Made by a program: the position numbers and the translations under genes | DNA from: an uncultured Candidatus Saccharibacteria bacterium | GTDB lineage: Bacteria > Patescibacteriota > Minisyncoccia > Phycocordibacterales > Zambryskibacteraceae | NCBI GenBank assembly: GCA_964582295.1 | Contig: CAZOQP010000002.1 | Coordinates: 82,268-146,267 of the forward strand | Length of the DNA stretch: 64,000 nucleotides | Direction: 5' to 3' | Shown here: piece by piece, positions 1-64,000 of the stretch | Position numbering within the stretch: position 1 is the first letter of the stretch | How the letters are laid out: every line of letters begins with the position of its first letter | The notes under the pieces: model-generated | The model's input: the letters and a program-made list of their open reading frames with translations, nothing else | Databases searched by the model: none | What the model was told of the DNA's origin: nothing

Positions 1-668
1 TTTGAATCTGTAGCTATGCTCATAACGGCTTTTTCTATCTCTGCATCCTCTGCAAAAAGCGGAATGACATTGTTGTAGCTTTTACTCATCTTTCGCCCGT
101 CAGTGCCGATAATAGTCTCTACTGATTCAATAATGAGAGGTTCCGGCCGTACGAAAGTATCTCCCCAGGTGCGGTTGAATTTATCAGCAGTATCTTGCGC
201 GATCTCCAAATGCTGTTTCTGGTCCTGCCCCACAGGCACCACGTTGGCATCATGAACTAAGATATCTGCCGCCATTAGCATTGGGTAGTTAAATGTTCCC
301 ACGTTCACTTCCTTTTTGTTGGCCTCGGCGTCTTTGAAAGCGTGAGCACGTGAAAGATAAGGCACTGTAGTGAGACATTCAAATATCCATGCCAGTTCTG
401 CAACATGAGGCACGTCTGACTGTAGAAAAATAGTGGCCTTTGATGGGTCAAGACCTACCGCGAGATAATCAAGGACGATCTCCTGTGATTGGGTTTTAAG
501 CTTCTTAGCATCGTGTACGGATGTGAGAGCATGCATATTCGCCACGAAAAGACGGCATTCGTATTCGTTCTGCAGGTCCACGAACTGCTTGAGAGCGCCG
601 AAATAATTGCCTATATGTAGCGTTCCGGTCGGCTGGACACCTGAAACCAATATCTTTTCGCTTGCCAT
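1..668 (-). CDS. trpS: tryptophanyl-tRNA synthetase, N-terminal ~220 aa (gene continues past window start)
   Basis: Reverse translation from ATG at ~668 gives MASEKILVSGVQPTGTLHIGNYFGALKQF... with HIGN (HIGH-type) and KMSKS motifs, typical class I TrpRS. Absent from ORF track because it is truncated by the window edge. Confidence 0.8.
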   Translation of the reverse strand, partial: MASEKILVSGVQPTGTLHIGNYFGALKQFVDLQNEYECRLFVANMHALTSVHDAKKLKTQSQEIVLDYLAVGLDPSKATIFLQSDVPHVAELAWIFECLTTVPYLSRAHAFKDAEANKKEVNVGTFNYPMLMAADILVHDANVVPVGQDQKQHLEIAQDTADKFNRTWGDTFVRPEPLIIESVETIIGTDGRKMSKSYNNVIPLFAEDAEIEKAVMSIATDS

Positions 669-731
669 ATCAGGCGATTATATCAAAAAGCCTGAAATAT
701 GGGCGTTTTTTATACATATCCACGATTTCGC

Positions 732-760
732 TTGACAAAATTAAATAATGGGTGTATATT
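732..760 (+). promoter_or_regulatory. sigma70-like promoter TTGACA-17nt-TATATT
   Basis: ttgaca at ~732-737, 17-nt spacer, tatatt at ~755-760. An AGGAGG RBS lies 5 nt before the ATG at 800. Confidence 0.5.
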
Positions 761-799
761 GTAAGTAGAAGTCAAGTACCCCCAACCACAGGAGGCCTT

Positions 800-1225
800 A
801 TGGCCAGATACAGCTTCAGAAAATACATCATCATGGCTCCGGTCGTGATGTTGGTGATCATGGGAAGTGCTTCGCTCTTTGCGAATGCACTCGCCCCCGC
901 CAGTGCCCCAATCGGGAGAAACTTCGCCGGCGAATTCGCTGGGTTTCAGCGGATGACAGCGACCGCGGATTCACTCGCGGACCCGAAAAGGACGCTCGCT
1001 CTCACTCACAATGACTGCCGGCAGCTAGCCGCCTATTTTTGGAATGCGGGACACACCGCGTCCGAAATGTACGGAGCCGATGCTCCGACCACACGCAATG
1101 TTGTGCGTGCTGTGTATATCTCATCGGCACGCGGTATCGTGCGATGTAGCAAAGATGCCAAGCTCGCACGAAGTGTGTACGCCGAAGATTTGCGAAAGGC
1201 AAAAGAAGCACTCGTTATTTTCTGA
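800..1225 (+). CDS. hypothetical secreted/membrane-anchored protein (N-terminal hydrophobic segment)
   Basis: ORF track 752..1225 uses a GTG start. The ATG at 800 is preceded by AGGAGG and the promoter above. N-terminus MARYSFRKYIIMAPVVMLVIMGSASLFANALAPA looks like a signal peptide or TM helix. Confidence 0.5.
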   Translation: MARYSFRKYIIMAPVVMLVIMGSASLFANALAPASAPIGRNFAGEFAGFQRMTATADSLADPKRTLALTHNDCRQLAAYFWNAGHTASEMYGADAPTTRNVVRAVYISSARGIVRCSKDAKLARSVYAEDLRKAKEALVIF

Positions 1226-1244
1226 AAGCCCTTGAAGCACGTTG

Positions 1245-1290
1245 CAAGCCCTACCGGAAACGGTGGGGCTTGTTTTCTTTTGTTTAAATG
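1245..1290 (+). terminator. putative rho-independent terminator
   Basis: Hairpin aagcccTACCGGAAACGGTggggctt followed by gttttcttttgttt. Confidence 0.4.
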
Positions 1291-1333
1291 TTTATAAATA
1301 GGAAAGATAGACCCTTTCAAACAGGAGATACTA

Positions 1334-2014
1334 GTGGTAAATCTCGGTGAAATAGTTCTCCCAAGACCATTCTTGGTCTCAGTTGACGGTACGTCCGTTT
1401 CAGGAAAAGGTACTCTGGCTAAGGGTATCGCGGCTCATCTCGATCTTCGGCATTTAGATTCAGGTTCTCTTTACAGGGCAACCACTTTTCTAATGCTCAA
1501 AGCCGGACGTAGGCTCAATAATACCTACTGGGCTATCAGGGCAGCACGTGAAGTCACTCCGGACATACTTGGATTGTCTGAACTGCGCTCCCAGGAAGTT
1601 TCTCGTGCTACTCCTGAAATTGCCTCCATACCCGAAGTACGAATGATCGTAACGGAGCGCCAAAAGGCTATAGCCCGGATGTCATCAAAAGGCGTCGTCA
1701 TTGATGGCCGGGCGACTGCAACAGAAGTAATTCCGCACGCAAATGTGAAATTTTTCGTGGATGCGGATGTCGGAGTTCGTGCACGTCGACTCTTTGTGGA
1801 CATGGTAAAGAAGACCGAAAATGCGTCTTTCAATGACATCCTTCTGGAGCTTGAGAAGCGCGACCATACTGACAGCACTCGCTCTCACTATCGGTTAGCA
1901 AAAACGGAAGATATGTACGAGATAGACACCACCCACCTCTCCATAGAAGAAACGTTGGAGATAGCAGTGCAGCACATTGTCTCCAATGTCCAAAACAGCT
2001 CAACCACCGGTTGA
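1334..2014 (+). CDS. cmk: cytidylate kinase
   Basis: VSVDGTSVSGKGTLAKGIAAHLDLRHLDSGSLYRA matches the CMK P-loop and the LDSGxxYR motif. A GTG start is preceded by an aggaga RBS. Confidence 0.8.
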   Translation: MVNLGEIVLPRPFLVSVDGTSVSGKGTLAKGIAAHLDLRHLDSGSLYRATTFLMLKAGRRLNNTYWAIRAAREVTPDILGLSELRSQEVSRATPEIASIPEVRMIVTERQKAIARMSSKGVVIDGRATATEVIPHANVKFFVDADVGVRARRLFVDMVKKTENASFNDILLELEKRDHTDSTRSHYRLAKTEDMYEIDTTHLSIEETLEIAVQHIVSNVQNSSTTG

Positions 2015-2025
2015 GCTGTTTGTTT

Positions 2026-3108
2026 TTATAATCCTTCCTTACGTAGTTCCTCTATTTTTTTCCTTGAGTCTTTTGAAAGTTTCTTTGGCATCTCTATTTT
2101 CACGGTAAGAAAAATGTCTCCCCTTCTGCCTTTTGGCTGAAGAACCCCGCGCTCTTTTATGCGAATAATGTCGCCGAATTTTACACCTTCAGGAATGACA
2201 ACCCGCGCCGGGCCATCCAAAGTTTCTACATTCATTTCCCCGCCCAAAAGCGCATCCGAAAGTTTTACCGGGAGCTCACCTGAAAGATTCACTCCATTTT
2301 TTCTGAAACGAGGGTGGGTGTCTACTCGTACTCCTACATAAAGATCACCTGTCTCTCCGTCCCTCACAGCTTCGCCCATGCGTGCCATTCTCAAAACCTC
2401 TCCGTCGTCAATTCCTGCAGGAACACGCACGTTTATTTCCTCGTCACGACTCACCACTCCCCTGCCATGGCAAAGAGTGCATGGTTTTTCAGGAACAGTT
2501 CCCTTTCCTCCACAAACAGTGCAGTTTTTTTCTGTTGCAATAGAACCCAAAATAGTTCGGCGAACTTCTTTTACGGAACCTTTACCTTTACAGGTGGAAC
2601 AAGTAGATGTTGCGGAGCCCGGCTCTGCAGCACTACCCTTGCATCTGTCGCAGGTCACATAGTGACGGATACGAACACGCCTCTCTGTTCCGAAAACAGA
2701 TTCCTCAAAAGGTATTCGCATTTCCACGTGAATGTCCGCTCCGCGATTCCTGCCGCGTCCGCCGGAACGGCCGCCGAAGAATTCCCCGAAAATGTCTCCT
2801 ATATCAAATTCAAAACCGCCCTGGCCGAATTGAGAATTAAACTGTTCAGAGAACTGACTGAAATCAAAACCTTGGGCTCCGTTCCATCCTCCGAATGCAC
2901 CTGAACCAAGAGAATCGTATTGAGCGCGCTTGTTGTCGTCTGATAGCACCGAATACGCTTCGTTCACTTCCTTGAATTTATCCACATTGCCGCCCTTTTT
3001 GTCCGGATGATATTCATGTGCCAGTTTCCTGAACGCTTTTTTTATTTCGTCTTTGGTGGCGCTTTTAGTAATCCCTAATATTTGGTAGTAATCTTTTTTT
3101 GGCATCAA
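2026..3108 (-). CDS. dnaJ: chaperone DnaJ
   Basis: J domain DYYQILGI...HPDK, a G/F-rich linker, and four CxxCxGxG zinc-finger repeats. Confidence 0.95.
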   Translation of the reverse strand: MMPKKDYYQILGITKSATKDEIKKAFRKLAHEYHPDKKGGNVDKFKEVNEAYSVLSDDNKRAQYDSLGSGAFGGWNGAQGFDFSQFSEQFNSQFGQGGFEFDIGDIFGEFFGGRSGGRGRNRGADIHVEMRIPFEESVFGTERRVRIRHYVTCDRCKGSAAEPGSATSTCSTCKGKGSVKEVRRTILGSIATEKNCTVCGGKGTVPEKPCTLCHGRGVVSRDEEINVRVPAGIDDGEVLRMARMGEAVRDGETGDLYVGVRVDTHPRFRKNGVNLSGELPVKLSDALLGGEMNVETLDGPARVVIPEGVKFGDIIRIKERGVLQPKGRRGDIFLTVKIEMPKKLSKDSRKKIEELRKEGL

Positions 3109-4974
3109 TTATTGTGTAGCACCTTCTCCGCCAGCCGCGCCTTCACTTGGAGGAGTTTGCGGATTCTGACCACTTTGATTTTGCATTGCTTGGCCAACTT
3201 TTGAAAGCTCATCAGAAAGCTCCTGCGTTGCTTTTTTAATAGCGTCAAGGGTGCCTGTGTCCTTAAGGCCCCGTAGAGCCGTAATTTTGGCCTCTACTGA
3301 TGATTTTAGCTCGGAGGGCACTTTACCCCCTGCATCCTTCAGTGATTTTTCTGAAGTATAGATGAGCTGCTCTGCGAGATTGCGCGCCTCCGCAATGTCT
3401 TTTTTCTGGGCATCCTCGGCTGCATGTGCTTCTGCATCTTTTTTCATTTTCTCTATCTCTTCTTTTGAGAGACCCGACGATGCTTCAATACGGATGGACT
3501 GCTCTTTGTTCGTAGATTTATCTTTGGCTTTTACATTGAGTATTCCGTTTGCGTCAATATCAAATGTAACTTCCACCTGCGGCATACCACGAGATGACGG
3601 CGGAATACCATCCAGAATAAATCGCCCAAGGGATTTATTGTCCGATGCCATGGGGCGCTCTCCCTGCACCACGTGTATTTCAACACTCGTCTGATTATCC
3701 GTAGCGGTTGAAAACACCTGCGAGCGCGATGCGGGTACAGTAGTGTTCTTTTCTATGAGTTTCGTTGCAACTCCCCCCATAGTCTCAATACCAAATGAAA
3801 GCGGAATGACATCAAGAAGAAGGATATCCTTCACTTCGCCTGAAATGACACCGCCCTGAACAGCTGCACCAAGTGCTACTACTTCATCTGGGTTGATGGT
3901 TTTATTGGGCTCCTTGCCGAAGAAATCCTTGACGGCTTTTTCAATGGCAGGCATGCGCGTCTGGCCTCCCACCAAAATAACTTCGTCTATCTCGCCTACC
4001 TTGAAAGGCGACGCTTCCATGGCGCGCTTTGTGATGGTCATGGCTCGCTCCACGAATTCACGCGAGAGCTCTTCCAATGTGGCGCGGCTCATTTTTATAA
4101 GAAGGTGCCGCGGCCCGGAAGAATCAGATGTGAGGAAAGGAATATTAACTTCCGTCTCTGTTGCGGTTGAGAGCTCAATTTTTGCTTTCTCAGCTCCCTC
4201 GTCCAAACGCTGGAGGGCAAGAGCATCTCCGCGCACGTCAATCCCCGATTCCTTTTTGAATTCATCCGCAAGCCAATTGATTATTTTCTGATCAATATCT
4301 TTTCCGCCGAGATGCGAATCCCCGTCTGTTGATTTAACTTCAACCACATCATCTCCCACCTCAAGAATGGAAACATCAAATGTTCCACCTCCGAAATCGA
4401 AGACCGCTATTTTTTCGTTCTTCTTTTTATTGAAGCCGTAAGCAAGAGCAGCTGCAGTAGGCTCGTTTATGATGCGCTTCACATCAAGGCCAGCAATGGC
4501 GCCAGCGTCTTTAGTAGCTTGCCTCTGGGCGTCGTTGAAATATGCCGGTACTGTGATAATGGCTTCTGTTATTTTTTCTCCGAGCTTGGCCTCAGCGTCC
4601 GCCTTAAGCTTCTGCAATATCATGGCAGATATCTCTTCTGGACGATATTTCTTGTCGGCCATAGTGATAAGCACTCCGCCATTCTCCGATGCTGAAACTT
4701 CAAAAGGCACAATAGCCTTGTCTTTCTGCACAGCCGGGTCATCAAATTTGTGCCCGATAAAACGCTTTATTCCGAAAATAGTGTTCTTTGGATTGGTTAC
4801 CGCCTGGCGTTTAGCCAAAAGACCCACCAGTCTTTCGCCGGTTTTTGATACGGTAACAATGGAAGGGGTCGTGCGTGCACCCTCCGCATTTTCAATTATT
4901 TTAGGAGCTCCAACTTCCATCACCGCAACAGCGGAGTTCGTGGTCCCGAGATCGATGCCGATTATCTTAGTCAT
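3109..4974 (-). CDS. dnaK: chaperone DnaK (Hsp70)
   Basis: [15 protein letters not shown] and [10 protein letters not shown] Hsp70 signatures. Full length at 621 aa. Confidence 0.97.
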
Positions 4975-5494
4975 TGTTTTGTCCTATTTTTACCTTAGCG
5001 GGTCTGATAATTTTCCCCGATAGTATATAACCTTTCTGCACAACTTCAAGAACTTTGTGGTCCTCCTCTTTCTTATTTGTCGGAACTACTCCCACAGCTT
5101 CATGGAACTTGGGATCGAAAACTTCTCCAGCCGGATTCGACTCTTCCAAGCCATTTTGATTCAGAACTTTTATAAATTGATTGCATACAGGTTCAATCCC
5201 TTTCTCTCCGTGCGCGAGGGCGAGATTAAAGCTATCCAAAACCGGTATCAATTCACTTATTAACTTCTCATTTACAAACTTAGTAAACTCAACTTTGGCT
5301 TCCTCATCCCGCTTCCTCATATTCACGAAATCTGCCTGGGCTCTTTGCCAGGAATCTAGATATTCTTTAGCTTTCGCTTCTGCCGCCTTTAATTTTTCTT
5401 TCAGTCGCGCCGTTTGGGAAAGTGTATTCCCTTCCCCATCTTCCGGCACGAACTCCTCCACATCTATTTCTTCTTCTTTATCAGGATCTTTCAT
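4967..5494 (-). CDS. grpE: nucleotide exchange factor GrpE
   Basis: ADFVNMRKR...LDSFNLAL GrpE core, in a grpE-dnaK-dnaJ gene order. Confidence 0.9.
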
Positions 5495-5552
5495 GGCGAT
5501 ATTCTATTCATCTAAATTACATTACACAAGCTATATTTTCATCAGATTTATT

Positions 5553-5627
5553 TAGAGCGAGAAAATCATGCTAAAAGAGACTAAGACTTGGGCAAGTGCC
5601 CCGGAGCGGTCTCTTTTAGTATGATTT
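5553..5627. repeat. conserved 65-nt hairpin element, copy 1 (19-bp stem, conserved 27-nt loop, conserved agagcgag flank)
   Basis: Stem is aaatcatgctaaaagagac / gtctcttttagtatgattt around loop taagacttgggcaagtgccccggagcg. The same architecture with a near-identical loop occurs at 60106..60180. It ends ~10 nt downstream of the rpsI stop. Confidence 0.6.
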
Positions 5628-5637
5628 TTAAGGGACT

Positions 5638-6060
5638 TTATCGTTTACTCCACTGCGGCGCCTTTCTTGCTTTCTTCAAACCGAACTTACGGCGCTCTTT
5701 CATACGAGGATCACGCTTTAAGTGCCCGCCCTTTTTAACATTTTTACGAAGCTCTGAATCGTAAACTACAAGTGCTCGAGCGATACCATGAGAAACAGCA
5801 TCTGCCTGGGAAGAAATACCCCCGCCTTTAGCCATTACCTCAACTGAAAAGGAATTCTCCATCTGCGCTGTTTTGAGAGGAGACAGAACCTTCGCCCTCA
5901 ATTCTGCGACAGGAAAATATTCTGTGAAAGACTTTTTATTTATAAGTATCGAAAACTCCGAAGCTTTTGTCATGCGCACTCGGGCAATGGAGGTCTTTCT
6001 GCGCCCCACCGCTTCAAAATATTCTGCCTTTTTCTCGGTTTTTTCTTTCTTGGTAGCCAT
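5638..6060 (-). CDS. rpsI: 30S ribosomal protein S9
   Basis: GRRKTSIARVRM and C-terminal KARKAPQWSKR are S9 signatures. Confidence 0.95.
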   Translation of the reverse strand: MATKKEKTEKKAEYFEAVGRRKTSIARVRMTKASEFSILINKKSFTEYFPVAELRAKVLSPLKTAQMENSFSVEVMAKGGGISSQADAVSHGIARALVVYDSELRKNVKKGGHLKRDPRMKERRKFGLKKARKAPQWSKR

Positions 6061-6061
6061 A

Positions 6062-6412
6062 TTATTTCTTTATGATAAGCCGTTTCAATCTCGGTGTACG
6101 AAGCTTGTTTTTCGGAAGCATCCCGTCCACTGCCTTTCTTACTGCCTCACCTACTCCCTTTCTTGCTATCAAGTGAGCCAGAGTTTCTTCTGTAAGACCG
6201 CCCGGGTATTGAGAGTGACTGCGATACATTTTCTCTCTCTTTTTTTTGTCGGAAATTACGAGTGCCGATACATTTTCTATGACAACGGTCGTATCGCCCT
6301 CCTTGTTCGGAGCATAATTTACTGAATTCTTACCCATCAGCACTTTAGCCGCCTCACTTGCGACGCGTCCTAATCTTTTTCCTGCTGCATCAATAGTATA
6401 TGTGTCTTTCAT
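6062..6412 (-). CDS. rplM: 50S ribosomal protein L13
   Basis: MKDTYTIDAAGKRLGRVASEAAKVLMGK is an L13 N-terminus. The ORF track extends 13 codons upstream; the internal Met is the likely start. Confidence 0.9.
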   Translation of the reverse strand: MKDTYTIDAAGKRLGRVASEAAKVLMGKNSVNYAPNKEGDTTVVIENVSALVISDKKKREKMYRSHSQYPGGLTEETLAHLIARKGVGEAVRKAVDGMLPKNKLRTPRLKRLIIKK

Positions 6413-6416
6413 ATTC

Positions 6417-6764
6417 TTATACAAATTCAATGTATGCACGTGCGCTGCCATCTTTCAAACGGCGAACTGTCTTCGTGATGCGCGTATATCCGCCCTTCCT
6501 TTCTCCATATTGAGGGGCTAATTTTTCCACCAGTTTTTTAGCCGGCTTCTCCCCTACCTGGCCGATAAGATACACCCGCGATGCAAGAGTGCCAGTTTTT
6601 GCTCGTGTCACGAGGCGCTCCACATAAGGTTTCATCTCCTTGGCCTTAGCTTCGGATGTCTCTATCCTTCCGTGCACCACAAGAGAACGCGCAAGCCCTT
6701 TCAAAAGCGCCACACGCTGGTTTTTATCACGACCCAATGTTCTTTTTTTCTTGTGATGACGCAT
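6417..6764 (-). CDS. rplQ: 50S ribosomal protein L17
   Basis: MRHHKKKRTLGRDKNQRVALLKGLARSLVVHGRIETS is L17. The start is taken at the internal Met, which avoids overlap with rpoA. Confidence 0.9.
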   Translation of the reverse strand: MRHHKKKRTLGRDKNQRVALLKGLARSLVVHGRIETSEAKAKEMKPYVERLVTRAKTGTLASRVYLIGQVGEKPAKKLVEKLAPQYGERKGGYTRITKTVRRLKDGSARAYIEFV

Positions 6765-6771
6765 TTTACTT

Positions 6772-7734
6772 TTATTCCTTGAGAGTGATGCCGAATTCAC
6801 TCAAAGCTTTTCTGATCTCCTGGATACCTTTAGCTCCGAGCCCGTCCACCTCCAGGAGATCCTTCTCGCGCTTGCGCGAAAGACCTCCTACGGTGCGAAT
6901 ATTGCCCGTTGAAAGAGCATTCAGAGTTCTTGCAGAGAGGCCCATAGTTTCTATGCGCGTCTTCAAAGCGTCGGTATCCGGCTCTTTGGCGTCTGTTGCT
7001 CCAACTGAAGATTTCATGTCTCGCACTGCAAGCGGTTCTTCTTCTTTAAAACCGACGATGGCCTTGAGCTGGTTTATCATTATTTCTATTGATTTCTCCA
7101 ATGCTTCCTTCGGAGTAACTGTGCCGTCAGTCTCAATGAAAAGACGCAAGCGGTTGAAGTCTGTCCTGTCGCCAACGCGCATCTGCTCCACCTCGTAGCT
7201 TGCACGGCGGATGGGTGTGAAGATGGCATCAAGCGCGAGAGCTCCGATGTCCATGCGGGTTTTCTGGATAACCTCGCGTGACATGTATCCGATACCTCTT
7301 TCAAGGGTCATTTCAACATTTATGGATGCTTTGCTGTCAGAAAGTGTGCAGATTATCTGATCGGGAGTGAGAACTTCTACCTGGCCGGGCACTGTTATAT
7401 CTTTCGCAGTGATAACCCCTGCTCCTTTAGAGTTCAAAGTAAGCTTCTGCGGCTCACTTGTTTGCAAACGCATGCGCACACGTTTGAGGTTCAAAAGAAT
7501 GGTCACTACGTCTTCCTTCACACCTGGAATAACGGAGAACTCATGTTCAACGCCTTCTATTTTAACCTGTGTCACGGCAGCGCCTGGAAGTGAGGAGAGA
7601 ATGATGCGGCGGAGAGAGTTCCCGAGAGTGTGTCCGTAGCCGGGATAAAGACCATCTATCTCGTAGACGCCTGAAAAATCCTGCTCTGAGACTATTTTCG
7701 GTTTTGACGGCAATACGATTGACATGTCGTTCAT
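6772..7734 (-). CDS. rpoA: DNA-directed RNA polymerase subunit alpha
   Basis: [24 protein letters not shown] N-terminal domain and a C-terminal alpha-CTD, in rpsD-rpoA-rplQ context. Confidence 0.95.
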   Translation of the reverse strand: [320 protein letters not shown]

Positions 7735-7755
7735 AGTAGTAAGGATAATTTTTAT

Positions 7756-8367
7756 TTAGCGTGAATAATATTCAAGCACCACATCCATATCAAACTGCAT
7801 TTCGGCTTTTGATGCGTCCGGAACACCCGTGACTTTCGCTTCCATTGTTTCAAAATCTGAAGTCAACCATCCAGGCGGGGTGTAGTCCTTAGCGCGTTCC
7901 GCGAGAGTGGCGAACATGGGTGAAGGCCTGCTTTGGAGGCGTACGGAAATAATGTCTCCCACCTTAACGGCATATGAAGGAATAGTGACTTTCTTGCCGT
8001 TCACCGTAACGTGTCCGTGGGAAACTGCCTGGCGGGAAGCAAGGCGGGTGGGGCGGAAGCCTGTTCTGTACACAGTATTGTCCAAGCGCATCTCAAGTTT
8101 TGTAAAAAGGCGGGCTTTGCCTTGAGAGTCTTTCTTTTCAAGAACTTCTTTAACGTATTTAGAAAATTGTTTTTCGGTAAGTGAGTATGTAAATCTGGCT
8201 TTTTGCTTTTCCAAAAGTTGGCGCCCGAACTCTGTCTTAGGTCTCTGCGGTACTTTTCCGTTTCTCTCCTTGCGGGAAAGATTGAGCGCATATTTCTGCG
8301 TCTGTGTTTTCTCAAATATGGGAGCGCCGAGTCGGCGGGCTAATTTGTATTTTGGTCCTGTTATCAT
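7756..8367 (-). CDS. rpsD: 30S ribosomal protein S4
   Basis: MITGPKYKLARRLGAPIF... is S4. Confidence 0.95.
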   Translation of the reverse strand: MITGPKYKLARRLGAPIFEKTQTQKYALNLSRKERNGKVPQRPKTEFGRQLLEKQKARFTYSLTEKQFSKYVKEVLEKKDSQGKARLFTKLEMRLDNTVYRTGFRPTRLASRQAVSHGHVTVNGKKVTIPSYAVKVGDIISVRLQSRPSPMFATLAERAKDYTPPGWLTSDFETMEAKVTGVPDASKAEMQFDMDVVLEYYSR

Positions 8368-8376
8368 GAAATATTT

Positions 8377-8805
8377 TTATACTCTGCGCGGCTTCTTGGG
8401 TTTTGGGCCGTTATGGGGAACCGGAGTCATGTCGCGGATAGTTCCCAAAGCCATGCCTTTGGTGAGGAATCCGCGGATAGAAGATTCACGGCCGGAACCA
8501 ACCCCCTTCACTATCACGTCCACTTTCTTGACGCCGATGGTCGCGGCTTTCTGGGCCAAGGTCTCCCCCACTTTTGCGGCAGCGAAGGGTGTGCCCTTCT
8601 TTGCCCCACGAAAACCTAAGGAACCGCTTGACGACCAGGCCAGTGTGTTTCCTTTTGTGTCTGTCAGGGTCAGTTTGGTGTTATTGTAGGTAGATTCCAC
8701 GCACAAAATACCGGCCTCCACCCGCTTTTTAGAGGACGAGACGGGTGCCTGCGATGCTCCCTCCCCCTCGGTGCTTTCTGTCTTTACAATCCTTTTCTTA
8801 CCCAT
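8377..8805 (-). CDS. rpsK: 30S ribosomal protein S11
   Basis: LTDTKGNTLAWSSSGSLGFRGAKKGTPFAAA is S11. Confidence 0.95.
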   Translation of the reverse strand: MGKKRIVKTESTEGEGASQAPVSSSKKRVEAGILCVESTYNNTKLTLTDTKGNTLAWSSSGSLGFRGAKKGTPFAAAKVGETLAQKAATIGVKKVDVIVKGVGSGRESSIRGFLTKGMALGTIRDMTPVPHNGPKPKKPRRV

Positions 8806-8845
8806 AACTCAATCGTTTGCTTTCATTTCTAAACGTGAAGAATAC

Positions 8846-8874
8846 ATTATATAGAAGCCATTTTAACCTGTCAA
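8846..8874 (-). promoter_or_regulatory. consensus sigma70-like promoter (TTGACA-17-TATAAT) inside the r-protein operon, upstream of rpsK
   Basis: Minus strand reads ttgacaggttaaaatggcttctatataat. This is an exact -35/-10 consensus with a 17-nt spacer, in the unusually long 200-bp rpsM-rpsK gap. Confidence 0.45.
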
Positions 8875-9007
8875 ACTTTCTCCCCTTCTAACCTTTATAG
8901 CGAGGGGTGTTTCCTGAAAATGCCTTGGGAGGAGCGGCCGGCGACGGACGGAGAAAATTTTCAGCAGAAAATTTTCGTGAATTTTCAGGGAATACCCTGA
9001 GCTTCCT

Positions 9008-9388
9008 TTATTTTTTCTCAACCGCCCTTCTTCCGGTTCCCATTGTCTTTCGTACGTTTCCACGACGGGTTCGGGAATTGGTTTTAGTCCTCTGCCCTCT
9101 CACAGGAAGACTGCGAGCATGCCTCAATCCGCGATAGGCCTTTATATCCTTCAAACGCTTCACATTTCCTGCGATCTGGCGTTTCAAATCCCCTTCCAAA
9201 GTGAAGGCTTCAACAAGACCGCGGATAGTGTTCTCGTCCGCCACAGAAAGTGATTTCGGACGGGCACTGAATTCCACCTTGGCCTTCTTCAATATTTCAT
9301 GGGCACGTGAACGGCCGATGCCGTAAACAGCGGTGAGGCCTATTTCCAGGCGCTTCTCTTCGGGAATGGTTATACCTAAAATTCTCAT
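9008..9388 (-). CDS. rpsM: 30S ribosomal protein S13
   Basis: MRILGITIPEEKRLEIGLTAVYGIG is S13. Confidence 0.95.
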   Translation of the reverse strand: MRILGITIPEEKRLEIGLTAVYGIGRSRAHEILKKAKVEFSARPKSLSVADENTIRGLVEAFTLEGDLKRQIAGNVKRLKDIKAYRGLRHARSLPVRGQRTKTNSRTRRGNVRKTMGTGRRAVEKK

Positions 9389-9391
9389 ATT

Positions 9392-9508
9392 TTATCCCTG
9401 CCTCTGCTTGTGGCGGGCGTTTGCTTTGCAGATAACATACACCACCCCTCGGCGGCGTACCACTTGGCACTTATCGCACATTTTTTTGACTGACGATTTT
9501 ACTTTCAT
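9392..9508 (-). CDS. rpmJ: 50S ribosomal protein L36 (38 aa; not in ORF track)
   Basis: Reverse translation gives [38 protein letters not shown]. This is the L36 C4 zinc-ribbon pattern, lying between infA and rpsM as expected. Confidence 0.85.
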
Positions 9509-9581
9509 GATAAATCCTATGCAGGCAGCAATTCTAAACCGACATTCAATAACTGTCAAACCAGAAGCTCCTGTGGCTGTC

Positions 9582-9806
9582 TTATAGTCTTTTAACTATT
9601 CTCCCCTTTCCGCCGTATTCGTCCTTTTCTATTTCCACCTTGTCTCCTACCAGAACCCGAATGCGGTTGAGGCGCATTTTCCCCGAAAGAAAAGTGAGCA
9701 TCTCGCTTTCATTGCCTTCCTGGTCCTTTATGATCACTTTGAACATGGTGTTGGGAAGAGCTTCCACAACAGTGCCTACGACTTTCTCTTTTTGCTGGTG
9801 CGCCAT
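9582..9806 (-). CDS. infA: translation initiation factor IF-1
   Basis: [14 protein letters not shown]...[16 protein letters not shown] is the IF-1 S1-like fold signature. Confidence 0.9.
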
Positions 9807-9821
9807 TATTATTTGTTATTC

Positions 9822-11153
9822 CTACTCCTTGGTCGGGTCAATATAGCTTATTGAAAAACCTTTTGCATCTTCCGGTAATCGGGAGGACCACGGCGGGATA
9901 ACGCTCACCTTCATCCTCTCAATAGCGGGGAATGTTTCCTGAAGCGTCGGCAAAGCCGCTTTTGGCTTTCCTGCAAGTCCAGCGATTATCTCTTCTTCAC
10001 TCGTCTGCCCTACAAATACCATCTCTTCCCTTACCCCGAACTGGAAAGTGGTGTCGCGTGCCGCATCAAATACGGAATCTTCTTCCAGGAAAAATGTCAG
10101 AGCATCGACATTAGCTATGGTTACCGGAATAGTGCCGAAAGATGTGACTTGAGGCGAAAGGAAATTAGCGAGCACATCACGCGGAACTATAACGACAGTC
10201 ATGGAACCGTCTACATTCACCTTGACCGAATTTCCTGTAGGTTCGCTTTGGGGGCCAACCGTGAAAACTGTTTTTTCCAATCCATTGAGGACCACCATGG
10301 TCTCTGGGATCTGCCCGCGCACCTGCTCTAAAAGATCTTCTTTAAGTACTACCTGTATTTCTTCTCTTACTCTCGCCATGTCTTCATCGGCTACCTTTTT
10401 CACGGCCCCTATAAAGCCGCCAGCCATAGCTATTTTTGAACGGGCATACATTTTGGAATAGCGCACGTCGCCCTTGAAGCCAGGGATTGTGAAATCCGTA
10501 AGGCCGATATTATATCTCTCTCCCGGTTCATCGGCATACACCAGCGCTTCAACACTTCCGGGTACAGTTTGGCCGCTCACTACCTTCTGGCCGGGTACCA
10601 CCACCGATTCGTTTATACGATAAATGAGTCCTTCTGGGCTTTCAAAACGGGTATTTTTTATAAGACGCTGCGAAGCTGTACCAAAATCGTTATATATGAC
10701 AATTGTTCCGCTCGCTTTCCTCTCCACCTGCTCTTCACCATTTGCTTTCACGGCCTTGCCGGCAGATTTCGTAACTGTAACTATCTGAAAAGGTAATGCG
10801 CTAGTCGGCAGTGAAGCACCCTCTTCAGTTTTTAATGCCGGGAAAAACTCACTTGAGGTTGCTCGTGCCATTTTCGGTATCACCTCAATGCGTGCGCCGG
10901 ACATGAGAGAAAGCAGTGCAAATATCACAACCAGGCCAAGTACCCCGCCTCCTATATACCACCACATCTTGCCAGATGTCTGGCGGGGGCGGCGTGGCGG
11001 GGGCGTAGGAGGCACTTCTTTATTTATACGGATGGGTATCTCCCTCTCTTTGCCTTTCGCTGGCACAGGTTCTTTTCTGCTGTTTGAAATAGGAACGTTG
11101 CGGATAGTTCTTCCGCTCGGCGGCACCATGTCTTGAAGTACGTTTCGTGGCAT
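9822..11153 (-). CDS. hypothetical membrane-anchored protein (Pro/Arg-rich N-terminus, one TM, large C-terminal domain)
   Basis: PPTPPPRRPRQTSGKMWWYIGGGVLGLVVIFALLSLMSG is a TM anchor. No recognisable catalytic motif. It occupies the position where map/adk/secY normally sit upstream of infA. Confidence 0.5.
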   Translation of the reverse strand: MPRNVLQDMVPPSGRTIRNVPISNSRKEPVPAKGKEREIPIRINKEVPPTPPPRRPRQTSGKMWWYIGGGVLGLVVIFALLSLMSGARIEVIPKMARATSSEFFPALKTEEGASLPTSALPFQIVTVTKSAGKAVKANGEEQVERKASGTIVIYNDFGTASQRLIKNTRFESPEGLIYRINESVVVPGQKVVSGQTVPGSVEALVYADEPGERYNIGLTDFTIPGFKGDVRYSKMYARSKIAMAGGFIGAVKKVADEDMARVREEIQVVLKEDLLEQVRGQIPETMVVLNGLEKTVFTVGPQSEPTGNSVKVNVDGSMTVVIVPRDVLANFLSPQVTSFGTIPVTIANVDALTFFLEEDSVFDAARDTTFQFGVREEMVFVGQTSEEEIIAGLAGKPKAALPTLQETFPAIERMKVSVIPPWSSRLPEDAKGFSISYIDPTKE

Positions 11154-11208
11154 TGATATGAATTATAGTACACCCTCGGCAAATTTTGAAGTGGATTTCT
11201 AAATAGAA

Positions 11209-12840
11209 TTATTCTATTACCGCTTTTATACGTCGTACACCGGCAGAAACTGCCTCTTCTTTTATTATTCTGAACTTCCCTATCTCCGAAATATTCTTCA
11301 CGTGAGGCCCTCCGCAGAATTCTTTTGAATAAGCACTCTCAAGTTTTTCACCTATGTAATAGACGTTAACCTCATCCGGATATTTCTCTCCAAAAAAATG
11401 TCTGGCACCCAGCTTCTCTGCCTCTTCTTTCGGCATCTTCACCATATTGACCGGCAAGCCCTCCGATATTTTCTTATTCACAATATCTTCTACCTGCTGT
11501 TTCTCATCATCAGTGAGTTTCCGCGGAAACGAAAAATCAAAACGCGTTCTCTCGGTAGTGATATTGGAACCCTTTTGCATCACATCCTCCCCAAGCACTT
11601 CATGAAGGGCTTGATGCAAAAGATGCGTCGCTGTGTGATACCTGACTTCAATATCGCTGTGGCCAGCAAGCCCTCCTTTGAATTTTTGTTCTGCTCCTGC
11701 ACGTGAAAGTTCTTGGTGTTTCTTCAGTTTTTCATCAAAATCTGCAATATCAACCTCAATGCCTTTCTTTTTTGCAAGTTCCAAGGTCATTTCCAAAGGA
11801 AATCCGTAGGATGTGAACAAAGTGAAAGCATCCCTGCCTTTTTCAAACTCAATAAGCCCTTCTTTGAGAGTTTCCCTGAATTTCTTTTCTTCTTCTTTTA
11901 TTACTGCAAGTCCGTCATCAGCTACCATTGTGATCTCCTTAAGTCCCAAGACATCCGAATATTGGATAGCGCGGCGAAGAAGGCGTCTTAAGATATAACC
12001 TCTCTCCGTATTAGAAGGCCTTACACCATCCAATATCATATTCAAAGCAGTGCGAGTGTGATCCGCTACAATCCTCTCTGCTTTTATATTTGTTTCAGCC
12101 GACAAACTTTTTATTTTTGAGATTACTGGTTCAAAAATATCGGTATCAAAAACTGTATGAGCTTTTTGTACTACTTTCGTCAAACGTTCAAACCCCATTC
12201 CCGTGTCAATACCTTTTACATCAAGCGGTTTAAGAGTCTTGTCCTTGTTTTGATAGAACTCATTGAAAACGATGTTCCATACTTCAAGACCATCTACATA
12301 TATTTCAGAGGTCGGACCGCACGGACCTTCTTCTCCTGTGGGTCCCCAGAAATTATCTGCCCTCGGAGCACGTTTTATCATTATATTTGGGTCTATATTT
12401 TTCCAGATCTCTTCGGATTCAGTATCCGCAGGCACTTCGCCAGCTGGCGAAATCTCGCCTTCAAAAACCGAGACATAGTCTATTTTCAGACCCATTTCCT
12501 TTGTTATGAATTCATGCGCATATTGAATAGCTTCTTTTTTCCAATATCCTCCGAAAGAAAAGTTCCCAAGCATTTCAAAAAAAGTGAGGTGGCTTTCGTC
12601 ACCTACTTCATCAATATCCGAAGTACGCACACATTTCTGTATGGAAACGGTATTTAGGGAGCAGAAATCCTTTGTCGCATCTTTCTGCCCTATGTAGTAC
12701 GGCTTGAACTGCTGCATTCCTGCAGTAGTGAAAAGTACCGAAGGATCATTCTCCGGGACGAGAGATGCCGAAGGAACGACCGTATGCCCTCTCTTTTCAA
12801 AAAAATCCAGGAACTTTTGTCTTATTTCTTGAGAATTCAT
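11209..12840 (-). CDS. alaS: alanyl-tRNA synthetase, short form (catalytic + editing domains, no C-Ala domain)
   Basis: N-terminus EIRQKFLDFFEKRGHTVVPSASLVPENDPSVLFTTAGMQQFKPYY is the AlaRS class II core. Editing-site HxxxH (HTATHLLH) and CGGPH motifs are present. Only 543 aa, against ~870 typical. Confidence 0.85.
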   Translation of the reverse strand: MNSQEIRQKFLDFFEKRGHTVVPSASLVPENDPSVLFTTAGMQQFKPYYIGQKDATKDFCSLNTVSIQKCVRTSDIDEVGDESHLTFFEMLGNFSFGGYWKKEAIQYAHEFITKEMGLKIDYVSVFEGEISPAGEVPADTESEEIWKNIDPNIMIKRAPRADNFWGPTGEEGPCGPTSEIYVDGLEVWNIVFNEFYQNKDKTLKPLDVKGIDTGMGFERLTKVVQKAHTVFDTDIFEPVISKIKSLSAETNIKAERIVADHTRTALNMILDGVRPSNTERGYILRRLLRRAIQYSDVLGLKEITMVADDGLAVIKEEEKKFRETLKEGLIEFEKGRDAFTLFTSYGFPLEMTLELAKKKGIEVDIADFDEKLKKHQELSRAGAEQKFKGGLAGHSDIEVRYHTATHLLHQALHEVLGEDVMQKGSNITTERTRFDFSFPRKLTDDEKQQVEDIVNKKISEGLPVNMVKMPKEEAEKLGARHFFGEKYPDEVNVYYIGEKLESAYSKEFCGGPHVKNISEIGKFRIIKEEAVSAGVRRIKAVIE

Positions 12841-12843
12841 ATT

Positions 12844-14070
12844 TTATATTACGAAGCGGCCGTTCTTATATATGACCTTGCTCTTTCCGTTGCGGAAATA
12901 CGCGGTAACGATGCGCGGCGCAGTAGAAATGATATCCGTGTGGACAGAAGAATGATTGTAGCCCAATCGTGCCCATTCTTTTTTGGAAACTTTTGCAGGA
13001 TCTCCCGTGTAGCAATTGTGATACGCATTACCGAGAGCAATATGGGTATTGCCGTGCGGCCCACCCACATTTTCGTCAAAAAGGGTTTCCGCCATGAATT
13101 TAGTAATACGAGAAAATCTTTTATCTGTAAGAGAGAATTCTCCCACCTTGTCTGCATTTTCGGTAGCTATCATGGCCTTGAGCACCTTCTCGTTTTTTCG
13201 CGCCCGGCTTTTTATCACTCGGCCTTCTTTGAATTCCAATTCAATCCCTTCTATAAGATTTCCGTAGCGATAAAGCGGCTGGTTGAACTTTATAAAGCCC
13301 TCGGTACCTCTCCAGTCTGGAGAAGTGTATATCTCAAAGCTCGGAATATTGGCACCCCGTCCCCCGTCCCAAGCTCTTTTTTCACCAAGCTTTACCCACA
13401 GATCCACATCGGGACCTTTGACATGAATTTTCTCTATTTTTAGAGCGTTCAATTTTTTCCTGTAAGTTTCTATCTGTTGGAACACTTTTTTCCACTCTGA
13501 TAGAGGATTCTTTTTATCCAGGAAGCACGCTTTTATGATCTCTCCCCAGTATTGTTTTGTTGTCAGTCCCGCTTCTTTGGCTTCACCCGGAGTGCCGTAA
13601 AGAGCGACAGTCCAGGAAAATTTACCCTTATTCTCTTTTTCATTCTGCCAATCCATATAAGGTCTCCAGGCAGCACCCCGCCTCATCATTTTTCTTGAAT
13701 CAACCCCCTGAAGCGATTTAGGATCAGTTTTTGAAATTATGAAAAGAGAATGGTCTATCTGTTCAAGCTGTCCTCGCATAAGCTTGTCTGGGAAAAAATT
13801 TATCTGCTCTTTGCTCGCTCGCAGATAAAATTCTCGACCCTCTTTGAAAAGTATGTCGTCACTCGTTAAATATCTTCCAATAGCATGCCCGCCAGCTTTC
13901 CATACTGCCTTTAATATTTCCGCATAAAGAGGTTTGGCAAATTCAGGCACCTGTACCAAAACGACATCTCCTTTTTTTATTCCTTTCCCGCCACCCAATG
14001 CAAAATTCACCAGGACATCGGCATAGCGTTCCAGGATTTTTTTCGGAGGGGTATATAGAGTGTTTTTCAT
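12844..14070 (-). CDS. M29-family aminopeptidase (AmpS/PepS-like)
   Basis: N-terminus LERYADVLVNFALGGGKGIKKGDVVLV resembles thermophilic metalloprotease M29 proteins. Length 408 aa. Confidence 0.55.
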   Translation of the reverse strand: MKNTLYTPPKKILERYADVLVNFALGGGKGIKKGDVVLVQVPEFAKPLYAEILKAVWKAGGHAIGRYLTSDDILFKEGREFYLRASKEQINFFPDKLMRGQLEQIDHSLFIISKTDPKSLQGVDSRKMMRRGAAWRPYMDWQNEKENKGKFSWTVALYGTPGEAKEAGLTTKQYWGEIIKACFLDKKNPLSEWKKVFQQIETYRKKLNALKIEKIHVKGPDVDLWVKLGEKRAWDGGRGANIPSFEIYTSPDWRGTEGFIKFNQPLYRYGNLIEGIELEFKEGRVIKSRARKNEKVLKAMIATENADKVGEFSLTDKRFSRITKFMAETLFDENVGGPHGNTHIALGNAYHNCYTGDPAKVSKKEWARLGYNHSSVHTDIISTAPRIVTAYFRNGKSKVIYKNGRFVI

Positions 14071-14088
14071 GACTGGTATCGGCTTATT

Positions 14089-14700
14089 CTATATAAGCGT
14101 CTTCAAAACAGCAAAATCTTGTATAAGGGTCGGTTTTTGGGCTTGGTTGTAAATCGCAACCGCAGGATGATAAAGGGGAACCACTTTTATAGGGCCGTAG
14201 GGAGCATCACATTCTATGACCGTGCCGTGCAACTGAGATATCGGTACATCTTTTTCAATGCAATTGAATTTATCCAGAATATATTTCATGGAAAAGCGCC
14301 CGAGAGTGGCCAGAACCTGCGGGCGGATTATCTCAAGCTGACGATCAAGGTACGGGCTATAAGCATCTATCTCCTCCGGGAAGGGATCACGATTGCCGGG
14401 CGGGCGGTCCTTCACTATGTTTGTAATATACACATCCTTACGCGGGATATTCGCCGATTCCAGAAGTTCGTCCAATATTTTGCCGGCTCTCCCTACAAAA
14501 GGCCTTCCGGTTTTGGCCTCATTGGCGCCAGGGGCTTCCCCTATGAACATTATTTTCGCATAGTGGCTACCCTCCCCAATAACAGGCAGCTGCCCCGCCC
14601 CCAAACGCTCCGCATACAAAGGCAAGTCCCCCCCTCTTACGATCTCATCCTTCATCTCTTTCAACTTTTCAAACCTCCCATCTTTATTCTCTATATCCAT
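14089..14700 (-). CDS. uracil-DNA glycosylase, family 4
   Basis: GEAPGANEAKTGRPFVGRAGKILDELL is the family-4 UDG motif. Confidence 0.8.
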   Translation of the reverse strand: MDIENKDGRFEKLKEMKDEIVRGGDLPLYAERLGAGQLPVIGEGSHYAKIMFIGEAPGANEAKTGRPFVGRAGKILDELLESANIPRKDVYITNIVKDRPPGNRDPFPEEIDAYSPYLDRQLEIIRPQVLATLGRFSMKYILDKFNCIEKDVPISQLHGTVIECDAPYGPIKVVPLYHPAVAIYNQAQKPTLIQDFAVLKTLI

Positions 14701-14708
14701 TATATTTT

Positions 14709-14742
14709 TCTATTCTAATGTTCTTAAGAACTTGAGAATAGT
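14709..14742. repeat. palindrome family copy 1 (imperfect; core ctattctaatgttCTTAAGaacttgagaatag) between ArsR stop and udg start
   Basis: Shares 30/32 nt with the perfect copies at 15006..15049 and 16806..16845. Centred on an AflII CTTAAG site. Confidence 0.7.
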
Positions 14743-14979
14743 CTTACCGAGAGGAGAAAGAACATGTCTTACAGAATTTGCATCATTTCTTTTCCAAACA
14801 AGTTTTGCAATGGCAAGACGACGAATATGCTCGCTGGCAGTTTTGAAATTTATCTTTAAGATTTCAGATATTTCGCTCAAAGAAAGATCGGGCTGTTTTG
14901 AGAGTAAAGCTAGAATTTCAATCCTACGATGGTTTGCGAACCCTTTTATCACCCGTTCAATATCTCTAAAATTTTTCAT
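14710..14979 (-). CDS. ArsR/SmtB-family HTH transcriptional regulator (no Cys; non-metal-sensing type)
   Basis: MKNFRDIERVIKGFANHRRIEILALLSKQPDLSLSEISEILKINFKTASEHIRRL is an ArsR winged HTH. Start taken at the internal Met (ORF track 14710..15066 reads through the palindrome). A TATAAT lies ~10 nt upstream. Confidence 0.7.
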   Translation of the reverse strand: MKNFRDIERVIKGFANHRRIEILALLSKQPDLSLSEISEILKINFKTASEHIRRLAIAKLVWKRNDANSVRHVLSPLGKTILKFLRTLE

Positions 14980-15005
14980 AATGCTTTTTATTATAATACA
15001 TTCAT

Positions 15006-15049
15006 TATCTTCTATTCTAATGTTCTTAAGAACATTAGAATAGAAGATA
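15006..15049. repeat. palindrome family copy 2: 44-bp perfect palindrome tatcttctattctaatgttcttaagaacattagaatagaagata, overlapping the -35 region of the ArsR gene
   Basis: Every base is self-complementary about the CTT|AAG centre. Sits immediately upstream of the ArsR TATAAT and start codon. Confidence 0.75.
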
Positions 15050-15055
15050 CCGATA

Positions 15056-15757
15056 TCAATGACCAAGAATCTGTGTCAGTGTATATATCCAGTCTTCATT
15101 CTGCGGAGTTTCTTTCTTTTTGGTTGCCAAAAACCATTCCAGATATTCCCTGTCATTTTGGAGAACTTCGGCAACGGTCAGACCTTTGTATTTTCCAAAT
15201 GAAAAGCGCTTTATGATGCTGGGTTTGCCCGATACTTCCATCATTTGCTGAAGGTCCATTTTATTTAGATAAAACTCAAACAGTTTTTCAAGTACGGCTA
15301 CATCCCCCCTGGCGTCATGAGCTTGGCCCTCCACTTCTATCCCGTGAGCATAACGCAGATATTGAAGCTTGTGCTGGCTCAACACTGCTTCATCATCCAA
15401 GAACCTTGCAACTTTTAAAGTACAAATATATTTAGCGGGTATCAACCCTTCAGATTTCAAAATTGAAAGATCAAAAGCGGCATTATGGGCTACCACTATT
15501 GAATCTTCACTGAATAATTCCGCCAAGCGGACTTTCATGGGGCTTTCGGAAAATAATGGTTTATCCGCAACCATCGCCCGGCTGATGTGGTGAACACTAC
15601 TCGCCTCAAAAGACAATTCCACATCTTCGGGCGGCCTGAAAAGCTCCGTGGAATCTTCATCCGTTTTCCATACTTTGTATGAAAGCTGTACCAGCCGGTC
15701 TTTATCGGTAAGCCCCGTGGTTTCCGTATCTAAAAAAATTATTTTCGGCTCCTTCAT
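15056..15757 (-). CDS. DnaQ-like 3'-5' exonuclease (DEDDh) with C-terminal DUF3820-like domain
   Basis: IIFLDTETTGL (Exo I), VAHNAAFDLSIL (Exo II), HDARGDVA (Exo III). C-terminus FGKYKGLTVAEVLQNDREYLEWF. Confidence 0.7.
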   Translation of the reverse strand: MKEPKIIFLDTETTGLTDKDRLVQLSYKVWKTDEDSTELFRPPEDVELSFEASSVHHISRAMVADKPLFSESPMKVRLAELFSEDSIVVAHNAAFDLSILKSEGLIPAKYICTLKVARFLDDEAVLSQHKLQYLRYAHGIEVEGQAHDARGDVAVLEKLFEFYLNKMDLQQMMEVSGKPSIIKRFSFGKYKGLTVAEVLQNDREYLEWFLATKKKETPQNEDWIYTLTQILGH

Positions 15758-15772
15758 GATAGTAAATTATAA

Positions 15773-16609
15773 CTACTGCAGGTCCTTTATCTCGTGAAGA
15801 ACCATCTCTTTTTTATCTTCCGGCAAGCTAAGTGTGTCCAGGATAAGTGGGTCACTTGCGATAGTGTCGCACAAGATAACGCCTTGCGATAGAAGGGTTT
15901 GTTTCTGGAACTGATCAAGGCTGCCGATGCTTGTAACGGGTACCGCATTAGTTTCCATAATAAAATCATGAAGATTTCCTTTTTCAGGGTAATTCCATCC
16001 CACGAGCTTCAGCTTTTTGCATTCCGCATAGTGAATAGCGGTAGTGGTGAATTTGGTGTTAGTGATAAGCCACCCTTCCGTGAGCTTTCTATCAAAACCA
16101 TAATGAAAAACTGTCTCATCCAGATCATCAATGCGTGCTTTCACATAAAGCACCACTTTCAGATCAGATTTCACCCCGAGCTCGTTATGGAACTTTGCCT
16201 CAGCCATGATCAATTCTTTTTCATTCCAGGCCACCACATCTATCTCGTGCGGTACACACTCACCCAAAACCATCTGGCGGGTTTTCACTTCAAATCCTTT
16301 TCGGCGAAGTATCTCACCTACATAATCTTCAAACGGGAAGCCTGTGGGGCCTAAATTCATGACAGAGCGGCGCAGGGAATACCGGCGGGCCGCTTTGGTA
16401 TGCGAACTGTGTAAAATCTCAAATGCCTCTTTATAAATTTCCGCGGTGAGTGCGCCATCCACCAGAGTCCCAACGATCTTTTTAACTATTTCATCAGCAG
16501 TGTTTTCCTCTGCGCCAGCCTGAACCAAAGAATGGTGAAGTTTTCCTTCATCAAATATCTCCCGTCCGCCGTTTTCTTTTACTATAAAAATCTGCCCCAT
16601 TAAGACCAA
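15773..16609 (-). CDS. ATP-cone domain fused to Mrr-like PD-(D/E)xK nuclease-fold domain
   Basis: N-terminal IFIVKENGGREIFDEGKLHHSL is an ATP-cone. The central HEIDVVAW...LIMAEAKFH is a D-ExK restriction-endonuclease-like motif. Confidence 0.5.
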   Translation of the reverse strand: MVLMGQIFIVKENGGREIFDEGKLHHSLVQAGAEENTADEIVKKIVGTLVDGALTAEIYKEAFEILHSSHTKAARRYSLRRSVMNLGPTGFPFEDYVGEILRRKGFEVKTRQMVLGECVPHEIDVVAWNEKELIMAEAKFHNELGVKSDLKVVLYVKARIDDLDETVFHYGFDRKLTEGWLITNTKFTTTAIHYAECKKLKLVGWNYPEKGNLHDFIMETNAVPVTSIGSLDQFQKQTLLSQGVILCDTIASDPLILDTLSLPEDKKEMVLHEIKDLQ

Positions 16610-17710
16610 TTATACCCCACTCACAATGGCTCCTCCGAGTATATTCCTGCCACTATAAAAAACTACGGACTGCCCGGCGGCTATTGGTGATGGACTTTTC
16701 ACAGATACATACCATTCTCCTGTCGGCGACTTACCCTTTCGGAAGAGTTTAACTTTCTGTTTTGGCTGGCGATAACGAAACCTTGCCTCGCAACTTATCC
16801 CTTCCTTTCCTATTCTAATGTTCTTAAGAACATTAGAATAGGAAATTGATACGTTTGATAGTTTGAGGGTATATTCGCGGGCCAGGGATTTTTGTGGGCC
16901 TACCACCAGCACGTTCCTTTTAATATCTTTTTTTAAAATATACAACGGCTCATCGTCGGACGTTTCGTGTTCCACTCTAAATCCATGTCTCTCCCCTTCC
17001 GTATAAAACCACACGCCATTATGAGTGCCTATTTTTCTCCCTGCCTCATCAAGAACACTTCCCTTCTTCTCACGAATAGATATTTTCAGATATTCCTTTA
17101 GGTCTAGTGGGCCAAGGAAACAAATTCCCTGACTATCTTTCTTTTCTGCTACTGGAATGCCGGCTTTCTTTGCCAAAGCCCTTACCTCCTTTTTAGTGAG
17201 AGCTTCAAGAGGAAATATGACTTTTTCCAGATCTTCAGGTGGTACTGCCCACAGGAAATACGTCTGATCTTTCTGTGAGTCTTTCGGCTCACTTAAAAAT
17301 GCTTCATCGTTTTTAACCGAGATGCGTGCGTAATGCCCTGTAGCTACGAAATCAGCTCCGAGTTTTTTTGCTATTTCAAACAATGTAGAGAACTTCACGA
17401 ACTTATTACAGAGAATATCAGGATTAGGAGTTCTTCCCGCTTTGTATTCGCGTATCATTTCGTCCGCCACATATTTTTTGTACTGCTTTTTAGCATCTGC
17501 AATATAAAGCGGAACATTCAAATGCGCCGCCACACGCATAGCATCACGTCTCTCTTCTTTTTCGTTGCACGGGAAGCCTTCCGGGTGCCATGTTTCAATA
17601 AATACCCCAGAAACATCAAAACCACGCTCTTTCAGAAGATACGCCGAAACAGAGGAATCCACTCCTCCTGACATCCCTACCACCACTTTGACCCTTTTCA
17701 TCGCGACCAA
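16610..17710 (-). CDS. mnmA: tRNA-specific 2-thiouridylase MnmA, carrying an in-frame palindromic insertion
   Basis: VVGMSGGVDSSVSAYLL PP-loop, and C-terminal CEARFRYRQ plus GQSVVFYSG. Residues ~289-303 (SISYSNVLKNIRIGK) are encoded by the palindrome. Confidence 0.9.
   Translation of the reverse strand: MVAMKRVKVVVGMSGGVDSSVSAYLLKERGFDVSGVFIETWHPEGFPCNEKEERRDAMRVAAHLNVPLYIADAKKQYKKYVADEMIREYKAGRTPNPDILCNKFVKFSTLFEIAKKLGADFVATGHYARISVKNDEAFLSEPKDSQKDQTYFLWAVPPEDLEKVIFPLEALTKKEVRALAKKAGIPVAEKKDSQGICFLGPLDLKEYLKISIREKKGSVLDEAGRKIGTHNGVWFYTEGERHGFRVEHETSDDEPLYILKKDIKRNVLVVGPQKSLAREYTLKLSNVSISYSNVLKNIRIGKEGISCEARFRYRQPKQKVKLFRKGKSPTGEWYVSVKSPSPIAAGQSVVFYSGRNILGGAIVSGV
16806..16845. repeat. palindrome family copy 3: 40-bp perfect palindrome tttcctattctaatgttcttaagaacattagaataggaaa inside the mnmA coding sequence
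   Basis: Perfect inverted symmetry with the same 32-bp core as copies 1-2. The ORF stays open and in frame. Confidence 0.75.
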
Positions 17711-17722
17711 TCTAACACATTT

Positions 17723-18679
17723 TCAACGTCCCAAATACTTTTCCCTATTAACCTGATGCTCTTCAAATGTCCTTGCATAATACATACGCCCCGCTTTGTC
17801 CGAAAGAAAATAAATGTAATTTGTTTTTGCTGGGTCCACAGCCGCTTTTATTGAATCAATCCCGGGGTTGCTGATAGGTGTAGGCGGTAGCCCTGCATAC
17901 CTGTAAGTGTTATATGGAGAATCTATTTTCAGGTCGTCCAACGTGAGTTCAAAAGTGCCTTTGCCGTTTATATAAGCGAACGCCGCATCCACCTGAAGAG
18001 GCAGTTTCATATCCAGACGCCGCCACAAAATACCCGCGACTATCGGCCGGTCCTCCGGGAATTTCGTCTCTAACTCCACCAGAGACGCCACGATGATTAT
18101 ATCTTTGAGAGTTCTGTTTGATTTTTCAATATCTTCTGAAAGCGGCTCCACTTTTCTTTCAAAATTGTCGGTCATCATTTTTATCACTTCCGTCTCATTC
18201 ATGGAGGGGCTGAAAAAATAAGTATCTGGAAAAAGATATCCTTCAGGCGCCGTTTTCATAAAATTATCTATGTTGAAGCGCGGAAGAGCGGTCAGCCGCA
18301 AAGCGATATCCTTTTTTGAAAAACCTTCAGGAATGGTAGTACGGATAGGAATCAGGGAAAATCTTCCGTCCACAATGCGAAGCGCCACAGTGCAGGGTCC
18401 GAGCGGATCCTCAAATTCATATATGCCGGCAACGGAAGCCCTGCTGCCCTCCGAGAGGAATGCGCAGGTTTTGAAAAGAAATGCAGACCTGATAATCCCT
18501 GACTTTTTGAGACCTTCCGCTATCTCGTTTAATCCTGCTCCGTTTCTGACCTCAAAAAACGCCGGATATGAAGAACGGGGCGGCGAAAAAGCAAAACCGA
18601 TAATCAAAAACAAAAATAAGGTCGCGACAACCGCGACCACGACCTTAAAGAGGCCTCGTTGTAAAAAGGGCAGAGACAT
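17723..18679 (-). CDS. mltG: endolytic murein transglycosylase MltG (YceG family)
   Basis: DSPYNTYRYAGLPPTPISNPGIDSIKAAVDPAKTNYIYF is the YceG signature. Confidence 0.85.
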   Translation of the reverse strand: MSLPFLQRGLFKVVVAVVATLFLFLIIGFAFSPPRSSYPAFFEVRNGAGLNEIAEGLKKSGIIRSAFLFKTCAFLSEGSRASVAGIYEFEDPLGPCTVALRIVDGRFSLIPIRTTIPEGFSKKDIALRLTALPRFNIDNFMKTAPEGYLFPDTYFFSPSMNETEVIKMMTDNFERKVEPLSEDIEKSNRTLKDIIIVASLVELETKFPEDRPIVAGILWRRLDMKLPLQVDAAFAYINGKGTFELTLDDLKIDSPYNTYRYAGLPPTPISNPGIDSIKAAVDPAKTNYIYFLSDKAGRMYYARTFEEHQVNREKYLGR

Positions 18680-19930
18680 TTATACGGGAAGATTGGCAGG
18701 AGCTTCGCTCTTGCGCGAGAGAACACGCTCAAATGTCGGGGTGGTAGAAACCTGACCCGGCAAGTGAAAAATAGTAGCCACTTCTTCTACCGTCAAAATG
18801 AATGGCTTGCCGTGAAAATTCTTGAAGGGAGGGTGGAAGAAAGCACGGCGCTTGTATGCCTCCAGGAGCTTGGCTTTGTTTTTATGTTCTTTTTTCTTTT
18901 TGAAATCCTGCCAGCGGTAATCATATGTAGGGCCCCAGTCCTTTTTAAATCCATTTAGTGTCTGCGAACTGTACTGACGGAAACATCCTATAAGTCCACC
19001 GTTGTTGGCAGAAGAATAAATGTCCTTGGGAGCAAAGTAAACGGTCCGGATCATGGTGTTGAAGGCATTCTTGGAAATACTTCTCTCTATAGCCATGATG
19101 GTATCTTTTTCTGCCGGCGAAAGTTTTGAATAATCTAGCCGCACTTTCTCATCACTTTTTTCTTCGGGTGCAAAAACACTTTCTTTGATTATTTTCCTTA
19201 TCTCCGTCTTGGCTGCCTTTTTCCAATCTTCCTTTTTTACGAATATCCTTCCTTCTTTTGCTCCCTCCTCTTTGTGCGCCTCAACCAGTATCTGCACCCA
19301 TGCCTGCTCCTGCGGTTTAAGACTGCCCAGGAATTCCAAGATAGGGGTGATAGGGTCTATTTTAAATTCTTCTTTCGGGTCTTTGTCCAAACCGTAATCA
19401 ATATAAGTTTTTATAGGGTAAGCATCTACTTTCGTAAGAGTTAATTGTGCACCATTCAATGTCATTACTTCCGGGTCGTAATTAATAGGTAGTGCGTAAT
19501 CAGGAACCTCAAATATCTCTACTCCGGGATACTGCGAATAAAGCTGGGCCTCTATAAGATTTCTTTGTGATGTGGGTGTCCATATGAAAAATTTCACATT
19601 GCCACCGAGCGATACTATTTCAAGAGAGAACCATGGCCTCGTTTTGCCTTTAATAAAAACTTCCGTGAATGTACCGGAGCTTTTTTCAACCAGAGCATTG
19701 AGAAAAACTTCCATAGCCACAGGAGATTTGCTGACTTCTTTCGGAACACGGACTTCAAGGAGCACTGGGTTCATTCCAGTTATAAATTTAGTCCTCACAT
19801 ATTTCATCCAAATCGTATAAAAAAGGGAGCCGAGAAAAACAGGCACCCAGATAGTCCATAGGTCGCCGAGCACTAAAAGCGACTCCCATATGCGGATGAA
19901 AAATGTTTTTTGTACAAACAGATCAAGCAT
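18680..19930 (-). CDS. hypothetical membrane protein
   Basis: Two N-terminal TM helices. No identifiable family from motifs. Confidence 0.45.
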   Translation of the reverse strand: MLDLFVQKTFFIRIWESLLVLGDLWTIWVPVFLGSLFYTIWMKYVRTKFITGMNPVLLEVRVPKEVSKSPVAMEVFLNALVEKSSGTFTEVFIKGKTRPWFSLEIVSLGGNVKFFIWTPTSQRNLIEAQLYSQYPGVEIFEVPDYALPINYDPEVMTLNGAQLTLTKVDAYPIKTYIDYGLDKDPKEEFKIDPITPILEFLGSLKPQEQAWVQILVEAHKEEGAKEGRIFVKKEDWKKAAKTEIRKIIKESVFAPEEKSDEKVRLDYSKLSPAEKDTIMAIERSISKNAFNTMIRTVYFAPKDIYSSANNGGLIGCFRQYSSQTLNGFKKDWGPTYDYRWQDFKKKKEHKNKAKLLEAYKRRAFFHPPFKNFHGKPFILTVEEVATIFHLPGQVSTTPTFERVLSRKSEAPANLPV

Positions 19931-19950
19931 CTTTTATATTGTACCTCAAA

Positions 19951-19975
19951 AATAAAACCCCTTTAAAGGGGTTTT
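19951..19975 (-). terminator. hairpin aaaacccctTTAAAggggtttt after the HARE-HTH gene
   Basis: Perfect 9-bp stem flanked by A/T runs. Lies between the 19981 stop and the 19930 start. Confidence 0.4.
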
Positions 19976-19980
19976 ATTTT

Positions 19981-21045
19981 TTATTCCTTAACTACAAAAT
20001 GGTATTTTCCTTCCTTGTCCTTTTTGAAAAGCTTGGGGTTCTGAAGGTTCACTAAAATAGTGTTCTCTTTCACATAGCGTTCCTTGAGAACTTTTTCTAT
20101 GATCTTGTCCTTATGCATCGGGCCGTTCTTTTCAATGATATTCACAATGACATCCTTCACCACTCCCGGCATGTATCCCCATTCACGAAGAGCATATAGA
20201 CCGCGACCAACCAGAACAAAACGTGCGTCCTTTATAAGCTCGTTGTGGGTAGTCGCTACATGAGCGCGCTTGTTGAAATAGGTGGTGATGGCCTTGGCAA
20301 CATCACGGAAATGGATAGGAGAACCGTGTTTGCGGATAACAAGATATGCGTAATCGCGGATACCCTTGGCTTTCACATTCGCAGAAGTGGTTTTACCCCA
20401 TTCACCGAGAGGATTCTTCCCTATCTTGTGGGAAACATTGAGCCAGCGTCTGATAACTTCTTCGTTCTTGTATTCATCTGAAACTTCCTTCACGTATTCC
20501 AGGAAATTCTTCACGAGTTCCGATTCAGGCACGAGTTCATTATCATCAAGAGAAGAATAAAGTTTCTCCAAAGCTCCATGAACGGCCTTAGCCAGATTTT
20601 TGTCCACATGCCAGCGCTGTTTGAACTGCTCATCCTCTTTTTCTTTTGTGAACTGCTCGCCCAAAACCAAAAGAAAATGAATGTGATTGGAAGTTGAATC
20701 ATCCGCACCAAATTCCTCCATGAGGTCTTCATGCGTCACAACGCCACCTAGAGTTTTTACCGCGGCCTTCAATTCATCAAAAGCTGCCGTCTCTTTTGAG
20801 TATTCTTTTGATTTGCGGATATTCTGAAGCGCATAAGCATCTATCTGTCGAACTCTTTCGCGAGTGATTCCATATTTATTGCCGATAGCTTCAAGCGTCA
20901 TGGGCTTGGTCTCGGGTCCCAGGCCATAGCGGCGAGTCATTATATCTCTTGCCCTTACAGGAAGAACGGAAAGCAACCTCTTCACCACTTGTTTTGGCTT
21001 GAAGGAGAGCTTTACTTTTGCCTTCTTTGGGCTGGTTTTCTTCAT
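19981..21045 (-). CDS. sigma-70 region-4 domain + HARE-HTH domain protein
   Basis: N-terminal RRYGLGPETKPMTLEAIGNKYGITRERVRQIDAYALQNIRK is sigma region 4. C-terminal PIHFRDVAKAI...DARFVLVGRGLYALREWGY is the HARE-HTH motif. Confidence 0.6.
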   Translation of the reverse strand: MKKTSPKKAKVKLSFKPKQVVKRLLSVLPVRARDIMTRRYGLGPETKPMTLEAIGNKYGITRERVRQIDAYALQNIRKSKEYSKETAAFDELKAAVKTLGGVVTHEDLMEEFGADDSTSNHIHFLLVLGEQFTKEKEDEQFKQRWHVDKNLAKAVHGALEKLYSSLDDNELVPESELVKNFLEYVKEVSDEYKNEEVIRRWLNVSHKIGKNPLGEWGKTTSANVKAKGIRDYAYLVIRKHGSPIHFRDVAKAITTYFNKRAHVATTHNELIKDARFVLVGRGLYALREWGYMPGVVKDVIVNIIEKNGPMHKDKIIEKVLKERYVKENTILVNLQNPKLFKKDKEGKYHFVVKE

Positions 21046-21123
21046 AATGGCTTAATTTGTCCTACAAGTTCTATCACTATGGGTAAATAAAGTCAAGCAA
21101 CCCCCAAATTGTGGATATTTATC

Positions 21124-23961
21124 CTACTCAATAACGATGCTCGCCACCTTCCCGGGTACGTATATGAAGCGTTTAAAGGGGCCTGTAAGGAACTTTTTAA
21201 GGTTTAGGGAATTTTCTATTGCCTTTCTCACGTCATCTTCCGAAGCATTCGCAGCAACTTCCACCACTCCCCTTGTTTTGCCGTTTATCTGCACAGCCAC
21301 TTTCGCTAAAACATCTTCCGCGACACTTTCCGCCTGCGGCCACTCTGCTTCACTCGCTAATCCTTCACCTCCGCTCTTTTCCCACAGTTCTTCCGCTATA
21401 TGAGGTGCAAAGGGAGCAAGAAGAGAAATAAAACGCTTAAAATCTTTTTGGGAAATATTCTTCTCCTTTTCCCACGTGTTCACAAGGATCATAAGTTGGG
21501 AAATGGCAGTATTGAAACTCATGCTTTCAATATCCCGCGAAACTTTCTCTATTGTTTTTTCAAGAATAGATGTGTCTGTAAGCGGAACAGGGGTATCACT
21601 AACTTTCTCTGCAAGGGCATACACTCGCTCCAAAAAACGTCGCGGTCCTACAATGGAATCCACGGACCAAGAAACCGCTTGTTCAAAGGGACCGATGAAC
21701 ATTTCTGCTATGCGCAAAGTGTCTGCCCCGTGCTTTTTAACTATCTCATCCGGGTTTATGACATTCCCCCTCGATTTAGACATCTTCTCGCCGCCTTCAG
21801 CCAAAATAAGGCCGTGGGAGGTACGTTTCTTGTATGGCTCATGTCCCAGAACCAGTCCCTCGTCAAATAAAAATTTGTGCCAGAAACGGGAATATAAAAG
21901 ATGAAGTGTTGTGTGTTCCATTCCACCGTTATACCAATCAACAGGCAACCACTTTTCAAGTGCTTCTTTGGAAGCAAATACTTTTCCATTATGAGGGTCG
22001 CAATAACGATAAAAATACCAGCTGGAACCAGCCCAGTTTGGCATCACATCTGTTTCTCTTTTAGCCTTACCTCCGCATTGCGGGCACTTCACATTCACCC
22101 ATTTATCAATTGCCGCGAGCGGTGATTCACCGGTATCTGTCGGCTGATAATTTTTTACTTTAGGCAGTTCAACGGGAAGATCTTTTTCTGGCACTGGAAC
22201 AACCCCGCATTTTTCACAGTGAATGACAGGTATCGGCTCACCCCAGTATCTCTGCCTGCTGAATATCCAGTCACGGAGTTTGAATGTGGTCTTTTTTTCT
22301 CCGCCGACAAATTTTATGATCTCGTCTTTTACATCAATTGAATTCCCACCATTGAATTTATCTGAATTCACAAGAACTCCGGCTTTTGTATATGCTCCAT
22401 TTTTGGAATTCATTTTAATACCCCATTCCCCCACTTCTGCGTGAGTCATGACATTGTAATTCAGCTCTGATTTATTGAGCCAAATTATGTCGTGATTATT
22501 TTTTTCCTCTTCGTTCAATTCTACCTGCTCATGATCAATGAGGTCGAAAACCACCGCCCTTGTAAAAGCCACCCTGTTTTGATCTTTATGCGCGGCAAAA
22601 TATTCTGCCCTCACTGTCCCCTCGAGAACTTTTATAAGTTTCAAATTAATAAAACCTGTTTCCTCCCGCACTTCTCTTTTTGCTGCCTCCACGATATCTT
22701 CACCATCCTCCACACCTCCCATTGGAAATGTAGTCCACGGAAAATTTCGCCACTTTATTGCAAGATATTTTCCGGTTTTCGGATCTCTGACTATCGGGTG
22801 AACATTTTTTCTTTCTACTACTGTTTTTCCTGAAACTGGCGGATTCTTTTCATCAATGATATTCGGCACGATCACCTCCTTTATCGGCAGATCGTATTTC
22901 TTTGCAAATTCAAAATCCCTTTCATCGTGCGCCGGCACGGCCATGATGGCGCCTGTGCCGTAATGAGGCAGAACATAATCAGCTATCCATATTTGGATTT
23001 CTTCTTTGGTGGCCGGATTTACCGCTTTGATCCCTTTTAGCTCTACTCCAGTTTTCTCTTTCCCCTCCGCAGTCCTGTCAATTTCTGTCCTGTTTTTAGT
23101 TTGTACGATATATCGTACAACTTCCTCCTTGTTCTCTATTTTTTCCTGCAATTCTTGCACCATTGGGTGTTCTGGAGCCAACACAAGATAAGTGGCACCG
23201 AAAATAGTATCCGGCCGCGTTGTGAAGATCTTCAAACTTCCTAAATTATCAACTTCAAAATTTATCTCCGCTCCTTCAGACTTCCCTATCCAATTCCTCT
23301 GCTGGGTTTTTACACGTTCCGGATAATCAACGTCATCCAAGTCTTTATCTAAACGTTCTGCATATTTAGTGATGGCAAGCATCCACTGCTCTTTCTCCCG
23401 CTTCTCCACCGGCGTACCACAGCGTTCACATTTTCCGTCAACTACTTCCTCGTTTGCGAGGCCTATTTTATCTTTCGGGCACCAGTTGATAGTAGCTTTG
23501 GCTTTGTATGCCAAACCTTTCTTTAAAAATTGCAGGAATATCCACTGCGTCCATTTGTAGTATTTAGGATCGGTGGTATTTATTTCCCGCGACCAATCAA
23601 ACGACATACCAAGCGATTTGAATTGTTCACGAAAATTATCGGTATTTTGTTTTGTGATAACTCGCGGGTCTTTTCCAGTTTTCAAAGCAAAATTTTCAGT
23701 AGGCAAACCGAATGCATCCCAACCTATCGGATACAGCACGTTGTACCCTTCCATCTGCCTCTTGCGAGTGATGATATCCATGGCTGTATAACCACGCACG
23801 TGGCCAGCGTGGAGCCCGTCCCCAGAAGGATAAGGAAACTCCATTAGGGAATAATATTTCGGTTTATCTGTTTTTTCTTTCGCCTCAAAAATACCGGATT
23901 TTTCCCAGCGTTTCTGCCATTTCTTTTCTATTTTTGAATGGTCGTACTTACTCATAACCAA
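21124..23961 (-). CDS. leuS: leucyl-tRNA synthetase with an inserted Nudix hydrolase domain
   Basis: HAGHVRGY (HIGH), KMSKS, and the editing domain. An extra ~150 aa between LPIKEVIVP and GVLVNSDKFNGG contains the Nudix box GGVEDGEDIVEAAKREVREETGF. Confidence 0.95.
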   Translation of the reverse strand: MVMSKYDHSKIEKKWQKRWEKSGIFEAKEKTDKPKYYSLMEFPYPSGDGLHAGHVRGYTAMDIITRKRQMEGYNVLYPIGWDAFGLPTENFALKTGKDPRVITKQNTDNFREQFKSLGMSFDWSREINTTDPKYYKWTQWIFLQFLKKGLAYKAKATINWCPKDKIGLANEEVVDGKCERCGTPVEKREKEQWMLAITKYAERLDKDLDDVDYPERVKTQQRNWIGKSEGAEINFEVDNLGSLKIFTTRPDTIFGATYLVLAPEHPMVQELQEKIENKEEVVRYIVQTKNRTEIDRTAEGKEKTGVELKGIKAVNPATKEEIQIWIADYVLPHYGTGAIMAVPAHDERDFEFAKKYDLPIKEVIVPNIIDEKNPPVSGKTVVERKNVHPIVRDPKTGKYLAIKWRNFPWTTFPMGGVEDGEDIVEAAKREVREETGFINLKLIKVLEGTVRAEYFAAHKDQNRVAFTRAVVFDLIDHEQVELNEEEKNNHDIIWLNKSELNYNVMTHAEVGEWGIKMNSKNGAYTKAGVLVNSDKFNGGNSIDVKDEIIKFVGGEKKTTFKLRDWIFSRQRYWGEPIPVIHCEKCGVVPVPEKDLPVELPKVKNYQPTDTGESPLAAIDKWVNVKCPQCGGKAKRETDVMPNWAGSSWYFYRYCDPHNGKVFASKEALEKWLPVDWYNGGMEHTTLHLLYSRFWHKFLFDEGLVLGHEPYKKRTSHGLILAEGGEKMSKSRGNVINPDEIVKKHGADTLRIAEMFIGPFEQAVSWSVDSIVGPRRFLERVYALAEKVSDTPVPLTDTSILEKTIEKVSRDIESMSFNTAISQLMILVNTWEKEKNISQKDFKRFISLLAPFAPHIAEELWEKSGGEGLASEAEWPQAESVAEDVLAKVAVQINGKTRGVVEVAANASEDDVRKAIENSLNLKKFLTGPFKRFIYVPGKVASIVIE

Positions 23962-24017
23962 AATATACTATATTTCTGCCTCTATACCTTAACTTATGAG
24001 TAAGTAACGAACGAAAT

Positions 24018-24557
24018 TTAATCTTTGAATTTCCTCATTGCCACCCACACCAAAAGCACAAGTGCGATGGCCAGAATGACAACTTTCAGTAAGTTATTCG
24101 CAGATGTCCAATAGCGCATGCTTGCGATAATGAAGGAGAGTACACCGGCAAGAGAAAGTGCCTGGCCGAGAAGCATATTTCCCTTAAAGAAGTTCCCGAC
24201 GGCAAGAGTGGCAGCGCCGAGAAGCACCAGTGTTACGAATACATTTCTGTCATAAGCTTTGCGTGCAGTTTCATAATCAGTGGCACATTTGAACTGCGGG
24301 TTGCAATACCCTTTCACCATATCTCTCACCTCGCTTGCGGGTATCGGCTTTCCGTAATAAGCGTTTTCATTCCACTGTCCGCCAACAGCCACACACTGCT
24401 CACGAGTAGTTATAGCTTCATTCACCTGGCTCACAGGGCAATATGCCTCATACATTGGCTCTTTATAAATAAGAGACAAAGCGTAATTAAAGAAAAGGTT
24501 GAGTACGATAACGATTCCCGCCACAAGCGCCCACTTGGTGATATTTGATTGGTTCAT
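24018..24557 (-). CDS. hypothetical membrane protein
   Basis: TM helices at both termini and a Cys-containing middle region. Start taken at the internal Met MNQSNITKW. Confidence 0.45.
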   Translation of the reverse strand: MNQSNITKWALVAGIVIVLNLFFNYALSLIYKEPMYEAYCPVSQVNEAITTREQCVAVGGQWNENAYYGKPIPASEVRDMVKGYCNPQFKCATDYETARKAYDRNVFVTLVLLGAATLAVGNFFKGNMLLGQALSLAGVLSFIIASMRYWTSANNLLKVVILAIALVLLVWVAMRKFKD

Positions 24558-24600
24558 GATATGTATATTATACGACGAATTCCGGGGGTGTCTTTTACCT

Positions 24601-25611
24601 TTATATCCTAAACTCAATCACATCCCCATCCTGCACGATATATTCTTTTCCTTCTGTTCTCACCCATCCTTTTTCACGAGCGACAGCATAACTGCCGGCT
24701 TCTAAAAGATTATCGCAAGCCACCACCTCGGCACGGATGAATTTATCTTTGAAATCCGTGTGAATGGCAGTTCCAGCGATGGGAGCCGTTGAGCCGCGTT
24801 CTATAGTCCACGCACGAGTTTCATCTTCGCCTGTAGTAAAAAAAGTAATGAGATCAAGCAGGGCGTAGCTTTCTTTTATTAAACTATCCAAGCCCGTTCC
24901 AAAAACAGGGTCCACTTTCACAAAACGGCCAGGGATACTTGCCGCTATTTCATCCGCCACATTCTCCCCTGCTTCCGATGTATTCAGAATATAAAGAATT
25001 GGCTTCATGGTGAGAAGATGCATTCCTTGGACGATTTTCTTTTCTTCATCTGTTAGCCGCAAAGTATTTGCCATCTCTCCTTTCTTCAAAACCTCCGCCA
25101 CTTTACGAAGTACGGCTTCTTCTGCTATTGCTTCTTTGTTCCCCGCTTTCACATCACGTGCGAGATTACCTAATCGCTTTGTTACGGTTTCATCATCAGC
25201 CAACACCAACTCAAGATTGATAACACCGATATCTGAAAGTGGTTCCACTTTTCCGGCAACATGAATAATGTCGTCATCTTTAAAAGTGCGCACCATTTCA
25301 GCAATAGCATCCACCTCACGAATGTTCTGAAGAAATTTATTTCCGAGCCCCTCCCCTTCCGATGCACCTTTCACAAGTCCTGCGATATCCACGAATTCAA
25401 CGACCGCCGGAATTGTTTTAGGAGATTTGCTTAACTCCGTGAGTTTCCCCAAGCGTTCATCCGGTACCGGCACAATGCCCACAGATGGATCAATAGTACA
25501 AAAAGGATAATTCTCCGCTGGCACGCTCTTTTTCGTAAGTGTATTAAAAAGCGTGGACTTCCCCACATTCGGTAGGCCGACTATTCCGATGCTTAGAGCA
25601 GAATAAGACAT
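24601..25611 (-). CDS. ychF: ribosome-binding ATPase YchF (Obg-like)
   Basis: IGIVGLPNVGKSTLFNTLT P-loop and the C-terminal TGS-like IVQDGDVIEFRI. Confidence 0.9.
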   Translation of the reverse strand: MSYSALSIGIVGLPNVGKSTLFNTLTKKSVPAENYPFCTIDPSVGIVPVPDERLGKLTELSKSPKTIPAVVEFVDIAGLVKGASEGEGLGNKFLQNIREVDAIAEMVRTFKDDDIIHVAGKVEPLSDIGVINLELVLADDETVTKRLGNLARDVKAGNKEAIAEEAVLRKVAEVLKKGEMANTLRLTDEEKKIVQGMHLLTMKPILYILNTSEAGENVADEIAASIPGRFVKVDPVFGTGLDSLIKESYALLDLITFFTTGEDETRAWTIERGSTAPIAGTAIHTDFKDKFIRAEVVACDNLLEAGSYAVAREKGWVRTEGKEYIVQDGDVIEFRI

Positions 25612-27190
25612 TGCCTACGCGACTAACTGGTATGTTTCCATATACTTTTAATTCTTTTTGGTTTCCTACAATTCTATCAATCGTGTTCAATACTATCTCC
25701 CGTTTAAGCCCGAAATTCAAGTCCTTAAACACTTCACTCGCCTCTTTAGTAAATTCTTCGATCTCTGACTTATTAGGAATACCGAGAGAATTACTGTGGT
25801 TTCTCTCCTCTTTAGCTTTAGCCATTTGGGTCTCTACAGCTTCAATTCTCTCTCTTAGAGGGACCGTGTAATCCTTAAGCTGCTCGAGAGTAAACACCCC
25901 AGCACCATAAGCCTTGTTATATCTTTCTTCCTGCTCTTTGAGCTTCCTGACTTCTTTTTCAAGATCCTTAATATCAACCGAGGAACTTTCCGACTTCGAC
26001 TGCTGACCATTAAGCCAACCTTCGGCTTGTTTTAGTAAAAGTTCAGGCGAACTCATCAGCCCAGCTATTTTCTGCCACACGAGTTTGTCAGCTACCTTGG
26101 CACTCAAGCCCCCTTCAACACATTGGGTCGGAAGAGGAAATTGTTTGATCCTGTCATTACATCGGTAGTAAAGATAACGTCCACTTTTAGGACCACATCC
26201 GCATCTCCTAGATCCACAAGTGCACCACATCTTATTAGCCAGAAGAAATTCGTTCTTCCTGTTTCTTTTTGCTAAAGCAAAATTGGCTTCAAGTTGTCTA
26301 CGGGTGCGATCAAATAAATCTTTATCAATGATCGCTGAAATGGGAATGATATACCACTCGGCTTCTGGCCTATCTTTCCTACTAGTCTTTTTCTGCTTTT
26401 TATATTTTTGCTCTTTGTAAGGGTTCTCCGGCACTACAGCATAAGACTTGCCCCAATGTGCTTCTCCTATATATCCCTTGTGGCGAAGCATAGTAGTAAG
26501 AGTGCTTGTTGCCCACACGCCCTTCTTGCTCTTCCTAGGTTTTATTTTCATCTCCATCAACCTTTTCACCACACCCCGCATTGTCATACCTTCATCGGCT
26601 ATCCATTTGAAAATCATTCTGACGACTCTCGCCTCTTCTTCATTGATTTCGTAATAGCCGTGGACCTTCTCGTTCTTGCGAACATAGGTATATCCATACA
26701 AAGCTTCGGTAGTAAGGATATGACCTTCTTTTACTTTTCTTAATTTACCCAGCCTAAAACGCTCAGATATTTTTGCCCTCTCGTATTGAGCGAACAGACC
26801 CTTTACTCCGTGCAAAATCCTATCTTCATCATTTTTTGGAGCAGGAGTGGTTACAAATATCACTTCGATATTTGCTTCTCTGAGTTCATCCATTACCAGC
26901 TCTTGATATGAATACCTACGAGCAAGCCTGTCTGGATCATAGACCAGAACCGCTTCCCACATCTTACTTTTGGCATCTACACGAAGCTGGTCCAAGTCCG
27001 GCCTGGCCAAGCTATCGCCACTCCAACCATCATCTTTATATTCTTTGACTATCGTATAGCCATTCTTTTGAGCAAACTCTTTAACCGCGGCAATCTGAGT
27101 CTGAATAGTCTGATTTTCCTCCTGGTTGGAAGTTGATACTCTGTAATAAGTTGCGATCAGCTTTTTGATTTGTGGAGTGGATGGGTTCAT
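25544..27190 (-). CDS. large serine recombinase (integrase)
   Basis: N-terminal resolvase domain YYRVSTSNQ...LVYDPDRLAR, a recombinase domain, and a C-terminal Cys-rich/coiled-coil region. Confidence 0.85.
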   Translation of the reverse strand: MNPSTPQIKKLIATYYRVSTSNQEENQTIQTQIAAVKEFAQKNGYTIVKEYKDDGWSGDSLARPDLDQLRVDAKSKMWEAVLVYDPDRLARRYSYQELVMDELREANIEVIFVTTPAPKNDEDRILHGVKGLFAQYERAKISERFRLGKLRKVKEGHILTTEALYGYTYVRKNEKVHGYYEINEEEARVVRMIFKWIADEGMTMRGVVKRLMEMKIKPRKSKKGVWATSTLTTMLRHKGYIGEAHWGKSYAVVPENPYKEQKYKKQKKTSRKDRPEAEWYIIPISAIIDKDLFDRTRRQLEANFALAKRNRKNEFLLANKMWCTCGSRRCGCGPKSGRYLYYRCNDRIKQFPLPTQCVEGGLSAKVADKLVWQKIAGLMSSPELLLKQAEGWLNGQQSKSESSSVDIKDLEKEVRKLKEQEERYNKAYGAGVFTLEQLKDYTVPLRERIEAVETQMAKAKEERNHSNSLGIPNKSEIEEFTKEASEVFKDLNFGLKREIVLNTIDRIVGNQKELKVYGNIPVSRVGNVLFCSKHRNSRPTECGEVHAF

Positions 27191-27375
27191 TTTTTATTTC
27201 TATGCTTATCGAGAAATTTTTTGACCTCCTCTTTTGGGATACGCCACATCGCGGTTTTCCCAGTGCCAAGCTTATAACCCTTGAGAATGCCGCGATTAAG
27301 CCAGCGGTCTACTGTTCGAGAATTAACTCTTAGACTTTTTGCCACCTCGTCATTTGTTAAAAATTCCATAATCAT
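27187..27375 (-). CDS. excisionase-family HTH DNA-binding protein
   Basis: LTNDEVAKSLRVNSRTVDRWLNRGILKGYKLG...WRIPKEEVKKFL is an excisionase/MerR-like HTH. Overlaps the recombinase start by 4 nt. Confidence 0.65.
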   Translation of the reverse strand: MIMEFLTNDEVAKSLRVNSRTVDRWLNRGILKGYKLGTGKTAMWRIPKEEVKKFLDKHRNKK

Positions 27376-27555
27376 ATTATATACCTAGTTGTTCAAAGAT
27401 GCCTTAGTGGCTGTTGATAACCTCCTTCGCCTCATTACTTCTTCAAAAAGCACGGCGAATGCTTTATCGAGATTCCGCTCTCCGCCTTCTACTTGAACAT
27501 ATACAATTTCAGGAGTTGGAAGATGCTTATTTTTCTTCGACGGAGTTTTCATAAA

Positions 27556-28734
27556 TTACTCCGTCTCAGGCGTTATTGATAAACCGATGGGTTCAAACTT
27601 TTCAAGAGCTGCACTAACAAAAGAAATACAGTTAGAGTAAGGCAGCCCCTTAGCCAAGAGTGAAGCTGTCTCAATTTTCTTTGTTAAACGCTCCGTGTGA
27701 TCTCCATTCCAACGAGAAGAGATGACGCCCTTCACTTCTTTAGCTCCGTGCTCAATAATGGCAACGGTTAATCCATAGGAGATCAAGCCATTATTCATAC
27801 TATGAGCCCCTCCCTGCTTACCTGCCTCAGAGAGGATATGGAGGAAAAGATTAAGTTTATCGACCGGACCTAGGAGAGCTAACTGATTGGCGGGGCGACT
27901 TACAATGTCCCGCCAGGATTTATTTACGATTTTCTGAAAGAGACTAGGGGTAAATAGATCAGAAAATACAACAAGTTTAGTCCCATCTCGTTCCAACACA
28001 GAATTAAGCTCTCGCTTAACTGTGGCCGTTTTCTTAATCCGATATTCGTATCTGAATATTTCGCTATCTTGAAGACCGTGCCTTTCGACAAAATTTCTTT
28101 CTCGATTGATACGAGCCTTATCTGTGCGCTTATTTTTTGGTCTGGTTGAGTCAGAGATCTTGTCGTAAATTGAACGTTCAATGGTGCCGGAATAGATATT
28201 CAACACCCGCCCTCCTTTCTTAAACCTCGTGTCAGAAATATCTACCACCTTACTTATATCCACCTTAATAAGTTCGTTGAGAATCTCCCTCAACTGCATT
28301 TTCTTAGGCAACAGAACATTTTTGCAGAAATGGGCGGCAGATACAGAAGCCTTGGCGATTACCGAAGTTTCGATGAGTATCCCTGCATCAAGGAGGGCTG
28401 ATCTCAAGCGGTTAAAGACTTTTTCTTTATCGCTTTCCCGGACTTCTTGAATACTATTCCCGTATAGCAGCTTAGGAACAGAGAACTCGATCTTTAGGAT
28501 ATAGCGCATATCCTTTTTGTCCTCGGTTAAAGCCTCAAAGATTTCTATTCGCGGACGATAGCGATCCTGCTTTGGAGGGCGGAAGGTAAACCTCTTGAGA
28601 TATGGACGCAATGACTGACGCTCAGTCGGAGACAAATCCCGATAAGTTCGTGAGATAAGCTCGGGAACATACCAAGATAAATGCTTTATCTTAAATCTGC
28701 CCGGACCGGGGATTGTGAGAATGACAGTATCCAT
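27556..28734 (-). CDS. hypothetical protein (possible replication/initiator protein of the element)
   Basis: Basic 392-aa protein directly downstream of xis-int. No conserved motif confidently recognised. Confidence 0.3.
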   Translation of the reverse strand: MDTVILTIPGPGRFKIKHLSWYVPELISRTYRDLSPTERQSLRPYLKRFTFRPPKQDRYRPRIEIFEALTEDKKDMRYILKIEFSVPKLLYGNSIQEVRESDKEKVFNRLRSALLDAGILIETSVIAKASVSAAHFCKNVLLPKKMQLREILNELIKVDISKVVDISDTRFKKGGRVLNIYSGTIERSIYDKISDSTRPKNKRTDKARINRERNFVERHGLQDSEIFRYEYRIKKTATVKRELNSVLERDGTKLVVFSDLFTPSLFQKIVNKSWRDIVSRPANQLALLGPVDKLNLFLHILSEAGKQGGAHSMNNGLISYGLTVAIIEHGAKEVKGVISSRWNGDHTERLTKKIETASLLAKGLPYSNCISFVSAALEKFEPIGLSITPETE

Positions 28735-28771
28735 AGGAGTTTTGGTTGTTGTCGGTAGATTTCAAGGAATC

Positions 28772-29047
28772 CTATAGATCGGAGTAGAGTCTGTTCTTAA
28801 GAGCTTTCAGGTTGTCGAAATACGAACGCGCCGAAACTTTTAGAGTATCGGCAAGGTAGGCATCTGCTACAGTCTCAATTCTCTTGGTTCTTTTGAAGGT
28901 AAGGCGAGCCTTATTGGGATTAGTCTTATCCAGAAATAAAAGCCTGAACCCAAGACAGACAAGTGCCGCCGAGAGGCCGAGGTCATAGGTGTAATAGATT
29001 TCCGAGTCTCCTGTCGAATAGAAAACTTCTTTTTTCTTCGTGGTCAT
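28772..29047 (-). CDS. small hypothetical protein
   Basis: 91-aa ORF with AT-rich codon usage consistent with the host. Confidence 0.4.
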   Translation of the reverse strand: MTTKKKEVFYSTGDSEIYYTYDLGLSAALVCLGFRLLFLDKTNPNKARLTFKRTKRIETVADAYLADTLKVSARSYFDNLKALKNRLYSDL

Positions 29048-29230
29048 TGTAATTTTGATTAATTAATAAAGACCTGTCGAAGACAATATAAAAAAACCAC
29101 CGCACCCCACGCGAGGAGTGGGAAACGGTGGGACTAGTGGGGCAATAAAAGCTTATAAATTAAGGGTAATCGGACCAATCCACCAAAATTAAAATCGCCC
29201 GTCCCTCCTGTTCACACCAGATTTAGAGAA

Positions 29231-29731
29231 TTAATTAATGACTGACAACCACACTTTCAGTGAGTCAGATTCCAGCTTGAGCTTGGGTATATTTTTCACT
29301 TTCTTCTTATGTGCGCTAATAACACGCTGAACCTCTTTAAATGTCCCTTTGATGGCTGATTCTTTCTCCGATCTCCCCCTATAGGCATCTGCGGAGGTTT
29401 CATCTCTCCCATTCGTATTCATCTGCTCGAAAATAGCATCCATAGTTTTAGCTGTCCCAAATGGAGTGCACAATGCTTCTAGGAGTCTAAACTTGTTGGT
29501 CCTACAACCTCCAACTTGGATTTTCTCTCCTCCCAGGATTAAGTAGCCATTGTCTTTCTCTATCAAAGTATGCGGCTTGTCCTTAGACTGCCCTATAGCT
29601 GGTGAGGAATTTTCAGAAATATCATCAATCTCTTCAAAATGAAATTGAGCCTTATATTCTTCATAAAGCTTTCCAAAGTCCTTTGAGAAATTGATTCTTA
29701 AAATAGTATCCATATCATTCAAATTCGCCAA
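29231..29731 (-). CDS. hypothetical protein
   Basis: 166-aa ORF overlapping the upstream 542-aa ORF by 17 nt, consistent with operon coupling. Confidence 0.4.
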   Translation of the reverse strand: MANLNDMDTILRINFSKDFGKLYEEYKAQFHFEEIDDISENSSPAIGQSKDKPHTLIEKDNGYLILGGEKIQVGGCRTNKFRLLEALCTPFGTAKTMDAIFEQMNTNGRDETSADAYRGRSEKESAIKGTFKEVQRVISAHKKKVKNIPKLKLESDSLKVWLSVIN

Positions 29732-31343
29732 AAAACTCGAAGTTTCTAATCAAACCTTTATCCTGGAAGTGCCTGAGAACACTTTCTAGCTGATGGGCAT
29801 TGAGACTAGCCTCCCTCATCCATCTATTCCAATCGCTTTGAGGTATATCAATTTGACCTTGTTCTAGATCCCATTCCTCCTTTAGATGCTCGAGAATGAG
29901 CAATCTCTTCTTATCAGCATTATTTGGCTCTCTTTTACTATCAGAAGAAGACTGGGGTGAAGATATAACATTATCTGCAAACAAGCAGAGCTCAACAACT
30001 TTCGCTCTATATTCATTGAACTTATCTCTGTTTTTTACGAGAATATTTCTTCCCTCCACAAACTCTCGAGCCGGTTCGCTACTTATGACGGCAAGACTTA
30101 CCTCGCTTTGAAAACCCAGAGCCCCATTATCAAAGGCGCTTCTCATAACATAGTATAAAGTTCTTTTGTTATCCTCAGAAACCTTGTCCGCAATATTGAT
30201 AGCCTTGTTTATTCGACCAATAGGTGGAAGTTCGTCGTATATAAGATCAAGTATATTTTTTACGGCATACCATCTGTCCTTTTCTTTCTTGAGATCATCG
30301 GGGAACTTTAACGAAGAAACCCTGGATTTCTCTTTCTCTATATCCAGAATTTCCTTTGGAGGGTGCTTGCTGGGGTCTGGGAACTCGTCGGTAAGTTTGA
30401 AAACAACCTCCTCTTTTCTGAAATTCTTTATTGCTAGATTCCCAGCTCTAGCCAAGGCGATGATTGTCTCGTAAAAACGAATATGGTTCTTATCTATTTC
30501 CCAACCACCGAGCTTAGCTAACTCGTTAAAAGTCAAAGCAAGATTCCTGTTGTCATACTTTTTAGAAGCAATCAGTATGGAAGCGCATATCTTTTCTCTT
30601 TGTTGCCTATAGCCGTAATACCTAACACCCCTTGGCTGGTCCAGTTCGTTGAGCATAAAGGCGGTAATATATCCATCGAGTTTTTTGAAGAGTTCTACTT
30701 TATTGATCTTCAAGTTAAAGGTCAAAGCTTTCCAAATTTGGTCTATTGCTCCTCGTTCCGCAAAGATTTTTATATCAACAATTGAGAGCTCCTCTCCATT
30801 TTTAACTTTATTGAAAAGTTTCTCCCCCAAGGAACAAAAATTGTCTATTCTATAGCTTTTTGTAACTTTGCCTGTGCTCGGATGATGGGAAAAGGCCATA
30901 CTTCGAGCAATGAGGTTAGCTTTTTCTTTTTGCGCAGCAATCTTGCGCTCCTCACTTTGATAGTAATCCAGATAACCTTTCGGAATACGAATATTAGATA
31001 TTGTTACTGGCTTAGTAAAGTTATCGTGTAGCTCGATCAAAGCCTTTAAAACCTCCTGGGGACGGAAGTAATAATATCGGTTCTCCAGGTTATCGTGCGG
31101 GCCAATGTCAGTTTTCATTAGCCGCTTCTCAATTCGAGCCAAATAGGCTTCTCTTTCTATCAAATCTACTGACCCTTGTGCTTCCTCAGCTATAAGATCA
31201 CGCTGTTCTGATTCCTCAAAGAAAATAAAATCGCTTACTCTATAGTTTCTCCCCTCAAGCTCATCACTGAGCAGAAGTTTCTCCCAAAGATAAACTTTCC
31301 ATTCAGGCAAATAATGGGTAATTTTCATTGTAATTTCCTTCAA
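29715..31343 (-). CDS. hypothetical protein (542 aa)
   Basis: Long ORF with no recognisable motif. Confidence 0.45.
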   Translation of the reverse strand: MKEITMKITHYLPEWKVYLWEKLLLSDELEGRNYRVSDFIFFEESEQRDLIAEEAQGSVDLIEREAYLARIEKRLMKTDIGPHDNLENRYYYFRPQEVLKALIELHDNFTKPVTISNIRIPKGYLDYYQSEERKIAAQKEKANLIARSMAFSHHPSTGKVTKSYRIDNFCSLGEKLFNKVKNGEELSIVDIKIFAERGAIDQIWKALTFNLKINKVELFKKLDGYITAFMLNELDQPRGVRYYGYRQQREKICASILIASKKYDNRNLALTFNELAKLGGWEIDKNHIRFYETIIALARAGNLAIKNFRKEEVVFKLTDEFPDPSKHPPKEILDIEKEKSRVSSLKFPDDLKKEKDRWYAVKNILDLIYDELPPIGRINKAINIADKVSEDNKRTLYYVMRSAFDNGALGFQSEVSLAVISSEPAREFVEGRNILVKNRDKFNEYRAKVVELCLFADNVISSPQSSSDSKREPNNADKKRLLILEHLKEEWDLEQGQIDIPQSDWNRWMREASLNAHQLESVLRHFQDKGLIRNFEFFGEFE

Positions 31344-31526
31344 ATTTACCCCTTATTTGCCTGTTTTACAATAAAAGATCCGAAAGTTTAGCTCACTTAT
31401 TACGTTTATATTGCTATCCACACTAATGCCTTGAATATGGCATTTTAAGGGAAATCGAGCTATACTATAGCTACTCATCTACCACGAGTAGAAGGAGCAT
31501 CCGAAACCGTCCCGCAAGGGGCGGTT

Positions 31527-32033
31527 TCAGCCTTTTATACGGTTCTGTCTATATTCTTCTCTATCTCGTTCGAATGACTTTATGCGGCGAGGATCAGTTA
31601 CTTGGTAAGCACTAAGTAAAACAAAGTATTGGCTTCTTTTTGCTAAGACTACTGCAAATTGGCCTTTCTCATACCAAATAACCCAATTCTTAGAACTACC
31701 TCTTCTGCTCTCCCAATAGGAAATTATTGACTCATTTTCACAGTTCTTGATAATCCAAGACACCCATCCGATCCGCTTGCAACGCTGGAAGTCAGGAGTT
31801 CTATCCTCTTCTTTTTCTCCCTCTGTTATTAAATGCCAGAAAGTAAAATGTTTCCCTTTCTCCTCAGGGAATCGCCTAGGATTGACTGGTAAGCCTTGAA
31901 AGCGCAACTTATCTTCAACAATAGTCTTCTTAAACACCTCAAAGAGACTTTCTTCATAAGCCTTCCATTCTTCTGTCCGACCGGAGAATTCTATTAATTC
32001 AGGTGGAGTTACATCTATTTCTTCGGACGCCAT
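31527..32033 (-). CDS. hypothetical protein
   Basis: 168-aa ORF overlapping the DUF3800 gene by 19 nt. Confidence 0.4.
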   Translation of the reverse strand: MASEEIDVTPPELIEFSGRTEEWKAYEESLFEVFKKTIVEDKLRFQGLPVNPRRFPEEKGKHFTFWHLITEGEKEEDRTPDFQRCKRIGWVSWIIKNCENESIISYWESRRGSSKNWVIWYEKGQFAVVLAKRSQYFVLLSAYQVTDPRRIKSFERDREEYRQNRIKG

Positions 32034-32713
32034 ATCAGGATATTGAATTTAGACTCATCACGAGATGAGGAGGTGAGCATAACCTCTCCTATCTTGCTCT
32101 CGATCTCTTTAATAACTTGGACCTTGCCACTATTTTTATTAAGACCTCTATGCTTATAAGAAAGTGCACCAGCGAAAATATCGACAAGCTGCATAATCTC
32201 CACCTCATTGGACCTAATCTGTTGTGCTCTGGAGATTGCAATATCCTCTACGCTGGCAATATTGAGTATGCGCTTAAGCTCCATAACCTTTAGATTGCTC
32301 CTGGTATCCTTCATATCAAGATAAAGGTTATACTCCGCATCTTCTCTTATAATAAATTTAAGAAGAAGGTAGAACATCTTGTAATACCAGGTATTGTGAT
32401 CTTGAGAGTAGGCAGAATGGTCAAGAACCGTCTTATCCGGCACCACCACTACCCTAAAATGAAGATCGGGATTATCGAAGAAGTATCTAACTAGCTCGCA
32501 ATAGTATTCAGCTTTTGCTTTGGAGATCTTTGTCCACTTTGCTTCAAAGTGGGGTGGAAGATTGTGCTTTTGCTTTATAGCTCGAATCTCCTCGAAGATT
32601 TGTGAGGTCTTCTCTTTCTCTGCCCATATAGCACCTAGCACAAAGGACTTATTTTTGTCGTTCAACAAGTGACAGCTCTCGTCGCAATAGATATTGTAGG
32701 TTGGCTTAGGCAT
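32015..32713 (-). CDS. DUF3800-family protein
   Basis: N-terminus YNIYCDESCHL and C-terminal QLVDIFAGALSY resemble DUF3800 (DESG...ADxxAG). Confidence 0.5.
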   Translation of the reverse strand: MPKPTYNIYCDESCHLLNDKNKSFVLGAIWAEKEKTSQIFEEIRAIKQKHNLPPHFEAKWTKISKAKAEYYCELVRYFFDNPDLHFRVVVVPDKTVLDHSAYSQDHNTWYYKMFYLLLKFIIREDAEYNLYLDMKDTRSNLKVMELKRILNIASVEDIAISRAQQIRSNEVEIMQLVDIFAGALSYKHRGLNKNSGKVQVIKEIESKIGEVMLTSSSRDESKFNILIWRPKK

Positions 32714-32724
32714 ATTGGTTTTGA

Positions 32725-33357
32725 CTACTTTAATCTACTCCTTTTTCTCAATTTTGCCATATCTTTCCGCATCTCCTCTCTAAATTCTCTCTTAGACTTT
32801 TCAGTCATTTTGTCTCGATGACGAATATAAGACTTCCATTCAGGATTGTGGCGTTCAATTAGCCCTGGGTTATCTTTCTTGAGGAAGATATAGTCAAGGA
32901 TCTTGCCTTCCTCATTAGTAATTTCCCTGGCCACCAACTTCCCTTCCCTGATCATCTTTCTGACCGAAACCGTTCTCACTTTAAACATATCAGCTACTTT
33001 CCACATCCTAAAGAAACTATCGCTATGCTTTATTACATAAGCAGGAATAACACCATTCTTGATCGCTCTGTGGCAATTTAGACATCTTTGACCTCCTTTG
33101 TGATACCAGCCAGTCTGCGGATTGATTGAGGTGTAACATACTAAGCAATTATAAGTTCCTTCGACCGGGAAACCATCTGGCTCTGCTTTTAAGCGTTTCT
33201 CATTTTGAACGTGTCTCTTTGCTACTTCCCAAACTATGTCGAGATAACCAGCAAAATTATGGGCGGCCTCTCTCGCCTTTTCGTCAGTTATTTCCTCCCT
33301 GCTATCCTTCTGCATAATCTCCTTTAGCTCTTGGATTCTTTCTTCTGATAGTTCCAT
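32725..33357 (-). CDS. hypothetical zinc-ribbon protein
   Basis: CLVC...CLNCH pair. Highly charged termini. Confidence 0.4.
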   Translation of the reverse strand: MELSEERIQELKEIMQKDSREEITDEKAREAAHNFAGYLDIVWEVAKRHVQNEKRLKAEPDGFPVEGTYNCLVCYTSINPQTGWYHKGGQRCLNCHRAIKNGVIPAYVIKHSDSFFRMWKVADMFKVRTVSVRKMIREGKLVAREITNEEGKILDYIFLKKDNPGLIERHNPEWKSYIRHRDKMTEKSKREFREEMRKDMAKLRKRSRLK

Positions 33358-33474
33358 AGTCTTATACCTAATTAATAAAATCTGGCCCGTATTTTACACT
33401 CGAAGGTAAAAATGGAAACGGCACCCATTTAGGATGCCGTTCACGTCTAGCGATCTCGCTATAAAAAAGGAAAG

Positions 33475-34374
33475 TTAAACAACCCCCTGTCCGTATCGGA
33501 GCACAAGTATTATAAATAGTGCAGATACTGATATAAGTATGCCCCCAGCAAGCCATATACCTTTGTGATGCCTCTTAAACTCAATAAGAGCCCCAATAAG
33601 CATCAGGCTTGCTATCAGGGCGATAAGTAGGCTATAAAGCCCGATTAGGCTTCGCTTTGGGGATGATACTATTTCCTCAATAATAGAGATGTTGTCTGTA
33701 TAAGCTCCCTCGACTCTCTTTTCTATAGCTTCTGGAATTGCTATCGAGGCCGCCTGCGCCGTAGGTGTTGATCTAACCTCTGTTTTGGGAGTAGCCTTGG
33801 CGACTTGAACTTGCTTTTCAGCAGGGGCCCCGAACATTTGCACAACGAAAGTTGTCTCTCTGCCCTGATACATTCCAACAGCCGTAGCCACTCCTATTTC
33901 CTTAAAATCAGAATTTAGGATATTTGCCTTGTGGCCCGGAGAAGACATCCAAGCATCTGTTACGTCCTTAGAGTCGATGAAATCAATTGCTAAATTCTCT
34001 CCTGCGTATTTGTAAACATATCCTGCCTTTTCTATCCAATACCAAGGTTTCTTTCCATCAGGGCTATTGTGAGCAAAATAGCCCTTCTCTGCCATATCGT
34101 TTGCCTTTAGCTGAGCCGCTTGAGTTAGCAGGTCATTCGGCACAAAAGCAGTTTTTCCCACTGCCTGTCTGTCATCGTTCGTATAAGCGACAACCATTCC
34201 TGCATAAACGGCAGCAAATGAGCTTAGTTTGGGAAGATGGACGAGTATTTTGGATGAGACAAAAAATAATCCAACAAGTGCAATCACAGCAACAATTACT
34301 CCCGTAATCCTGAAAAGGTGGGGATGGTAGTTATTACTGTGATGAGGGACTAGATATTTCTTTACTCGTCTCAT
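33475..34374 (-). CDS. CAP/SCP (YkwD-like) domain membrane protein
   Basis: N-terminal TM, CAP core YFAHNSPDGKKPW...GENLA...WMSSPGHKANIL, and a C-terminal TM. Confidence 0.55.
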   Translation of the reverse strand: MRRVKKYLVPHHSNNYHPHLFRITGVIVAVIALVGLFFVSSKILVHLPKLSSFAAVYAGMVVAYTNDDRQAVGKTAFVPNDLLTQAAQLKANDMAEKGYFAHNSPDGKKPWYWIEKAGYVYKYAGENLAIDFIDSKDVTDAWMSSPGHKANILNSDFKEIGVATAVGMYQGRETTFVVQMFGAPAEKQVQVAKATPKTEVRSTPTAQAASIAIPEAIEKRVEGAYTDNISIIEEIVSSPKRSLIGLYSLLIALIASLMLIGALIEFKRHHKGIWLAGGILISVSALFIILVLRYGQGVV

Positions 34375-34441
34375 ATTTTAATTATGACACGTCAAAAATA
34401 CTCAACTCGCTTGCGAATTGGTATTTACTTGTCTGCTCACT

Positions 34442-34996
34442 TTAGCGGCTACCTGATGCTGCTACTGCCGCAAGCTGTGCTTGAAGCAACTGTATCGCCT
34501 GTTGTATCAGTCCCACAACTCGGGTCTTAAGACTTGCAACCTCTGGACTCTCGACGGTAGTAGATACTACGGTGCTGTTAAGCTGGGCTAGAGTCAGATT
34601 ACCCACATAACCAGTAGTAGGTATGTTGTGTGCTGCCTGATAAGCCATTACTGCCGCCTGGGTAATAGTTCCGAAGTATCCGGTCGGTTCAACACCGAAG
34701 AACCCCTCTGCCTTTAACAGCTTCTGAAGTTCGGTTACTTCTTCCCCTCTAGAACCAAGAGTAAGATGAGAGTCAAACCTGAAACCTGCCTCTCCCAAGA
34801 CTGAACCTGTGTTGATTTGAGCCACAGGAGCAGCCACTACTGGAGGTCTGTTAAACTGTCCAGATCTACCACCAGTTCTGATTACTGAAGGAGGGATTAT
34901 ACCTCCTCCACCTCCACCATACTGTGCATAGCTCGGAGTGGGCATTGCTACAGCAATCAAAGCGGTAATAGCTAATGTTCCAATTATTTTTTTCAT
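34442..34996 (-). CDS. secreted protein with peptidoglycan-binding (PG_binding_1-like) domain
   Basis: Signal peptide MKKIIGTLAITALIAVA, a Gly run, and LGSRGEEVTELQKLLKAEGFF...GYFGTITQAAVMAYQ. Confidence 0.55.
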   Translation of the reverse strand: MKKIIGTLAITALIAVAMPTPSYAQYGGGGGGIIPPSVIRTGGRSGQFNRPPVVAAPVAQINTGSVLGEAGFRFDSHLTLGSRGEEVTELQKLLKAEGFFGVEPTGYFGTITQAAVMAYQAAHNIPTTGYVGNLTLAQLNSTVVSTTVESPEVASLKTRVVGLIQQAIQLLQAQLAAVAASGSR

Positions 34997-35057
34997 TTCC
35001 TTGGATGGATTTACTTTTAATCGCCTAGTTTAACGACTTGTGGCAGGTCGTAGAGAG

Positions 35058-36347
35058 TTACCCCCGAGTAACCCAGCGTTTGTCTCTGGCTGTAAACAAG
35101 GCGTATATGTTGAGCCAATAGAGAAATAGCTCGCGGAGAATTGAATAGACAAATAACCTCCACACCTTCTCTTTGCCCTCTAGGTAAACAAAAATATAGT
35201 GGACGAACATAAACAGGAACCAGCTCGGGAGTATAAATATGAGGAAGAATAACGGCTGGGTAAATATGACAAACAAAATCGCAACTCGTAAGCCAAAGGT
35301 AAAGAATAGCAAGGTTAAATCCCATAAGAGCATTTCAAAAAAGAGTTGCTTTCTGCTTCCCCAAGCATAAGTAAGAGCGTAGATTGCCTCACGGATAAAA
35401 CCTCTCTTCCATCGTAACTGCTGCCTCAAGAAGCTCCTGACAGTCGCTGGAGTTTCTGTATAAGCAATAGCCTCTGCCACATAAGCCACCTCATACTTAC
35501 GCTTTAATATGAGATTTGTTAAGTGCCTGTCGTCAGAGGAGTTGCATTGTTCTCCCAAGAACTCTTGATTTAGAAATTCATCAATTATTTCCTTAATTAT
35601 TGAGGCTTTGTATGCTGATAAGCATCCACTACAGCACTCAACCATCCCTACTGAAGATTGGGCTTTCTTATATACATTCAAGCTAATCCAATAATGTATT
35701 TTTATCAGTCTGGTAAGCCAATTCTGGTTTTCATTCAAGAGAAGTATGTAGCCAGTTGATGCTCCTACACGAGGGTCTTTTAGTGGTTCTACTAATCTCA
35801 CTAAAGCATTCTCATCAAGCACGGTATCACTATCAACTGTTATCACAAATTCACTATCCTGAACCATTTTTGATACTGCGTGATGAAGAGCGTGCCTTTT
35901 ACCCTTATTATTTTCAAAGAGGTGAATTTCAATTTGCGAGTATGTCTTTTGGAGATCCCTTACGACTTTTTCTATTCCCTCTCTTATATCCTTTTTTGAG
36001 CCATCATCAACAAGTAGAATTTTCTTATTTCCTTTGGCGGCAATTATAGACTCTAGGGATTTCTTTAAGAGTTCAGGACGTTCGTTATAACAAGGCACTA
36101 CCACTGCAATAGTTTCATTGTCGTAAGAGGGATATTTGGTTTTCCTAATATCACTTAGGAATAGAAGACCGAAAATATACCAAGTGTAAGTTATAGCTAG
36201 AACAAAATAGACACGAGCGTAAATTGTCCAAAGATTATCATTTAAAGTGATGAAAGAATGGAGGAATACAAAAATAGAAATCCCAAGCAGGACGAATAAA
36301 CATAGGTATATAAGCAACATCAACTGACTATGAGTTATTTTCGGCAT
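35058..36347 (-). CDS. family-2 glycosyltransferase, processive type
   Basis: DDGSKKD, VTVDSDT (DxD), and QQLRWKRG (QxxRW), with multiple TM helices. Confidence 0.7.
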   Translation of the reverse strand: MPKITHSQLMLLIYLCLFVLLGISIFVFLHSFITLNDNLWTIYARVYFVLAITYTWYIFGLLFLSDIRKTKYPSYDNETIAVVVPCYNERPELLKKSLESIIAAKGNKKILLVDDGSKKDIREGIEKVVRDLQKTYSQIEIHLFENNKGKRHALHHAVSKMVQDSEFVITVDSDTVLDENALVRLVEPLKDPRVGASTGYILLLNENQNWLTRLIKIHYWISLNVYKKAQSSVGMVECCSGCLSAYKASIIKEIIDEFLNQEFLGEQCNSSDDRHLTNLILKRKYEVAYVAEAIAYTETPATVRSFLRQQLRWKRGFIREAIYALTYAWGSRKQLFFEMLLWDLTLLFFTFGLRVAILFVIFTQPLFFLIFILPSWFLFMFVHYIFVYLEGKEKVWRLFVYSILRELFLYWLNIYALFTARDKRWVTRG

Positions 36348-36679
36348 ATGTCCTTAGAAGAAAACCTCCAAGAGACCATATGTCGTAAATAACGAAAGCA
36401 TCAAGAAGACGATTACCCAGGTTATTTTCTTTTCTGTGCTCACTTGGATGGATTTGATTGTCTTACGCACAAAGCCCGCCGCCAGGAGCTCTAGGCTTTC
36501 GCCCAGAACGTATAGGTTTCCCCATACGACCATCCAAGGAACCCTGACGACGGGTTTTCTGACTTGGATGGTTTTAGAGCCGTGCCTCTTACGAGGGTTA
36601 GGCTAATTTCCCTACACTTTCACTCACAAGTCAAACTATATTATAATACCCCTATATTGTCAAGGAAAATACGTGGATA

Positions 36680-37711
36680 CTAAAACCAGCTAATCCTTTT
36701 CATCAATTTCTGAGTATTCCCGTGTCTCAAAAGACCTAGGTAAGACTGAATTGTTTCTGTCTTCGCCTCTTTTGCTTGGACAGCATTTAGGGCTCTCCTC
36801 TTAGTTGTAGTCCTTACCACCCGGTGATCAGGAAAATTAACCCAGCCGAGGAAGTCCACTCCAGAGGCGACAGTTTTGGTAAAGACTTTATCCGGGTGAA
36901 GTTCTAGTTTCAATTTTTTCCCAAGAAACTGCCGAATAGTAACCAGGACATTATCCAGCTTCTTCTTATCACCGGAAAGGATAACGAAATCGTCAGCGAA
37001 GCGAATATAGCGCTTGATTTTTAATTCTCTTTTAACAAATTGATCGAGCTCGTTCATATAGATATTTACGAGCAGTTGCGAAGTAAGATTACCTAGTGGC
37101 AATCCCATCCCTTCTTTGACTGGCTGGAAACTATCAACAATCTGATCAAGTAGCCAAAGAATATCCTTGTCAGGAATGTAGTGCTTGAGAATATCTTTCA
37201 GGACGGCGTGATCAATCGTAGCGAAGAACTTCTTTATATCGCACTTCAAAATCCAGACGGTTCTCGTGTGGTTCTGACTCTCGATATAAGCGAAATTCCT
37301 AAATTTCTCTATAGCTTTGTGTGTTCCTTTCTCCAAGCGACAGGAGTAAGAGTCGTGTATAAAAGTCCGGTCGAAAAAGGGATAGAGCACTCTATAAATC
37401 GCGTGATGAAGTAGCCTGTCTCTAACGGCTGCTTTGTGTATATTCCTGGGTTTAGGATCGGAGATATTAAAGGCTTGATAAGGCGAGTGTCGGTAGGTTT
37501 TCTCGGCGAGATCTTTATTTAAAGCTATGATATTACTCATCAAGTTTCGCTCAAAGATCTGCACATCCTTCCTTGAACGCTTACCATTTAGAAACTCCTT
37601 CCAGGCTTGGAGAAGATTTTCAAGAGAAATGATATGCTCATATTTATGAACAAGCCGAATACCCATATAGGTGAGTCTACCCCCCCCCCGCACTTTTGCC
37701 AGTAGTAGCAA
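36680..37711 (-). CDS. DGR-type reverse transcriptase
   Basis: RT motifs: ISDPKPRNIHKAAVRDRL, CDIKKFFATIDH, GLPLGNLTSQLLVNIYMNELD ([I/L]GxxxSQ, typical of DGR RTs), and YIRFADDFVIL (YxDD). About 340 aa with no maturase/endonuclease. The true start is probably the internal Met MGIRLV. Confidence 0.85.
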   Translation of the reverse strand: MLLLAKVRGGGRLTYMGIRLVHKYEHIISLENLLQAWKEFLNGKRSRKDVQIFERNLMSNIIALNKDLAEKTYRHSPYQAFNISDPKPRNIHKAAVRDRLLHHAIYRVLYPFFDRTFIHDSYSCRLEKGTHKAIEKFRNFAYIESQNHTRTVWILKCDIKKFFATIDHAVLKDILKHYIPDKDILWLLDQIVDSFQPVKEGMGLPLGNLTSQLLVNIYMNELDQFVKRELKIKRYIRFADDFVILSGDKKKLDNVLVTIRQFLGKKLKLELHPDKVFTKTVASGVDFLGWVNFPDHRVVRTTTKRRALNAVQAKEAKTETIQSYLGLLRHGNTQKLMKRISWF

Positions 37712-38045
37712 AAGTTAAAAATTGTTATTTAACTTGGATTACTTACCAAAACAATCTGCCAAAAGTGCAGAAATATTCTCTCGGTTTAAGAATTGAGAGT
37801 CTGTTCGTGGAAACAATTGAAGCAGCATCTATCGCTTGGTTTCTTCCCCAGCAGGAGAAGCAACCTTATATCCGTTTAGCCATAAGGAAATGGGACACTC
37901 TCAAAGTCTTACTGCTAATTCTCTGGGAGGCAAAAGGTATCGATAATAAAAAATATATTAACTTATCCGTTCCTATGGAAGAAGTAGGAAGGATGCTTGG
38001 AGGATGGAATGGGCAGATCACTGCTAAACAAAACTCCCCTGCAAG

Positions 38046-38181
38046 AGCAGGAGAGAAATGAAAAGACTTTCGGGGCGAGGAACACGAAACCGTTCTCACG
38101 ATTCCACCTGTTGTCGGAGTTGCCGTTGTAGGCGTTGAGCCACCGGCCTTCGTCGTTGCGGTTGAGACCGAGAACGTTCGG
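38046..38181 (-). repeat. DGR template repeat (TR), 136 bp
   Basis: Aligns to 38593..38728 with 19 mismatches, all at TR T on the given strand (A on the coding strand). Its pseudo-ORF is Asn(AAC)-rich: GNPNVLGLNRNDEGRWLNAYNGNSDNRWNRENGFVFLAP. Confidence 0.8.
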
Positions 38182-38469
38182 ATTGCCATCGGAATCGGTT
38201 ATGTATAAAGCACCTCCCGCGCCACTACCCATAAGAGAGCACCAGGCTCAATCCACAGGCTGTATCGAATGCCGCATCGTAATGCGATAGTGCTCTATAC
38301 CAAGTATCTTCATTTTTTGAAGAGTCTACATAAGCCCTCCGTCTGAAACCGTAGTCTCAGGCGCTCTCAGCTTATGGATACTGGGGTCGGTAGCGGGACA
38401 CCGTAGCCTCCCGCATATTCACCTACTGCCGTTGCTTATCTTAATTGAAATTTTTTACAAAAGGAAAGC

Positions 38470-38490
38470 CCGAGCGAAGTGCTCGGGCCG
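38470..38490 (-). other. GC hairpin gcccgag-cgaagtg-ctcgggc ~100 nt downstream of the VR (candidate DGR cruciform/homing element)
   Basis: 7-bp GC stem. Its position downstream of the VR is analogous to the hairpin required for retrohoming in the Bordetella phage DGR. Confidence 0.3.
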
Positions 38491-38587
38491 GAGTTTGGGA
38501 CACGCTGTTCTCCAGAGCGTGATGGGCGCGGGGCCCAAGGGCAAAGGTCAAAGGATCTAAAAGACCCAAGTGACCAAGTGCTAAGAA

Positions 38588-39253
38588 CTACTCTTGCGGG
38601 GCGAGGAACACGAAACCGTACTCACGACCCCACCTGTCGTCGGAGTAGCCGAAGTAGGCGTCGAGCCACCGGCCCGCGTCGACGCGGAGGAGACCGAGAA
38701 CGATCGGAGGGCCATCGGAATCGGTGATCGGCTCGTGCATCACGATGAGCCAGTAAAGTCCCATCGCGGCGATCTCTTCGTCGGAGACAGACTTCCGCAA
38801 CAGCCGAGCGAGTTCGGCTGTCGGCGTGATGAGCCCCATCTCCTCGGCAACCTTGCGGATGTTCGAGGTGACGCGCTCGTCGTCGGTGAAGCACTCACCT
38901 TTGAGCACCACAGGCTTGTAGGTCACGCCATTGCTGACGACGTAGGACTTCTGCTTCATCACGTCCTTGGCCCAGTCGCCCACGTTGTAGCGGGCCTTCT
39001 CGAGGTCCTTGATGCCGTCCTTACCGGAGACACCGTCGGAGACCACGAGATTGAGCGCCACCGGCGTGATGACATTCTTCTCCGGGGCCTTCGGCTCGAC
39101 CATCTTGATCTCGGCGCGTCCTTCGAGGAGCGCCTTAACCGACGTGAGCCGCCCCCGGGAGGTCAGTGCCTTGAGCTGGTCGGCCGTGAAGCCGTCCGCC
39201 TCGAAAGCGTCTGCCAGTTCGTTCATCTGTCCGATCGTGTAGAGTGAGGACAT
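38588..39253 (-). CDS. DGR target (variable) protein; C-terminal variable region, likely C-type-lectin/FGE-like fold
   Basis: C-terminal ITDSDGPPIVLGLLRVDAGRWLDAYFGYSDDRWGREYGFVFLAPQE corresponds to the TR. The gene is conspicuously GC-rich compared with its flanks. Start taken at MSSLYT (ORF track starts at 39313). Confidence 0.8.
   Translation of the reverse strand: MSSLYTIGQMNELADAFEADGFTADQLKALTSRGRLTSVKALLEGRAEIKMVEPKAPEKNVITPVALNLVVSDGVSGKDGIKDLEKARYNVGDWAKDVMKQKSYVVSNGVTYKPVVLKGECFTDDERVTSNIRKVAEEMGLITPTAELARLLRKSVSDEEIAAMGLYWLIVMHEPITDSDGPPIVLGLLRVDAGRWLDAYFGYSDDRWGREYGFVFLAPQE
38593..38728 (-). repeat. DGR variable repeat (VR) at the 3' end of the target gene
   Basis: See TR. The VR ends at the target stop codon (38588..38590). 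Confidence 0.8.
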
Positions 39254-39422
39254 CGTCCCCTCCTTGGCACATCGTGCCTGTTTGTGATTAACGATTGCTG
39301 GGCCCCTTGCCACAGCGGAGAAAGCCCATTTAAGGCTCTTTCCGCTATGGCAAGTAAGAGTAGTTATTACAAAGATCTACTATTGTTAGTATAGCACCTT
39401 TTGGCTTTTCTGTCAAGGACTG

Positions 39423-39788
39423 TTAATCGAAGGGGGTAGAAATTCCTGCTGCGCGTCCTACTTCAAAAATCACCCTCGCTTCTAGTTGTCTTACCCGGTT
39501 GCCGCTTATGCCTCCAAAGTTCTTACCAGTCTCCGCAAGTGTATGTCGGACACCATCTTTTAATCCGTTTCGGAACTCAAACATCTCACAATACCTCTCC
39601 TTAAGTTTTAAGAGGTGCTTTAACTCTTTATAGGGCTGGATGAATGCCTCGGCGACCGGCTTTCTCATAGTTTGATTATAACCCTTGTCAAAGGTATAGG
39701 CGAGTGTTAATCTACTCCTGCGCGGAAATTTTGGCTCTAAGCGGAAATTCTGTTTTTGCTCTGAAATATCCCATATTACCAATGACAA
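39423..39788 (-). CDS. hypothetical protein
   Basis: 121-aa ORF with no motif recognised. Confidence 0.35.
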   Translation of the reverse strand: MSLVIWDISEQKQNFRLEPKFPRRSRLTLAYTFDKGYNQTMRKPVAEAFIQPYKELKHLLKLKERYCEMFEFRNGLKDGVRHTLAETGKNFGGISGNRVRQLEARVIFEVGRAAGISTPFD

Positions 39789-40663
39789 ATACCTATATGA
39801 TGAAAATAAAACCGCTCTTTAGGGACCTCCCTATTGAGCACGTGGAACGCGACCCAGACCAGCCGCGCCGAGATTTCGGAGTTGGCGGAGACCAGAACAG
39901 GCTCCTGAAGTCTATAGAGACTTATGGCATTGAAGAACCTATTAAGGTGAGTGAGGTTGAGAAGGATCGGTATGTGATTGTCGATGGGCATCGTAGATAT
40001 ATTTGCGCCCAGAGATTAGATTTAAAGACCATCCCCTGCCGAATCTATCCAAAGATGACTGATGGAGAGCTTGAGGCTCGAAGATATGAAATACAGAACA
40101 ACCGAAGAAATTGGAAACCTATGGAGAAATCCAACTCCCTCCATAGAATCAAAACCAAGTTTGGTTTGAATACCAATAGAGAGCTTGCGGATGTTTTAGG
40201 TCTCTCGATTACCATTATTGCTAACTCTCTTCAGATTAGAGATGTAAAAGTAGATTATGTAGAGCTGATGGAAAAGTATGGCCTCTCACAAAGCAATCGC
40301 ACTGAGTTTATCCGTCTCAAGAATAAGCTAAGAAAAATAAAGGACCTAGAAATCGACGACATAGTTCAGATCATTTTTGAAAAGACTCAGAACAATGTTA
40401 TCCGAAATGCTAAGGACTTTCGCAAGTTGGGCAAAATTTTCTTGAGAGCTACTGCCAATGAAAAGGAGCTCTACGCCTTTCTTACCGATCCGGATATGAC
40501 TATCGATGAGCTAGATCAGAGGACCATTCAGTCCGGCTTTTCACTCCTTGTCGAACAAGCAATCCAGGCCATAGCTTCAAAGCGTAAGGATGGAATCGCA
40601 TTCAGTTCAAAGGAAAAGACTCTTCTTACTCAGCTTCGTAATCTCCTACAAAAGGCATTCTAG
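39782..40663 (+). CDS. ParB-like nuclease (ParB/Srx) domain protein
   Basis: IEHVERDPDQPRRDFG...LLKSIETYGIEEPIKV...YVIVDGHRRYICAQRL is a ParB N-terminal domain. Start uncertain; alternative ATGs at 39704 and 39794. Confidence 0.6.
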   Translation: MTNTYMMKIKPLFRDLPIEHVERDPDQPRRDFGVGGDQNRLLKSIETYGIEEPIKVSEVEKDRYVIVDGHRRYICAQRLDLKTIPCRIYPKMTDGELEARRYEIQNNRRNWKPMEKSNSLHRIKTKFGLNTNRELADVLGLSITIIANSLQIRDVKVDYVELMEKYGLSQSNRTEFIRLKNKLRKIKDLEIDDIVQIIFEKTQNNVIRNAKDFRKLGKIFLRATANEKELYAFLTDPDMTIDELDQRTIQSGFSLLVEQAIQAIASKRKDGIAFSSKEKTLLTQLRNLLQKAF

Positions 40664-40666
40664 TTT

Positions 40667-42007
40667 ATGTTGTCTATTAGCCAGGCTCGGACTCGAAAAG
40701 CAGTAGCATATTACCGACATTCAGCGGAAGACAAACAAGAAAACTCGGTTGGTATTCAACGTGGGCACGCAGAGAAATTTGCTAAGCAGTTTCAAATTGA
40801 AATAATCCACGAGGAAGCTGACGAGGGTAAAAGTGGCCTTCTCTCAAACAGGCCTGGATTCGAGAAGCTTTTTAACGATTGGATATTAAATGATACTGCT
40901 CCCGAATTTGAGTATGTGCTTGTTTATGACGTATCTCGGTGGGGCCGTTTCCAAGATCAGGATGAAGCTGCCTACTACGAGTTCAGATGTAAGCAAATGG
41001 GCAAAAAGGTCATCTATGTGTCCCGAGGCTTCCCCAAGGAGGAACAACAGCTTATAAGCCACCTACAGACCTCTATAGAGCGTTATATGGCGGCTGAATA
41101 CTCTCGTCAGCTCAGCGATAAGGTCTTTTACGGCTGCGTAAAGGTATCCGAACAGGGATACTCTGCCGGTGGCACTCCCTGCTATGGTATGGCCAGACTA
41201 CTCTTAGATGTAAATAAAAAGCCTATCCGCATACTTAAGAAAGGAGAGCATAAGCAGATTGCCAATGAGCGCGTAACATTTACCCCACTCAATGACAGCT
41301 CTACCAAGGCTATTCAAAAGATGTTTAGGCTTCTGGTGGAGGACTGGTATGACCCGAGCGAAATAGCCAGAGTGCTTAACGAAGAGAAGATTCTTTCAGC
41401 AAATGGTGGAAAATGGACTAGGGATAAAATAATTAAAATACTCACCAATGAGACCTACACTGGTGCCCGCATCTACAACAAAACCTGGCATAGACTTAAG
41501 CAGAAAATGAGACGTAATCCCCGCTCTGAGTGGGTCATCTCTGAAAATGCTTTTCCTGCCGTAGTTAAGCGAGAGATGTTTATCAAAGCCCAGGAGCATC
41601 TCTACTGGCTTATGCCTTCTAAGTGGAAGAGGGGTATCTACACAATCAGGAAGATAAATACTCTCTTTAAGGCAGAGACTCAAGACATTCTTCTGAAGAA
41701 GCAGATTGATGAGGATACTATCTACCACCTGATGAATGAACTACCACTCCTTTTCTGTGTGAGATTTTATCGAGACTCAGTGCCGCATTGGTGCTTTATT
41801 ATTCCTGAAAGAGTAAGAAACTTCGAGAAGGTGCTTGGGGTTAGCGTAAGCATCGACACCTTTGATCCCATCGAAAGAATATTCCTCATCCCAAGTTCTG
41901 ACTTCAACGAAGTAAACTGCCTTGTCTTTTCTGAAAGTGATCCTTGCTTTAAAGATTACATCATCGAGCGAGAGAATGTTAGGGACACGCTTTCAGCAAT
42001 CGTCTAG
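40667..42007 (+). CDS. large serine recombinase
   Basis: AVAYYRHSAEDKQENSVGIQR...LVYDVSRWGR resolvase catalytic domain plus a recombinase domain. Confidence 0.8.
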   Translation: MLSISQARTRKAVAYYRHSAEDKQENSVGIQRGHAEKFAKQFQIEIIHEEADEGKSGLLSNRPGFEKLFNDWILNDTAPEFEYVLVYDVSRWGRFQDQDEAAYYEFRCKQMGKKVIYVSRGFPKEEQQLISHLQTSIERYMAAEYSRQLSDKVFYGCVKVSEQGYSAGGTPCYGMARLLLDVNKKPIRILKKGEHKQIANERVTFTPLNDSSTKAIQKMFRLLVEDWYDPSEIARVLNEEKILSANGGKWTRDKIIKILTNETYTGARIYNKTWHRLKQKMRRNPRSEWVISENAFPAVVKREMFIKAQEHLYWLMPSKWKRGIYTIRKINTLFKAETQDILLKKQIDEDTIYHLMNELPLLFCVRFYRDSVPHWCFIIPERVRNFEKVLGVSVSIDTFDPIERIFLIPSSDFNEVNCLVFSESDPCFKDYIIERENVRDTLSAIV

Positions 42008-42238
42008 GGCTCTCCAAGTTTTACCTCTGTTTGATATTCCTCCAATCAGGTAAAGGGAGTTTGATTACGAAGGAGAATGGGATAAGTTTGCTCTGCTCTG
42101 ACCAGGTGGCGTGTCTTATTGTGTTCAGACTATGCCTATACTTAATTTCATTCCGAAATAATAGCTTAATTAAGCTATTTTACGAGCGGTTTTATTTTAC
42201 TCCGGTTTTATTTGAACCAGCCCTTTGGGTAATTATGT

Positions 42239-42634
42239 CTAGTTAAATTGCACTTGAAAACTGTACATCCCCATACTGCAAACCCCCCGAAGCGGCTCCC
42301 CCGCTTTTGGCACACCAAGATCAATGATCTCTTCTCCTCTTTGAGCCAGAACCTTTTTAAAACCAATCGAACGGATCACGAGTGCTGCCGAACAGTCGTA
42401 AGTGCCGTTTGTTTTGATTACGAGTTTCGTGGGGATACCGGCCTGTGCTTCAGATACTTTCGGCCAATATCCGCCTTTTGCATCTACCGTAATGTATTGA
42501 ACGCCATCCTTTATTTCTATATTCTGCACATCCCCATCTCCAGGCCCGCCGTTCTTTGATAGTAAAGCACCAAAAAATATGAGCCCTGAACCGAGAACAA
42601 CTGCGGATATAATGATTGAAGCGGTTTTACTCAT
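42239..42634 (-). CDS. cupredoxin-like small secreted protein (copper operon)
   Basis: N-terminal TM/signal. C-terminal CSAALV...CSMGMYSFQV resembles a cupredoxin-type metal site. Start taken at MSKTASII. Confidence 0.4.
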   Translation of the reverse strand: MSKTASIIISAVVLGSGLIFFGALLSKNGGPGDGDVQNIEIKDGVQYITVDAKGGYWPKVSEAQAGIPTKLVIKTNGTYDCSAALVIRSIGFKKVLAQRGEEIIDLGVPKAGEPLRGVCSMGMYSFQVQFN

Positions 42635-42641
42635 ATTGCAA

Positions 42642-43649
42642 TTATATGTTGAATAAGGGGTTAATAATGCCAAGTCCCGCAAGACCGGCGAGAAGCGCGA
42701 ATATTCCGAGACCTACCACCACAACACCTGCTGATTTAAAGAACAAGGGTGCATGTTTTGAGTGAGCGAATGAAGCGGACCCGAAGGAAAGGAGTACAAG
42801 CATCGGCAAAGTTCCCAGTGCAAATGCGAACATGATCAAGAATCCTGAAAGAAACGAACCGCTTGAAAGAGCGGCTACCTGCATTGATTGCGTAAAGCCG
42901 CACGGCAGGAAAAATGTCCCAAAACCAATGATGAGAGGCGTGAGTGTCTTATGTTCTATCTTTCTGAAGAAATCAAAAATTCCCGATGGCAGCGCAATTT
43001 TATTTTTCGCAAACACTCCGAGTAAATTCAAACCGAGGAAGAGCATCACCACGGAGGCCAGAAGCCCTAGGATGGCTGAAAATGTAAAGCTTATACCTAT
43101 TGCATTGCCGATGAGCCCAAGCACCCCGCCGAGCACAGCGAAGCTCACCAATCTTCCAGTGTGAAAAAGCAGAAAAGTTTTGGTATCGCTTACATTATCC
43201 TGAGATATTTTTGCCGAAAGCGAGAGCACCAGCCCACCAACTATCGCGAGACAGCTTGAAACCGAGGCGATGAGTCCTATCAAAAAACTTGTAGCGGGCG
43301 TCGTCGCCCCACCCAGGCCCAAATTCAAAATACCCGACTTTTGTAAAAGAAAGAACAGAGCAAGGAATCCAAGTCCGATCGGGACGGCCTGCCAAATAAC
43401 ATTATTGTTTTGCTTTTCCGAAGCAAGTTTTTCTACCGACAAGGTGTAGCCGTTCTGCCTAATCTTTTCAGTGAGGATATGGGCGAGCTCCTCCGGGTTC
43501 TTTTCGCTATCAGTAATGATATCAACAGTTTCCCCCTTCAGGTCCACCAGTGCACTTTTTACAAAACTCTCTCCATTTAGAACATTCTCTATCAGCATCT
43601 TGCATGATGCGCAGTGAGTTCCTGAAACATGGAATGTGTATGTTTTCAT
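42642..43649 (-). CDS. HMA domain fused to a CcdA/DsbD-like polytopic permease
   Basis: N-terminal GTHCASC (MxCxxC HMA). Membrane part has Cys in two TM segments (SSCLAIVGG, FLPCGF). Confidence 0.5.
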   Translation of the reverse strand: MKTYTFHVSGTHCASCKMLIENVLNGESFVKSALVDLKGETVDIITDSEKNPEELAHILTEKIRQNGYTLSVEKLASEKQNNNVIWQAVPIGLGFLALFFLLQKSGILNLGLGGATTPATSFLIGLIASVSSCLAIVGGLVLSLSAKISQDNVSDTKTFLLFHTGRLVSFAVLGGVLGLIGNAIGISFTFSAILGLLASVVMLFLGLNLLGVFAKNKIALPSGIFDFFRKIEHKTLTPLIIGFGTFFLPCGFTQSMQVAALSSGSFLSGFLIMFAFALGTLPMLVLLSFGSASFAHSKHAPLFFKSAGVVVVGLGIFALLAGLAGLGIINPLFNI

Positions 43650-43702
43650 ATTATTTTATTTATAGTGATTTATGGTGAGTCTGTCGAACCAGCGCAGTCG
43701 AA

Positions 43703-46000
43703 CTATAGCTTCATAGCTTTGATCCTAAGCGAATTAGAAACGACAGAAACACTCGAGAATGCCATTGCGAGACCCGCGAATACCGGGTTCAGGAGCCAGC
43801 CGAAGATCGGATAAAACACTCCGGCCGCAAGAGGAATACCTAGAACATTGTAGATAAACGCCCAAAATAGATTTTGTTTGATGCCACGCATAGTCATTTT
43901 TGAAAGCTTGATGGCTTTCACTAGCTTTGAAATGTCTCCGCCGAGAAGTGTGATACCTGCTGATTCAATGGCTACGTCCGTACCGGTGCCCATAGCAATG
44001 CCGATGTCCGCCTGTGCGAGTGCTGGCGCGTCGTTCACTCCGTCGCCCGCCATGGCCACCACATTGCCTTGGGATTGCAACTCTTTTATTTTCTTGAGCT
44101 TATCCTCGGGCAACACATGGGCGACCACTTCATCAATACCTACAAGCGACGCCATGTATTTTGCCGCCTTCTCATCGTCTCCTGTAAGCATGACAACTTT
44201 TATTCCGAGCTTATGAAGGTCTTTTACCGCCTGTTTTGATTCAGTTTTTATTTCATCAGCGACCATAACAAATCCAAGGACTTTTTCTTTTGTTGCAAGA
44301 ATGACCGGTGTTTTTCCTTGTGCTGTAAATTTTTCTATCTGAGAAGTGTCAAACGTCACACCGAGTTCCTTCATGAGCTTCGCATTGCCCGCATAATATT
44401 CGACACCTCCAATCGTTCCTTTGATCCCCCTGCCCTGAAGACCTTCAAAATCCGAAATATTTTCTATTTTCATCTGTCCATCTGTCATCCCAGGTTCTTC
44501 CACATAGTTCACGATCGCATGAGCAATGGGATGCTCCGATTTCTTTTCGAGCGATGCGAGGATGGAAACCAGTTCCCTATTGTCCATATCGGAGAGGTTT
44601 TGTATATCAACGAGCGTCGGTTTGCCAATGGTTATAGTTCCTGTCTTGTCGACGATAACTGTGTTCACTTTATGAAGTTTCTCTAATGTGGCTGCATCTT
44701 TTATGAGTATCCCTTCTTTTGCTCCTTTGCCCACCCCCACAATGATCGCTGTAGGTGTGGCCAAGCCGAGTGCACACGGGCAGGCAATAACGAGAACTCC
44801 GACGAACGAGACGAGGCCAAAAGAAAGCGCCTGCGAAAATCCGAATGAGCTTGTGCCAAGCAAAAGCCATACTCCCAACGCGAGAAATGCGATGATAAGT
44901 GTGATAGGTACGAAGACGCTTGATATTTTATCTGCAAGTGCCTGTATCGGAGCTTTGCTTCCTTGCGCCTCTTCCACCATTTTTATGATCTGAGCAAGCA
45001 ATGTTTCCGAGCCGACTTTTGTGGCCTCAAACGTGAACGTGCCGCTTGTGTTTATCGTACCCGCGACAACGCTGTCGCCGACCTTCTTCTGTGTCGGCAT
45101 CGGCTCACCTGTAACCATTGATTCATCTACGAATGACTCCCCGTCGGCTATCACTCCGTCGACGGGGATCTTTGCTCCCGGCTTTATGATGATAAGGTCC
45201 CCGTGTTTTACTTCACTCACTGAAATTTCTATTTCTTTGCCCTCGCGAATAACAAGCGCGATTTTTGCCTGAAGATTCAGGAGCTTCTCAATTGCATCCC
45301 CGGTCTTTATCTTTGAGCGGGCTTCCAGATATTTCCCGAGTGCGATGAATGCAATGACGATTATCGTTACGTCGTAGTAAGTATTTTCCACATTTATAAA
45401 TGGTTTGAGTACATCCTCAAATGCCGTAACGGCAAAGCTGTAAAGAAACGCTGACGCCGTGCCGATACCAATGAGTGTGTCCATATTCGCCTTGCCATAA
45501 CGAAGGAAGCGGTAAAAGCCGAGAAGGTATGGTTTACCCACTACAAAAAGCATATATGTCGCCATGATTGGCAGGAGGTGATGGAAAAACTCCTCCGTGG
45601 TAATACCTATTTCTGGAACTACTCCGTATTTGGCCAGAATCTCCCACCCCATGACAAAAAAGCTGATGATGGCGAGAGGGATCGCTGAGATAACTTTCAC
45701 TCTCATGTCAGCTACTTCAGCAAGTTTTTCCTGTTTTGATTGATTGAGCCCGAGATGTGCCGCATGTTCATCGGCAGACATACCCATTTCGCTTGCACTG
45801 AGAGAATATCCGAGTGGCTCCAGCTTTTTGTTAAAATGTTCCTGGCTTGTCTTGGATTCGTCGAAAGTTATCCTAGCTTTTTCCGTTCCATTATTGACGG
45901 AGATATCATCCACACCGTCAATCTTTTTTACCGTCCTTTCCACAATGGAAGCGCACGAGGCGCAGTGCATTCCTTTTACCCTGTAGTGTGCGCTTTTCAT
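43703..46000 (-). CDS. copA: copper-translocating P1B-type ATPase
   Basis: N-terminal [14 protein letters not shown] ([12 protein letters not shown]), DKTGTIT, and [10 protein letters not shown]. Start taken at MKSAHYRV. Confidence 0.9.
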
Positions 46001-46001
46001 A

Positions 46002-46268
46002 TTATTTGGACTTAAGCTTATAAATTTTAAGGATCTCGCCCGTCGCCTTCTTCTCATCTCCATGTTTCATCTGGTGCATTACATGAGTTTCCAAATGATT
46101 CTGCAGGATAAGACTCCCGACGCCTGAGAGTGCTTCTCTGGCCGCTTCTATCTGGGTAATTATGTCAACACAATACTTTTCTCCGTCCACCATTTCCTCA
46201 ATACCCCTGACCTGTCCGGCAATGATAGCCAACCGGCGCTTTGAGTTTTTCTGTATATCTTTTCTCAT
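46002..46268 (-). CDS. csoR: CsoR/RcnR-family copper-sensing repressor
   Basis: [35 protein letters not shown] is the DUF156/CsoR signature, with conserved Cys and His. Confidence 0.8.
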
Positions 46269-46274
46269 GACTTC

Positions 46275-46302
46275 AATATACCCCCCCAGGGTATACTGTC
46301 AA
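46275..46302 (-). promoter_or_regulatory. csoR promoter with candidate CsoR operator in the spacer
   Basis: Minus strand reads cTTGACAgtataccctgggggggTATATTgaagtcATG. The GC palindrome ATACCC..GGGTAT between -35 and -10 resembles known CsoR operators. The mRNA is nearly leaderless. Confidence 0.5.
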
Positions 46303-46394
46303 GTAAAGATAGTGGACAAAAGCACTTGACTTTTTCATATATCCTGTTATATAATAGGGATGGAACCCAACAACTAACCTCAGAGGTGATACCA

Positions 46395-46526
46395 ATGTCA
46401 CAGGATGCACAGTCCGTCATCAACAGCTTACCTACCCCGCAGAAGAATGCGGATGAAGCCCGTGACCGCGCCCTTGAGCAGAAAAAGAAGCGCGACACGC
46501 AATCAAAACCGCCATCAGAAACTTGA
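46395..46526 (+). CDS. small hypothetical protein (43 aa)
   Basis: ATG preceded by a gaggtga RBS and a TTGACT-17-TATAAT promoter (~46326..46354). Followed by a terminator. Confidence 0.3.
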   Translation: MSQDAQSVINSLPTPQKNADEARDRALEQKKKRDTQSKPPSET

Positions 46527-46540
46527 TGGCGGTTTTCGTT
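46504..46540. terminator. bidirectional hairpin aaaccgccatcagaaacttgatggcggtttt
   Basis: 11-bp stem with a T run. Lies between convergent genes. Confidence 0.45.
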
Positions 46541-46544
46541 TTGA

Positions 46545-47126
46545 TTATTTTGCTTTGCGGCCTAGGCGATATACTTTTCTTTTCATGCGTTCGCGGCGCC
46601 ACATTCCGAAGTGTTTCAAGTACCCGAATTTATATACACGAATAGGGCCGAGGCCGGAAAACCAGAGTATCCCCTTTTTTAATTCGTTCGTGGTATCACC
46701 GAACACCAGCCATTGAATGGTCGGGGCAGTATCTGATGTGATGAACATTGCGGCACTTTTTCCTTTCAGGAGTTTTTTCCAAAAATTTCCTCCTGCGGTG
46801 AAATTGTACGCAAAGCCAGGCAACCACACGCGGTCAAAAAGCCCCTTCAAAAGGGCCGGCATAGTGGACCACCAGGATGGATAGAGGATCACGAAGTGGT
46901 CGCACCAGCGCACATTTTCCTGGAACATTAGAAGGTCCGGCTCAAGCTCCTGAACTTTTTTGTATCCGAAGTGAAGAATGGGATCAAACTGCATGTCGCC
47001 TATATTCTGCCGACGTACCTCGTGGCCAGCTTCGTTCGCTCCCCTTTCGTATTCGCTGGCGAGTGTACCGTTAAGAGTATCCTTGTCCGGATGCCCGAGG
47101 AGAATAAAAATTTTCTTCTTTCGCAT
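46545..47126 (-). CDS. flavodoxin-like NAD(P)H dehydrogenase (quinone) family protein
   Basis: KIFILLGHPDKDTLNGTLASEY...VILYPSWWSTMPALLKGLFDRV is a Flavodoxin_2/MdaB-like motif. Confidence 0.65.
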   Translation of the reverse strand: MRKKKIFILLGHPDKDTLNGTLASEYERGANEAGHEVRRQNIGDMQFDPILHFGYKKVQELEPDLLMFQENVRWCDHFVILYPSWWSTMPALLKGLFDRVWLPGFAYNFTAGGNFWKKLLKGKSAAMFITSDTAPTIQWLVFGDTTNELKKGILWFSGLGPIRVYKFGYLKHFGMWRRERMKRKVYRLGRKAK

Positions 47127-47251
47127 ATGTGTTCCATTAATTATACCTCTTCTCCTCTATCCACACCCATGAGCTTGCCGCCCCTCACTTCGTGTGGCGG
47201 CGTTATAATAAATACCGGTCGAAATAAAATTGAATTGACACGAACACATAT

Positions 47252-47653
47252 ATGGCAAAAACATACGCAATTGTTTTTGGTTTCGTATTCCTGATTCTTG
47301 GTCTATTGTCATGGGTATCCAATCCGCTCGTAGGAGCAGGAGCATTGTTTGCGACTAGCACGGGCCTTACCTGGCTCAATCTAATCGCTGGCATTCTCCT
47401 TCTCGTAGCGGGTTTCAAAATGACAGACAAGGCAGGAACTTGGCTTAAAGTTTTCGGTGTTATCTACGCTCTCCTTGGGATCTTGGGACTTCTGATGACT
47501 GGCTCTGACGGCATGGCAAACATTCTTGGGTTATTGAGCGTAAACACCGCAGGTAATTGGCTGCATCTCATCCTGGGCTTGCTCATGTTCCTGGTGGCCT
47601 GGAAAGGCAACCGCGGAACAGCAATGGGAAGCCCGATGGGAGGCCAAATGTAA
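47252..47653 (+). CDS. DUF4383-like small membrane protein
   Basis: Four hydrophobic helices, Gly-rich. Confidence 0.45.
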   Translation: MAKTYAIVFGFVFLILGLLSWVSNPLVGAGALFATSTGLTWLNLIAGILLLVAGFKMTDKAGTWLKVFGVIYALLGILGLLMTGSDGMANILGLLSVNTAGNWLHLILGLLMFLVAWKGNRGTAMGSPMGGQM

Positions 47654-47686
47654 GCTTTCAGGCGCATTTTGTGCGGTTGAATATCC

Positions 47687-47712
47687 AAAACCCCGCCCAA
47701 AAGCGGGGTTTT
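47687..47712 (+). terminator. rho-independent terminator aaaaccccgcccaaaagcggggtttt
   Basis: GC stem plus T run ~35 nt after the stop. A second hairpin ggcggcctccactggcctagtggaggccgcc follows. Confidence 0.5.
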
Positions 47713-47830
47713 GGTATGGGCGGCCTCCACTGGCCTAGTGGAGGCCGCCCTTGGCAACATGGGGACAAATAAAGCTTTATATAGTATAATGCCCTGTGAG
47801 AGAGTTATTAAGTAAAATTGAATTCCTTAT

Positions 47831-48088
47831 ATGGAGAGAAAAGCGAATCCGGCCTTAATGAAGCCCATGACTCTGACAGCAGAGCTTGAAGCGGTTGTCG
47901 GAAAGGGTCCAATGCCAAGAGGTGAAGTTGTTAAGCAGATGTGGGTATATATCAAGAAGCACAATCTTCAGAACCCCCAGAACAAAAGAAACATCTTGGC
48001 CGATGACAAACTGAAGCCAATATTCGGAGGTAAGAGCGAAGTTACAATGTTTGAAATGACAAAACTCGCTTCAGGCCACATGAGCTAA
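47831..48088 (+). CDS. SWIB/MDM2 domain protein
   Basis: LTAELEAVVGKGPMPRGEVVKQMWVYIKKHNLQNPQNKRNILADDKLKPIFG...MFEMTKL is a SWIB domain. Confidence 0.75.
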   Translation: MERKANPALMKPMTLTAELEAVVGKGPMPRGEVVKQMWVYIKKHNLQNPQNKRNILADDKLKPIFGGKSEVTMFEMTKLASGHMS

Positions 48089-48118
48089 AAGGTTTGAACC
48101 CTTATAATTCAAAAACCC

Positions 48119-48146
48119 GCACCTAGGTGCGGGTTTTTGAATGCCC
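48119..48146 (+). terminator. rho-independent terminator aaaaacccgcacctaggtgcgggttttt
   Basis: Perfect stem with flanking A and T runs. Confidence 0.55.
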
Positions 48147-48209
48147 GTTATTCTTTGCTTCAACAACTATTTTTGGGCTATAATCGCCCTTGTTCAGGCA
48201 GGCTTCTGT

Positions 48210-48357
48210 GGGCCCTTAGCTTGGTTGTAGCGTTTCGTGAAATCAACCTAGAAGTGCCCATTGGATAGAAATACATCGATCATGGGCTCTTAGATTGGTT
48301 GTAGCGTTTCGTGAAAGCAACATAGAAGTGCCTGTCGGCGAGAAGTACATTAATTAT
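48210..48357 (+). repeat. two tandem 74-bp units, each beginning with the first ~22 nt of tRNA-Ala
   Basis: Unit 1 (48210..48283) and unit 2 (48284..48357) are ~80% identical. Both start gggcYcttagMttggttgtagcg, compared with gggcccttagcttagttggtagagcg in the tRNA. They are directly contiguous with the intact tRNA. Confidence 0.5.
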
Positions 48358-48433
48358 GGGCCCTTAGCTTAGTTGGTAGAGCGCCTCATTTGCAATGAGG
48401 AGGTCATCGGTTCGAATCCGATAGGGTCCACCA
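48358..48433 (+). tRNA. tRNA-Ala (anticodon UGC), CCA encoded
   Basis: Cloverleaf GGGCCCT-TA-GCTT-AGTTGGTA-GAGC-G-CCTCA-TTTGCAA-TGAGG-AGGTC-ATCGG-TTCGAAT-CCGAT-AGGGTCC-A-CCA. G3:U70 alanine identity pair present. Confidence 0.9.
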
Positions 48434-48458
48434 AATCTGTTAGCATTAGAACCAGTAT

Positions 48459-48899
48459 ATGCAAATTGGAAAAGATTTTATAGGAATCACAACTCCATTT
48501 TACTGCAATGATGGCAAAGGTAATTTCTTGCTTCATAAGCGGAGCAAGAACTGCCGAGATGAGAATGGAAACTGGGACCCCGGCTCTGGAAAACTGGATT
48601 TTGGCATTTCTCTTGAAGAAAATGTATTGCGAGAAATTGCTGAAGAATACGGGTGTAAGGGAGAAATCCAAGAGCGACTCCCTGCACACGATATTTTCCG
48701 AGAGTATAATGGTGTTAAAACACATTGGGTTGCCATACCGTTTTTTGTTAAAGTAAATCCTCAAGAAGTTAGAAATAATGAACCAGAAAAAATTGATGAC
48801 ATGGATTGGTTTAAATTGGGCGAACTACCCCAACCCTTACACACTGGATTTCAGTTCACATTTTCCAAGTTCAGAAATACTTTCGAGAAATATGAGTAG
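48459..48899 (+). CDS. Nudix-family hydrolase (divergent Nudix box)
   Basis: GKLDFGISLEENVLREIAEEYGC approximates Gx5Ex7REUxEExGU. Length 146 aa. Confidence 0.55.
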   Translation: MQIGKDFIGITTPFYCNDGKGNFLLHKRSKNCRDENGNWDPGSGKLDFGISLEENVLREIAEEYGCKGEIQERLPAHDIFREYNGVKTHWVAIPFFVKVNPQEVRNNEPEKIDDMDWFKLGELPQPLHTGFQFTFSKFRNTFEKYE

Positions 48900-48952
48900 T
48901 TGGTTCCAGTTCACGCGGATGCAGTCCACCTTTTATAACCGAGACAATACAC

Positions 48953-50485
48953 ATGGATAACGTTCACTCAAATACACCGAAGAAAGCCACATTGATAATA
49001 GGCATTTCTTTGGCATTGGGGGTATGTTTTGATCTCTTCTTCTACGAAAAAATGCCGGGTATCGGATTCCCTATATACATTCTCCTCATCACATTGGGTT
49101 TGTTCCTCACTTCCATATATTTCGGCAAGCAAATGAATAAGGATGTTCTCTGGCTCCTTATTCCGCTCGGATTTTTCAGTATGATGGTTTTTGTACGTGC
49201 AAGCATCCTCCTCTCCTTCCTCAATATAGTCGCCAGTCTTTTGATCCTTTTAATTATCGCAAGGGTTTCTATCGCTGAGAAAATAAAAAACTTTTCAGTA
49301 GATGAGTACATAAAAGTTTTTTTCGTTCCTTTTAAAATTATCCTACCGTTTTTCAGGACTATTTCTGATCTTTTCTCCACTCGCCGATTTAAATTAGATA
49401 AGGTGGGCACCTGGTCCCCAGTGGTAAAGGGAATAATCATGGCTATTCCTGTCTTGATTCTATTCATTTTACTTTTCTCATCAGCAGACCTGATATTCCA
49501 AAAGTTCATTTCAAATCTTTTTGACATTGATCTAAACATCAACCCCGAAACAGTATTCCGTCTTATTCTCATAGCGCTCTCGGCGTCAGCTTTTATCGGG
49601 GCATATACATATGCATTTCGCGAACCTCACGAAGATACGGTCGGGGCAAACCACAAATTCCCCGCTGTCGGCCATGTTGAGACATCTATAATCCTTGGCT
49701 CCGTAAATGTCCTGTTCCTTGCTTTTGTACTTGTGCAATTAACATATCTCTTCGGGGGCGAGAGCAATATTTCTTCTCAAGGATTCACTTATGCAGAATA
49801 CGCCCGAAAAGGGTTCTTTGAACTAATTGCTGTTGCTATCATCTCCTTCCTATTACTGTGGATTACTGAAAGAGATATTACAAAAAAGGAAGCGGAACAT
49901 AGTATGTTATTCAAGATATTGAGCGGTGCATTGGTTGTTCAAGTGCTTCTTATCATTAACTCCGCGTTCATACGCCTAATGCTCTACGAGGAGGCATACG
50001 GTTTTACGATATTAAGATTTTATAGTCATGCCTTTACTATTTTGCTGGCTCTTATCTTTTGTTTACTGCTCTACAAAATCTACCGGGACAAAAGAGAAAA
50101 TACCTTTGCCTTCAGGATCTTCATGTCTATCACCTTGTTTTTAATAGTAATGAATTTAATCAATCCCGAGGCCTTTGTAGCCAAGCAAAACATTGACCGC
50201 TTCGCCACTACAGGTAAATTGGACGTTAACTACTTGAGCCGCTTATCGGAAGATGCAATTCCTGCAAGTATGAAAGTTTTGGAAATTTCGGATGAAAGTC
50301 TGCGAGGAAACTTTGGGCATGAGCTATATTTGAGAGCAAGCAGACCATCCTCGTCTCAGACTTCCCAATGGCAGTCAATGAATATATCCCGAATAAAAGC
50401 GGAGGAAATACTAAAATCACGAATAGAAGAACTAGAACAGTTCAAAGATTACCGGTCTGACAATTCCACTCTGGAATCTGATTGA
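48953..50485 (+). CDS. polytopic membrane protein (DUF4173-like)
   Basis: At least 10 hydrophobic helices and a hydrophilic C-terminus. Confidence 0.45.
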   Translation: MDNVHSNTPKKATLIIGISLALGVCFDLFFYEKMPGIGFPIYILLITLGLFLTSIYFGKQMNKDVLWLLIPLGFFSMMVFVRASILLSFLNIVASLLILLIIARVSIAEKIKNFSVDEYIKVFFVPFKIILPFFRTISDLFSTRRFKLDKVGTWSPVVKGIIMAIPVLILFILLFSSADLIFQKFISNLFDIDLNINPETVFRLILIALSASAFIGAYTYAFREPHEDTVGANHKFPAVGHVETSIILGSVNVLFLAFVLVQLTYLFGGESNISSQGFTYAEYARKGFFELIAVAIISFLLLWITERDITKKEAEHSMLFKILSGALVVQVLLIINSAFIRLMLYEEAYGFTILRFYSHAFTILLALIFCLLLYKIYRDKRENTFAFRIFMSITLFLIVMNLINPEAFVAKQNIDRFATTGKLDVNYLSRLSEDAIPASMKVLEISDESLRGNFGHELYLRASRPSSSQTSQWQSMNISRIKAEEILKSRIEELEQFKDYRSDNSTLESD

Positions 50486-50492
50486 TCTCAAA

Positions 50493-51479
50493 TTACTTGT
50501 GCAGGGAGTAGGAAGCGTAAATTATATGATCCCAGAATTGCGAAGGAGTAATACCAACGGCGTGGAGGCCATCATGGAAAAATGAGCCGGCGTGCATGGG
50601 CGGGAGAGAATTAATCTCCAAAAACATCACTCCCCTTTTTGGATGAACCACGAAATCAGAGCGCGAGTATGGTCCCAGGTGAAGCGCTTCGTGAGCTTTT
50701 TTAGCAAGAGCGACTATTTCTTCTTTTATTTTCGTGGCAATACGGGCAGGCGCACGACGTGGAGTGGTCTGCATGTGTTTGTTCTCATACGAAAGGAACT
50801 TACCTCTTTCTATTTCAACAGGCATCAAAGCATACAAAGGTTCCCCGCGAAAATCCCGCATGACACCGCAGGTTATCTCAATGCCTGGAATATATTCCTC
50901 CACGATAGCCGCATCATCGTATGCGAAAACATTTTCTATTGCTTTCATTAATTCAGGCGGAGTGGCAACGATCGCAATGCCAAGCGAGGAACTCCCCCGT
51001 GCAGGCTTCACAATGGCAGGCATCGGGACCGAGCGGAATGTTTGGGATATTGACTCATGTCCGAAACCTTCCTTTCTCACCATTTCGTGATGAGGCATAC
51101 GAGACACCACTTTCTTCAGGAATTTTTTAGAGGCATGTTTGTTGTATGAAAGAGCGCTGGCGAAAGGAGATGCGCCGGTGTGGGGCACACCTAAAGATTG
51201 GAGCATGCGGGAAAGCGAGCCATCTTCACCCGCCAGACCGTGAAGTGCATTTATAACGATATCCAGATTGAGAACAACTCTTTCGGGAGTCCGCGGCAAT
51301 CCCCCCATATGCCAAACACCCTGCCTGTCCACCAAAACATCAAAAGCTTCATAGCGATCCTGCAAGTCTTCACGGAGAACAGCTAGTATTGCCGCACCCG
51401 TTGCAAGAGAGACGTCGTATTCAGGAGATGCGCCGCCGCGCACTACACCAACGCGGATCCTTTTAAGACGAAATGACAT
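50493..51479 (-). CDS. ddl: D-alanine--D-alanine ligase (ATP-grasp)
   Basis: N-terminus VGVVRGGASPEYDVSLATGAAI, ATP-grasp core, and C-terminal GSFFHDGL. Confidence 0.7.
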   Translation of the reverse strand: MSFRLKRIRVGVVRGGASPEYDVSLATGAAILAVLREDLQDRYEAFDVLVDRQGVWHMGGLPRTPERVVLNLDIVINALHGLAGEDGSLSRMLQSLGVPHTGASPFASALSYNKHASKKFLKKVVSRMPHHEMVRKEGFGHESISQTFRSVPMPAIVKPARGSSSLGIAIVATPPELMKAIENVFAYDDAAIVEEYIPGIEITCGVMRDFRGEPLYALMPVEIERGKFLSYENKHMQTTPRRAPARIATKIKEEIVALAKKAHEALHLGPYSRSDFVVHPKRGVMFLEINSLPPMHAGSFFHDGLHAVGITPSQFWDHIIYASYSLHK

Positions 51480-51488
51480 GCTCCTATT

Positions 51489-52814
51489 CTATCTCATTCT
51501 TTTGCTACGCAAATGACGATGATAGTTGATTGCAAAACGATGAGCCTCGCTGTTTGCAAGAAGAATGGCCCGCCCCCAGCTTTCCACTGTGTTTTTTTGC
51601 CCGATTATATCTTTGGCTTTGTGCCTTTCGTCTTTTGTAACTGCCGAAATATCAATATTGAAACCTCTCTCGGCTATCACCCCCTTGGCCGCATTTATCT
51701 GCGCAGTACTGCCGTCAACCACTATTAAATTGGGCAGTGGCCATTCAGCATGCCCCAGGCGACGGCGTAGGATTTCCTTCAAATTCGCTATATCGTGGGC
51801 AATATCCTTTCCTGCGCCGCGGATACGAAATTTTCTGTAGTCGCTCCTCAAAGCTTCCCCGTCTTCAACTACCACCATCACGCCCACCGTGTCCGTACCT
51901 GAAATATGTGCGATATCGTATGCTTCAATTCTAAAAACAGCTCCCTGTGTTTTGCTTCTGGCTTCTAGTTTTAGGTCATTTTTCAAAAGAGCTACATCTT
52001 GAATATGATTGAGAGCGAAAATAGTGCGCTTAACTTTTTCAGCTTCTTCGAATTTCTCCGCACGAGCCAGTTTTTTCATATCCTGCTCTAAAGATCTTAT
52101 AACTGCTTTCTTTTTACCCCGGAAAAACAAAATTATGTGGCGGATGGTTTTAGCATATTCCTGTTTAGATATCTCCCCAGTGCATACTCCTGGACACAAT
52201 CCTATCTGCCTGTTGAAGCATGGTCTTCCTCTTCGAGTCTGAAGACCTGTCAGAGTCTGAACGACCTGTCCCGGCTTACACTTGGCGTCTCGGAAAGGAA
52301 AAATCCTCCGTATTATCTTGAGAGCATCACGCAATTGCATACCGTGAGGGAACGGCCCGAAGCTGGCTTTTATTTTTGAAAGTCCAAGCGTTTTGAACTT
52401 CAGGTCACGACCACGCACTATGAGCACCTGCGGAAAATCCCCGCCCGACCGATGACCATCGGTCATTCGGGCAGGCTCTTTGGTAATGACAACATAAGAA
52501 AAGCTTTTATTGTCTTTTTCACGGGCATTATATTTGGGCTGATGTTTGCGTATTTCCTCCGCTTCCAAAATTAGGGCTTCAAGGACGGAGTCGGTAGGTG
52601 TAAAGGAAAGTGTGTCCGCTTCCACAAGCATTGAAACAAGGCGGCTACCGCGCGTGCGGATAAGATCATTGGCAAAATAGCTTCGCACGCGGTCTTTGAG
52701 TGACGTAGCTTTGCCTATATAAAGGATTTCCCTGCCTTTTTTGAAAAAATACACACCAGGGCTTTCGGGAAGGCCATATTTTTTAATATCCCCTATCTTC
52801 ATAAGTGCCGCCAT
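51489..52814 (-). CDS. uvrC: excinuclease ABC subunit C, short form lacking the C-terminal (HhH)2
   Basis: GIY-YIG LPESPGVYFFKKGREILYIGKATSLKDRV, a Cys-rich UvrB-interacting region, and an RNase H-like endonuclease domain. Only 441 aa. Confidence 0.8.
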   Translation of the reverse strand: MAALMKIGDIKKYGLPESPGVYFFKKGREILYIGKATSLKDRVRSYFANDLIRTRGSRLVSMLVEADTLSFTPTDSVLEALILEAEEIRKHQPKYNAREKDNKSFSYVVITKEPARMTDGHRSGGDFPQVLIVRGRDLKFKTLGLSKIKASFGPFPHGMQLRDALKIIRRIFPFRDAKCKPGQVVQTLTGLQTRRGRPCFNRQIGLCPGVCTGEISKQEYAKTIRHIILFFRGKKKAVIRSLEQDMKKLARAEKFEEAEKVKRTIFALNHIQDVALLKNDLKLEARSKTQGAVFRIEAYDIAHISGTDTVGVMVVVEDGEALRSDYRKFRIRGAGKDIAHDIANLKEILRRRLGHAEWPLPNLIVVDGSTAQINAAKGVIAERGFNIDISAVTKDERHKAKDIIGQKNTVESWGRAILLANSEAHRFAINYHRHLRSKRMR

Positions 52815-53148
52815 ATTAGCGCAAGAAGAGATGTATCACCATAAATAATCAGGGCTTCCGCAAATGCGGAAGCCCTTTTTCTACGAAAATGCTACATCTG
52901 ACGACGTTCCTGAAGTGCGGGGTCATCGTGATGCTCGCGCCGCTTTGGTTCTGGTTTTTTGGTCCTCAGTTGCCGGTTCGGGGCGACTTGGGGAATTACC
53001 TCCCCAGCCGGACCAAATCCCCGCCTTTGCGAGAAAAAGATCGAATTACGGCGCTGTTGAGCACCACTTGCTCTTTTCTTCATCCTCGTCCTCGGTGAAG
53101 GATAAGTAAGGAACTGCGCGGACTTACCACTAGTATTTATATCACATC

Positions 53149-55761
53149 CTACCTCTTTCGCAAAGCTTTTTTAAGATATTTTCCTGTGTGGGTATTCGTA
53201 TTCGCCACATCTTCAGGTGTCCCTTTTGCCATTATTCTTCCACCACCGGCACCCCCTTCTGGGCCGATATCTATCACCCAGTCGGATGATTTTATGATAT
53301 CCATATTGTGTTCAATGACCATCACGGTATTACCTTTATCCACCAACCGCTGAAGAATCTCAATGAGTTTGCGCACATCATCATAATGAAGACCGATCGT
53401 CGGCTCATCTAAAAGATAAATTGTTTTCTGGACATGCGGGCGGTAAAGCTCGGAGGAAATTTTCACGCGCTGTGCTTCGCCTCCTGAAAGAGTAGTGGCC
53501 GATTGCCCCAGCTCCAAATAGCCGAGCCCCACATCCTTAAGGGTTTTCAGACGGTCATAAACAGAAGGAATATCCTCAAAAAATTCAATAGCTTCATCAA
53601 CCGTCATCTTCAGTATCTCGTAAATGTTTTTATGCTTGTATGTCACCTCCAATGTTTCCTTGGTAAAGCGCTTGCCCTGGCAGACATCGCACGGCACATA
53701 CACCGTCGGAAGGAAATGCATTTCTACTTCTATAAGGCCATTTCCCTGGCATGTTTCGCACCGCCCGCCGCCGCGCGCGGATGGCACATTGAAGGAAAAC
53801 CTGTTGGCCCGCCATCCGCGCGCCCGCGCTTCCGCTGTTTCCGCAAAAAGATCTCGCACAAATGTCCATGCACCAGTGTAAGTAGCCGGATTTGAACGTG
53901 GCGTGCGGCCGATAGGCGATTGATCAATAAGAATAGTGCGCCCAACGTATTCCGTACCGGAAAAAGAAGCACAGTTATATGTATCTGCCGTTCTATATTT
54001 CCGGTCAAGTCGTCCTTGGAGATTTTTATGCACCACCTCATACATAAAAGTGGATTTGCCGGAGCCGGAAACTCCCGTTAATGCGATAAGTCGGCCAAGA
54101 GGAATTTTCGCATCCACGTTTTGGAGATTGAAAATAGTAGCGCCCTTGATCACAAGTTCCCCCTTCTCGCTCTCCCGGCGTTTTTCAGGCACAGGTATTT
54201 CGTCTTCCCCACGGAGATACGCGAGCGTACGCGAGCCACTCGTGTTTTTCTTTGCAGAAAGTAGATTCTCTAAATAATCGGCTGTTACCACTTCCCCGCC
54301 GTGCATTCCTGCGCCGGGACCTATGTCCACCAGATAATCGGATGCAAAAATAGTGTCTTCATCATGTTCCACTACAATGATGGTGTTCCCGAGGTCGCGC
54401 AAAGATAAAAGGGTTTTCACCAGGCGGTCGTTATCACGAGAATGCAGACCTATCGTCGGCTCATCCAATACATATAGAGCGCCGACAAGGCCTGAACCAA
54501 GCTGGGATGCCAAACGGATGCGCTGGGCTTCGCCCCCTGAAAGCGTGTGAGCGCGCCTATTCAATGAAAGATATTCAATACCCACATTCCTCATGAATTC
54601 CAAACGCGAAGCTATCTCTTTCACCACTACGGACGATATACTTTCTTCCCTTTTCGTAAGCTTTGTCTCTATCATGAATTCGTAAGCATCTTCAATAGAC
54701 ATGGCTGTGAAATCCACTATGTTCTTGCCGTTTATCAAAATATGCAGAGCTTCCTCGCGAAGGCGCGCACCCTTACATTTCGGGCAGGGTTCCGAACCGA
54801 AAAAATGCTTGGTGCCGAGGCCGTTACATTCAGGGCAGGCACCGTACGGCGAGTTGAAAGAGAAAAGACGCGGCTCTATTTCAGGATATGAATAGCCGTC
54901 GTGTGGGCATGAAAATTTTGAAGACAAAAGTGCGTCATCATCTTTGCCGAAAGAGAACACTACCAGCCCTTCGCTTTCGGACAATGCTTTTGCAATAGCG
55001 TCTGAAAGCCGCTCCTCGGCATCTTTGGCGCTGTCCTTTATTTTGAAATCGGTAATGCTTATAGAATCTATCAAAACTTCAATGGAATGCCTTTTGTTCT
55101 TATCAAGCACTATTTGCTCACGGAGTTTTTTCTTCACACCATCCACGCGCACCTCCATAAAACCTTTACCCAGAAGATCGTATAAAAGCTGGTAGTATTC
55201 CCCTTTTCTACCTCGCACCACAGGAGCATAGATCTCCACGAAAGACATGTCATGCACCAGCTTTTTTGATTTAGTTGCAGCACTTGGCTTTTTTATGTGC
55301 TCGTTTATTTTTTCCAGAGCAAAATGTTTTATTTCGTCAAAAGAAAGCTTTGATATTTCGCGGTTGCAAACCAAGCAATGCGGATGGCCGATGCGCGCAT
55401 ACAAAATACGCAGGTAGTCGTATATTTCAGTGATGGTCGCCACCGTTGAGCGTGGATTGTTGGAGCGGGATTTTTGGTCAATTGAAATAGCGGGCGAAAG
55501 GCCGACTATTTCATCCACATCCGGCTTCTGCATCTGGTGCAGGAATTGGCGCGCATATGAAGAGAGAGACTCCACATAGCGCCTCTGGCCTTCTGCAAAA
55601 ATAGTGTCAAAAGCCAGTGAGGATTTTCCGGAGCCGGAAAGGCCCGTCATCACCACCATTTTGTTGCGTGGCATTTTAACCGTGATGTTTTTCAGGTTGT
55701 GCGTGCGGGCACCTTTGACTATAAGCCAGTCTTCTTTATTTGATCCGGGATTTTTTGACAT
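53149..55761 (-). CDS. uvrA: excinuclease ABC subunit A
   Basis: Tandem ABC ATPase modules ([23 protein letters not shown] twice) with zinc-finger insertions. Confidence 0.9.
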
Positions 55762-55896
55762 AAAGCGATTAGCCCCATGGGCAAGCCATAGGGGTTAGAA
55801 CGAACGGATTATAGCATGATCAAAGCTTTTCATATACACCAGACATTTTAAAATTTACAATCTGGATTCTCCTCATAACATACGATATATCGTATG

Positions 55897-57972
55897 TTAA
55901 TTTCTGGGTGGTATCCTTTTTGATTTTGTAGAAAGGTTTTTCTTTTTTTCGGATTCGCGCATTTTTTCGTAAAGCATGCGTATCTCGTCGCGGAGGATGG
56001 CGGCTGTTTCAAAGTCCAATACTTTCACGGCGGCATTCATTTGCTTTTCTTTTTGAGTGATAAGTTTTTTGGGATTTTTAATAAATTGTGCTTCATCAAT
56101 TTTCAGAAGATCACCCACAGCATTACCGTGCTCTCGATTCAGGGTGTCGGTAATATCCCTGATGGCTTTCACAATTGTTTGAGGTGTGATGCCGTGTTCT
56201 TTGTTGTATGCAAGCTGAATGGCTCTGCGTCTTTCTGTTTCCCCTATCGCTCTTTCAAGCGAACCTGTCATATGATCAGCATAAAGAAATACCTTGCCGT
56301 CAACATTGCGAGCGGCGCGGCCAATGATCTGGATGAGCGAAGTTTCTGAACGCAAAAAACCTTCTTTGTCCGCATCTAAAATGCCAATGAAAGTAACTTC
56401 TGGAAGGTCCAATCCTTCTCGCAAAAGATTTACACCCACGAGACAGTCAAATTCGCCACGCCTGAAAGCTGTTAATATTTCTATACGTTCAATGGTTTTT
56501 ATATCGCTGTGAAGATATTTTGATTTGATACCGCGGCCCGCCAAAAATTCCGCCAAGTCTTCCGCCATGCGTTTTGTGAGAGTGGTAGCGATGGCACGCC
56601 CACCTTTTTTTATTATGTTTTCCGTCTCCGTTATAAAATCCTGCACTTGGCCGCCATAATCCCCCCTTGCCGTAACGGGCCGTACGAAAACTTCCGGATC
56701 AATAAGGCCTGTTGGGCGAATGACCTGCTCTACCACCGCATCCGACACCTTCTTTTCATAAGGCCCGGGAGTGGCCGAGGTGTATAAAGTCTGCCCCACC
56801 CTTTCCAAAAACTCTTCATGGCGAAGCGGCCTGTTGTCTTTGGCGCTTGGCAGACGGAAACCATGCTCTACCAGTGTTTCCTTGCGGGATTGATCGCCCG
56901 CATACATACCGTTCAGCTGTGGCACCGTAACATGGGATTCATCAATGACCGTCAAAAATTGCGGCACACCTTTTGAGTCTCTTGGAAAATATGAAAGCAG
57001 ACTATCCGGCGGCTCGCCCGAGCTACGGCCGTCAAAATGCCGCGAATAATTTTCAATACCGTTCACGTATCCGATTTCACGTATAAGAGCAAGGTCGTAA
57101 GAAGTGCGGCGCTTCAATCTTTCGTATTCAAGCAGTTTCCCCTCTGCCTGAAATTTCTCCAACTGCACTTCTAATTCTTTTTTTATTTCCATAAGGGCAC
57201 GTTCTGCCGCACCAGCACCTGCAATATAATGCTTGGCTGGAAAAAGAAAATATACATCCAGATTCCCAAGAATAGTGCGCGAAGTGGCATCATATTTGGT
57301 GAGTGCCGAAATAACACCGCCCGCAATATCCACGCGATATATCACTTTTTCAGAAACCGGCATTATCTCAAAAGCATTTCCCACCACCCGGAATTGCCCT
57401 GCGGTAAGATCGCCATTGGTGCGGGAGTAATGAATAGCTATAAGCTTGCGTATAAGCTCGGCGCGGCTGGCAGATTCCCCTACTGCCAGTTTCAAATGTA
57501 CTTTTTCATATTCCACCGGACTGCCAAGGCCGTATATGCAGGACACACTGGCCACGATGACGACATCTTTCCGTGTTAAAAGAGCTTGGGTAGAGGCATG
57601 GCGCAAGCGGTCAATTTCAGCATTTATCTGTGCTTCTTTTTCAATATACGTGTCCGTCACAGGCACATATGCTTCCGGCTGGTAGTAGTCGTAATAGGAA
57701 ACAAAATAATGCACGGCATTGTCTGGGAAAAATTCTCGATATTCCTGCGCCAATTGCGCGGCCAAGGTTTTGTTGTGAGCAATGACCAATGTTGGTACCT
57801 GTAGTTTTTGGATGACATTCGCAACCGTAAATGTTTTTCCAGAGCCAGTTACACCTAAAAGAGTCTGTTTTTGGAGGCCCTTTTCAAAACCCTTCGTGAG
57901 GGCTTCTATAGCTTTGGGTTGATCTCCCGCCGGAGAGTATTCACTCTTGAGTTTGAATAAGTTGGTTTTCAT
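55897..57972 (-). CDS. uvrB: excinuclease ABC subunit B
   Basis: FKLKSEYSPAGDQPKAI, GVTGSGKT helicase motifs, and a C-terminal UVR domain. Start taken at MKTNLFKL. Confidence 0.9.
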   Translation of the reverse strand: MKTNLFKLKSEYSPAGDQPKAIEALTKGFEKGLQKQTLLGVTGSGKTFTVANVIQKLQVPTLVIAHNKTLAAQLAQEYREFFPDNAVHYFVSYYDYYQPEAYVPVTDTYIEKEAQINAEIDRLRHASTQALLTRKDVVIVASVSCIYGLGSPVEYEKVHLKLAVGESASRAELIRKLIAIHYSRTNGDLTAGQFRVVGNAFEIMPVSEKVIYRVDIAGGVISALTKYDATSRTILGNLDVYFLFPAKHYIAGAGAAERALMEIKKELEVQLEKFQAEGKLLEYERLKRRTSYDLALIREIGYVNGIENYSRHFDGRSSGEPPDSLLSYFPRDSKGVPQFLTVIDESHVTVPQLNGMYAGDQSRKETLVEHGFRLPSAKDNRPLRHEEFLERVGQTLYTSATPGPYEKKVSDAVVEQVIRPTGLIDPEVFVRPVTARGDYGGQVQDFITETENIIKKGGRAIATTLTKRMAEDLAEFLAGRGIKSKYLHSDIKTIERIEILTAFRRGEFDCLVGVNLLREGLDLPEVTFIGILDADKEGFLRSETSLIQIIGRAARNVDGKVFLYADHMTGSLERAIGETERRRAIQLAYNKEHGITPQTIVKAIRDITDTLNREHGNAVGDLLKIDEAQFIKNPKKLITQKEKQMNAAVKVLDFETAAILRDEIRMLYEKMRESEKKKNLSTKSKRIPPRN

Positions 57973-58100
57973 ACTTTTTTCAACACGCCACCCGCCTGGC
58001 GTGTTCACTTTTTATCTTGAAATTAGCGGACATCGGCATACTTTACTACTTTTGGGACGTTTATCCCAAGGTTCCATTATAAAAAGTGGAAGGGCGCCGA

Positions 58101-58451
58101 TTATTCGGCGCCCCGTGTTTTCGCAATCTTCTTTGAGGTCATCCCTTGCCTGGATTGTGCTTTGACGGAAAATCTACCACCAAATTTACTCACGATTGTA
58201 GCGATATTCTTGTTATCGGGAAAGGGACGAACCCCTATTTGGTAGAGAGTCCGGAAAAAAATAAATACGAAGTCGTGGTCGTTCTCCGAACGCGGAACTT
58301 TGGTGGATGGCGGCAGGCCAAACAATATCTCTAAAGCATTGACGCAGCCGGCCTCAAACTCATCAAATCGTGCCAGGCAAGCAGCAAAATCCAAATTCCT
58401 CCCCGTTATGTACTTTTTTCGGAGAGCTGCGATGAACGCTTCGCGATCCAT
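58101..58451 (-). CDS. hypothetical protein
   Basis: 116-aa ORF with no motif recognised. Confidence 0.35.
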   Translation of the reverse strand: MDREAFIAALRKKYITGRNLDFAACLARFDEFEAGCVNALEILFGLPPSTKVPRSENDHDFVFIFFRTLYQIGVRPFPDNKNIATIVSKFGGRFSVKAQSRQGMTSKKIAKTRGAE

Positions 58452-58509
58452 AATATGCCCTCCTTTTGGTTTGGGTTCTCCAGATACCCTACCTCATAGG
58501 CCTGTTCTG

Positions 58510-59724
<1,215 letters not shown>

Positions 59725-59834
59725 TTACCAAAAATGGCTAGTTAAAGGCCTTTTCTGTACATACTTGACAAATTAAATGAATGGGTGTACAATAACAACA
59801 GTTGAACTTTAACCACGGTAACCCGTGAGGCAAA

Positions 59835-60026
59835 ATGAAAGCCGTTTTTGATATTTATGCTAAATCTGCACTGGTAGTAGGAGTATTGGGTGTTGCAGTA
59901 GGTTTCGCTAAGCTTGAGAACCACTTCCAACAAATTATCTGCCTTTTTCTTTCAGCAATATTAGCGGCGGTTCTCGTGGTTGGGGAAAAGATTGCAGATG
60001 CAATCCGCGACAAGAAAGCCCGGTAA
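59835..60026 (+). CDS. small hypothetical membrane protein
   Basis: 63 aa with two hydrophobic helices, followed by a strong terminator. Confidence 0.3.
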   Translation: MKAVFDIYAKSALVVGVLGVAVGFAKLENHFQQIICLFLSAILAAVLVVGEKIADAIRDKKAR

Positions 60027-60030
60027 AGCA

Positions 60031-60063
60031 AAAGCGGCGAGACACGATGTGTCTCGCCGCTTT
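60031..60063 (+). terminator. rho-independent terminator gcggcgagacacgatgtgtctcgccgcttt
   Basis: 12-bp perfect stem plus TTT. Confidence 0.55.
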
Positions 60064-60105
60064 AACATTTTGCCTATTATTTTATTCCACCTTCCTAATC
60101 ACATT

Positions 60106-60180
60106 CAGAGCGAGAGATGACAACGAAAAGAGACTAGGACTTGGGCAAACGCCCCGGAGTGGTCTCTTTTCGTTGTCATC
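60106..60180. repeat. conserved 65-nt hairpin element, copy 2
   Basis: Stem gatgacaacgaaaagagac / gtctcttttcgttgtcatc around loop taggacttgggcaaacgccccggagtg. Preceded by cagagcgag. Ends ~11 nt downstream of the FKBP gene stop. Confidence 0.6.
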
Positions 60181-60191
60181 CCGAGCGTCGT

Positions 60192-60713
60192 TTATTTAAC
60201 CGTCACCAACTCTATTTCAAACAAAAGTGTTGAGTTCGGAGGAATAGTGCCTGCTACCTGATCACCGTATCCAAGGGATGCCGGGATAACCACACGCCTC
60301 ACACCGCCAACTTTCATACCCGTAACACCCTGCTCAAATCCGGGGATTACCTGCCCTGCACCTATTGCAAAGGTGAATGTTTCTCCCCTCACACGAGAGC
60401 TGTCGAATTTGCTGCCATCCGTCAAAAAGCCGTCATAGTGAACAGAAACGAGACTTCCCTGCCTAGCTTCAGTGCCAGTGCCGGTTTTCACGTCAATAAC
60501 CGCGATCTGATTCTGCGGGAGATCTGCAGGAGCGGGGGTATTTTCTTTTGGTATTAGATCAGACAAAGGATTTTCTGCTGTCAGAGCACTGCCTACATTA
60601 GCATTATTTCCGCCATGCAAAAGCGGCTGCCACAGCCCTCGTCCGAACACGTAAAGGATAACGATGAGTGCCACGGAAATGGCAATCCATGTGCGCATGT
60701 GTATATTTGTCAT
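60192..60713 (-). CDS. FKBP-type peptidyl-prolyl cis-trans isomerase, membrane anchored
   Basis: VHYDGFLTDGSKFDSS...FAIGAGQVIPGFEQGVTGMKVGGVRR..IPASLGYG is the FKBP core. N-terminal TM. Confidence 0.85.
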   Translation of the reverse strand: MTNIHMRTWIAISVALIVILYVFGRGLWQPLLHGGNNANVGSALTAENPLSDLIPKENTPAPADLPQNQIAVIDVKTGTGTEARQGSLVSVHYDGFLTDGSKFDSSRVRGETFTFAIGAGQVIPGFEQGVTGMKVGGVRRVVIPASLGYGDQVAGTIPPNSTLLFEIELVTVK

Positions 60714-60794
60714 AGAAATGATTATACCCTACGGGGCTCCCATGCAATTGTCCGTTGCCCACAGGGCGAACCTCGCGTAAAATAAGCAAACAAT

Positions 60795-61865
60795 ATGCAG
60801 GAAAGTACAAAAGATCTGGTAACCCTGAAAGAGATACATGAAGCCTCACAGGCGCGTGTGCATGAGATAGCCCACGAATTCTCCGCCGGCTTCAAATTCC
60901 TGGAAAAATTCAACCGCTCGGTATCCTTTTTCGGTTCGGCCCGCTCAATGCCGGGCGACGTGTATTACGAGGATGCGAGGAAGCTCGGGAATACTATTGC
61001 AAAAGAGCTTAAATATTCCGTCATCACCGGAGGCGGGCCCGGCATCATGGAAGCGGCCAATCGCGGAGCGAAAGAAGCTGGCGGCTCTTCTATCGGCATG
61101 ACCATCCGCCTGCCCATGGCACAGGTTACTAACCCCTACCTCACCGACCACCTAGATTTTTATTATTTCTTCAGCCGGAAAATGTGTCTTACATTCGCAT
61201 CCGAAGCATTTGTTTTTTATCCGGGTGGCTACGGAACATTGGATGAGTTTTTTGAAGTGGTAACCCTTATCCAATCTAAGAAAATCGAGGAGGTGCCGGT
61301 ATTTCTGGTGGGCAGCGAGTATTGGAACGAAGTGGACAGCTTAATAAAAAACACTCTTCTCAAAAGAAAAACGATGGATCAGGACGATATAGCCATCTAC
61401 GCCATAGTGGACGACCATGAAGACATTATCCGCACTATTAAAGGCATGCCGGTTCGCGAATGGCTTCCCTTCCTTGCAAGTGGCGGACTGCCAGAGGAGA
61501 AGATAATAAAAACTCATCCGAAAAACCTTTCAGAGCGCCACTGCGAGCCGTGCGACAAGAAAACCCCGCCCCTGAGCCGCGAGAAAGCAATGGAAATGAC
61601 GGAGGAGCTTGATCACTGGCTCATTACCGATGCACCGACAATAGAGAAGTCTCTTACTTTTGAAAATTTCCGTAAAGCGCTTAATTTTGTTCACGCTGTA
61701 GGAGAAATAGCCGAGACGGAAGGACATCATCCAGATCTATGTATTTATTCCTGGAACAAAGTGAAGATAACCCTTTCCACCCACGCCATAAAAGGTCTTT
61801 CGGATAATGATTTTATCCTTGCGTCGAAGATAGATAGGTATCTTTCTGAAGAGGGATCTGTATAG
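60795..61865 (+). CDS. fusion protein: LOG-family (TIGR00730) domain + pterin-4a-carbinolamine dehydratase (PCD/DCoH) domain
   Basis: N-terminal VITGGGPGIMEAANRGA...PGGYGTLDEFFE is LOG. C-terminal ELDHWLI...FENFRKALNFVHAVGEIAETEGHHPD...LSTHAIKGLSDND is PCD. Confidence 0.65.
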   Translation: MQESTKDLVTLKEIHEASQARVHEIAHEFSAGFKFLEKFNRSVSFFGSARSMPGDVYYEDARKLGNTIAKELKYSVITGGGPGIMEAANRGAKEAGGSSIGMTIRLPMAQVTNPYLTDHLDFYYFFSRKMCLTFASEAFVFYPGGYGTLDEFFEVVTLIQSKKIEEVPVFLVGSEYWNEVDSLIKNTLLKRKTMDQDDIAIYAIVDDHEDIIRTIKGMPVREWLPFLASGGLPEEKIIKTHPKNLSERHCEPCDKKTPPLSREKAMEMTEELDHWLITDAPTIEKSLTFENFRKALNFVHAVGEIAETEGHHPDLCIYSWNKVKITLSTHAIKGLSDNDFILASKIDRYLSEEGSV

Positions 61866-63285
61866 GACTTTCCGGAGAACGAGCGGCCGGATCAAAAATG
61901 GATGGCTCCAATTTTTCTCCATTTATAAACCGTGCCACTCTCTCGCCACCATAAATGGAAGGCAGGATACCCACTCCGTTGCAGCCCAGGTTGTATAAAA
62001 GCCGTCTGTGCTCCGGATCAAAACCGATGAGGCGTATCCTGTTTGGAGTAAAACCCATCAGCCCATGCCACATGAATTTGTATTCCAGCTCTTTCGGTTT
62101 GTCGTATGTTTTGTGCACGAAATCGTCTATCTGTTCCTGTGCGTTCTCCGGAAAATCAAATTCGCGTGAATATTTTTTACGATCATTGAGAGAGAAATCG
62201 GGCCCGCCTATGCAGATAAGGTTGTGCTTCGCGCCTTTGTCGTATTCATAAGGACGGCGGGTAACATAAAAATATGCTTCGCCGGGACTGTCTGAAATAT
62301 CCCCCTCATCTTTTTGAAAATAACTCACGGCCATGGGCGGATCTTTGAATTTTTCCAGGAAACCGGACATGAACGCCACAACACTTTCCACGGTGTGGTG
62401 AAAACGTGTGTCAATGGAAAGCCCTGACGGCGCGAATATTTCCAGATTGTCAAAACCGTTTGTACAAAGGACCACATGCTCCGCCCGCACAGTGTGATCC
62501 ATAGCATCCAAAAGAACATGACTGTCTTTAAGAACCACTTTGGCGATGGGCGTGTGCTCGTAAATGAAAAAGCGGTCTTTGTATTTTTCCAAAAGATACG
62601 CCACTACTTCCTGACAGAAAAGAGCGGAATTCATCACTCCTTTCTGGAAGGAAGTCACAGCCACATATTGAGGATCAAAAGTTTCAAGCCGAGTGATTAT
62701 CTCTTCCCTTGGAGCAACAGAGAAAAGATGTGCGTAGATCTCTGGTATGCGATGAACGAAAGGAGCATCTTCCGCTATCACAATGTCCTCGGTATGTAGT
62801 TTATTCTCTTTGCGCAGGCGATTGTTCTCCAAATGCTTCATTACCTGGATCTCCGTTGAAAGCCCGGCATGACCCTTGAAGCGCGTGAGGGGAATAGAGA
62901 GGCCGGCATCCGTGTACATCTCGTCCAAAAGCGCCCAGGTGTCTTCCATGGCCCTCTGGGCATCCACGGCCATGGCGATGCCGAATTCCTTCACAATGTC
63001 TGAAAGTGGTCTTTCAAAATAAGAGGCAATATAGCCGGCGTTGTGGCCGGTCGCCCCGTGAGCAAGCTTATAGGCCTCAAAAATGGCCACCTTCTTGTTT
63101 GTGTTTTTGAGAAGGAAAAAGGCCGTGGACACGCCCGCAATACCTGCCCCGATGATGGCTACGGGAATAGAAATATCTTGCGAGAGCTTTTGTGGAACCC
63201 GCTCTTGGTCAAGTTGGTGAATCCATGGGGAACGATTTACTGTCATTCGTGTTAGGAGCGGCGAAGCATTCTGTGGGCCGTCCAC
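61813..63285 (-). CDS. FAD-dependent oxidoreductase (DAO family)
   Basis: VAIIGAGIAGVSTAFFL is a Rossmann GxGxxG. Length 490 aa. Confidence 0.6.
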   Translation of the reverse strand: MDGPQNASPLLTRMTVNRSPWIHQLDQERVPQKLSQDISIPVAIIGAGIAGVSTAFFLLKNTNKKVAIFEAYKLAHGATGHNAGYIASYFERPLSDIVKEFGIAMAVDAQRAMEDTWALLDEMYTDAGLSIPLTRFKGHAGLSTEIQVMKHLENNRLRKENKLHTEDIVIAEDAPFVHRIPEIYAHLFSVAPREEIITRLETFDPQYVAVTSFQKGVMNSALFCQEVVAYLLEKYKDRFFIYEHTPIAKVVLKDSHVLLDAMDHTVRAEHVVLCTNGFDNLEIFAPSGLSIDTRFHHTVESVVAFMSGFLEKFKDPPMAVSYFQKDEGDISDSPGEAYFYVTRRPYEYDKGAKHNLICIGGPDFSLNDRKKYSREFDFPENAQEQIDDFVHKTYDKPKELEYKFMWHGLMGFTPNRIRLIGFDPEHRRLLYNLGCNGVGILPSIYGGERVARFINGEKLEPSIFDPAARSPESPIQIPLQKDTYLSSTQG

Positions 63286-63647
63286 TTCCCTGCCGGCATA
63301 TATGCAACGGCGAGGGATGCGAGTAGAAGCACCAATTCAAATTCATATCCGCCAAATCCTTTAGATGCTTTAGCGAAAAGAATAGCTCCGAGCATGATGA
63401 TGGCGAAGAACCAGGCCACTACACGTGTCCAGATGCCGAGTATCATCATTATGCCGCCCGCGAATTCAACCAATGCTACGATAGTCGCGAGAAAGGCCGG
63501 CACTCCCACAGAAAGGAAGAATTCTGCCGTACCGGCAAGATTGCCGAGCTTGCCCCAGCCGTGAAAAATGAAAACGAGGCCGAGAGCGAGGCGTATAAGG
63601 AAAACCGCAAGGTCCGGGTTGTGCGAATGTGAAAGTCTGTTAAGCAT
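63252..63647 (-). CDS. DoxX-family membrane protein
   Basis: LIRLALGLVFIFHGWGKL is the DoxX signature. Four TM helices. Confidence 0.75.
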   Translation of the reverse strand: MLNRLSHSHNPDLAVFLIRLALGLVFIFHGWGKLGNLAGTAEFFLSVGVPAFLATIVALVEFAGGIMMILGIWTRVVAWFFAIIMLGAILFAKASKGFGGYEFELVLLLASLAVAYMPAGKWTAHRMLRRS

Positions 63648-64000
63648 GAAAGTACTATGTAAGCTTGTATGCGAAAATTATAACACGTCCCCACGTGTTA
63701 TAATGTGGGCAGAACCCCCACCGGAGGCGCTCATGCGAAAGCTTAGACTAATGCGAAAGCATAAGAACCTCACGATCAAAAGGAGTAGGAAAAAAAAGCG
63801 AGAGATCTATTTTTTTGATCGGGACACAAGACGTCGCTCAGATCCTATAAGGTCAAAGGAATTCGCGACCCAGATGGTTGAAATATACTACATGCAAGAG
63901 GACATTTCCTTTTTTACCTACAGATATCTACTGCAAAGGATCTCAGCATTAGATATCCCGGATAGTGAGGATGAAAGGTCTTCGTTCCAGATCCCGAGAT

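Follow-up and report, generated by a model that had tools for sequence, protein, structure and literature searches.

A palindromic repeat family with a conserved folded centre, apparently undescribed so far, in ultrasmall Patescibacteria

Rickettsia palindromic elements (RPE) are reportedly palindromic repeats of about 100 bp that occur in many copies per genome. They are said to populate small host-dependent genomes, lying either between genes or in frame within housekeeping genes, with a gain of about 30 residues, and we know of no transposase for them. What defines an RPE family is conservation over the full length of the element. In REPs, the conserved and recognised part is the stem sequence together with a 5' tetranucleotide. 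Integron attC sites are recognised as a folded single DNA strand, with structure conserved over sequence; their basal boxes are conserved and their centre is variable. In outline, HUH transposases and integron integrases both recognise folded hairpins. The genomes of Patescibacteria are among the smallest and most streamlined in bacteria, and to our knowledge descriptions of mobile elements or of structured non-coding elements in this group are few.

Two hairpins in the window (the whole 64,000-nt stretch of DNA analysed here) belong to a repeat family, apparently undescribed so far, that is spread through ultrasmall Patescibacteria (the candidate phyla radiation). We place the probability that this family is a non-autonomous, multi-copy mobile palindromic element specific to Patescibacteria at about 0.55. 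The hairpins matched no Rfam family at either gathering or permissive thresholds. With Rfam 15 at gathering thresholds, the whole window gave only tRNA and LOOT matches, both away from the hairpins, and a permissive search of positions 5480-5660 gave only microRNA-precursor-like hairpin matches of 13-17 bits (E > 1). The searchable literature, including a query with the literal sequence, held no description of the element; coverage of this literature is incomplete and an earlier description is possible.

The two hairpins in the window

A first-pass annotation of the sequence had placed two hairpins with nearly identical 27-nt loops 54 kb apart, and both were recovered at the same places on the plus strand (5562-5628 and 60116-60180), with 4 of the 27 apex positions differing between them. 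In copy 1, the 5' arm of the stem (P1) occupies positions 5562-5581 and the 3' arm positions 5609-5628 of the plus strand, enclosing an apex (TAAGACTTGGGCAAGTGCCCCGGAGCG, 5582-5608) that scores 70.7 bits with the covariance model. Within this apex, positions 5590-5593 pair with 5598-5601 to form a second hairpin (P2) with a tetraloop at 5594-5597, and a 2-bp pseudoknot is proposed between 5596 and 5607 and between 5597 and 5606. Copy 2, on the same strand, has P1 arms at 60116-60134 and 60162-60180, an apex (TAGGACTTGGGCAAACGCCCCGGAGTG, 60135-60161, 27 nt) scoring 69.5 bits, a P2 hairpin of 60143-60146 with 60151-60154, and proposed pseudoknot pairs of 60149 with 60160 (A-T, compared to G-C in copy 1) and 60150 with 60159.

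The 19-nt arms of copy 2 are 100% complementary and enclose 27 nt; the arms of copy 1 are 20 nt long and 95% complementary, with one G.T pair, and likewise enclose 27 nt. The two stems had been called completely different, which was mistaken, as the inner 9 bp (AAAAGAGAC/GTCTCTTTT) are identical in both copies and only the outer 10-11 bp differ. The octamer AGAGCGAG does precede both copies (5554-5561 and 60107-60114), as had been noticed, and is the left half of a basal loop. It belongs to the element, the size of which had been understated; copy 2 also carries the right half facing it (cCGAGCGt, 60181-60188, with CGAGCG at 60182-60187), which is absent in copy 1. Copy 1 ends 9 nt from the stop codon of rpsI (5638-5640) and copy 2 ends 11 nt from the stop codon of an FKBP-type isomerase gene (60192-60194), both on the minus strand and both gene identities confirmed with Pfam. 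Neither copy had been credited with a U-tract, and this is strictly true of copy 2 only, while in copy 1 both strands carry T runs where the stem begins at its foot (GATTTTT on the plus strand and GATTTTC on the minus strand).

The resemblance between the two copies exceeds chance. The 22-nt core (GACTTGGGCAA, then GT or AC, then GCCCCGGAG) has two matches in the window compared to 0.00 expected, the pattern AGAGAC-N20-40-GTCTCT has two compared to 0.07 expected, and the octamer AGAGCGAG occurs six times compared to 2.2 expected. Folding of both regions, which also supports the P1 stem of copy 1, gave z-scores against shuffled sequences of -6.4 to -7.0 as RNA and -5.8 to -6.7 as DNA, and the plus strand was the more stable strand at both hairpins. 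The covariance model detected no third copy in the window, the next best match scoring 14.7 bits. The genes of the window include dnaK, grpE, rpsI, rplM, rplQ, rpoA and rpsD. No other protein matched its GrpE at more than 74% identity, and the closest named matches belong to Patescibacteria, Parcubacteria and Zambryskibacteria.

The window also has a mobile island of its own with serine recombinases, a reverse transcriptase accompanied by a bAvd-like gene and a LOOT RNA, and a PDC-M04 pair. Comparison of the unknown window proteins with Pfam, PDB and PADLOC revealed nothing recognisable as a Tas-like or HUH gene.

Distribution and conserved fold of the family

An exact scan for the core with the tetraloop positions left free, performed on one genome per species (596 Gb), returned 92 further copies on 84 stretches from about 40 Patescibacteria assemblies, giving 94 copies with the window pair and bearing out the proposal of a genuine element family. 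The carriers belong to Paceibacterota/Parcubacteria, Saccharibacteria, Kaiserbacteria, Minisyncoccia and unclassified Patescibacteria, with up to about 20 copies in one genome (Chersky_89, roughly 0.7-0.9 Mb) and about 18 in another (I-1_bin-176). A slightly relaxed pattern matched at least 120 metagenome contigs, and the covariance model recovered divergent copies that the exact pattern missed. All carriers found were Patescibacteria, doubtful matches aside. A match labelled Pseudomonadota was not accepted as a true copy; it consists of the core only, with no stem, and about one chance match is expected because the pattern has 20 fixed bases in 596 Gb. A copy labelled as archaeal is flanked by sortase- and LPXTG-type genes, which makes the bin assignment doubtful, and it was not counted as spread between domains. 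Viral contigs scanned for the element gave no match, and a phage origin was rejected.

The unit is about 70-100 bp in size and its most conserved part is the 27-nt apex, with the consensus UAAGAC-UU-GGGC-AARY-GCCC-CGGAG-YG and 93% identity between copies. The three commonest apex 27-mers, which differ at 1-3 positions, account for 55, 31 and 13 of 145 copies. The design of the search imposed GGGC/GCCC for P2; variants came from the covariance model or the relaxed pattern and have GGCC/GGCC in five copies and GGCU/GGCC in one, which are compensatory changes. Covariation links the third base of the tetraloop to the base that follows GGAG (93 copies with G-C, 46 with A-T, 3 with G/T and 3 with A/C), and the same combinations were counted 30, 26, 1 and 2 times in alignment A2. 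The fourth tetraloop base pairs with the G preceding that position (C-G in 142 copies, U-G in 2). From these pairings we infer that the apex is a 4-bp hairpin combined with a 2-bp mini H-type pseudoknot between the tetraloop and the 3' tail, an arrangement that is stereochemically plausible.

The stem is 19-45 bp long, with modes of arm length at 21-22, 31-32 and 40-44 bp. Its positions 6-20 are only 36% identical between copies, and pairing is kept all the same: 9 of 10 inner pairs covary, 96.8% of cells in the alignment are paired (0 of 500 shuffles reached as high a value), and only 1.8% of the aligned stem pairs are non-Watson-Crick. Selection on pairing over stem sequence, suggested earlier from two copies, is thus upheld. 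So is the guess, drawn from the single wobble pair of copy 1, that wobble pairing favours the plus strand: on that strand the first 15 pairs of the stem include 52 G.T and 14 A.C pairs. A purine-rich basal motif on both sides of the stem is present in about 40 of 91 copies, with carriers in Saccharibacteria, Paceibacterota and the window. Its left part (GCGAA, GCGGA or AGCGA) begins 27-32 nt upstream of the core and its right part (CGAGC, TGAGC or CGGAG) 20-25 nt downstream. In a complete unit (the L010 fold), GCG-AA-G opposite C-GAG-CGC forms a 2x3 purine loop between G-C pairs, and beyond this loop a further outer stem follows with a sequence unique to each copy. The spacing between the apex and the basal loop is fixed at 19-23 bp, about two helical turns. 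It is structure rather than sequence that is conserved, and one strand matters.

Insertion sites, amplification and competing explanations

At least seven copies lie in frame inside genes, with reading frames that stay open across the element. These copies are found in isoleucyl-tRNA synthetase (ileS; loci L003, L032, L035 and L085), UvrB (uvrB; L039/L097 and L169), MurB (murB; L030), YchF (ychF; L047), TsaE (tsaE; L071) and a class-V aminotransferase gene (L002). In TsaE, 35 residues stand in place of 3 in the Thermotoga structure homologue, and the Pfam matches of TsaE and of the aminotransferase are each broken in two. The linker of IleRS between VKFKL and YLLAWTTTPWTLP is 6-8 residues long in five related Saccharibacteria, in which the site is empty. 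In L003 the same linker has about 34 residues, with the apex translated as ERSGALAQVL, and in L085 it contains the apex in the opposite orientation (KTRASAPER) within arms unrelated to those of L003. Other genomes carry variant-apex or different palindromes at this spot. Presence or absence of the element is polymorphic at the IleRS site, which has been hit independently. That the unit is inserted DNA is demonstrated by insertion sites that are filled in some relatives and not in others and by the in-frame copies in essential genes. Ten tightly flanked intergenic copies divide distinct complete genes (e.g., tpiA/pgk, rpoC/dnaG, rpe/tkt), and therefore the element does not split genes. An intron-like role was rejected on this ground and because all copies within open reading frames are in frame.

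Gene contexts were counted for 145 distinct copies. Between co-directional genes, the element was antisense in 49 cases and sense in 23; a further 16 copies were located between divergent genes and 15 between convergent genes, with the remainder inside open reading frames or at contig ends. Among copies with the basal motif, 14 were antisense compared to 4 sense. The junctions after rplI, rpmA, rpe and pgk were occupied in several genomes with differing orientations, and an insertion in uvrB was common to two divergent genomes, its arms differing at many positions and still paired. At L023, a HIT-family gene ends within one arm, which includes its last eight codons and its stop codon. A CIRCE/HrcA operator upstream of grpE was considered and dismissed, given the misfit to the consensus and the presence of the family at unrelated genes. 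The first-pass annotation had wavered between a structured RNA transcribed antisense to the flanking genes and a DNA-level site. A discrete antisense RNA gene finds no support, with no conserved upstream sequence or promoter and copies in all four gene configurations; the DNA-level alternative lies nearer to the evidence, given the in-frame gene insertions and the empty sites in relatives. A mobile DNA-level element is preferred on the same grounds, namely the lack of a promoter, the four gene configurations and the in-frame insertions with empty sites.

The 21-bp stem is common to the copies within Chersky_89, as are a bulged C and the basal loop, and outside this region they differ. Arms shared within one genome indicate amplification inside that genome, and these copies are products of recent amplification in which both arms were copied intact. 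The unique sequence just outside the shared region is still complementary over 7-13 bp. Slow compensatory drift would not account for this complementarity, and either the choice of target or the process of insertion would be its source. Arms in I-1_bin-176 are 28-44 bp long, perfect and different in each copy, with a loose family resemblance. All perfect palindromes in this genome with arms of at least 28 bp carry the core, and core-less hairpins have arms of 12-22 bp. This observation, together with the ileS and tsaE sites, where the palindrome is additional sequence in its entirety, makes it unnecessary to derive the arms from the stems of older terminators with a small insert at the tip. 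It is possible that the copy-specific outer stems derive from pre-existing terminators. Fold-back copying, in which one arm is regenerated at each transposition, is disfavoured by the bulged C and asymmetric basal loop that the Chersky_89 copies keep. Flipping of the loop by recombination between arms was not seen within a genome, where arm asymmetries stay tied to loop orientation; inversion of the whole unit is possible, and both orientations of the element occur.

No target-site duplication was detected, the longest direct repeat between flanks being distributed as in shuffled pairings. About 1,000 open reading frames within 2.5 kb of about 200 copies were clustered in search of a recurrent neighbour, and only housekeeping and type IV pilus genes recurred. 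An approximate IS608 TnpA query matched none of the 8,646 open frames in the window and in 1.46 Mb of loci, which cover a small part of each genome. The analysis turned up neither an excision product nor an empty intergenic site, nor any intermediate of transposition. The unit would move, or be processed, as a folded single strand. A putative trans-acting enzyme would read the apex and the basal loop and measure the helix between them, since both are folded, conserved at a fixed distance and tied to one strand; such reading of hairpins is suggested by analogy with HUH/Y1 transposases (IS200/IS605 TnpA, RAYT) or integron integrases. In the window, the elements are probably passengers, tolerated just past the stop codon of rpsI and that of the FKBP gene, where as a side effect a long, nearly perfect hairpin would be placed in 3' untranslated RNA.

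The main weight in favour of mobility comes from the insertion polymorphism, the in-frame insertions, the amplification within genomes and the lack of a fixed relation to transcription. Against it, the 27-nt apex is near-invariant across phylum-level lineages, which is unusual for selfish DNA and would fit a host function; the sites after rplI, rpmA, rpe and pgk and inside uvrB are filled in several divergent genomes, where selection could have kept old copies in place over a long time, with no need for repeated insertion; and of 72 co-directional cases, 49 have the folded strand antisense to the flanking genes, opposite to the bias expected of IS200/IS605. A function for the host as RNA or DNA is the main rival and stays alive because the conservation across phyla is extreme and sites are repeatedly occupied. 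A structured RNA whose apex pseudoknot and basal G.A loop bind a conserved Patescibacteria protein is less probable than mobility but still credible; it could act in cis, marking mRNA processing, 3'-end protection or factor-dependent termination, or in trans as a small antisense RNA family whose copies spread because the module is useful. Besides the apex conservation and the gene junctions filled alike in several genomes, covariation in the tertiary pair and P2, the excess of G.T over A.C on one strand, the copies 9-11 nt past stop codons and a copy upstream of pilin genes in several Saccharibacteria speak for such an RNA. Its difficulties are that copies face the neighbouring genes in no fixed orientation and that the strand which folds is for the most part not transcribed, that no conserved promoter or flank travels with the copies and no U-tract follows them, and that a regulatory RNA would not be expected in frame within essential genes at positions left empty in relatives; stems with only 1.8% non-Watson-Crick pairs are also unlike typical selected RNA helices. 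Mobility and host function are not exclusive, because REP elements are both.

REP/BIME sites bind gyrase and IHF in enterobacteria, and a cruciform or hairpin serving at the DNA level as a site for a host topoisomerase, nucleoid protein, primase or recombinase would account for the long, nearly perfect palindromes able to extrude as cruciforms, for a dispersal of about one copy per 30-50 kb, for conserved modules held two helical turns apart and for the independence from transcription direction. We nevertheless consider such a site improbable, as the wobble asymmetry, the asymmetric basal loop and the pseudoknot covariation favour one folded strand over recognition of a duplex, related small genomes carry anywhere from 1 to about 20 copies, and intragenic insertions are hard to square with chromosome organisation. 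That the hairpins are merely the ordinary intrinsic terminators of rpsI and the FKBP gene, alike by chance or local duplication, is hardly conceivable. Their location directly past stop codons, the T runs at the foot of copy 1 and the perfect palindromes of ordinary terminators in the window would agree with termination, whereas no match to the core pattern is expected by chance within the window, the 27-nt apex is common to hundreds of copies elsewhere, and copies also lie between divergent genes and within genes. Of 143 copies, 15 have four T in a row within 10 nt on the element strand and 4 have such a run on the opposite strand (10% and 3%, compared to a background of 6%), which is no enrichment, and ordinary terminators of the same genomes have arms of 12-22 bp and loops of 0-8 nt compared to the 27-nt loop of the element. 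Intrinsic termination was rejected on these U-tract and context statistics, in agreement with the lack of any match to a terminator class. Orphan guide-RNA units akin to TIGR-Tas stem-loop arrays or IS110 bridge RNAs, in which a variable stem surrounds box C/D-like motifs and two short guides flank an inner hairpin, are very unlikely. Stem-loop TIGR units have variable palindromic stems and are common in the candidate phyla radiation, where one clade has an extra hairpin in the loop (PMC12045711; bioRxiv 10.64898/2026.09.09.750476). The variable palindromic stem and inner loop hairpin of the element resemble these units and, read from the sequence, short single-stranded segments of its apex flank a hairpin with UG at its start and CC at its end. 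The would-be guides, however, are just 6-8 nt long and do not vary among about 145 copies, the units are scattered singly instead of in arrays and also lie within coding genes, and no Nop-domain or Tas gene was recognisable in the window or recurring near copies.

As a tentative extension, the apex and the basal G.A loop on their helix of free sequence may be the recognition module of an undescribed pan-Patescibacteria system of mobility or processing. This could be a new form of hairpin (single-strand) transposition that reads the centre of the palindrome and not its ends, or the module could represent a new class of structured RNA or DNA, which could have a catalytic or protein-recruiting activity of its own. 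Under either option, a seamless insertion would persist in essential genes of the smallest known bacterial genomes.

Implications and comparison with known systems

The repeat reaches about 20 copies per megabase and is common to lineages as distant as Saccharibacteria and Paceibacterota, and essential enzymes gain about 30 residues from it. Genome annotation is affected where genes are split or mis-called at the hairpins, and metagenome assembly is affected in that the hairpins may break contigs. If the element is mobile, there is still an enzyme to be discovered that recognises hairpin tips and measures two helical turns; as a host RNA module, the repeat would rank among the most widespread structured motifs specific to Patescibacteria. 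The covariance model obtained in this work is a direct handle for a census of copies.

Several described systems share part of this architecture. TIGR-Tas tigRNA units resemble the element in their occurrence in the candidate phyla radiation, their variable palindromic stem and their loop hairpin, and they form tandem arrays beside a tas gene, with two variable spacers in the loops (PMC12045711; bioRxiv 10.64898/2026.09.09.750476). The element differs in consisting of dispersed singletons with an essentially invariant loop and no tas gene seen, and membership of this class is largely refuted by the invariant loop. Similarity to REP/REPIN-RAYT and IS200/IS605-derived palindrome-associated elements is evident in the hairpin-forming, multi-copy and mostly extragenic occurrence near gene ends, the absence of a target-site duplication, one apparent active strand and genome-specific variants. 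Unlike in REPs, the stem varies and the loop is invariant, the purine-rich GCGAA/GAGC flank is present in only about 40% of copies, and copies are also found inside genes; no RAYT or TnpA gene was detected in the loci searched. The orientation bias is opposite to that expected for insertion into the lagging-strand template. The arms vary between copies and genomes with no conserved stem sequence, and no REP family is matched.

Like attC, the element is placed directly past the stop codon of the preceding gene and is variable in length. It differs from attC in having a conserved centre and a variable base, with no R/L boxes, cassette arrays or intI context, and in being flanked by core housekeeping genes rather than cassettes. 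A DDE-derived MITE is likewise a poor match, as there is no target duplication and there are no conserved terminal inverted repeats (the arms are 36% and the centre 93% identical). The conserved folded centre with free paired arms is the inverse of the architecture of REPs, attC sites and MITE ends. In its behaviour the element is most like the Rickettsia palindromic elements, with which it shares palindromic repeats in frame in genes that remain open, many copies per small genome of a host-dependent bacterium, both intergenic and in-gene locations, the addition of about 30 residues and the lack of a known transposase. Compared to RPE, it has Patescibacteria as hosts, conserves only the centre of the palindrome and the basal loop while leaving the arms free, and carries a covariation-supported tertiary structure in its apex; the conserved part differs from that of all families compared.

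Element copies and palindromic inserts at pilin, IleRS and archaeal-bin loci

In several Saccharibacteria species a type IV pilin gene is preceded by a copy of the hairpin element, located about 40-60 nt upstream of the prepilin-type gene (loci L034, L060, L062, L079 and L082). The first base pairs of the stem (CAAAAC/GTTTTG) are conserved among these copies and the mid-stem is completely different. The pilin-upstream copy is thus a candidate for having been retained at a single locus over a long time. The local density of the element can be very high, with three copies inside 1.3 kb on one contig of the Patescibacteria genome I-1_bin-176 (L001: 1067-1114, minus strand; 1576-1622 and 2274-2320, plus strand), one of them with a divergent apex variant.

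Several different palindromic inserts, varying by genome, were observed at one surface-loop site of the Saccharibacteria isoleucyl-tRNA synthetase IleRS (L086, 880-1043; L087, 780-900; proteins P0121, P0124, P0137 and P0142). Many of the database IleRS proteins terminate or change frame at this site, so such hairpins appear to disrupt gene calling as well as assembly.

A single copy came from an archaeal bin, 'archaeon GW2011_AR5' (L063; contig JWKQ01000003.1, 1836-1881). Flanking it are a sortase-like gene and one whose product bears an LPNTG-type sorting signal. Both look bacterial, so the contig may have been misbinned, or else the element may have passed from one domain to the other.

Other palindromes in the window

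A palindrome without a spacer, TTCTATTCTAATGTTCTT|AAGAACATTAGAATAGAA, was present in three copies close to gene boundaries (14710-14741, 15006-15049 and 16806-16845). Two of the copies have perfect arms of up to 22 nt, and the third is 90% complementary. The three make up a second family, repeat or operator-like, with no relation to the apex-hairpin element.

A perfect hairpin lacking the conserved core, AAAGCGGCGAGACAC-GAT-GTGTCTCGCCGCTTT (60031-60063), starts 4 nt past a small ORF (59835-60026, plus strand), with copy 2 of the element about 50 nt downstream. The sequences GCGAG and GACAC/GTGTC within the stem recall the basal motif and inner stem of the element. The hairpin is thus an ordinary terminator or else a relic that has lost its apex.

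Probable mobile island and reverse-transcriptase system

The region at about 25500-42000 is probably an integrated mobile island. It carries two large serine recombinases (25544-27190, minus strand; 40667-42007, plus strand), a ParB-like gene (39704-40663, plus strand) and a candidate defence pair, PDC-M04 A/B, consisting of a DUF3800 member (32015-32713) and a second member (31527-32033), both on the minus strand. Three island ORFs (27556-28734, 29715-31343 and 38588-39313) had no match in Pfam, PDB or PADLOC.

A reverse-transcriptase gene (36680-37711, minus strand; RVT_1, E = 1e-23) is followed about 75 nt downstream by a LOOT RNA (Rfam RF03000; 36491-36604, minus strand; 71.5 bits), and a bAvd-like gene (37696-38061, plus strand) is divergent from the reverse-transcriptase gene. 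This arrangement resembles a diversity-generating retroelement and points to LOOT as the possible non-coding RNA component of this reverse-transcriptase system.

Follow-up and report, generated by a model that had tools for sequence, protein, structure and literature searches.

Putative operators at both ends of an ArsR/SmtB-fold regulator gene conserved across Parcubacteria, one of them overlapping its last codons

Results and Discussion

The palindrome that recurs in this stretch of DNA (64,000 nucleotides, hereafter the window) is, with a probability that we put at about 0.6, the cognate operator of an 89-aa ArsR/HlyU-type protein whose gene it brackets as a site-gene-site unit, the copy inside mnmA being an orphan operator. 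At the regulator's own gene, an operator pair to which the protein would bind is the most likely reading of the comparative sequence data. The functional unit would have one operator in the promoter region and a second in, or abutting, the 3' end of the gene, and in this subfamily the second one would double as codons of the C-terminal dimerisation helix. How transcription is regulated in the candidate phyla radiation (CPR) has, as far as we are aware, hardly been studied by experiment, and full-text literature searches turned up no account of either the motif or the arrangement from CPR bacteria. The 89-aa protein and the 28-bp site could represent a concrete and widely conserved protein-DNA pair, amenable to in vitro study without cultivation.

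Palindrome copies and the regulator locus

A 44-bp perfect palindrome had been noticed upstream of a TATAAT and a Cys-less ArsR-type gene in a sequence-only reading of the window, and both the sequence and an HTH_5 match of the gene product bear this out. The locus comprises the following features:

14089..14700, minus strand: udg, family-4-type uracil-DNA glycosylase gene, the next gene after the regulator
14710..14979, minus strand: regulator gene, encoding an 89-aa ArsR/SmtB-fold winged-helix protein (HlyU-like; Pfam HTH_5)
14712..14739, no strand: 3' site (28-bp motif), inside the 32-bp core 14710-14741, 2 mismatches to a perfect palindrome
14991..14996, minus strand: candidate -10 box (TATAAT), located after the upstream site and before the ATG
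15004-15009: alternative candidate -10 box GATAAT
15006..15049, no strand: promoter-proximal site, 44-bp perfect palindrome with the 28-bp motif at 15014-15041
15056..15757, minus strand: ExoX-like 3'-5' exonuclease gene, upstream of the regulator and co-directional with it
14710-14741: core copy, 2 mismatches
15012-15043: core copy, perfect
16810-16841: core copy, perfect

All three copies of the 32-bp core palindrome, CTATTCTAATGTTCTTAAGAACATTAGAATAG, fall in a 2.1-kb segment; the rest of the 64-kb window has none, even when 8 mismatches were allowed, and the number of core matches expected from dinucleotide shuffles is 0. Perfect palindromy reaches 44 bp at 15006-15049 and 40 bp at 16806-16845, the latter being the third perfect copy that had been reported inside mnmA and that we also find there. 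The 28-mer motif has the sequence ATTCTAATGTTCTTAAGAACATTAGAAT and its natural 3' variant is ATTCTCAAGTTCTTAAGAACATTAGAAT. One further match, at 42953, is weak (3 mismatches) and probably due to chance.

The promoter-proximal site lies 34 nt before the regulator ATG, and the stop codon of the ExoX-like gene is 6 nt from the 44-bp palindrome. At the other end, the udg ATG (14698-14700) follows the regulator stop by 9 nt and the end of the 3' site by 11 nt. The imperfect copy had been placed between the regulator stop and udg; it actually consists of the last 9 codons and the stop codon of the regulator, the stop (14710-14712) overlapping the core copy at 14710-14741.

Conservation of the bracket across Parcubacteria

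We compared this arrangement in 80 species-level genomes from many Parcubacteria lineages (58-78% protein identity), with crude ORF calls as the gene calls in the compared loci. The consensus motif ATTCT-N4-TTCTT-R-AGAA-N4-RGAAT was present at the 3' end of the regulator in 80/80 genomes, an upstream copy ending at most 150 nt before codon 1 was found in 77/80, and in 74/80 both sites had no more than 2 mismatches out of 20. The real loci contained 222 motif matches vs 4 in shuffled loci, and the four TTCT blocks of the motif are invariant in the family. Additionally, the arms and centre of the upstream site resemble the 3' site of the same genome (1.80 mismatches vs 3.21±0.17 when permuted). 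In many orthologous loci, the stretch from the upstream site to the ATG contains a TATAAT or TGnTATAAT box, a candidate promoter element by sequence that presumably functions as the -10 box of the regulator gene; an inverted repeat at its own promoter, as in ArsR/SmtB autorepressors, accompanies the regulator in 77/80 loci. The earlier proposal that the palindrome is an operator at the regulator's own promoter, where binding would take place, gains strong comparative support from these counts (77/80 upstream, 80/80 at the 3' end), and relatives carrying the gene with no palindromes nearby, named at the time as what would speak against it, are not what the genomes contain.

The gene itself sits in stable surroundings. 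The order dus-dnaX-regulator was seen in 11 loci and murC-regulator-rsmI in 12, with all genes co-directional, and in these 23 syntenic loci the regulator was never inverted relative to dnaX, murC or rsmI. As judged from gene order, the regulator gene is vertically inherited and not mobile.

A site written into the last codons of the regulator

The 3' site encodes residues 81-89 of the regulator (ILKFLRTLE, the end of helix alpha5) and the first base of its stop codon, and codon usage across the site is nearly fixed among orthologues. F84 is TTC in 71/71 (26 expected), R86 is AGA in 71/71 (15 expected) and L85 is TTR in 70/70 (24 expected); I81 is ATT in 59/60 and E89 is GAA in 70/71. Codon positions within the N4 spacers are free to vary. 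The site also stands at the gene end in a paralogous subfamily (38-50% identity), which reads it in other registers, with the stop at the palindrome centre (..TFSYS*), the stop in the left arm (..KTF*) or the frame running through the whole site. Because the paralogues keep the gene-end site in different registers, it is the position of the site, and not the peptide, that is conserved. Together, the frozen synonymous sites and the change of register show, at the level of sequence comparison, that selection acts on the site-gene-site bracket as DNA. This would be a natural case of dual coding, in which a putative operator is laid over the codons for the regulator's own C-terminus, with paralogues using different registers, and it may explain how a binding motif has stayed frozen over a very deep radiation.

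The regulator and comparable autoregulators

The 89-aa regulator scores 32.7 bits with HTH_5 (PF01022; gathering cut-off 22). It has no Cys, no alpha5 metal ligands and no His in alpha5, and with the NCBIfam model of ArsR/SmtB metalloregulators (NF033788) it scores 41.6, below the cut-off of 55; judged by these ligands and this score, it does not appear to be a metalloregulator. The AF2 model (pLDDT 91) has the topology a1-a2-a3-a4-b1-b2-a5, with helices at 2-14, 17-28, 34-41, 45-57 and 76-88 and strands at 61-66 and 69-74, and its best Foldseek matches are HlyU, CzrA and CadC (TM 0.84-0.89). The model thus predicts the winged helix and C-terminal dimerisation helix of the ArsR/SmtB fold. Residues N44, K46, T47, E50, H51 and R54 of the recognition helix are invariant in the family. 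Homologues number more than 1000, and the named ones among the matches listed are from Patescibacteria/Parcubacteria. No nuclease, HUH or transposase domain was found in the protein by domain search or Foldseek.

The regulator shares fold and size with SmtB, CzrA and CadC, which have 12-2-12 inverted-repeat operators, and with the non-metal proteins HlyU, NolR and PagR. As in ArsR/SmtB autorepressors, a dimer-symmetric operator of ~26-28 bp, here putative, lies beside the regulator's own promoter. However, the regulator lacks the metal or redox ligands of the ArsR/SmtB sensors, a second putative operator stands at the gene 3' end throughout the family, here within the codons of helix alpha5, and the motif is conserved at the nucleotide level across the whole radiation, with dispersed copies, some of them in frame. 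Auxiliary operators in coding regions that act through looping are known from lac O2 in lacZ, gal OI in galE and purR O2 in purR. These resemble the present case in pairing a promoter-proximal with an intracoding operator a few hundred bp away, with a hint of helical phasing here, but the second site of this regulator coincides with its own C-terminal codons or stop and takes three registers in paralogues.

Under the operator reading, protein dimers would probably recognise the four TTCT blocks (ATTCT-N4-TTCTT / AAGAA-N4-AGAAT, 12-4-12) at both sites, and the regulator gene would be autoregulated through promoter occlusion. The two sites may also cooperate through looping, because they lie ~300 bp apart with a best periodicity of 10.5 bp (R 0.26), a phasing that is weak (jitter-null P 0.03) and comes from a statistic that ignores phylogeny. 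Alternatively, the 3' site could serve as a roadblock and so control read-through into the gene that follows. Binding, the sign of regulation and the looping or roadblock step, as well as the copying mechanism discussed below, are parts of the scheme that we infer.

Orphan copies outside the regulator locus

The third copy in the window lies within a gene for tRNA modification:

16610..17710, minus strand: mnmA, tRNA 2-thiouridylase gene, host of the orphan site (Pfam tRNA_Me_trans plus M and C domains)
16806..16845, no strand: orphan site, 40-bp perfect palindrome with the 28-bp motif at 16812-16839, in frame inside mnmA

The mnmA product matches PDB MnmA structures with an E value of 5e-82, and the orphan site encodes YSNVLKNIRI in the linker ahead of the C-terminal barrel. 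There is no clean insertion, as the net length change with respect to S. pneumoniae MnmA is none. The loop is hypervariable among close relatives, some of which share the site (P0132, FHSNVLTNVRM; P0128, INYSNVL), and an insertion into it is suggested by loops that differ in length by +7 to +11 aa and not by a clean empty site.

By a rough estimate, genomes carry 3-5 orphan copies each, ~75% of them intergenic and ~24% in frame within genes. The in-frame hosts include mnmA, dus, iscS-like, tspO and fpg genes, and alignments of Dus, Fpg and MnmA show that the presence of the site varies between orthologues. Intragenic sites numbered 36; frame was scored for 38 copies, of which 27 use the one generally stop-free frame. 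Clustering the genes beside 151 orphan sites gave no recurrent gene family upstream of them; the only recurrent hosts were intragenic (Dus three times, an IscS-like enzyme twice, MnmA two to three times and TspO twice). Furthermore, orphan sites had no preference for the promoter side of genes, with 17 convergent, 7 divergent and 64 co-directional intervals vs a background of 160, 162 and 738, respectively. Without a promoter preference or a conserved target family, a classical regulon is therefore not demonstrated. This tells against the small regulon of the regulator, udg and mnmA that had been proposed, the more so as udg and mnmA are syntenic with the regulator in only one other genome, L042.

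The non-coding copies are near-perfect palindromes with palindromic flanks that are specific to each site (219 complementary pairs vs 139±9 in a cross-site permutation). Such flanks go beyond what protein recognition alone predicts, and they match quasi-palindrome template-switch mutagenesis, which extends arm identity (PMC7202029, PMC3820800). One arm would be copied onto the other when a quasi-palindrome undergoes intrastrand template switching, which could give rise to the perfect symmetry and the palindromic flanks of the non-coding copies. The orphan copies themselves may derive from short insertions or duplications, preferentially near the regulator gene, and would persist at tolerant positions, either between genes or in protein loops read in the one stop-free frame. 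For a transcription factor, an operator of 28 bp spreading through insertions, some of them in frame within genes, would be unusual. The orphan copies suggest that short palindromic sites can enter essential enzymes in frame and be tolerated, and they bear on how binding sites spread and how palindromes grow by template switching.

Alternative explanations

A possible, if doubtful, extension of these ideas is that regulator and palindrome form a self-propagating pair, in which hairpin-templated operator copies, made without a transposase, are seeded from the gene ends and spread locally. The operator sequence would be locked because it also codes for, or ends, the dimerisation helix, and copies would enter intergenic DNA and the loops of MnmA, Dus, IscS-like enzymes, TspO and Fpg. 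If true, a mobile operator that needs no transposase would be rewiring or titrating a global regulator throughout the Parcubacteria.

It is unlikely, in our view, that the palindrome is simply a selfish element of the RPE, REP or MITE kind, with the regulator ends as master copies and a protein that promotes or controls spread and not transcription. The variable presence of sites among Dus, Fpg and MnmA orthologues, the bias of intragenic copies towards the stop-free frame (27/38) and the indifference of orphan sites to promoters all fit such an element. In addition, the density of extra copies is 5-fold higher up to 1.5 kb from the regulator gene than at 5-10 kb, 87 of 120 metagenome stretches with a site had no regulator gene nearby, and the arms of non-coding copies resemble the mirrored arms of the 3' copy of the same genome. 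However, the regulator is a plain 89-aa wHTH protein lacking a nuclease or HUH domain, and copies are few, the 64 kb here containing one orphan and the 55 kb surveyed at distances above 10 kb from the gene containing none. Target-site duplications of at least 4 bp were absent from all 224 sites; direct repeats of 2-3 bp showed a small, uninterpretable excess (for 3 bp, 11 vs 4.5 expected). Unlike typical selfish repeats, the motif has kept its sequence throughout a very deep radiation, and the regulator gene appears to be vertically inherited within housekeeping operons. A phage origin of the motif was also considered and rejected, as it is nearly absent from viral contigs (1 match in 2.9 million). 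The earlier suggestion of a mobile module of gene plus repeats holds up for the palindromes, which are dispersed, variable between orthologues and clustered near the gene; it fails for the gene, with its stable housekeeping contexts and lack of inversion.

Rickettsia palindromic elements (RPE) and other prokaryotic MITEs occur both in intergenic DNA and in frame in housekeeping genes (PMC10969869; PMC1779305). The palindrome resembles them in these locations and in a presence that differs between orthologues, so that two features of MITE/RPE elements, orthologue differences and in-frame copies, were found, whereas target-site duplications and high copy number were not. RPE and MITE elements measure 100-150 bp, the copies described here 28-52 bp and far fewer per genome, and, unlike them, the palindrome is tied to one conserved gene for a DNA-binding protein and has a core frozen across very distant lineages. 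REP/REPIN elements are dispersed short palindromes that flank RAYT transposase genes on both sides. The regulator gene likewise has on either side a short palindrome of which further copies are scattered through the genome, but RAYTs are HUH/Y1 transposases accompanied by hundreds of copies, and here a wHTH protein is accompanied by a handful.

A chromosome-organising or centromere-like system, in which a wHTH protein like AspA or ParB would bind a parS-like palindrome for segregation or nucleoid organisation, seems quite improbable. The regulator has a profile match to the archaeal centromere-binding wHTH protein AspA (E 6.6e-5) and a Foldseek match to 4rs8. One parS lies inside spo0J, and parS is likewise extremely conserved across phyla. 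As in ParB/parS and AspA systems, the palindrome lies in or beside the gene of its (here putative) binder, sites cluster around that gene, intragenic sites are tolerated, orphan sites are not linked to promoters and the motif is extremely conserved across phyla. Nevertheless, the AspA match is weak and the transcription factors HlyU, CzrA and CadC are clearly better ones. Neither a ParA-like ATPase, another ParABS/AspA partner NTPase nor a ParB adaptor was found among the conserved neighbours (the ExoX-like gene and udg here; dnaX, murC, rsmI and dus elsewhere), and the upstream site consistently adjoins the regulator -10 box, integrated with the promoter as autoregulation expects. GC skew is uniformly negative across the 64-kb window, with no switch, and the window therefore contains no origin or terminus.

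Far less credible is a role at the RNA level, in which the palindromes would lie at gene ends and serve as terminators, stability elements or RNase III processing sites. A stop codon often precedes the site by 1-40 nt, the non-coding copies would form stems of 14-25 bp and flank complementarity covaries. Yet G.U-compatible mismatches are about as frequent as A.C ones on the sense strand (42 vs 48, 44 vs 48 and 88 vs 93), the universal 3' copies are mostly poor hairpins (positions 6 and 8 complementary in only 14-15%), conservation tracks sequence blocks and not pairing, and the stems are A+T-rich instead of G+C-rich and have no U-tract. A scan found no intrinsic terminator at the three sites, and Rfam, at a permissive E-value and at the gathering threshold, gave only sub-threshold miRNA-like hairpin matches. 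The absence of an RNA-level signature points to DNA, and the symmetry and the flanks are best explained by arm-to-arm copying at the DNA level.

Finally, the regulator as an excisable or invertible cassette between recombination sites is very unlikely: the 28-bp length and formal 11-6-11 geometry (as in dif/pdif), a bracketed gene as in Acinetobacter pdif modules, where recombination sites flank a gene, and a central dinucleotide that alone is asymmetric (CTTGAG or CTCAAG) and correlated between the two sites of a genome would fit it, but no inversion occurs in the 23 syntenic loci, no recombinase is found among the conserved neighbours, variation falls inside the 'arms' around an invariant CT..AG centre, the opposite of Xer sites, and in-frame intragenic orphans are unexpected.

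On the practical side, the end of the public contig L001 falls exactly within a palindrome of this kind.

A palindrome at both ends of the regulator gene

The 32-bp core CTATTCTAATGTTCTTAAGAACATTAGAATAG was present in three copies in the 64-kb window, and no further copy was detected there at up to 8 mismatches, where shuffled sequence would be expected to give zero. Perfect dyad symmetry extends past the core into flanks that are particular to each copy.

Regulator gene and palindrome copies
14710-14979, minus strand: regulator gene (89 aa, Cys-less, HTH_5/ArsR)
14710-14741: core copy with 2 mismatches
14991-14996, minus strand: TATAAT box, between the 44-bp palindrome and the regulator ATG
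15012-15043: perfect core copy
15006-15049: 44-bp palindrome
16810-16841: perfect core copy, within mnmA
16806-16845: 40-bp palindrome

The sequence-only reading had described a perfect 44-bp palindrome just upstream of a TATAAT box and the start of a Cys-less ArsR/SmtB-type HTH gene, together with a perfect copy within mnmA, and our analysis confirmed these features. It had also placed the imperfect copy between the ArsR stop and udg, which proved incorrect: on the minus strand this copy (ATT CTC AAG TTC TTA AGA ACA TTA GAA TAG) supplies the regulator's final nine codons (ILKFLRTLE) and its stop, and the udg ATG lies 9 nt further on. The C-terminus ILKFLRTLE is near-invariant across 20 homologues (~70% identity), two of which carry ILMFLRTLE, exactly what the perfect palindrome encodes. 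A Logan contig of the same organism (SRR6868922_669513; locus L001) begins 56 nt upstream of the regulator ATG, inside the 44-bp palindrome (window ~15035 downwards); the palindrome probably breaks assemblies.

We scanned 80 loci from species-representative genomes, related by descent and with a regulator protein identity of 58-78%, for the motif ATTCT-N4-TTCTT-R-AGAA-N4-RGAAT (20 specified and two purine (R) positions), using simple ORF calls for the genes. These loci cover Brenner-, Wolfe-, Moran-, Giovannoni-, Lloyd-, Zambryski-, Taylor-, Nealson-, Sungii-, Nomura-, Kaiser-, Niyogi- and Liptonbacteria. Real sequence gave 222 matches and shuffled sequence 4. Relatives carrying the gene with no palindromes nearby, a case considered earlier, were not encountered, since the motif was found at the 3' end of the regulator gene in 80/80 loci and a second copy ended no more than 150 nt before codon 1 in 77/80; both sites were present at no more than 2 mismatches in 74. 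Such conservation of a motif at the nucleotide level spans a very deep radiation and is not ordinary for the ArsR/SmtB family.

Selection on the DNA of the coding copy

Synonymous codons of the coding copy were frozen wherever they fall inside a TTCT block, and third positions within the N4 spacers (Leu82, Lys83, Leu88) varied freely.

Codon use in the coding copy (expected counts derived from local codon usage)
Phe84, TTC: observed 71/71, expected 26
Arg86, AGA: observed 71/71, expected 15
Leu85, TTR: observed 70/70, expected 24
Ile81, ATT: observed 59/60, expected 27
Glu89, GAA: observed 70/71, expected 43

Judged from these codons, selection on the coding copy is at the DNA level, beyond the peptide alone. 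A paralogous wHTH subfamily (38-50% identity, C-terminus ..FIKTF..), seen in metagenome contigs L087, L104, L146, L171, L184, L091, L082 and L123, also has a site at the gene end, in different registers: some genes end with a TAA or TGA at the palindrome centre (..TFSYS*), some with a TAA within the left arm (..KTF*), and in some the frame stays open through the entire site (..IFSNSQEDENN*). The conserved feature is therefore a site at each gene end, whatever it encodes. The paralogue variant that overlaps the gene end has AC/GT flanks and A/T at positions 9/20. Both subfamilies occur 3.5 kb apart in L123, and many orphan copies carry the AC/GT flanks typical of paralogue sites, suggesting that each genome has two related pairs of protein and site.

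Promoter geometry and the proposed operator

Many loci have a TATAAT box, frequently TGnTATAAT, between the upstream site and the ATG, which follows 6-10 nt past the box, suggesting that leaders are short or absent. At some loci, where the ATG is only 3-12 nt beyond the upstream site, the TAGAAT with which the site ends could itself act as the -10 box. The upstream site thus lies over or next to the core promoter, at variable distance, which fits autoregulation of either sign. The two sites are 266 to 381 bp apart (centre to centre); the strongest periodicity of this distance in a 5-25-bp scan was 10.5 bp, a weak signal from loci related by descent (R 0.26, jitter-null P 0.03) that hints at same-face binding or looping. 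Furthermore, in most of the 12 loci with rsmI the downstream gene has its ATG 3-20 nt past the 3' site, and occupancy of that site could gate this gene's expression.

The model best supported by these sequence comparisons, to which we give a probability of about 0.6, is an autoregulated ArsR/HlyU-type factor with an operator at both gene ends and additional orphan copies. The regulator is predicted to bind both operators and to control its own gene through them; orphan operators would stem from short copying events at the DNA level and be retained where tolerated. For an ArsR/SmtB member there is nothing unusual in how the protein folds, how large the operator is or where it sits at the promoter. 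What does differ is a family-wide second operator over the regulator's own C-terminal codons or stop, kept in different registers in paralogues. No prior description of the motif or arrangement was found in a full-text literature search.

Orphan copies and the mobility of the module

About 45% of genome loci contained additional copies within 10 kb of the gene, and their density dropped with distance, from 1.05 extra sites per 10 kb at 0.4-1.5 kb from the gene centre to 0.20 at 5-10 kb and 0 beyond 10 kb (based on 55 kb, all from the window). Metagenome contigs scanned for the exact pattern yielded at least 120 stretches; among the matches listed, 33 had the gene with both sites and 87 had a site with the gene absent from the available flanks, a ratio from which we estimate, very roughly, 3-5 orphans per genome. 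Intergenic placement (113 of 151 orphan sites, with 36 within ORFs) is strongly enriched, since only a minor part of the sequence in these compact genomes lies between genes. Orphans showed no promoter-side preference (co-directional 64, convergent 17, divergent 7, against a background of 738/160/162), no gene family recurred upstream of them, none of the sites showed a target-site duplication of at least 4 bp, and the motif was virtually absent from viral contigs.

Reading frame was scored for 38 copies that are intragenic or close to a start; 27 of them use the single frame that is generally free of stops through the site, which encodes (Y/H)SxxL(K/E)NxR(I/M). Besides MnmA, hosts include TspO (L004/L050), IscS-like desulfurase (L102/L161, which we assigned by eye from sequence), Dus (L007/L012/L174) and Fpg (L039), so that in different genomes the palindrome is translated in frame within loops of housekeeping proteins. 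MnmA, the IscS-like enzyme and Dus may all act in tRNA modification, a shared theme that may be coincidence or reflect common ancestry of closely related genomes. Site presence varies between aligned orthologues; for instance, a ~24-aa insert in Dus of L012 is missing from 5 of the 7 orthologues aligned with it. This dispersal, partly in frame in essential genes, is not ordinary for the ArsR/SmtB family.

In the window, the mnmA orphan lies in the linker ahead of the C-terminal barrel, with no net length change relative to S. pneumoniae MnmA. Among relatives at 65-74% identity this linker is hypervariable in length and sequence: two have recognisably the same peptide (FHSNVLTNVRM in P0132, INYSNVL in P0128), and in others it is 7-11 aa shorter. 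The copy is thus an older, lineage-restricted acquisition and not part of a conserved regulon, and the proposed regulation of mnmA through it is unsupported.

The dispersed copies do agree with the other proposal of the sequence-only reading, a mobile unit of gene plus repeats, but the gene itself does not behave as mobile. Its neighbours vary between deep lineages; within lineages it is co-directional in stable housekeeping contexts (dus-dnaX-gene, 11 loci; murC-gene-rsmI, 12 loci), and it was never seen inverted in these syntenic loci. We consider it unlikely that the palindrome is a selfish repeat with this gene as its home, and prefer the operator model.

Structure of the regulator and of its sites

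The AlphaFold model of the regulator (pLDDT 91) has the canonical ArsR/SmtB topology a1-a2-a3-a4-b1-b2-a5, and HlyU, CzrA and CadC are the nearest solved structures (TM 0.84-0.89). The archaeal centromere-binding protein AspA was a weaker match, and a centromere-like or nucleoid role for the sites appears improbable beside the operator model. In the model, helix alpha5 comprises residues 76-88, including the palindrome-encoded peptide; as these residues align with alpha5 of HlyU, the segment is a native part of the fold and not an appended tail. The regulator contains no metal or redox ligands and scored under the cut-off of the NCBIfam metalloregulator model. Its family exceeds 1000 clusters and, among the matches listed, the named ones are Patescibacteria/Parcubacteria.

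Within the sites, the invariant positions form four TTCT-type blocks (1-5, 10-14, 15-19, 24-28). The N4 spacers vary between species and in non-coding copies remain complementary (AATG/CATT, CAAA/TTTG, AGTG/CACT, GGTG/CACC, CACA/TGTG), frequent asymmetry being limited to the central dinucleotide (CTTGAG or CTCAAG). Flank symmetry reaches up to 12 bp, and the flanks are particular to each site, even inside one genome. Compared with a cross-site permutation preserving position-specific composition, complementary flank pairs (offsets 3-8) were in excess at upstream sites (219 vs 139±9) and orphans (111 vs 85±7). Additionally, upstream-site arms were closer to the 3' site arms of the same genome (1.80 mismatches vs 3.21±0.17), frequently resembling the left or the right one in mirror image, and the central hexamers of both sites correlate. 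Template switching at quasi-palindromes is known to mutate inverted repeats towards greater length and perfection (PMC7202029, PMC3820800), and would account for the site-specific flanks and concerted arms. Such site-specific palindrome growth is not ordinary for the ArsR/SmtB family.

Paired arms would also suit an RNA hairpin. Sense-strand mismatched pairs showed no excess of G.T over A.C (42 vs 48, 44 vs 48, 88 vs 93) and the coding copies, although conserved universally, make poor hairpins, so the symmetry belongs to double-stranded DNA or replication and not to RNA structure, making this explanation very unlikely. Least probable of all is a recombination cassette, which the paired sites might recall, given a gene kept in one orientation in the syntenic loci.

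Other features of the window

The MnmA linker (gene at 16610-17710) is a hotspot of unrelated length-variable inserts in close relatives (ENTRDCEQ, ENDRNRTQ and a 30-aa insert in P0127), with a second variable insert around residue 140. Between mnmA and the ExoX-like gene, 15773-16609 (minus strand) encodes an unusual fusion of an N-terminal ATP-cone and an Mrr-type restriction-endonuclease-like domain, which also adjoins the module in L042.

A second hairpin repeat family, unrelated to the palindrome, occurs at 5551-5640 (intergenic) and 60105-60190. Its inner part is conserved (AGAGCGAGA..AAAAGAGACTArGACTTGGGCAAnnGCCCCGGAGnGGTCTCTTTT) and its outer stems differ yet are complementary (AAAATCATGCT/AGTATGATTTT vs GATGACAACG/CGTTGTCATC); it had no Rfam match and may be an unannotated structured RNA or REP-like element. 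Two perfect palindromes with G+C-rich centres and A/T-run flanks, of 36 bp at 48107-48142 (ATTCAAAAACCCGCACCT|AGGTGCGGGTTTTTGAAT; ~200 nt from a tRNA gene at 48358-48430) and 34 bp at 19948-19981 (AAAAATAAAACCCCTTT|AAAGGGGTTTTATTTTT), look like bidirectional intrinsic terminators. A LOOT RNA (Rfam RF03000; 71.5 bits, above the gathering score) lies at 36491-36604 (minus strand). Lastly, the alanyl-tRNA synthetase ORF at 11209-12840 (minus strand; tRNA-synt_2c and tRNA_SAD) encodes just 543 aa, typical bacterial AlaRS being much longer.

Follow-up and report, generated by a model that had tools for sequence, protein, structure and literature searches.

This locus raises the question of how a perfect palindrome comes to be read in frame through a housekeeping enzyme, and what keeps it a palindrome there. 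In the 64,000-nucleotide stretch of DNA analysed here, hereafter the window, positions 16806-16845 read tttcctattctaatgttcttaagaacattagaataggaaa and are fully self-complementary, with two 20-nt arms and zero spacer, made up of a 32-bp core (16810-16841) and a 4-bp symmetric extension (tttc/gaaa). The sole long ORF at this place is mnmA (16610..17710, minus strand), which matches all three MnmA Pfam domains (PF03054, 2.3e-74; PF20259, 9e-16; PF20258, 3.6e-9) and has the PP-loop HUP domain, PRC-barrel and C-terminal barrel of this enzyme family in an AF2 model with a mean pLDDT of 91.5, so that the 40-bp in-frame palindrome of the preliminary description is borne out in a Pfam-confirmed MnmA ORF. 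The ORF is unbroken across the palindrome, which forms codons 289-302 (I S Y S N V L K N I R I G K, numbered from the TTG at 17710), within one residue of the range of about 289-303 first given for the insert. Since a single open reading frame runs through the element (YSNVLKNIRI, the same on both strands), a genic copy is translated.

Comparison with orthologues indicates what the palindrome has added. The MnmA loop that carries it is about 20 aa long here versus about 9 aa in most orthologues, or roughly 10-11 extra residues; the loop is indeed longer than usual, as had been claimed, though not by the 12-15 aa then estimated. In the AF2 model the insert lies between two strands of the C-terminal barrel and is the least confident block, with a pLDDT of 64 against the mean of 91.5. 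One database protein (P0001) is 100% identical to the window MnmA, peptide included, the other orthologues having 65-72% identity, and the gene order YceG-MnmA-ATPcone/Mrr-ExoX-UDG is common to the window and its relatives. The peptide had been described as having no counterpart in usual MnmA proteins, and it is missing from the closest orthologues that lack the DNA palindrome (P0002-P0007, P0009-P0011 and P0013, with the DNA of L155 also viewed). Two orthologues with a related peptide (P0008 and P0012) have a diverged 32-bp palindrome at the codons matching those of the window (L152, L153), the L153 copy being a variant that contains a U·G pair and the L152 copy a decaying one. Altogether MnmA has three in-frame occurrences in one shared loop (window, L012, L034), a loop whose length is hypervariable among close orthologues. 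Within a sub-clade the mnmA copy has passed down by inheritance, and a recent origin is not demonstrable.

Table 1. Features of the window connected with the palindrome family, in order of position.
Feature	Position	Strand	Description
Whole palindrome-wHTH-palindrome cassette	14701..15055	-	355 bp between ExoX stop (15056) and UDG start (14700)
3' palindrome copy	14710..14741		Quasi-palindrome, 2 mismatches to core; encodes last ten codons (..ILKFLRTLE) + TAG stop
Gene for 89-aa ArsR/SmtB-family winged-helix protein (MKNFRD...ILKFLRTLE*)	14710..14979	-	Pfam HTH_5
TATAAT -10-like box of winged-helix gene	14990..14995	-	Consensus match, 10 nt upstream of ATG; putative
Upstream palindrome copy	15006..15049		44-bp perfect palindrome, exact core 15012-15043; probable operator by position
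mnmA, tRNA 2-thiouridine(34) synthase gene	16610..17710	-	366 aa, host of in-frame copy; Pfam + orthologues
Solo palindrome copy in mnmA	16806..16845		40-bp perfect palindrome, translated in frame as ISYSNVLKNIRIGK

The core had been reported to occur twice more in the window. One of these copies is exact (15012-15043) and the other (14710-14741) has two mismatches, and the term extragenic-type does not suit them, as both belong to a gene, the 15012 copy lying at its promoter and the 14710 copy making up its 3' end. The link of the palindrome family to this winged-helix regulator cassette had gone unseen. The upstream copy sits 6 nt past the ExoX stop codon and 10 nt ahead of the putative -10 box of the winged-helix gene, and 9 nt separate the end of the 3' copy from the UDG start codon. 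The 89-aa protein belongs to the HTH_5/ArsR family (Pfam HTH_5, 32.6 bits versus a cut-off of 22), and its structural-database matches are HlyU (3jth, E = 2e-5 over 79 residues, 10-88) and also YgaV, PagR and CadC. By inspection of the sequence it has no cysteine and shows none of the familiar metal-site motifs. Its family comprises more than 1,125 database clusters from Patescibacteria, mostly of 89 aa, and of the 120 best matches roughly nine in ten have a C-terminus of the type IL(K/M)FL..LE, chiefly ILKFLRTLE; the K-type 3' variant of the palindrome is CTATTCTCAAGTTCTTAAGAACATTAGAATAG. At the ExoX-UDG junction of the syntenic loci L155 and L154 the cassette is missing and ExoX runs straight into UDG, its stop codon sharing ATGA with the start codon of the latter, and the boundaries of this indel coincide with the palindromes.

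The cassette architecture recurs in Patescibacteria. About 33 distinct homologous winged-helix genes have one copy 5' and one forming the last codons and stop, and in about 30 of the homologous cassettes the same palindrome is followed by a short spacer, a TATAAT-like box, a short leader and then the ATG, the distance from palindrome end to box being 8-14 nt in most. A -10-like box follows 47% of the upstream copies; the corresponding figures are 11% for solo-copy sides and 7% for background positions. The palindrome thus overlaps the regulator's own putative promoter, an arrangement that by position would suit an operator. A promoter-type regulon of the solo copies was rejected on the same figures, the box standing at operator spacing on 11% of their sides against a background of 7%. 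The cassette is mobile: it is an indel, and orthologous cassettes of 73-78% identity occupy unrelated neighbourhoods. One cassette clade adjoins ComEC. Arm variants have been exchanged between the two flanking copies of cassettes, one cassette (L147) is a hybrid with two different palindrome types, and the recognition helix differs among cassette clades that have one common core. We infer that the winged-helix protein binds the palindrome and may regulate its own gene through the two flanking sites; the predicted binding has indirect support from a divergent, 42%-identical homologue (L032), which has the same bracketing layout with a different palindrome.

The repeat family exists and is widely spread. 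No match to the core arose in any of 100 dinucleotide shuffles of the window (0/100), while the exact 32-mer was found in 31 stretches from 18 Patescibacteria MAGs and the 28-mer in at least 120 metagenome contigs, so the core is far from confined to the three sites of the window. Counting exact copies only, with diverged ones outside the count, the species-representative set has 1-12 per MAG, KR11_S3.mb.10 having 12. All told, independent contigs with this 32-mer number more than 150, and the proteins that contain it are unrelated. Allowing up to 6 mismatches, our collection comes to 176 distinct copies; its primary matches were fetched by exact pattern, which makes the identity of the core partly a matter of construction and leaves natural variation visible only in secondary copies. 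The element is 28-52 bp long and encodes 10-14 aa, with a core of 28-32 bp of the form ATTCTAATGTTC-TTAA-GAACATTAGAAT and symmetric, variable outer arms; the position matrix gives (C/T)(T/C)ATTC...GAAT(A/G)(G/A) with ends CTAT/ATAG, and GTAG and CGTC are absent from it. The central CTTAAG hinted at a restriction-modification link, which we dropped on finding no R-M genes recurring nearby. Phage carriage was likewise rejected, the 32-mer and 28-mer being absent from viral contigs and the nine central-18-mer matches there, with unrelated arms, being chance.

At least 14 recognised genes have a copy in frame, which settles the genic placement of the core and agrees with the in-frame multi-copy palindromes of Rickettsia. 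The hosts include MnmA, TsaD (at two different sites), TIM, YchF, a MurD-like Mur ligase and RNase HII, and further MTS methyltransferase, M24 peptidase, PMT_2, GT87 and ComEC; the inserts fall in loops or low-confidence segments, and host-gene orthologues without the element show no palindrome at those places. The earlier notion that the palindrome invaded a gene holds for MnmA, where orthologues without the element lack the insert, but less well for YchF, where the element takes a native segment at unchanged length. Related peptides occur throughout a whole clade of YchF, and this together with the unchanged length is more readily explained by conversion in place or by fixation long ago than by a simple insertion. 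Outside genes, copies lie in 37 convergent-gene gaps versus 8 divergent ones, against a background of 195 versus 137 (Fisher P = 0.002; the gene calls behind these context statistics are greedy ORFs and rough). With its 28-32-bp core and convergent bias, the element resembles REPs in being a short palindrome mostly downstream of genes.

Symmetry is maintained at each site separately. Mismatch counts are skewed to even numbers (37 copies with 2 and 30 with 4, versus 7 with 1 and 11 with 3), and the palindrome extends beyond the core in a copy-specific manner in 129 of 175 copies, by at least 4 bp in 62 of those. Within an upstream copy the two arms agree even where they differ from the 3' copy of the same genome, and two loci from one MAG (L008 and L165) are each internally symmetric yet unlike each other. 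In coding copies, compensatory changes affect two residues at once, and codon choice in three YchF orthologues keeps 13, 11 and 13 of the 14 stem pairs versus about 8 expected (P = 0.001, 0.036 and 0.0008). The symmetric substitutions, the varying arm extensions and the YchF codon choice show that palindromy is kept at the DNA level, and the compensatory changes with the pairing-preserving codon choice imply that a force acting on nucleic acid shapes protein sequence.

We consider it probable that the palindrome is a REP/RPE-like element which also serves as the likely operator of a mobile winged-helix regulator cassette, and that what lies in mnmA is a solo copy of it, in frame. The reference copies bracket a small mobile single-gene cassette for an 89-aa ArsR/SmtB-type winged-helix dimer, one of them lying over the -35 region of the putative cassette promoter and the other supplying the last ten codons and stop, and in such a scenario the protein would bind the palindrome and regulate itself through both. 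Dispersed copies are mostly at gene 3' ends and, in a minority, in tolerant loops of housekeeping proteins; a placed copy is then inherited, and some copies decay. The arms probably stay complementary by hairpin-templated (intrastrand template-switch) correction and through exchange between copies, with selection as a possible reinforcement. A bolder version, which we put forward only tentatively, is that the 89-aa protein, together with the palindrome, makes up a hitherto undescribed type of self-propagating operator-regulator module, in which the recognition site of the protein serves as operator of the protein's promoter and also provides its C-terminal codons and stop. Copies might then colonise Patescibacteria genomes, and those inside genes might be actively kept as palindromes for a genome-wide function of bound sites, such as transcriptional punctuation or roadblocks or a parS-like chromosome organisation, written through core housekeeping genes. 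Among the 2,536 clustered neighbouring ORFs of the loci, no transposase, RAYT or recombinase recurs; the recurrent neighbours are the winged-helix gene and the housekeeping ComEC, a metallo-beta-lactamase-fold protein, a TruB-like protein and L28. Every fetched locus was picked for having a copy, and no near-identical filled/empty pair is among them. As to MITEs, which have terminal inverted repeats, a target-site duplication and a cognate transposase, the element here is a single palindrome from end to end, and the loci compared include neither a transposase nor a site pair of the kind that would reveal a duplication. Full-text literature searches found no account of either the element or its pairing with the winged-helix protein in Patescibacteria.

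Let us consider, however, that the in-gene copies, that of mnmA included, are repressor binding sites under selection, acting as roadblocks or as looping partners of cassette operators, which in the window are situated 1.8 kb farther downstream along one co-directional string of genes, and so belong to a regulon rather than to selfish DNA. The operator position of the upstream copy in nearly every cassette, YchF palindromy preserved past the needs of the peptide, the occupation of the same MnmA loop in three lineages, the in-gene copy upstream of and co-directional with a cassette in the window and in L055, and a number of exact copies per genome (1-12) typical of a regulon are all as this reading would have it. 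We nevertheless find it rather unlikely, as sites of the same MAG that are symmetric yet different point to hairpin symmetry at each site and not to a shared protein specificity; moreover, solo copies stand away from promoters and tend towards gene 3' ends, the genes that host copies have no functional relation to one another, palindrome-bearing YchF orthologues do not adjoin a cassette, and the L152 copy is decaying. The preference for gene 3' ends would equally suit an element acting as RNA, a transcribed hairpin (mRNA 3' stabiliser, processing site or terminator) with pairing under RNA selection, and the predicted hairpins are stable (-24.8 kcal/mol for the mnmA copy, z = -8.1, and -28.6 kcal/mol, z about -8), with compensatory substitutions, the U·G pair of L153 and a loop-like tolerance of change in the central 4 nt pointing the same way. 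Against it, upstream copies precede the -10 box and would go untranscribed by the cassette promoter, yet are the most perfectly symmetric, whereas in most cassettes the 3' copy forms an imperfect hairpin (that of the window has -10.5 kcal/mol and z = -1.2); a T-run stands behind 14% of the non-genic copies versus 12% of background, and no Rfam family matches, the search at the copies returning only sub-threshold microRNA-hairpin matches. Such an RNA role is accordingly improbable in our estimation. Of its possible forms, the intrinsic terminator was rejected outright, the hairpin being stable but the T-runs not enriched and a terminator scan silent at the three window copies.

The exact bracketing of the gene by two copies, with indel boundaries that are the palindromes themselves, also brings to mind sites of a host recombinase, Xer-like or other, between which the cassette would move like a pdif module, with solo copies as empty sites or excision footprints. 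The unrelated neighbourhoods of the cassettes, the L147 hybrid with its two palindrome types and the arm variants swapped between flanking copies would be accommodated by such a module. It is hard to reconcile with the lack of a linked recombinase, with a perfect 14-4-14 palindrome that on inspection is unlike the 11-6-11 dif architecture, and with our never having seen two cassettes in one genome; entry of a cassette into an essential gene (essentiality being assumed) and its subsequent departure would moreover be an unlikely route to in-frame copies, and we hold this reading to be very improbable. That there is no repeat element at all, only a native MnmA segment with a chance palindrome or an assembly artefact, agrees with the hypervariable loop length among close orthologues; it has practically no likelihood in view of the 0/100 shuffles, the spread of the 32-mer over unrelated proteins and more than 150 independent contigs, the ORF intact across the copy and the deposited P0001 that includes the peptide.

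Returning to the favoured reading of a REP/RPE-like element tied to a regulator cassette, its relation to known systems deserves attention. Rickettsia palindromic elements (RPEs) are dispersed palindromic repeats, often in frame in unrelated housekeeping genes of reduced genomes and encoding a conserved, fold-compatible peptide (PMC10969869); they measure about 100-150 bp, encode 30-50 aa, carry a CGTC tag and form several families restricted to Rickettsia (PMC3733652). Dispersed in-frame palindromes that add a conserved peptide at fold-compatible places in reduced genomes are seen in both, and in this sense the likeness drawn by the preliminary description stands: the element works like an RPE. 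It is not a member of that group, having neither the size, the peptide length nor the CGTC tag, and its 28-52-bp perfect palindrome of 10-14 aa with ends CTAT/ATAG has no sequence relation to RPEs; it also spans many Patescibacteria classes and is tied to the winged-helix cassette. REPs are palindromes of 20-40 bp that for the most part lie downstream of genes and now and then within one, and a REPtron is a RAYT gene flanked by REPs (PMC3733652). As in a REPtron, a single gene is bracketed here by two copies with further copies dispersed, but in place of a RAYT, which is a tyrosine transposase of IS200/IS605 type, the bracketed gene encodes an ArsR-type DNA-binding protein of 89 aa, and one flanking copy is coding sequence. 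Unlike REPs, the element is without a GTAG or CGTC tag, and its stem is AT-rich and perfect. REPs number tens to hundreds per genome; the count here, which covers exact copies only, is at most about 12 per MAG.

A winged-helix protein with a palindrome of comparable length over its own promoter is what one sees in autoregulated ArsR/SmtB repressors. Operators of that family are palindromic, of 12-2-12 type; the difference here is that the second site is the gene's own 3' codons and stop and that the site is dispersed through genome and coding regions. ParB-parS systems, in which a site can lie inside the binding protein's own gene as in B. subtilis spo0J, offer another parallel, namely a palindromic site kept across very distant lineages in a few to a dozen copies per genome, some inside coding sequence. 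The protein family is a different one, however, the site here is much longer, and its copies add or replace peptide rather than arise within existing codons. In pdif modules, small gene modules are bounded by two inverted-repeat sites of about 28 bp in varying contexts; the cassette shares this outline, but with a perfect 14-4-14 palindrome in place of 11-6-11 unequal arms, with solo copies inside genes and with no sign of Xer. DNA-uptake signals, which are 9-12 bp long and arise by drift, were also considered and rejected, the unit here being 32 bp and adding residues, and the winged-helix protein being without an export signal.

Patescibacteria make up a large fraction of bacterial diversity, and to our knowledge almost nothing is known of their gene regulation and mobile DNA. 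For many lineages among them the conserved 89-aa winged-helix protein and the conserved 28-32-bp site constitute a testable pair, one that would also be a candidate orthogonal repressor-operator part. For annotation, peptides such as YSNVLKNIRI and HSNVLKNIRM are recognisable as element-derived, and the site is usable as a marker of Patescibacteria contigs. Outside Rickettsia, the family provides a second clear case of palindromic DNA in frame in core enzymes, here MnmA, TsaD, TIM, YchF, a MurD-like ligase and RNase HII.

The perfect self-complementarity of the palindrome in mnmA, the open reading frame around it with its three MnmA domains, and the presence of further core copies in the window bear out the preliminary description, which had placed a palindrome in frame within this gene. 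Window MnmA is identical (100%) to the deposited protein P0001, and codons 289-302, numbered from the TTG at 17710, span the palindrome and encode ISYSNVLKNIRIGK. The 32-bp core, CTATTCTAATGTTCTTAAGAACATTAGAATAG, for which shuffled versions of the window gave zero matches, is exact in one of the two further copies reported earlier; the other differs from it by two mismatches.

The segment had also been thought to have no counterpart in other MnmA proteins, and this holds for the closest relatives. In an alignment of 40 orthologues it follows a strand that ends in 'L.L..v.i' and precedes the conserved 'C.ARFRYRQ', in a loop of ~20 residues as against ~9 in most orthologues; the closest relatives (65-72% identity), without the palindrome, are also without the peptide, unrelated sequences of 4 to 36 residues filling the spot instead. 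Related peptides are found in two relatives, because the DNA of these loci, fetched from metagenomes or metagenome-assembled genomes (MAGs) for comparison, carries at the same codons a variant 32-bp palindrome (L153, CCATTCTAATGTTCTAACGAACGTTAGAATGG, peptide HSNVLTNVRM) or a decaying one (L152, CTATTCTAATGTTCTAACGAATTTTGGAATAG); mnmA of locus L155 has nothing like a palindrome at these codons. The relatives lacking the peptide and the palindromes of L153 and L152 together show that the element has been added to MnmA, that a sub-clade has inherited it and that it can decay. In an AlphaFold2 model with a mean pLDDT of 91.5 it falls within the block of lowest confidence (64), predicted as a short helix plus loop flanked by two strands of the C-terminal barrel. 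The MnmA proteins of L012 (826-2097, minus strand) and L034 (3217-4545, plus strand) contain, beyond the GHY motif, a second additional stretch, ..STGTGRLFAPAAKSGLDSR.., that window MnmA lacks; it may represent a further in-frame element.

Coordinates of window features, and genes with in-frame copies in the comparison loci
Feature	Location	Strand	Remarks
Perfect palindrome, two arms of 20 nt, tttcctattctaatgttcttaagaacattagaataggaaa	window 16806-16845		within mnmA
mnmA ORF, 366 aa	window 16610..17710	minus	PF03054 (2.3e-74), PF20259, PF20258
Second core copy	window 15012-15043		within 44-bp perfect palindrome, 15006-15049
Third core copy	window 14710-14741
ATP-cone domain fused to Mrr_cat restriction-endonuclease-like domain, 278 aa	window 15773-16609	minus	adjoins mnmA in relatives too (synteny)
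Sigma-70-like match (10/12)	window 14699-14727	minus	3'-copy centre TTAAGA, 17 nt, TATAAT; right at UDG start
LOOT RNA (Rfam RF03000)	window 36491-36604	minus	71.5 bits; gathering score 46.4
Two 74-nt tandem units	window 48209-48282, 48283-48356		first 19 nt repeat the 5' end of the tRNA-Ala(tgc) gene; may be tRNA-derived pseudo-repeats
tRNA-Ala(tgc) gene	window 48358-48433		directly after the tandem units
71-nt repeat, 80% identity	window 5550-5620, 60103-60173		each with 19-20-bp inverted repeat, 27-nt spacer; no Rfam match at gathering score
136-nt direct repeat, 86% identity	window 38067-38202, 38593-38728		526 bp apart
In-frame copy, MnmA	L012, L034		same loop as window MnmA, two further lineages
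In-frame copies, TsaD	L015, L075		two different sites
In-frame copy, triosephosphate isomerase (TIM)	L050
In-frame copy, YchF	L055
In-frame copy, Mur ligase	L073
In-frame copy, RNase HII	L092
In-frame copy, MTS methyltransferase	L105
In-frame copy, M24 peptidase	L114
In-frame copy, PMT_2 glycosyltransferase	L036
In-frame copy, GT87-like protein	L008
In-frame copy, ComEC	L150		degenerate

The core extends far beyond the three window sites from which it was first described, and the repeat family is Patescibacteria-wide. Across 18 species-representative MAGs, almost all Patescibacteria (Paceibacterota, Kaiserbacteria, Kerfeldbacteria, Saccharibacteria-labelled MAGs and Parcubacteria), 31 stretches contain the exact 32-mer, with 12 exact copies in a single MAG and one contig binned as Nanoarchaeota; the inner 28-mer is present in at least 120 metagenome contigs and was not found in viral contigs. 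From 1.08 Mb of fetched DNA we collected 176 distinct copies with at most six mismatches, among which natural variation is visible only in secondary copies of the same loci, the primary matches having been retrieved by exact pattern.

Of the core's three frames a single one is open, reading YSNVLKNIRI on either strand; TAA or TAG blocks the other two, and it is in the TAG frame that the winged-helix gene considered below ends. Accepted on Pfam or alignment, in-frame copies occupy many core genes, window mnmA among them, which supports the initial reading of a frame-preserving palindromic repeat resembling Rickettsia palindromic elements (RPE) and extends it to many unrelated genes. The net length gain over orthologues present in the other fetched loci varies from +13 aa in the Mur ligase through +9 in the methyltransferase, +5 in TIM and +3 in RNase HII to about 0 in YchF, and no palindrome was seen at the same places in orthologues without the element.

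In YchF, a peptide related to that of L055, (H/Y)S(N/D)(V/I)L(E/K)N(V/I)R(M/I), is present at the same position in most orthologues 68-85% identical to the L055 protein, and a minority have a Y.ELLKNPKL-type sequence; canonical YchF, the window's included, has an LTDEEKKIV-type sequence of equal length. A palindrome is still formed in the DNA of three orthologues: L166 matches the core at 30/32 positions and keeps 13/14 stem pairs; L164 matches at 23/32, again with 13/14 pairs, its compensatory T10C/A23G pair changing N to D and I to V together; and L165 matches at 20/32 with 11/14 pairs, two of them compensatory. Random synonymous codons for the same peptides give ~8 pairs (P = 0.036 for L165, and 0.001 and 0.0008 for the two orthologues with 13/14), and L167, of the Y.ELLKNPKL type, has only 5/14. 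An in-gene copy can thus be old, and pairing above codon expectation shows its palindromy to be maintained at the nucleic-acid level beyond the need of the protein sequence. A diverged but symmetric copy and a consensus copy can coexist in one genome, as in the MAG to which L165 and L008 both belong.

A gene is enclosed by the remaining two window copies. An ExoX-like exonuclease has its stop at 15056 and uracil-DNA glycosylase (UDG) its start at 14700; the 355 bp that separate them comprise, on the minus strand, 6 nt, the 44-bp palindrome, 10 nt, TATAAT, 10 nt and the ATG of an 89-aa protein, then a quasi-palindrome encoding ..ILKFLRTLE and the TAG stop, and 9 nt leading to the UDG ATG. The 89-aa product belongs to the ArsR/SmtB family of winged-helix proteins (Pfam HTH_5 exceeds its cut-off; best solved relatives HlyU, E = 2e-5, YgaV, PagR and CadC) with no cysteines. 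In a syntenic relative (YceG-MnmA-ATPcone/Mrr-ExoX-UDG-AlaRS; MnmA 72% identical) ExoX runs straight into UDG, stop overlapping start, with no DNA between, and this empty junction shows the palindrome-gene-palindrome unit, or cassette, to be an indel whose limits are the palindromes. CTTAAG, at the centre of the palindrome, also forms an AflII-type site.

This arrangement is general. Nearly all of ~33 distinct winged-helix homologues found by tblastn in the fetched loci have one copy 5' of the gene and one forming the last ten codons and stop; the protein family counts >1,125 database clusters, mostly of 89 aa, and about nine in ten of the best 120 matches end in an IL(K/M)FL..LE-type sequence, chiefly ILKFLRTLE. 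A TATAAT-like box ~8-14 nt beyond the 5' copy, followed by a short leader, accompanies 47% of 5' cassette copies, against 11% of the sides of solo copies (those outside cassettes) and 7% of background positions. In L032 a different palindrome, ATCCTTAAATAC-TGGA-GTATTTAAGGAT, flanks a homologue (42% identical) on both sides (1367-1394, 1723-1750), again with TATAAT beyond the first copy and the stop codon inside the second, and L147 is a hybrid that combines a relative of this second palindrome upstream (1129-1156) with a 3' copy of the family-1 core. Orthologues sharing 73-78% identity with the window protein sit in unrelated neighbourhoods (tRNA_edit/gene/hypothetical; kinase/gene/threonine synthase; GH18/gene/DUF2914), whereas the mnmA neighbourhood is still syntenic at similar divergence; indel and contexts together indicate that the cassette relocates. 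In one clade (L005, L009, L026, L127 and related loci) its neighbours are always a ComEC (Competence domain) gene on one side and a separate metallo-beta-lactamase-fold gene on the other. L003 (JAUYPG010000087.1, 4,347 bp), binned as Nanoarchaeota, carries a complete cassette and an exact solo copy, reflecting either transfer between episymbiont lineages or mis-binning.

Solo copies prefer gene 3' ends, as REP sequences do: by our own greedy ORF calls, 37 non-genic copies lie between convergent and 8 between divergent genes (background 195 vs 137, P = 0.002), or 27 vs 6 without cassette-linked copies (P = 0.009). They do not qualify as typical intrinsic terminators, nor do they appear at promoters, judging by the frequency of -10-like boxes beside them; the copies match no Rfam family, and no transposase, RAYT or recombinase was found to recur near them. 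The in-frame palindromic insertions are like RPE, but the element fails the size, tag and lineage that define RPE; a short palindrome at gene 3' ends and a gene bracketed by two copies recall REP/REPtrons, but there is neither a GTAG/CGTC tag nor a RAYT. The putative protein-operator pair agrees with autoregulated ArsR-type repressors in protein family and site position. Full-text search of the literature found no earlier description of the element or the protein-site pair in Patescibacteria.

Symmetry is maintained per site. Mismatch counts to the core are strongly even, and the palindrome runs beyond the core, with copy-specific sequence, in 129/175 copies (by at least 4 bp in 62), where we estimate chance extension at ~30% per step in AT-rich DNA; arms are longer in intergenic than in in-gene copies. 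The two arms of a cassette's upstream copy equal each other even off consensus (TTATTCCAATG twice in L010, ..TATTG twice in L009, ..TAGTG twice in L161), while the 3' copy of the same genome differs, and in L158 and L121 both upstream arms have taken on the lysine-coding variant seen in the left arm of the 3' copy. Drift in protein specificity could be considered as the source of such symmetry, but the pattern of matched arms is not what it would lead one to expect; what it does fit is hairpin-templated correction of one arm by the other, sequence exchange among copies, or selection acting on pairing.

Solo copies in the MAGs KR11 and H52 have an (at)aaaag/ctttt(at) flank in common with the cassette 3' copy, where AAAAG encodes Gly-Lys-Ala, which hints that the 3' copy was their source. 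We propose that copies would spread by a copy-and-paste or conversion process and that hairpin-templated correction would keep their arms matched, and, considering family membership, operator position and co-variation with the second palindrome type, that a dimer of the winged-helix protein would bind the palindrome and autoregulate its own gene.

Follow-up and report, generated by a model that had tools for sequence, protein, structure and literature searches.

A 16.5-kb integrated island seated in the start of ychF in a Patescibacteria chromosome

In the 64-kb stretch of Patescibacteria (Paceibacteria-like) chromosome analysed here (the window), a series of mostly hypothetical genes lies between ychF (24601..25611, minus strand; Pfam YchF-GTPase_C and MMR_HSR1) on the left and a copper operon (cupredoxin, DsbD/HMA, P-type ATPase and CsoR; 42239-46268) on the right. 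From the letters alone it had been proposed that these genes form an integrated element of ~16.5 kb bounded by two large serine recombinases, with no evident rRNA/tRNA att site and no long direct repeats seen by eye at the borders. This raises the question whether the region is really an inserted element and, if so, which recombinase brought it there and into which site. We confirm that it is a real integrated mobile island, seated in the start of ychF, with both junctions readable. It spans 25587..42135 of the window (16,549 bp), so the borders lie within ~130 nt of the proposed ends (25544 and 42007), which need to be shifted accordingly. All genes listed in the original prediction were found at their predicted positions, between the two flanks that it had named. 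A Logan contig from run SRR6868922 (28,185 nt; ~19952-48136 of the window by coordinate arithmetic), retrieved in part without the ychF/LSR1 end, carries the cop side, the second recombinase and the element interior in unchanged order.

Junctions and att sites

The gene adjoining ychF encodes LSR1 (25544..27190, minus strand), the element integrase, a large serine recombinase with Resolvase (1e-31) and Recombinase (2e-18) domains in Pfam, a weak Zn_ribbon_recom match (22.3 bits, under the cut-off of 25.3) and a full-length match to the phrog_95 integrase (1e-98); its scores against NCBIfam CcrB and XisF are far under their cut-offs. It has 80 homologues in our set, 52-79% identical. In the integrated state LSR1 is a complete ORF of 548 aa with the catalytic YYRVS motif, and its final 43 nt are host ychF DNA, from which the last 14 residues are read in another frame.

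The left junction falls within the first codons of ychF, where the DNA is of host origin from about Gly9 on and codons 1 to 8-9 (MSYSALSIG) come from the element. The right junction is found 128 nt beyond the stop of the second recombinase, and it comprises the displaced start of the host ychF, ATG AAA TTA AGT ATA GGC ATA GTC (MKLSIGIV) followed by a stop (attR; 42128..42151, minus strand), and then the detached 3' end of LSR1 (the P' arm; 42021..42134, minus strand), i.e. the last 37 codons plus a stop at 42023-42021, encoding a peptide that ends in SKLIPFSFVIKLPLPDWRNIKQR. The pattern MKLSIGIV* at 42151-42128 is the sole match to a ychF start in the 64 kb besides ychF itself, and the displaced octapeptide is the same as the N-terminus of YchF in the relative L001. 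A search for crossover repeats did recover a direct repeat at the borders, an imperfect one of 18 nt (25596-25579 vs 42145-42128, 14/18 matching), of which the left copy is the attL core CTAAGCATCGGAATAGTC (25579..25596, minus strand). The crossover dinucleotide is probably the GG at 25587-25586 in attL, corresponding to 42136-42135 in attR; we place it at the Gly codon because of the wobble pattern in ~60 attL sites and because of the TCGG core at both junctions of L089. The latter is a second element showing both ends, of ~11.4 kb, with an attR composed of MPLSIG and an LSR tail; its two junctions have no core but TCGG in common.

Joining of the ends restores a host-type ychF, an LSR1 ORF of 572 aa and a dyad-symmetric attP with GG at its centre. 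The tail thus returned to LSR1 resembles that of intact homologues (L145 and others), matching the L145 LSR over its last 25 residues, at the very C-terminus, with a BLASTP E-value of 7e-10. The reconstructed attP is ~50 bp long, with outer arms ATGTC...GACAT and a symmetry about G|G of 16/24, a value that a fraction of ~3.5e-4 of centres taken at random would reach; the homologous G|G is likewise the point of highest symmetry in ten intact homologues (13-19/24). The reconstructed attB has low symmetry (5/24) and aligns in frame with the ychF starts of L173, L174 and L001. Taken together, it is very probable that LSR1 catalysed entry of the element, 25587-42135, by recombination of an attB within the opening codons of ychF with an attP inside its own 3' end. 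These sequence features support a recognition site of LSR1 located within its own coding sequence. The left half of attP would then play three roles, encoding LSR1 residues, mimicking the ychF start out of frame and providing half of the recombinase binding site.

According to this scheme, integration would leave ychF intact, with a 5' end that comes from the element and exceeds the host form by three codons, directly downstream of LSR1 and overlapping it, would strand the original ychF start at the far end as a dead stub, and would sever the last 37 codons of LSR1, to be replaced by 14 codons from ychF; excision would undo the 5' swap, the stub and the tail swap alike. The exchange of tails may also affect the activity of LSR1. 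The N-termini agree with this scheme: every LSR-linked ychF has the long form (three codons longer in ~58 loci), whereas empty genomes have the short form M-x-LSIGIV. None of the closest relatives (YchF 83-84% identical) has the 16.5 kb, and their synteny downstream (ychF, leuS-NUDIX, sigma, YceG, mnmA) is the same as in the window. The upstream neighbours of these relatives differ from those in the window, and because of this difference and of the distance in YchF the exact pre-insertion DNA is that of our reconstruction. Empty sites are also found further away: in at least 12 more distant relatives a flavodoxin gene lies directly upstream of ychF. The locus hence shows indel polymorphism, and the genes between the two flanks do not belong to the core genome.

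LSR1, a remote relative of the named serine integrases, shares with those of phiC31, Bxb1, A118, SPbeta (SprA), SCCmec (Ccr) and Tn4451 (TnpX) the resolvase and recombinase domains and a Cys-rich zinc-ribbon region, a dyad-symmetric attP of ~50 bp whose central dinucleotide is not palindromic, a simple intragenic attB and a small DNA-binding protein encoded beside the integrase. It differs in that attP lies within the 3' coding sequence of the integrase, so that its C-terminus is altered on integration. We know of no other serine integrase with such an arrangement, and our literature search for an attP inside a serine integrase coding sequence returned no case. Entry at the 5' end of a translation-related housekeeping gene, which the element keeps functional by supplying a replacement end, is known from the SXT/R391 ICEs and prfC, but these use a tyrosine integrase and carry a full conjugation apparatus, whereas here the integrase is of the serine type and no transfer genes are visible. 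An attP within an element gene, whose product is altered by integration and restored by excision, is found in the integrase of the fusellovirus SSV1 and in the repressor of mycobacteriophage BPs, which like Brujita exhibits integration-dependent immunity; these are, however, tyrosine recombinase systems of an archaeal virus and of actinophages, and the SSV1 integrase is split into two large parts, whereas in LSR1 just the last 37 residues are exchanged.

Backbone and cargo

Beside LSR1 lies a gene for a small protein of the excisionase-type HTH_17 family (27187..27375, minus strand; PF12728, 2.7e-12, and PHROG excisionase/regulator families), as originally suspected. Its stop overlaps the LSR1 start, it directly precedes the LSR gene in most homologous loci, and its product is probably a regulator or directionality factor. 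The protein of 392 aa encoded next (27556..28734, minus strand) has no Pfam match and no sequence-profile similarity to PF02486, but exhibits the Rep_trans-like fold of rolling-circle replication initiators. Compared with the Rep_trans initiators (pT181 RepC/RepD, RepSTK1) and the related MOB_T relaxases of ICEs and IMEs (PDB 4cij, 4cwc), it has ~130 extra helical residues at the C-terminus; it is probably a divergent rolling-circle initiator or relaxase that would replicate or mobilize the excised circle. A 209-kb NCBI contig with the 392-aa protein and YchF is on record. The DUF5659 protein (28772..29047, minus strand; Pfam 1.3e-9) is encoded by a gene that repeatedly adjoins the Rep-like gene in related elements. 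LSR1, the HTH_17 protein, the Rep_trans-fold protein and DUF5659 make up the conserved backbone.

Two further proteins, of 166 and 542 aa (29231..31343, minus strand), gave no significant match in Pfam, PHROG, PADLOC or NCBIfam, and the latter is not related to a 550-aa protein at the equivalent place in L089. The DUF3800 cassette (31527..33357, minus strand) matches the PADLOC system PDC-M04, which makes it a candidate anti-phage system: it comprises M04B (31527-32033; PDC-M04B, 5e-51), M04A (32015-32713; PDC-M04A, 6e-84; DUF3800, 1e-12) and a third protein, of 210 aa, in which an HTH is weakly matched, and the region also matches phrog_16230 and phrog_3732. It is followed by three envelope genes identified with Pfam (33475..36347, minus strand), for a CAP-domain protein, a PG_binding_1 protein and a family-2 glycosyltransferase (GT2), and by a diversity-generating retroelement (DGR; 36680..39313, minus strand). 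The latter has a reverse transcriptase (36680-37711; RVT_1, 1e-23; phrog_1423, 5e-111), a template repeat TR (38067-38202) and a target gene (38588-39313) with the variable repeat VR (38593-38728) at its 3' end. TR and VR, 136 nt long, are 86% identical and all mismatches are at TR adenines, which gives the DGR the look of an active one. Pfam recognized no Avd in the window. DGRs are reported to be abundant in CPR/Patescibacteria genomes, and this one resembles them in its RT, in the adenine-specific TR/VR differences and in the position of VR in a small target gene; it differs in that a site-specific integrative element demonstrably carries it as cargo. Its RT has homologues in L086 (48%) and L166 (59%), both of them related elements.

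The second recombinase and its cassette

The rightmost part of the element is a 2.6-kb cassette of three genes (39423..42007) for a small HTH protein (39423-39668/39788, minus strand), a ParB with ParB_N and HTH_ParB domains (39704/39782-40663, plus strand; TIGR00180 match above the cut-off) and the serine recombinase LSR2 (40667-42007, plus strand). With Pfam and PHROG profiles LSR2 reveals neither a zinc ribbon nor a coiled coil, and an alignment of its family lacks any conserved cluster of Cys; it is therefore not a canonical large serine recombinase. Of the two recombinases thought to bound the element, LSR1 alone sets the border, and the ParB/LSR2 pair is internal. Comparative sequence evidence also supports independent portability of the cassette: its DNA is 78% identical to that of L169/L170, a similarity that spans precisely 39423-41994 and does not extend into the flanks, which are unrelated.

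The cassette may even be an independent mini-element that landed by attP in the LSR1 element, the pair of bounding recombinases being a coincidence of nesting and not a two-integrase system; we consider this quite plausible, if somewhat short of an even chance. In addition to the sharp limits of the identity to L169/L170, it is favoured by the ParB/recombinase pair in other Patescibacteria and in Chryseobacterium (L163, L165 (Chryseobacterium), L166 and L171; 56-68% identity), by the location of the L165 pair between direct repeats of ~170 nt, spaced 2671 nt, in which the 3' end of the gene upstream is duplicated, and by the lack of the cassette in all other loci of the LSR1 family. On the other hand, no repeat flanks it in the window, the stops of LSR2 and of the LSR1 tail are only 13 nt apart, and in L166, where the LSR is a different one, the overall layout is the same (Zn-ribbon LSR, Rep-like, DGR, ParB-Rec), suggesting a functional association, e.g. 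in partition and multimer resolution of an excised replicon.

The island family and its mobility

It is also conceivable, though rather unlikely in our opinion, that the element entered as described and has since become a fixed island, in which LSR1 no longer acts without its native tail and which is retained for its cargo and because the working 5' end of ychF sits on it. Integrated copies by far outnumber those with an intact attP (58 vs ~19), no excised form was seen, and some family members have decayed: the LSR of L089 has an internal stop, and L005, L030 and L038 retain C-terminal LSR scars (remnants of the LSR in L005 and L030) together with the long ychF N-terminus. Because of such decay the copy in the window could be immobile. 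Against this, LSR1 has kept its complete ORF, the YYRVS motif and the full-length integrase profile, the detached tail is still open in a conserved reading frame, and the divergence of the LSR is uncorrelated with that of the host YchF (rho -0.22, n=38), which speaks for a family that is still on the move. The element itself may at present still be excised, replicated and transferred.

A prophage or phage satellite is very improbable. The phage-type integrase, the excisionase-like profiles, the PHROG matches of several cargo genes and the frequency of DGRs in phages would fit, but PHROG and Pfam profile searches of the element found no structural genes: capsid, portal, tail and lysis genes are absent, and the sole hint of a terminase is a partial match (0.008). 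Besides, the viral contigs of IMG/VR hold no relative of either recombinase, and 16.5 kb with a Rep_trans-like gene better suits a plasmid-like island. We give hardly any credence to an ancient, vertically inherited LSR1-ychF pair with a host function (e.g. a switch of ychF expression) beside an ordinary variable chromosome, as its one attraction, the very uniform overlap across hosts whose YchF is just 47-71% identical to that in the window, follows from the fixed crossover point and the conserved TLFN codons of ychF, while the LSR is missing from most GTDB relatives, including the closest, a displaced ychF start and LSR tail lie 16.5 kb off in direct orientation, and the two divergences are uncorrelated.

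The same ychF junction recurs in 58 of the 77 informative metagenomic loci with LSR1 homologues, and the element is a member of a widespread, undescribed family of islands. To its conserved backbone swappable cargo is added, here the PDC-M04 candidate, the three envelope genes, the DGR and the nested HTH/ParB/recombinase cassette.

Gene content and insertion at the start of ychF

All genes listed in the original prediction were confirmed by Pfam, including the two serine recombinases LSR1 (25544-27190, minus strand; Resolvase, Recombinase and a weak Zn ribbon) and LSR2 (40667-42007, plus strand), the HTH_17 protein (27187-27375, minus strand), the DUF3800 gene (32015-32713), the CAP, PG_binding_1 and GT2 genes, the reverse transcriptase of the diversity-generating retroelement (DGR; 36680-37711) and the ParB_N/HTH_ParB gene (39704-40663, plus strand). 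A DUF5659 protein was also recognized, and the Pfam annotation bore out the proposed flanks, ychF on the left and on the right a copper operon, followed by a flavodoxin-like gene. The GC content is 0.40-0.43 inside the element vs 0.44-0.47 outside; as this difference is slight, composition was left out as evidence.

LSR1 has a resolvase-type catalytic domain (PF00239, 1.1e-31, residues 13-157) with the YYRVS motif and the nucleophilic S19, and a recombinase domain (PF07508, 1.6e-18). Its zinc ribbon scores below the PF13408 cut-off (22.3 vs 25.3 bits); the protein also contains a Cys cluster, CTCGSRRCGCG...YRC...QC, and a charged helical stretch, and the phrog_95 integrase profile covers its residues 8-512. 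The LSR1 reading frame extends 68 nt into ychF, and this arrangement recurs. A scan of metagenome contigs with LSR1 yielded 80 homologues (52-79% identity). The downstream sequence is informative for 77 of these, and 58 of them have the ychF P-loop motif at a constant position relative to the end of the LSR; in most loci an HTH_17 gene is found just upstream of the LSR. The hosts are very diverse (YchF 47-71% identical to that of the window), and similarity to the window is uncorrelated between LSR and YchF (rho -0.22, n=38). IMG/VR viral contigs, scanned with LSR1 and LSR2, contained no relatives of either. In a survey of YchF N-termini the form without a linked LSR reads M-x-L-S-I-G-I-V-G-L-P-N, whereas the LSR-linked form, M-S-x-S-x-L-S-I-G-I-V-G-L-P-N, is three codons longer, which indicates that the element carries its own ychF start.

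The YchF of the public record (P0241, 321 aa) begins 15 codons downstream, at a GTG inside the P-loop (window 25566-25611), and thereby loses GxxxxGKS residues, an annotation artefact that likely arose because the LSR1 ORF overlaps the true start. Exact protein look-ups with our reading of YchF and with the 392-aa protein of the element returned no match, in the case of YchF because gene callers used another start.

The order of genes downstream of ychF (leuS with a NUDIX insert, a sigma-like gene, YceG and mnmA) is kept in dozens of relatives, and a flavodoxin gene lies directly upstream of ychF in at least 12. Among species-representative genomes the best YchF matches are 58-75% identical, all with Patescibacteria (Paceibacteria/Parcubacteria-like) names; the closest YchF proteins in a large protein collection are 83-84% identical and comprise 333 aa vs 336 aa in the window. 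The check for element-free relatives that had been suggested was carried out on the contigs encoding these closest proteins: downstream synteny is kept, yet the element genes are all absent, so the region is neither a conserved part of the core genome nor a gene order that related genomes hold without insertion or loss. The leucyl-tRNA synthetase (21124-23961, minus strand) has the NUDIX domain inserted after its editing domain (residues 390-502), an architecture also called in two of the 83% YchF relatives (L173 and L174).

The right junction and the split integrase gene

The whole 64 kb was searched for a ychF start lacking the P-loop behind it. One match was found, at 42151-42128 on the ychF strand, reading ATG AAA TTA AGT ATA GGC ATA GTC TGA, i.e. 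MKLSIGIV and a stop, which is the short host form and the same as the N-terminus of a relative (L001). Searches for a second ychF 5' fragment with blastn and tblastn gave no hit that was statistically significant alone; the remnant was accepted after the position-restricted pattern search combined with the survey of N-termini and the reconstruction of the integrase tail described below. The two junctions share an 18-nt imperfect direct repeat, CTAAGCATCGGAATAGTC and TTAAGTATAGGCATAGTC, identical at 14 of 18 positions. The proposed search for short crossover-site repeats at both borders thus succeeded, and an att site is evident.

In about 60 left junctions the Ile-Gly codons almost always read ATCGG or GTCGG and the next wobble positions vary as they do in empty genomes; GGCAT(C/A)GTC is common to the attR of the window and to intact sites; and in L089, a second element with both ends, TCGG is the only sequence present in both junctions. 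Together these place the crossover on, or directly beside, the glycine codon's GG (25587-25586 and 42136-42135), so that the insertion measures 16,549 bp. The predicted junction strings are CTAAGCATCGGCATAGTCTGAACAC for attP and TTAAGTATAGGAATAGTCGGCCTACC for attB. The reconstructed attP is dyad-symmetric about G|G at 16 of 24 positions, a value reached by a fraction of ~3.5e-4 of 20,000 random window centres, and in 10 intact homologues the best symmetric centre within ~200 nt is the homologous G|G (13-19/24), with outer arms ATGTC...GACAT. The reconstructed attB is in frame with natural ychF starts and has a symmetry of only 5/24. The pair therefore has the form of large serine recombinase sites: a dyad-symmetric attP of ~50 bp, a simpler attB and a common central dinucleotide.

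About 19 LSR homologues lie away from ychF. Nine of them contain a mimic of the ychF start, M-x-S-L-x-I-G-I-V, followed by unrelated sequence, and in 17 of 19 the LSR ORF runs on for ~35-45 codons to a conserved tail, ...R-H...[S/A]-K-[L/I]-I-P-F-x-F-x-V-x-L-P; the exceptions are L160, which has no tail, and L084, whose locus stops 116 nt past the LSR match. When window position 25579 is joined to 42127, LSR1 becomes a protein of 572 aa ending in ...SKLIPFSFVIKLPLPDWRNIKQR and a stop, and the 35 residues encoded by 42127-42021 align to the extreme C-terminus of an intact homologue (L145; AKLIPFSFTLKLPKPDWQTIKR and a stop) with E 7e-10. The reconstructed protein and the match of its tail to intact homologues locate attP inside the LSR1 gene. 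On integration, the last 37 codons of LSR1 end up at the opposite border, and 14 codons taken from ychF in another frame replace them. The stop of the detached tail (42023-42021) is 13 nt from the convergent stop of LSR2. LSR1-family genes with an intact tail and un-recombined attP are found away from ychF on long contigs, some of them chromosome-sized: L156 (689 kb), L154 (248 kb), L145, L150, L100, L126 and L136. These elements with an unused attP may have been brought there by another integrase or may be plasmid-borne, or the contigs may be mis-binned.

The region is thus an integrated element, as originally proposed: a discrete insertion at a specific site, with recognizable junctions, absent from related genomes, and as such an integrative genomic island. 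The earlier finding was real and its interpretation essentially right.

Inclusion of the copper operon in the element was considered, since the ancestral order is flavodoxin-ychF. The operon was placed outside, because the stub of the displaced ychF start sits between the LSR2 stop (42007) and the hairpin after the cupredoxin gene. The copper-resistance operon (42239-46498) occupies the interval between the ancestral neighbours, the flavodoxin gene and ychF, is absent from most relatives, and may stem from a distinct, earlier insertion at this hotspot; in one comparison locus, homologous cop genes (L044:1130-2551) are located 7.5 kb upstream of ychF.

Other loci around ychF carry related genes or scars. 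In L050 (3765-4745 and 10898-12077), which derives from a different Patescibacteria genome, a short-form ychF has a DGR reverse transcriptase (47% identical) 1 kb upstream of it, and PG_binding and CAP homologues follow a few kb downstream; the same types of cargo thus occur around ychF also without an LSR. An attR-like scar, ATGTCTAAACTTTCTATAGG, followed by an LSR tail, ...DKLIPFEFTIKLPP..., is present in L173 (1155-1290) and L174 (1149-1284), 7.4 kb upstream of a short-form ychF; these loci have no LSR, and the interval contains ATP-grasp, aaRS-like, methyltransferase and peptidase genes. In the species-representative genomes L005 (~9860-10000) and L030 (85-196), and probably in L038 (upstream of 2379), the long, element-type ychF N-terminus is accompanied by an LSR C-terminal remnant of ~40 aa only; L005 and L030, and probably L038, are scars of decayed elements.

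A simple backbone, exchangeable cargo and a portable second recombinase

The second element, L089, is bounded and ~11.4 kb long: a host-type stub, ATGCCACTATCAATCGG, lies ~9.8 kb upstream of the LSR and is followed by the LSR tail, ...NPKLIPFSFEIKIPAYKRH and a stop. Its backbone is the same as that of the element in the window (DUF5659, Rep-like gene, HTH_17 and LSR), whereas the cargo is different, namely a type III restriction-modification pair plus a Bro-N protein. An internal stop near 10670 divides the LSR of L089 (10001-11644) into ORFs of 222 aa and 317 aa, which points to either a decayed integrase or a sequencing error. The 542-aa protein of the window was rejected as a backbone gene, being unrelated to the 550-aa protein of L089.

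The Rep-like protein of 392 aa has at least 242 unannotated homologues, syntenic with the LSR in many loci. Y190, K192, E225, R228, E230 and R232 are invariant; the tyrosine forms part of a YDK motif, with an R-x-E-x-R motif downstream, both of which we take to resemble the active-site motifs of RepC/RepD. Four divergent members gave no PF02486 hit even at E<5, and for the family a sequence-profile search of the PDB, Foldseek against the PDB and Pfam (E<5) were all negative, so that the assignment to Rep_trans is made at the level of the fold only.

The cargo includes a match to PDC-M04, a candidate defence system, formed by the DUF3800 gene (PDC-M04A, 6e-84) and the neighbouring gene for a 168-aa protein (PDC-M04B, 5e-51); the two genes are adjacent and overlapping, and to judge from sequence both components of the putative system are present. 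The DGR is genuine: besides the reverse transcriptase it has a 136-nt template repeat (TR, 38067-38202) and a variable repeat (VR, 38593-38728) at the 3' end of a 241-aa target gene, and the two differ only at TR adenines. Two small ORFs without a Pfam match (37866-38189 and 37963-38232) overlap the TR and are candidates for Avd; the related locus L166 carries bAvd. A near-consensus promoter-like site (39388-39416, minus strand; TTGACA-17-TGnTATACT, 11/12) points into the DGR target gene from directly left of the border of the ParB/LSR2 cassette. Scans of the element found no virion, packaging or lysis genes (PHROG), which speaks against a prophage, and no type IV secretion, coupling-protein or recognized relaxase genes (Pfam, PHROG).

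Two large serine recombinases had been thought to bound the element. LSR1 does define its left end; LSR2 does not set the border, since it belongs to a portable unit of its own. LSR2 has the resolvase and recombinase domains (PF00239, 9e-12; PF07508, 3e-21), with a YYRHS motif invariant in 24 homologues, and is 22% identical to LSR1. It gave no PF13408 hit for a zinc ribbon, the PHROG integrase profile ends at residue 312, and its poorly conserved C-terminal 130 residues contain only one nearly invariant Cys. It is part of a cassette (39423-42007) that also includes ParB and a small divergent HTH gene and whose DNA is 78% identical to two contigs (L169 and L170) over exactly 39423-41994, with unrelated flanks. 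ParB-recombinase pairs with 56-68% identity are also present in Chryseobacterium and in further Patescibacteria, as a rule with other integrases nearby. In L166 the layout parallels that of the window with a different Zn-ribbon LSR: a Rep-like gene, a DGR (reverse transcriptase 59%), ParB and the recombinase. Flanking repeats were sought around the cassette in the window, L163, L166 and L171, where there were none, and were found only in L165 (Chryseobacterium lathyri JAHXYG010000005.1), which encodes ParB_N and a zinc-ribbon-less recombinase 56% identical to LSR2. Here the pair is bracketed by imperfect direct repeats of ~170 nt (8749-8917 and 11420-11589, 2671 nt apart), in which the 3'-terminal part of the upstream 500-aa gene, stop codon included, is duplicated, and it looks like a self-contained site-specific insertion of 2.7 kb. 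ParB itself scores 71 bits against TIGR00180, above the cut-off of 58.45, and a Pfam scan of the element found no ParA-like gene that would complete a ParABS system. The cassette may be either a nested hitch-hiker or a module for maintenance of the excised circle by partition and multimer resolution.

Mechanism, known systems and significance

By analogy with established serine-integrase biology, LSR1 would have integrated the element by recombining attP with attB at the GG core, while its excision would depend on a directionality factor, the obvious candidate being the HTH_17 protein. The position of attP inside the integrase gene may constitute a built-in state switch: the free element would produce the 572-aa LSR1 with the conserved tail K-L-I-P-F-x-F-x-x-x-L-P, the integrated one a 548-aa isoform with a host-encoded tail, and if the two differed in activity, stability or directionality, the enzyme would in effect know whether it is integrated. 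Integration may also place the universally conserved ychF under transcriptional control of the element. Both the regulatory meaning of the tail swap and transcription of ychF from the element are speculative, and the one promoter-like site for ychF, located within LSR1 (25680-25651), does not exceed chance expectation. Rolling-circle replication or mobilization by the Rep-like protein is likewise speculative; the absence of a relaxase from type IV secretion loci of Patescibacteria has been noted (PMC12102498), and the Rep_trans-fold family, with its at least 242 members, could be a 'very different relaxase' of this group. Taken as a whole, this reading (integrase switch, control of ychF and relaxase) we consider rather unlikely.

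As to its kind, the element is a serine-integrase genomic island. It shares with SXT/R391, integrated in prfC, the feature of hitting the 5' end of a housekeeping gene and supplying a replacement, and with SSV1 (integrase) and mycobacteriophage BPs (repressor) an attP inside an element gene, although both of the latter systems use tyrosine recombinases. No publication on serine integrases that target ychF, or on the present family of elements, turned up in a literature search.

Patescibacteria have tiny genomes; to our knowledge their mobile elements are poorly described and their genetic manipulation is not possible. The family defined here has junctions resolved to the base pair and a predictable attB in a universal gene, at the P-loop start of ychF. 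Its simple backbone carries swappable cargo: one member has type III restriction-modification, the present one a candidate defence system plus a DGR. DGRs and defence genes thus have a concrete means of moving between Patescibacteria. The serine integrase with its attP/attB pair is a candidate genetic tool for these bacteria. With an attP that codes for three things at once and an integration that remodels the integrase C-terminus, the family is widespread, precisely definable and equipped with an unusual, self-splitting integrase.
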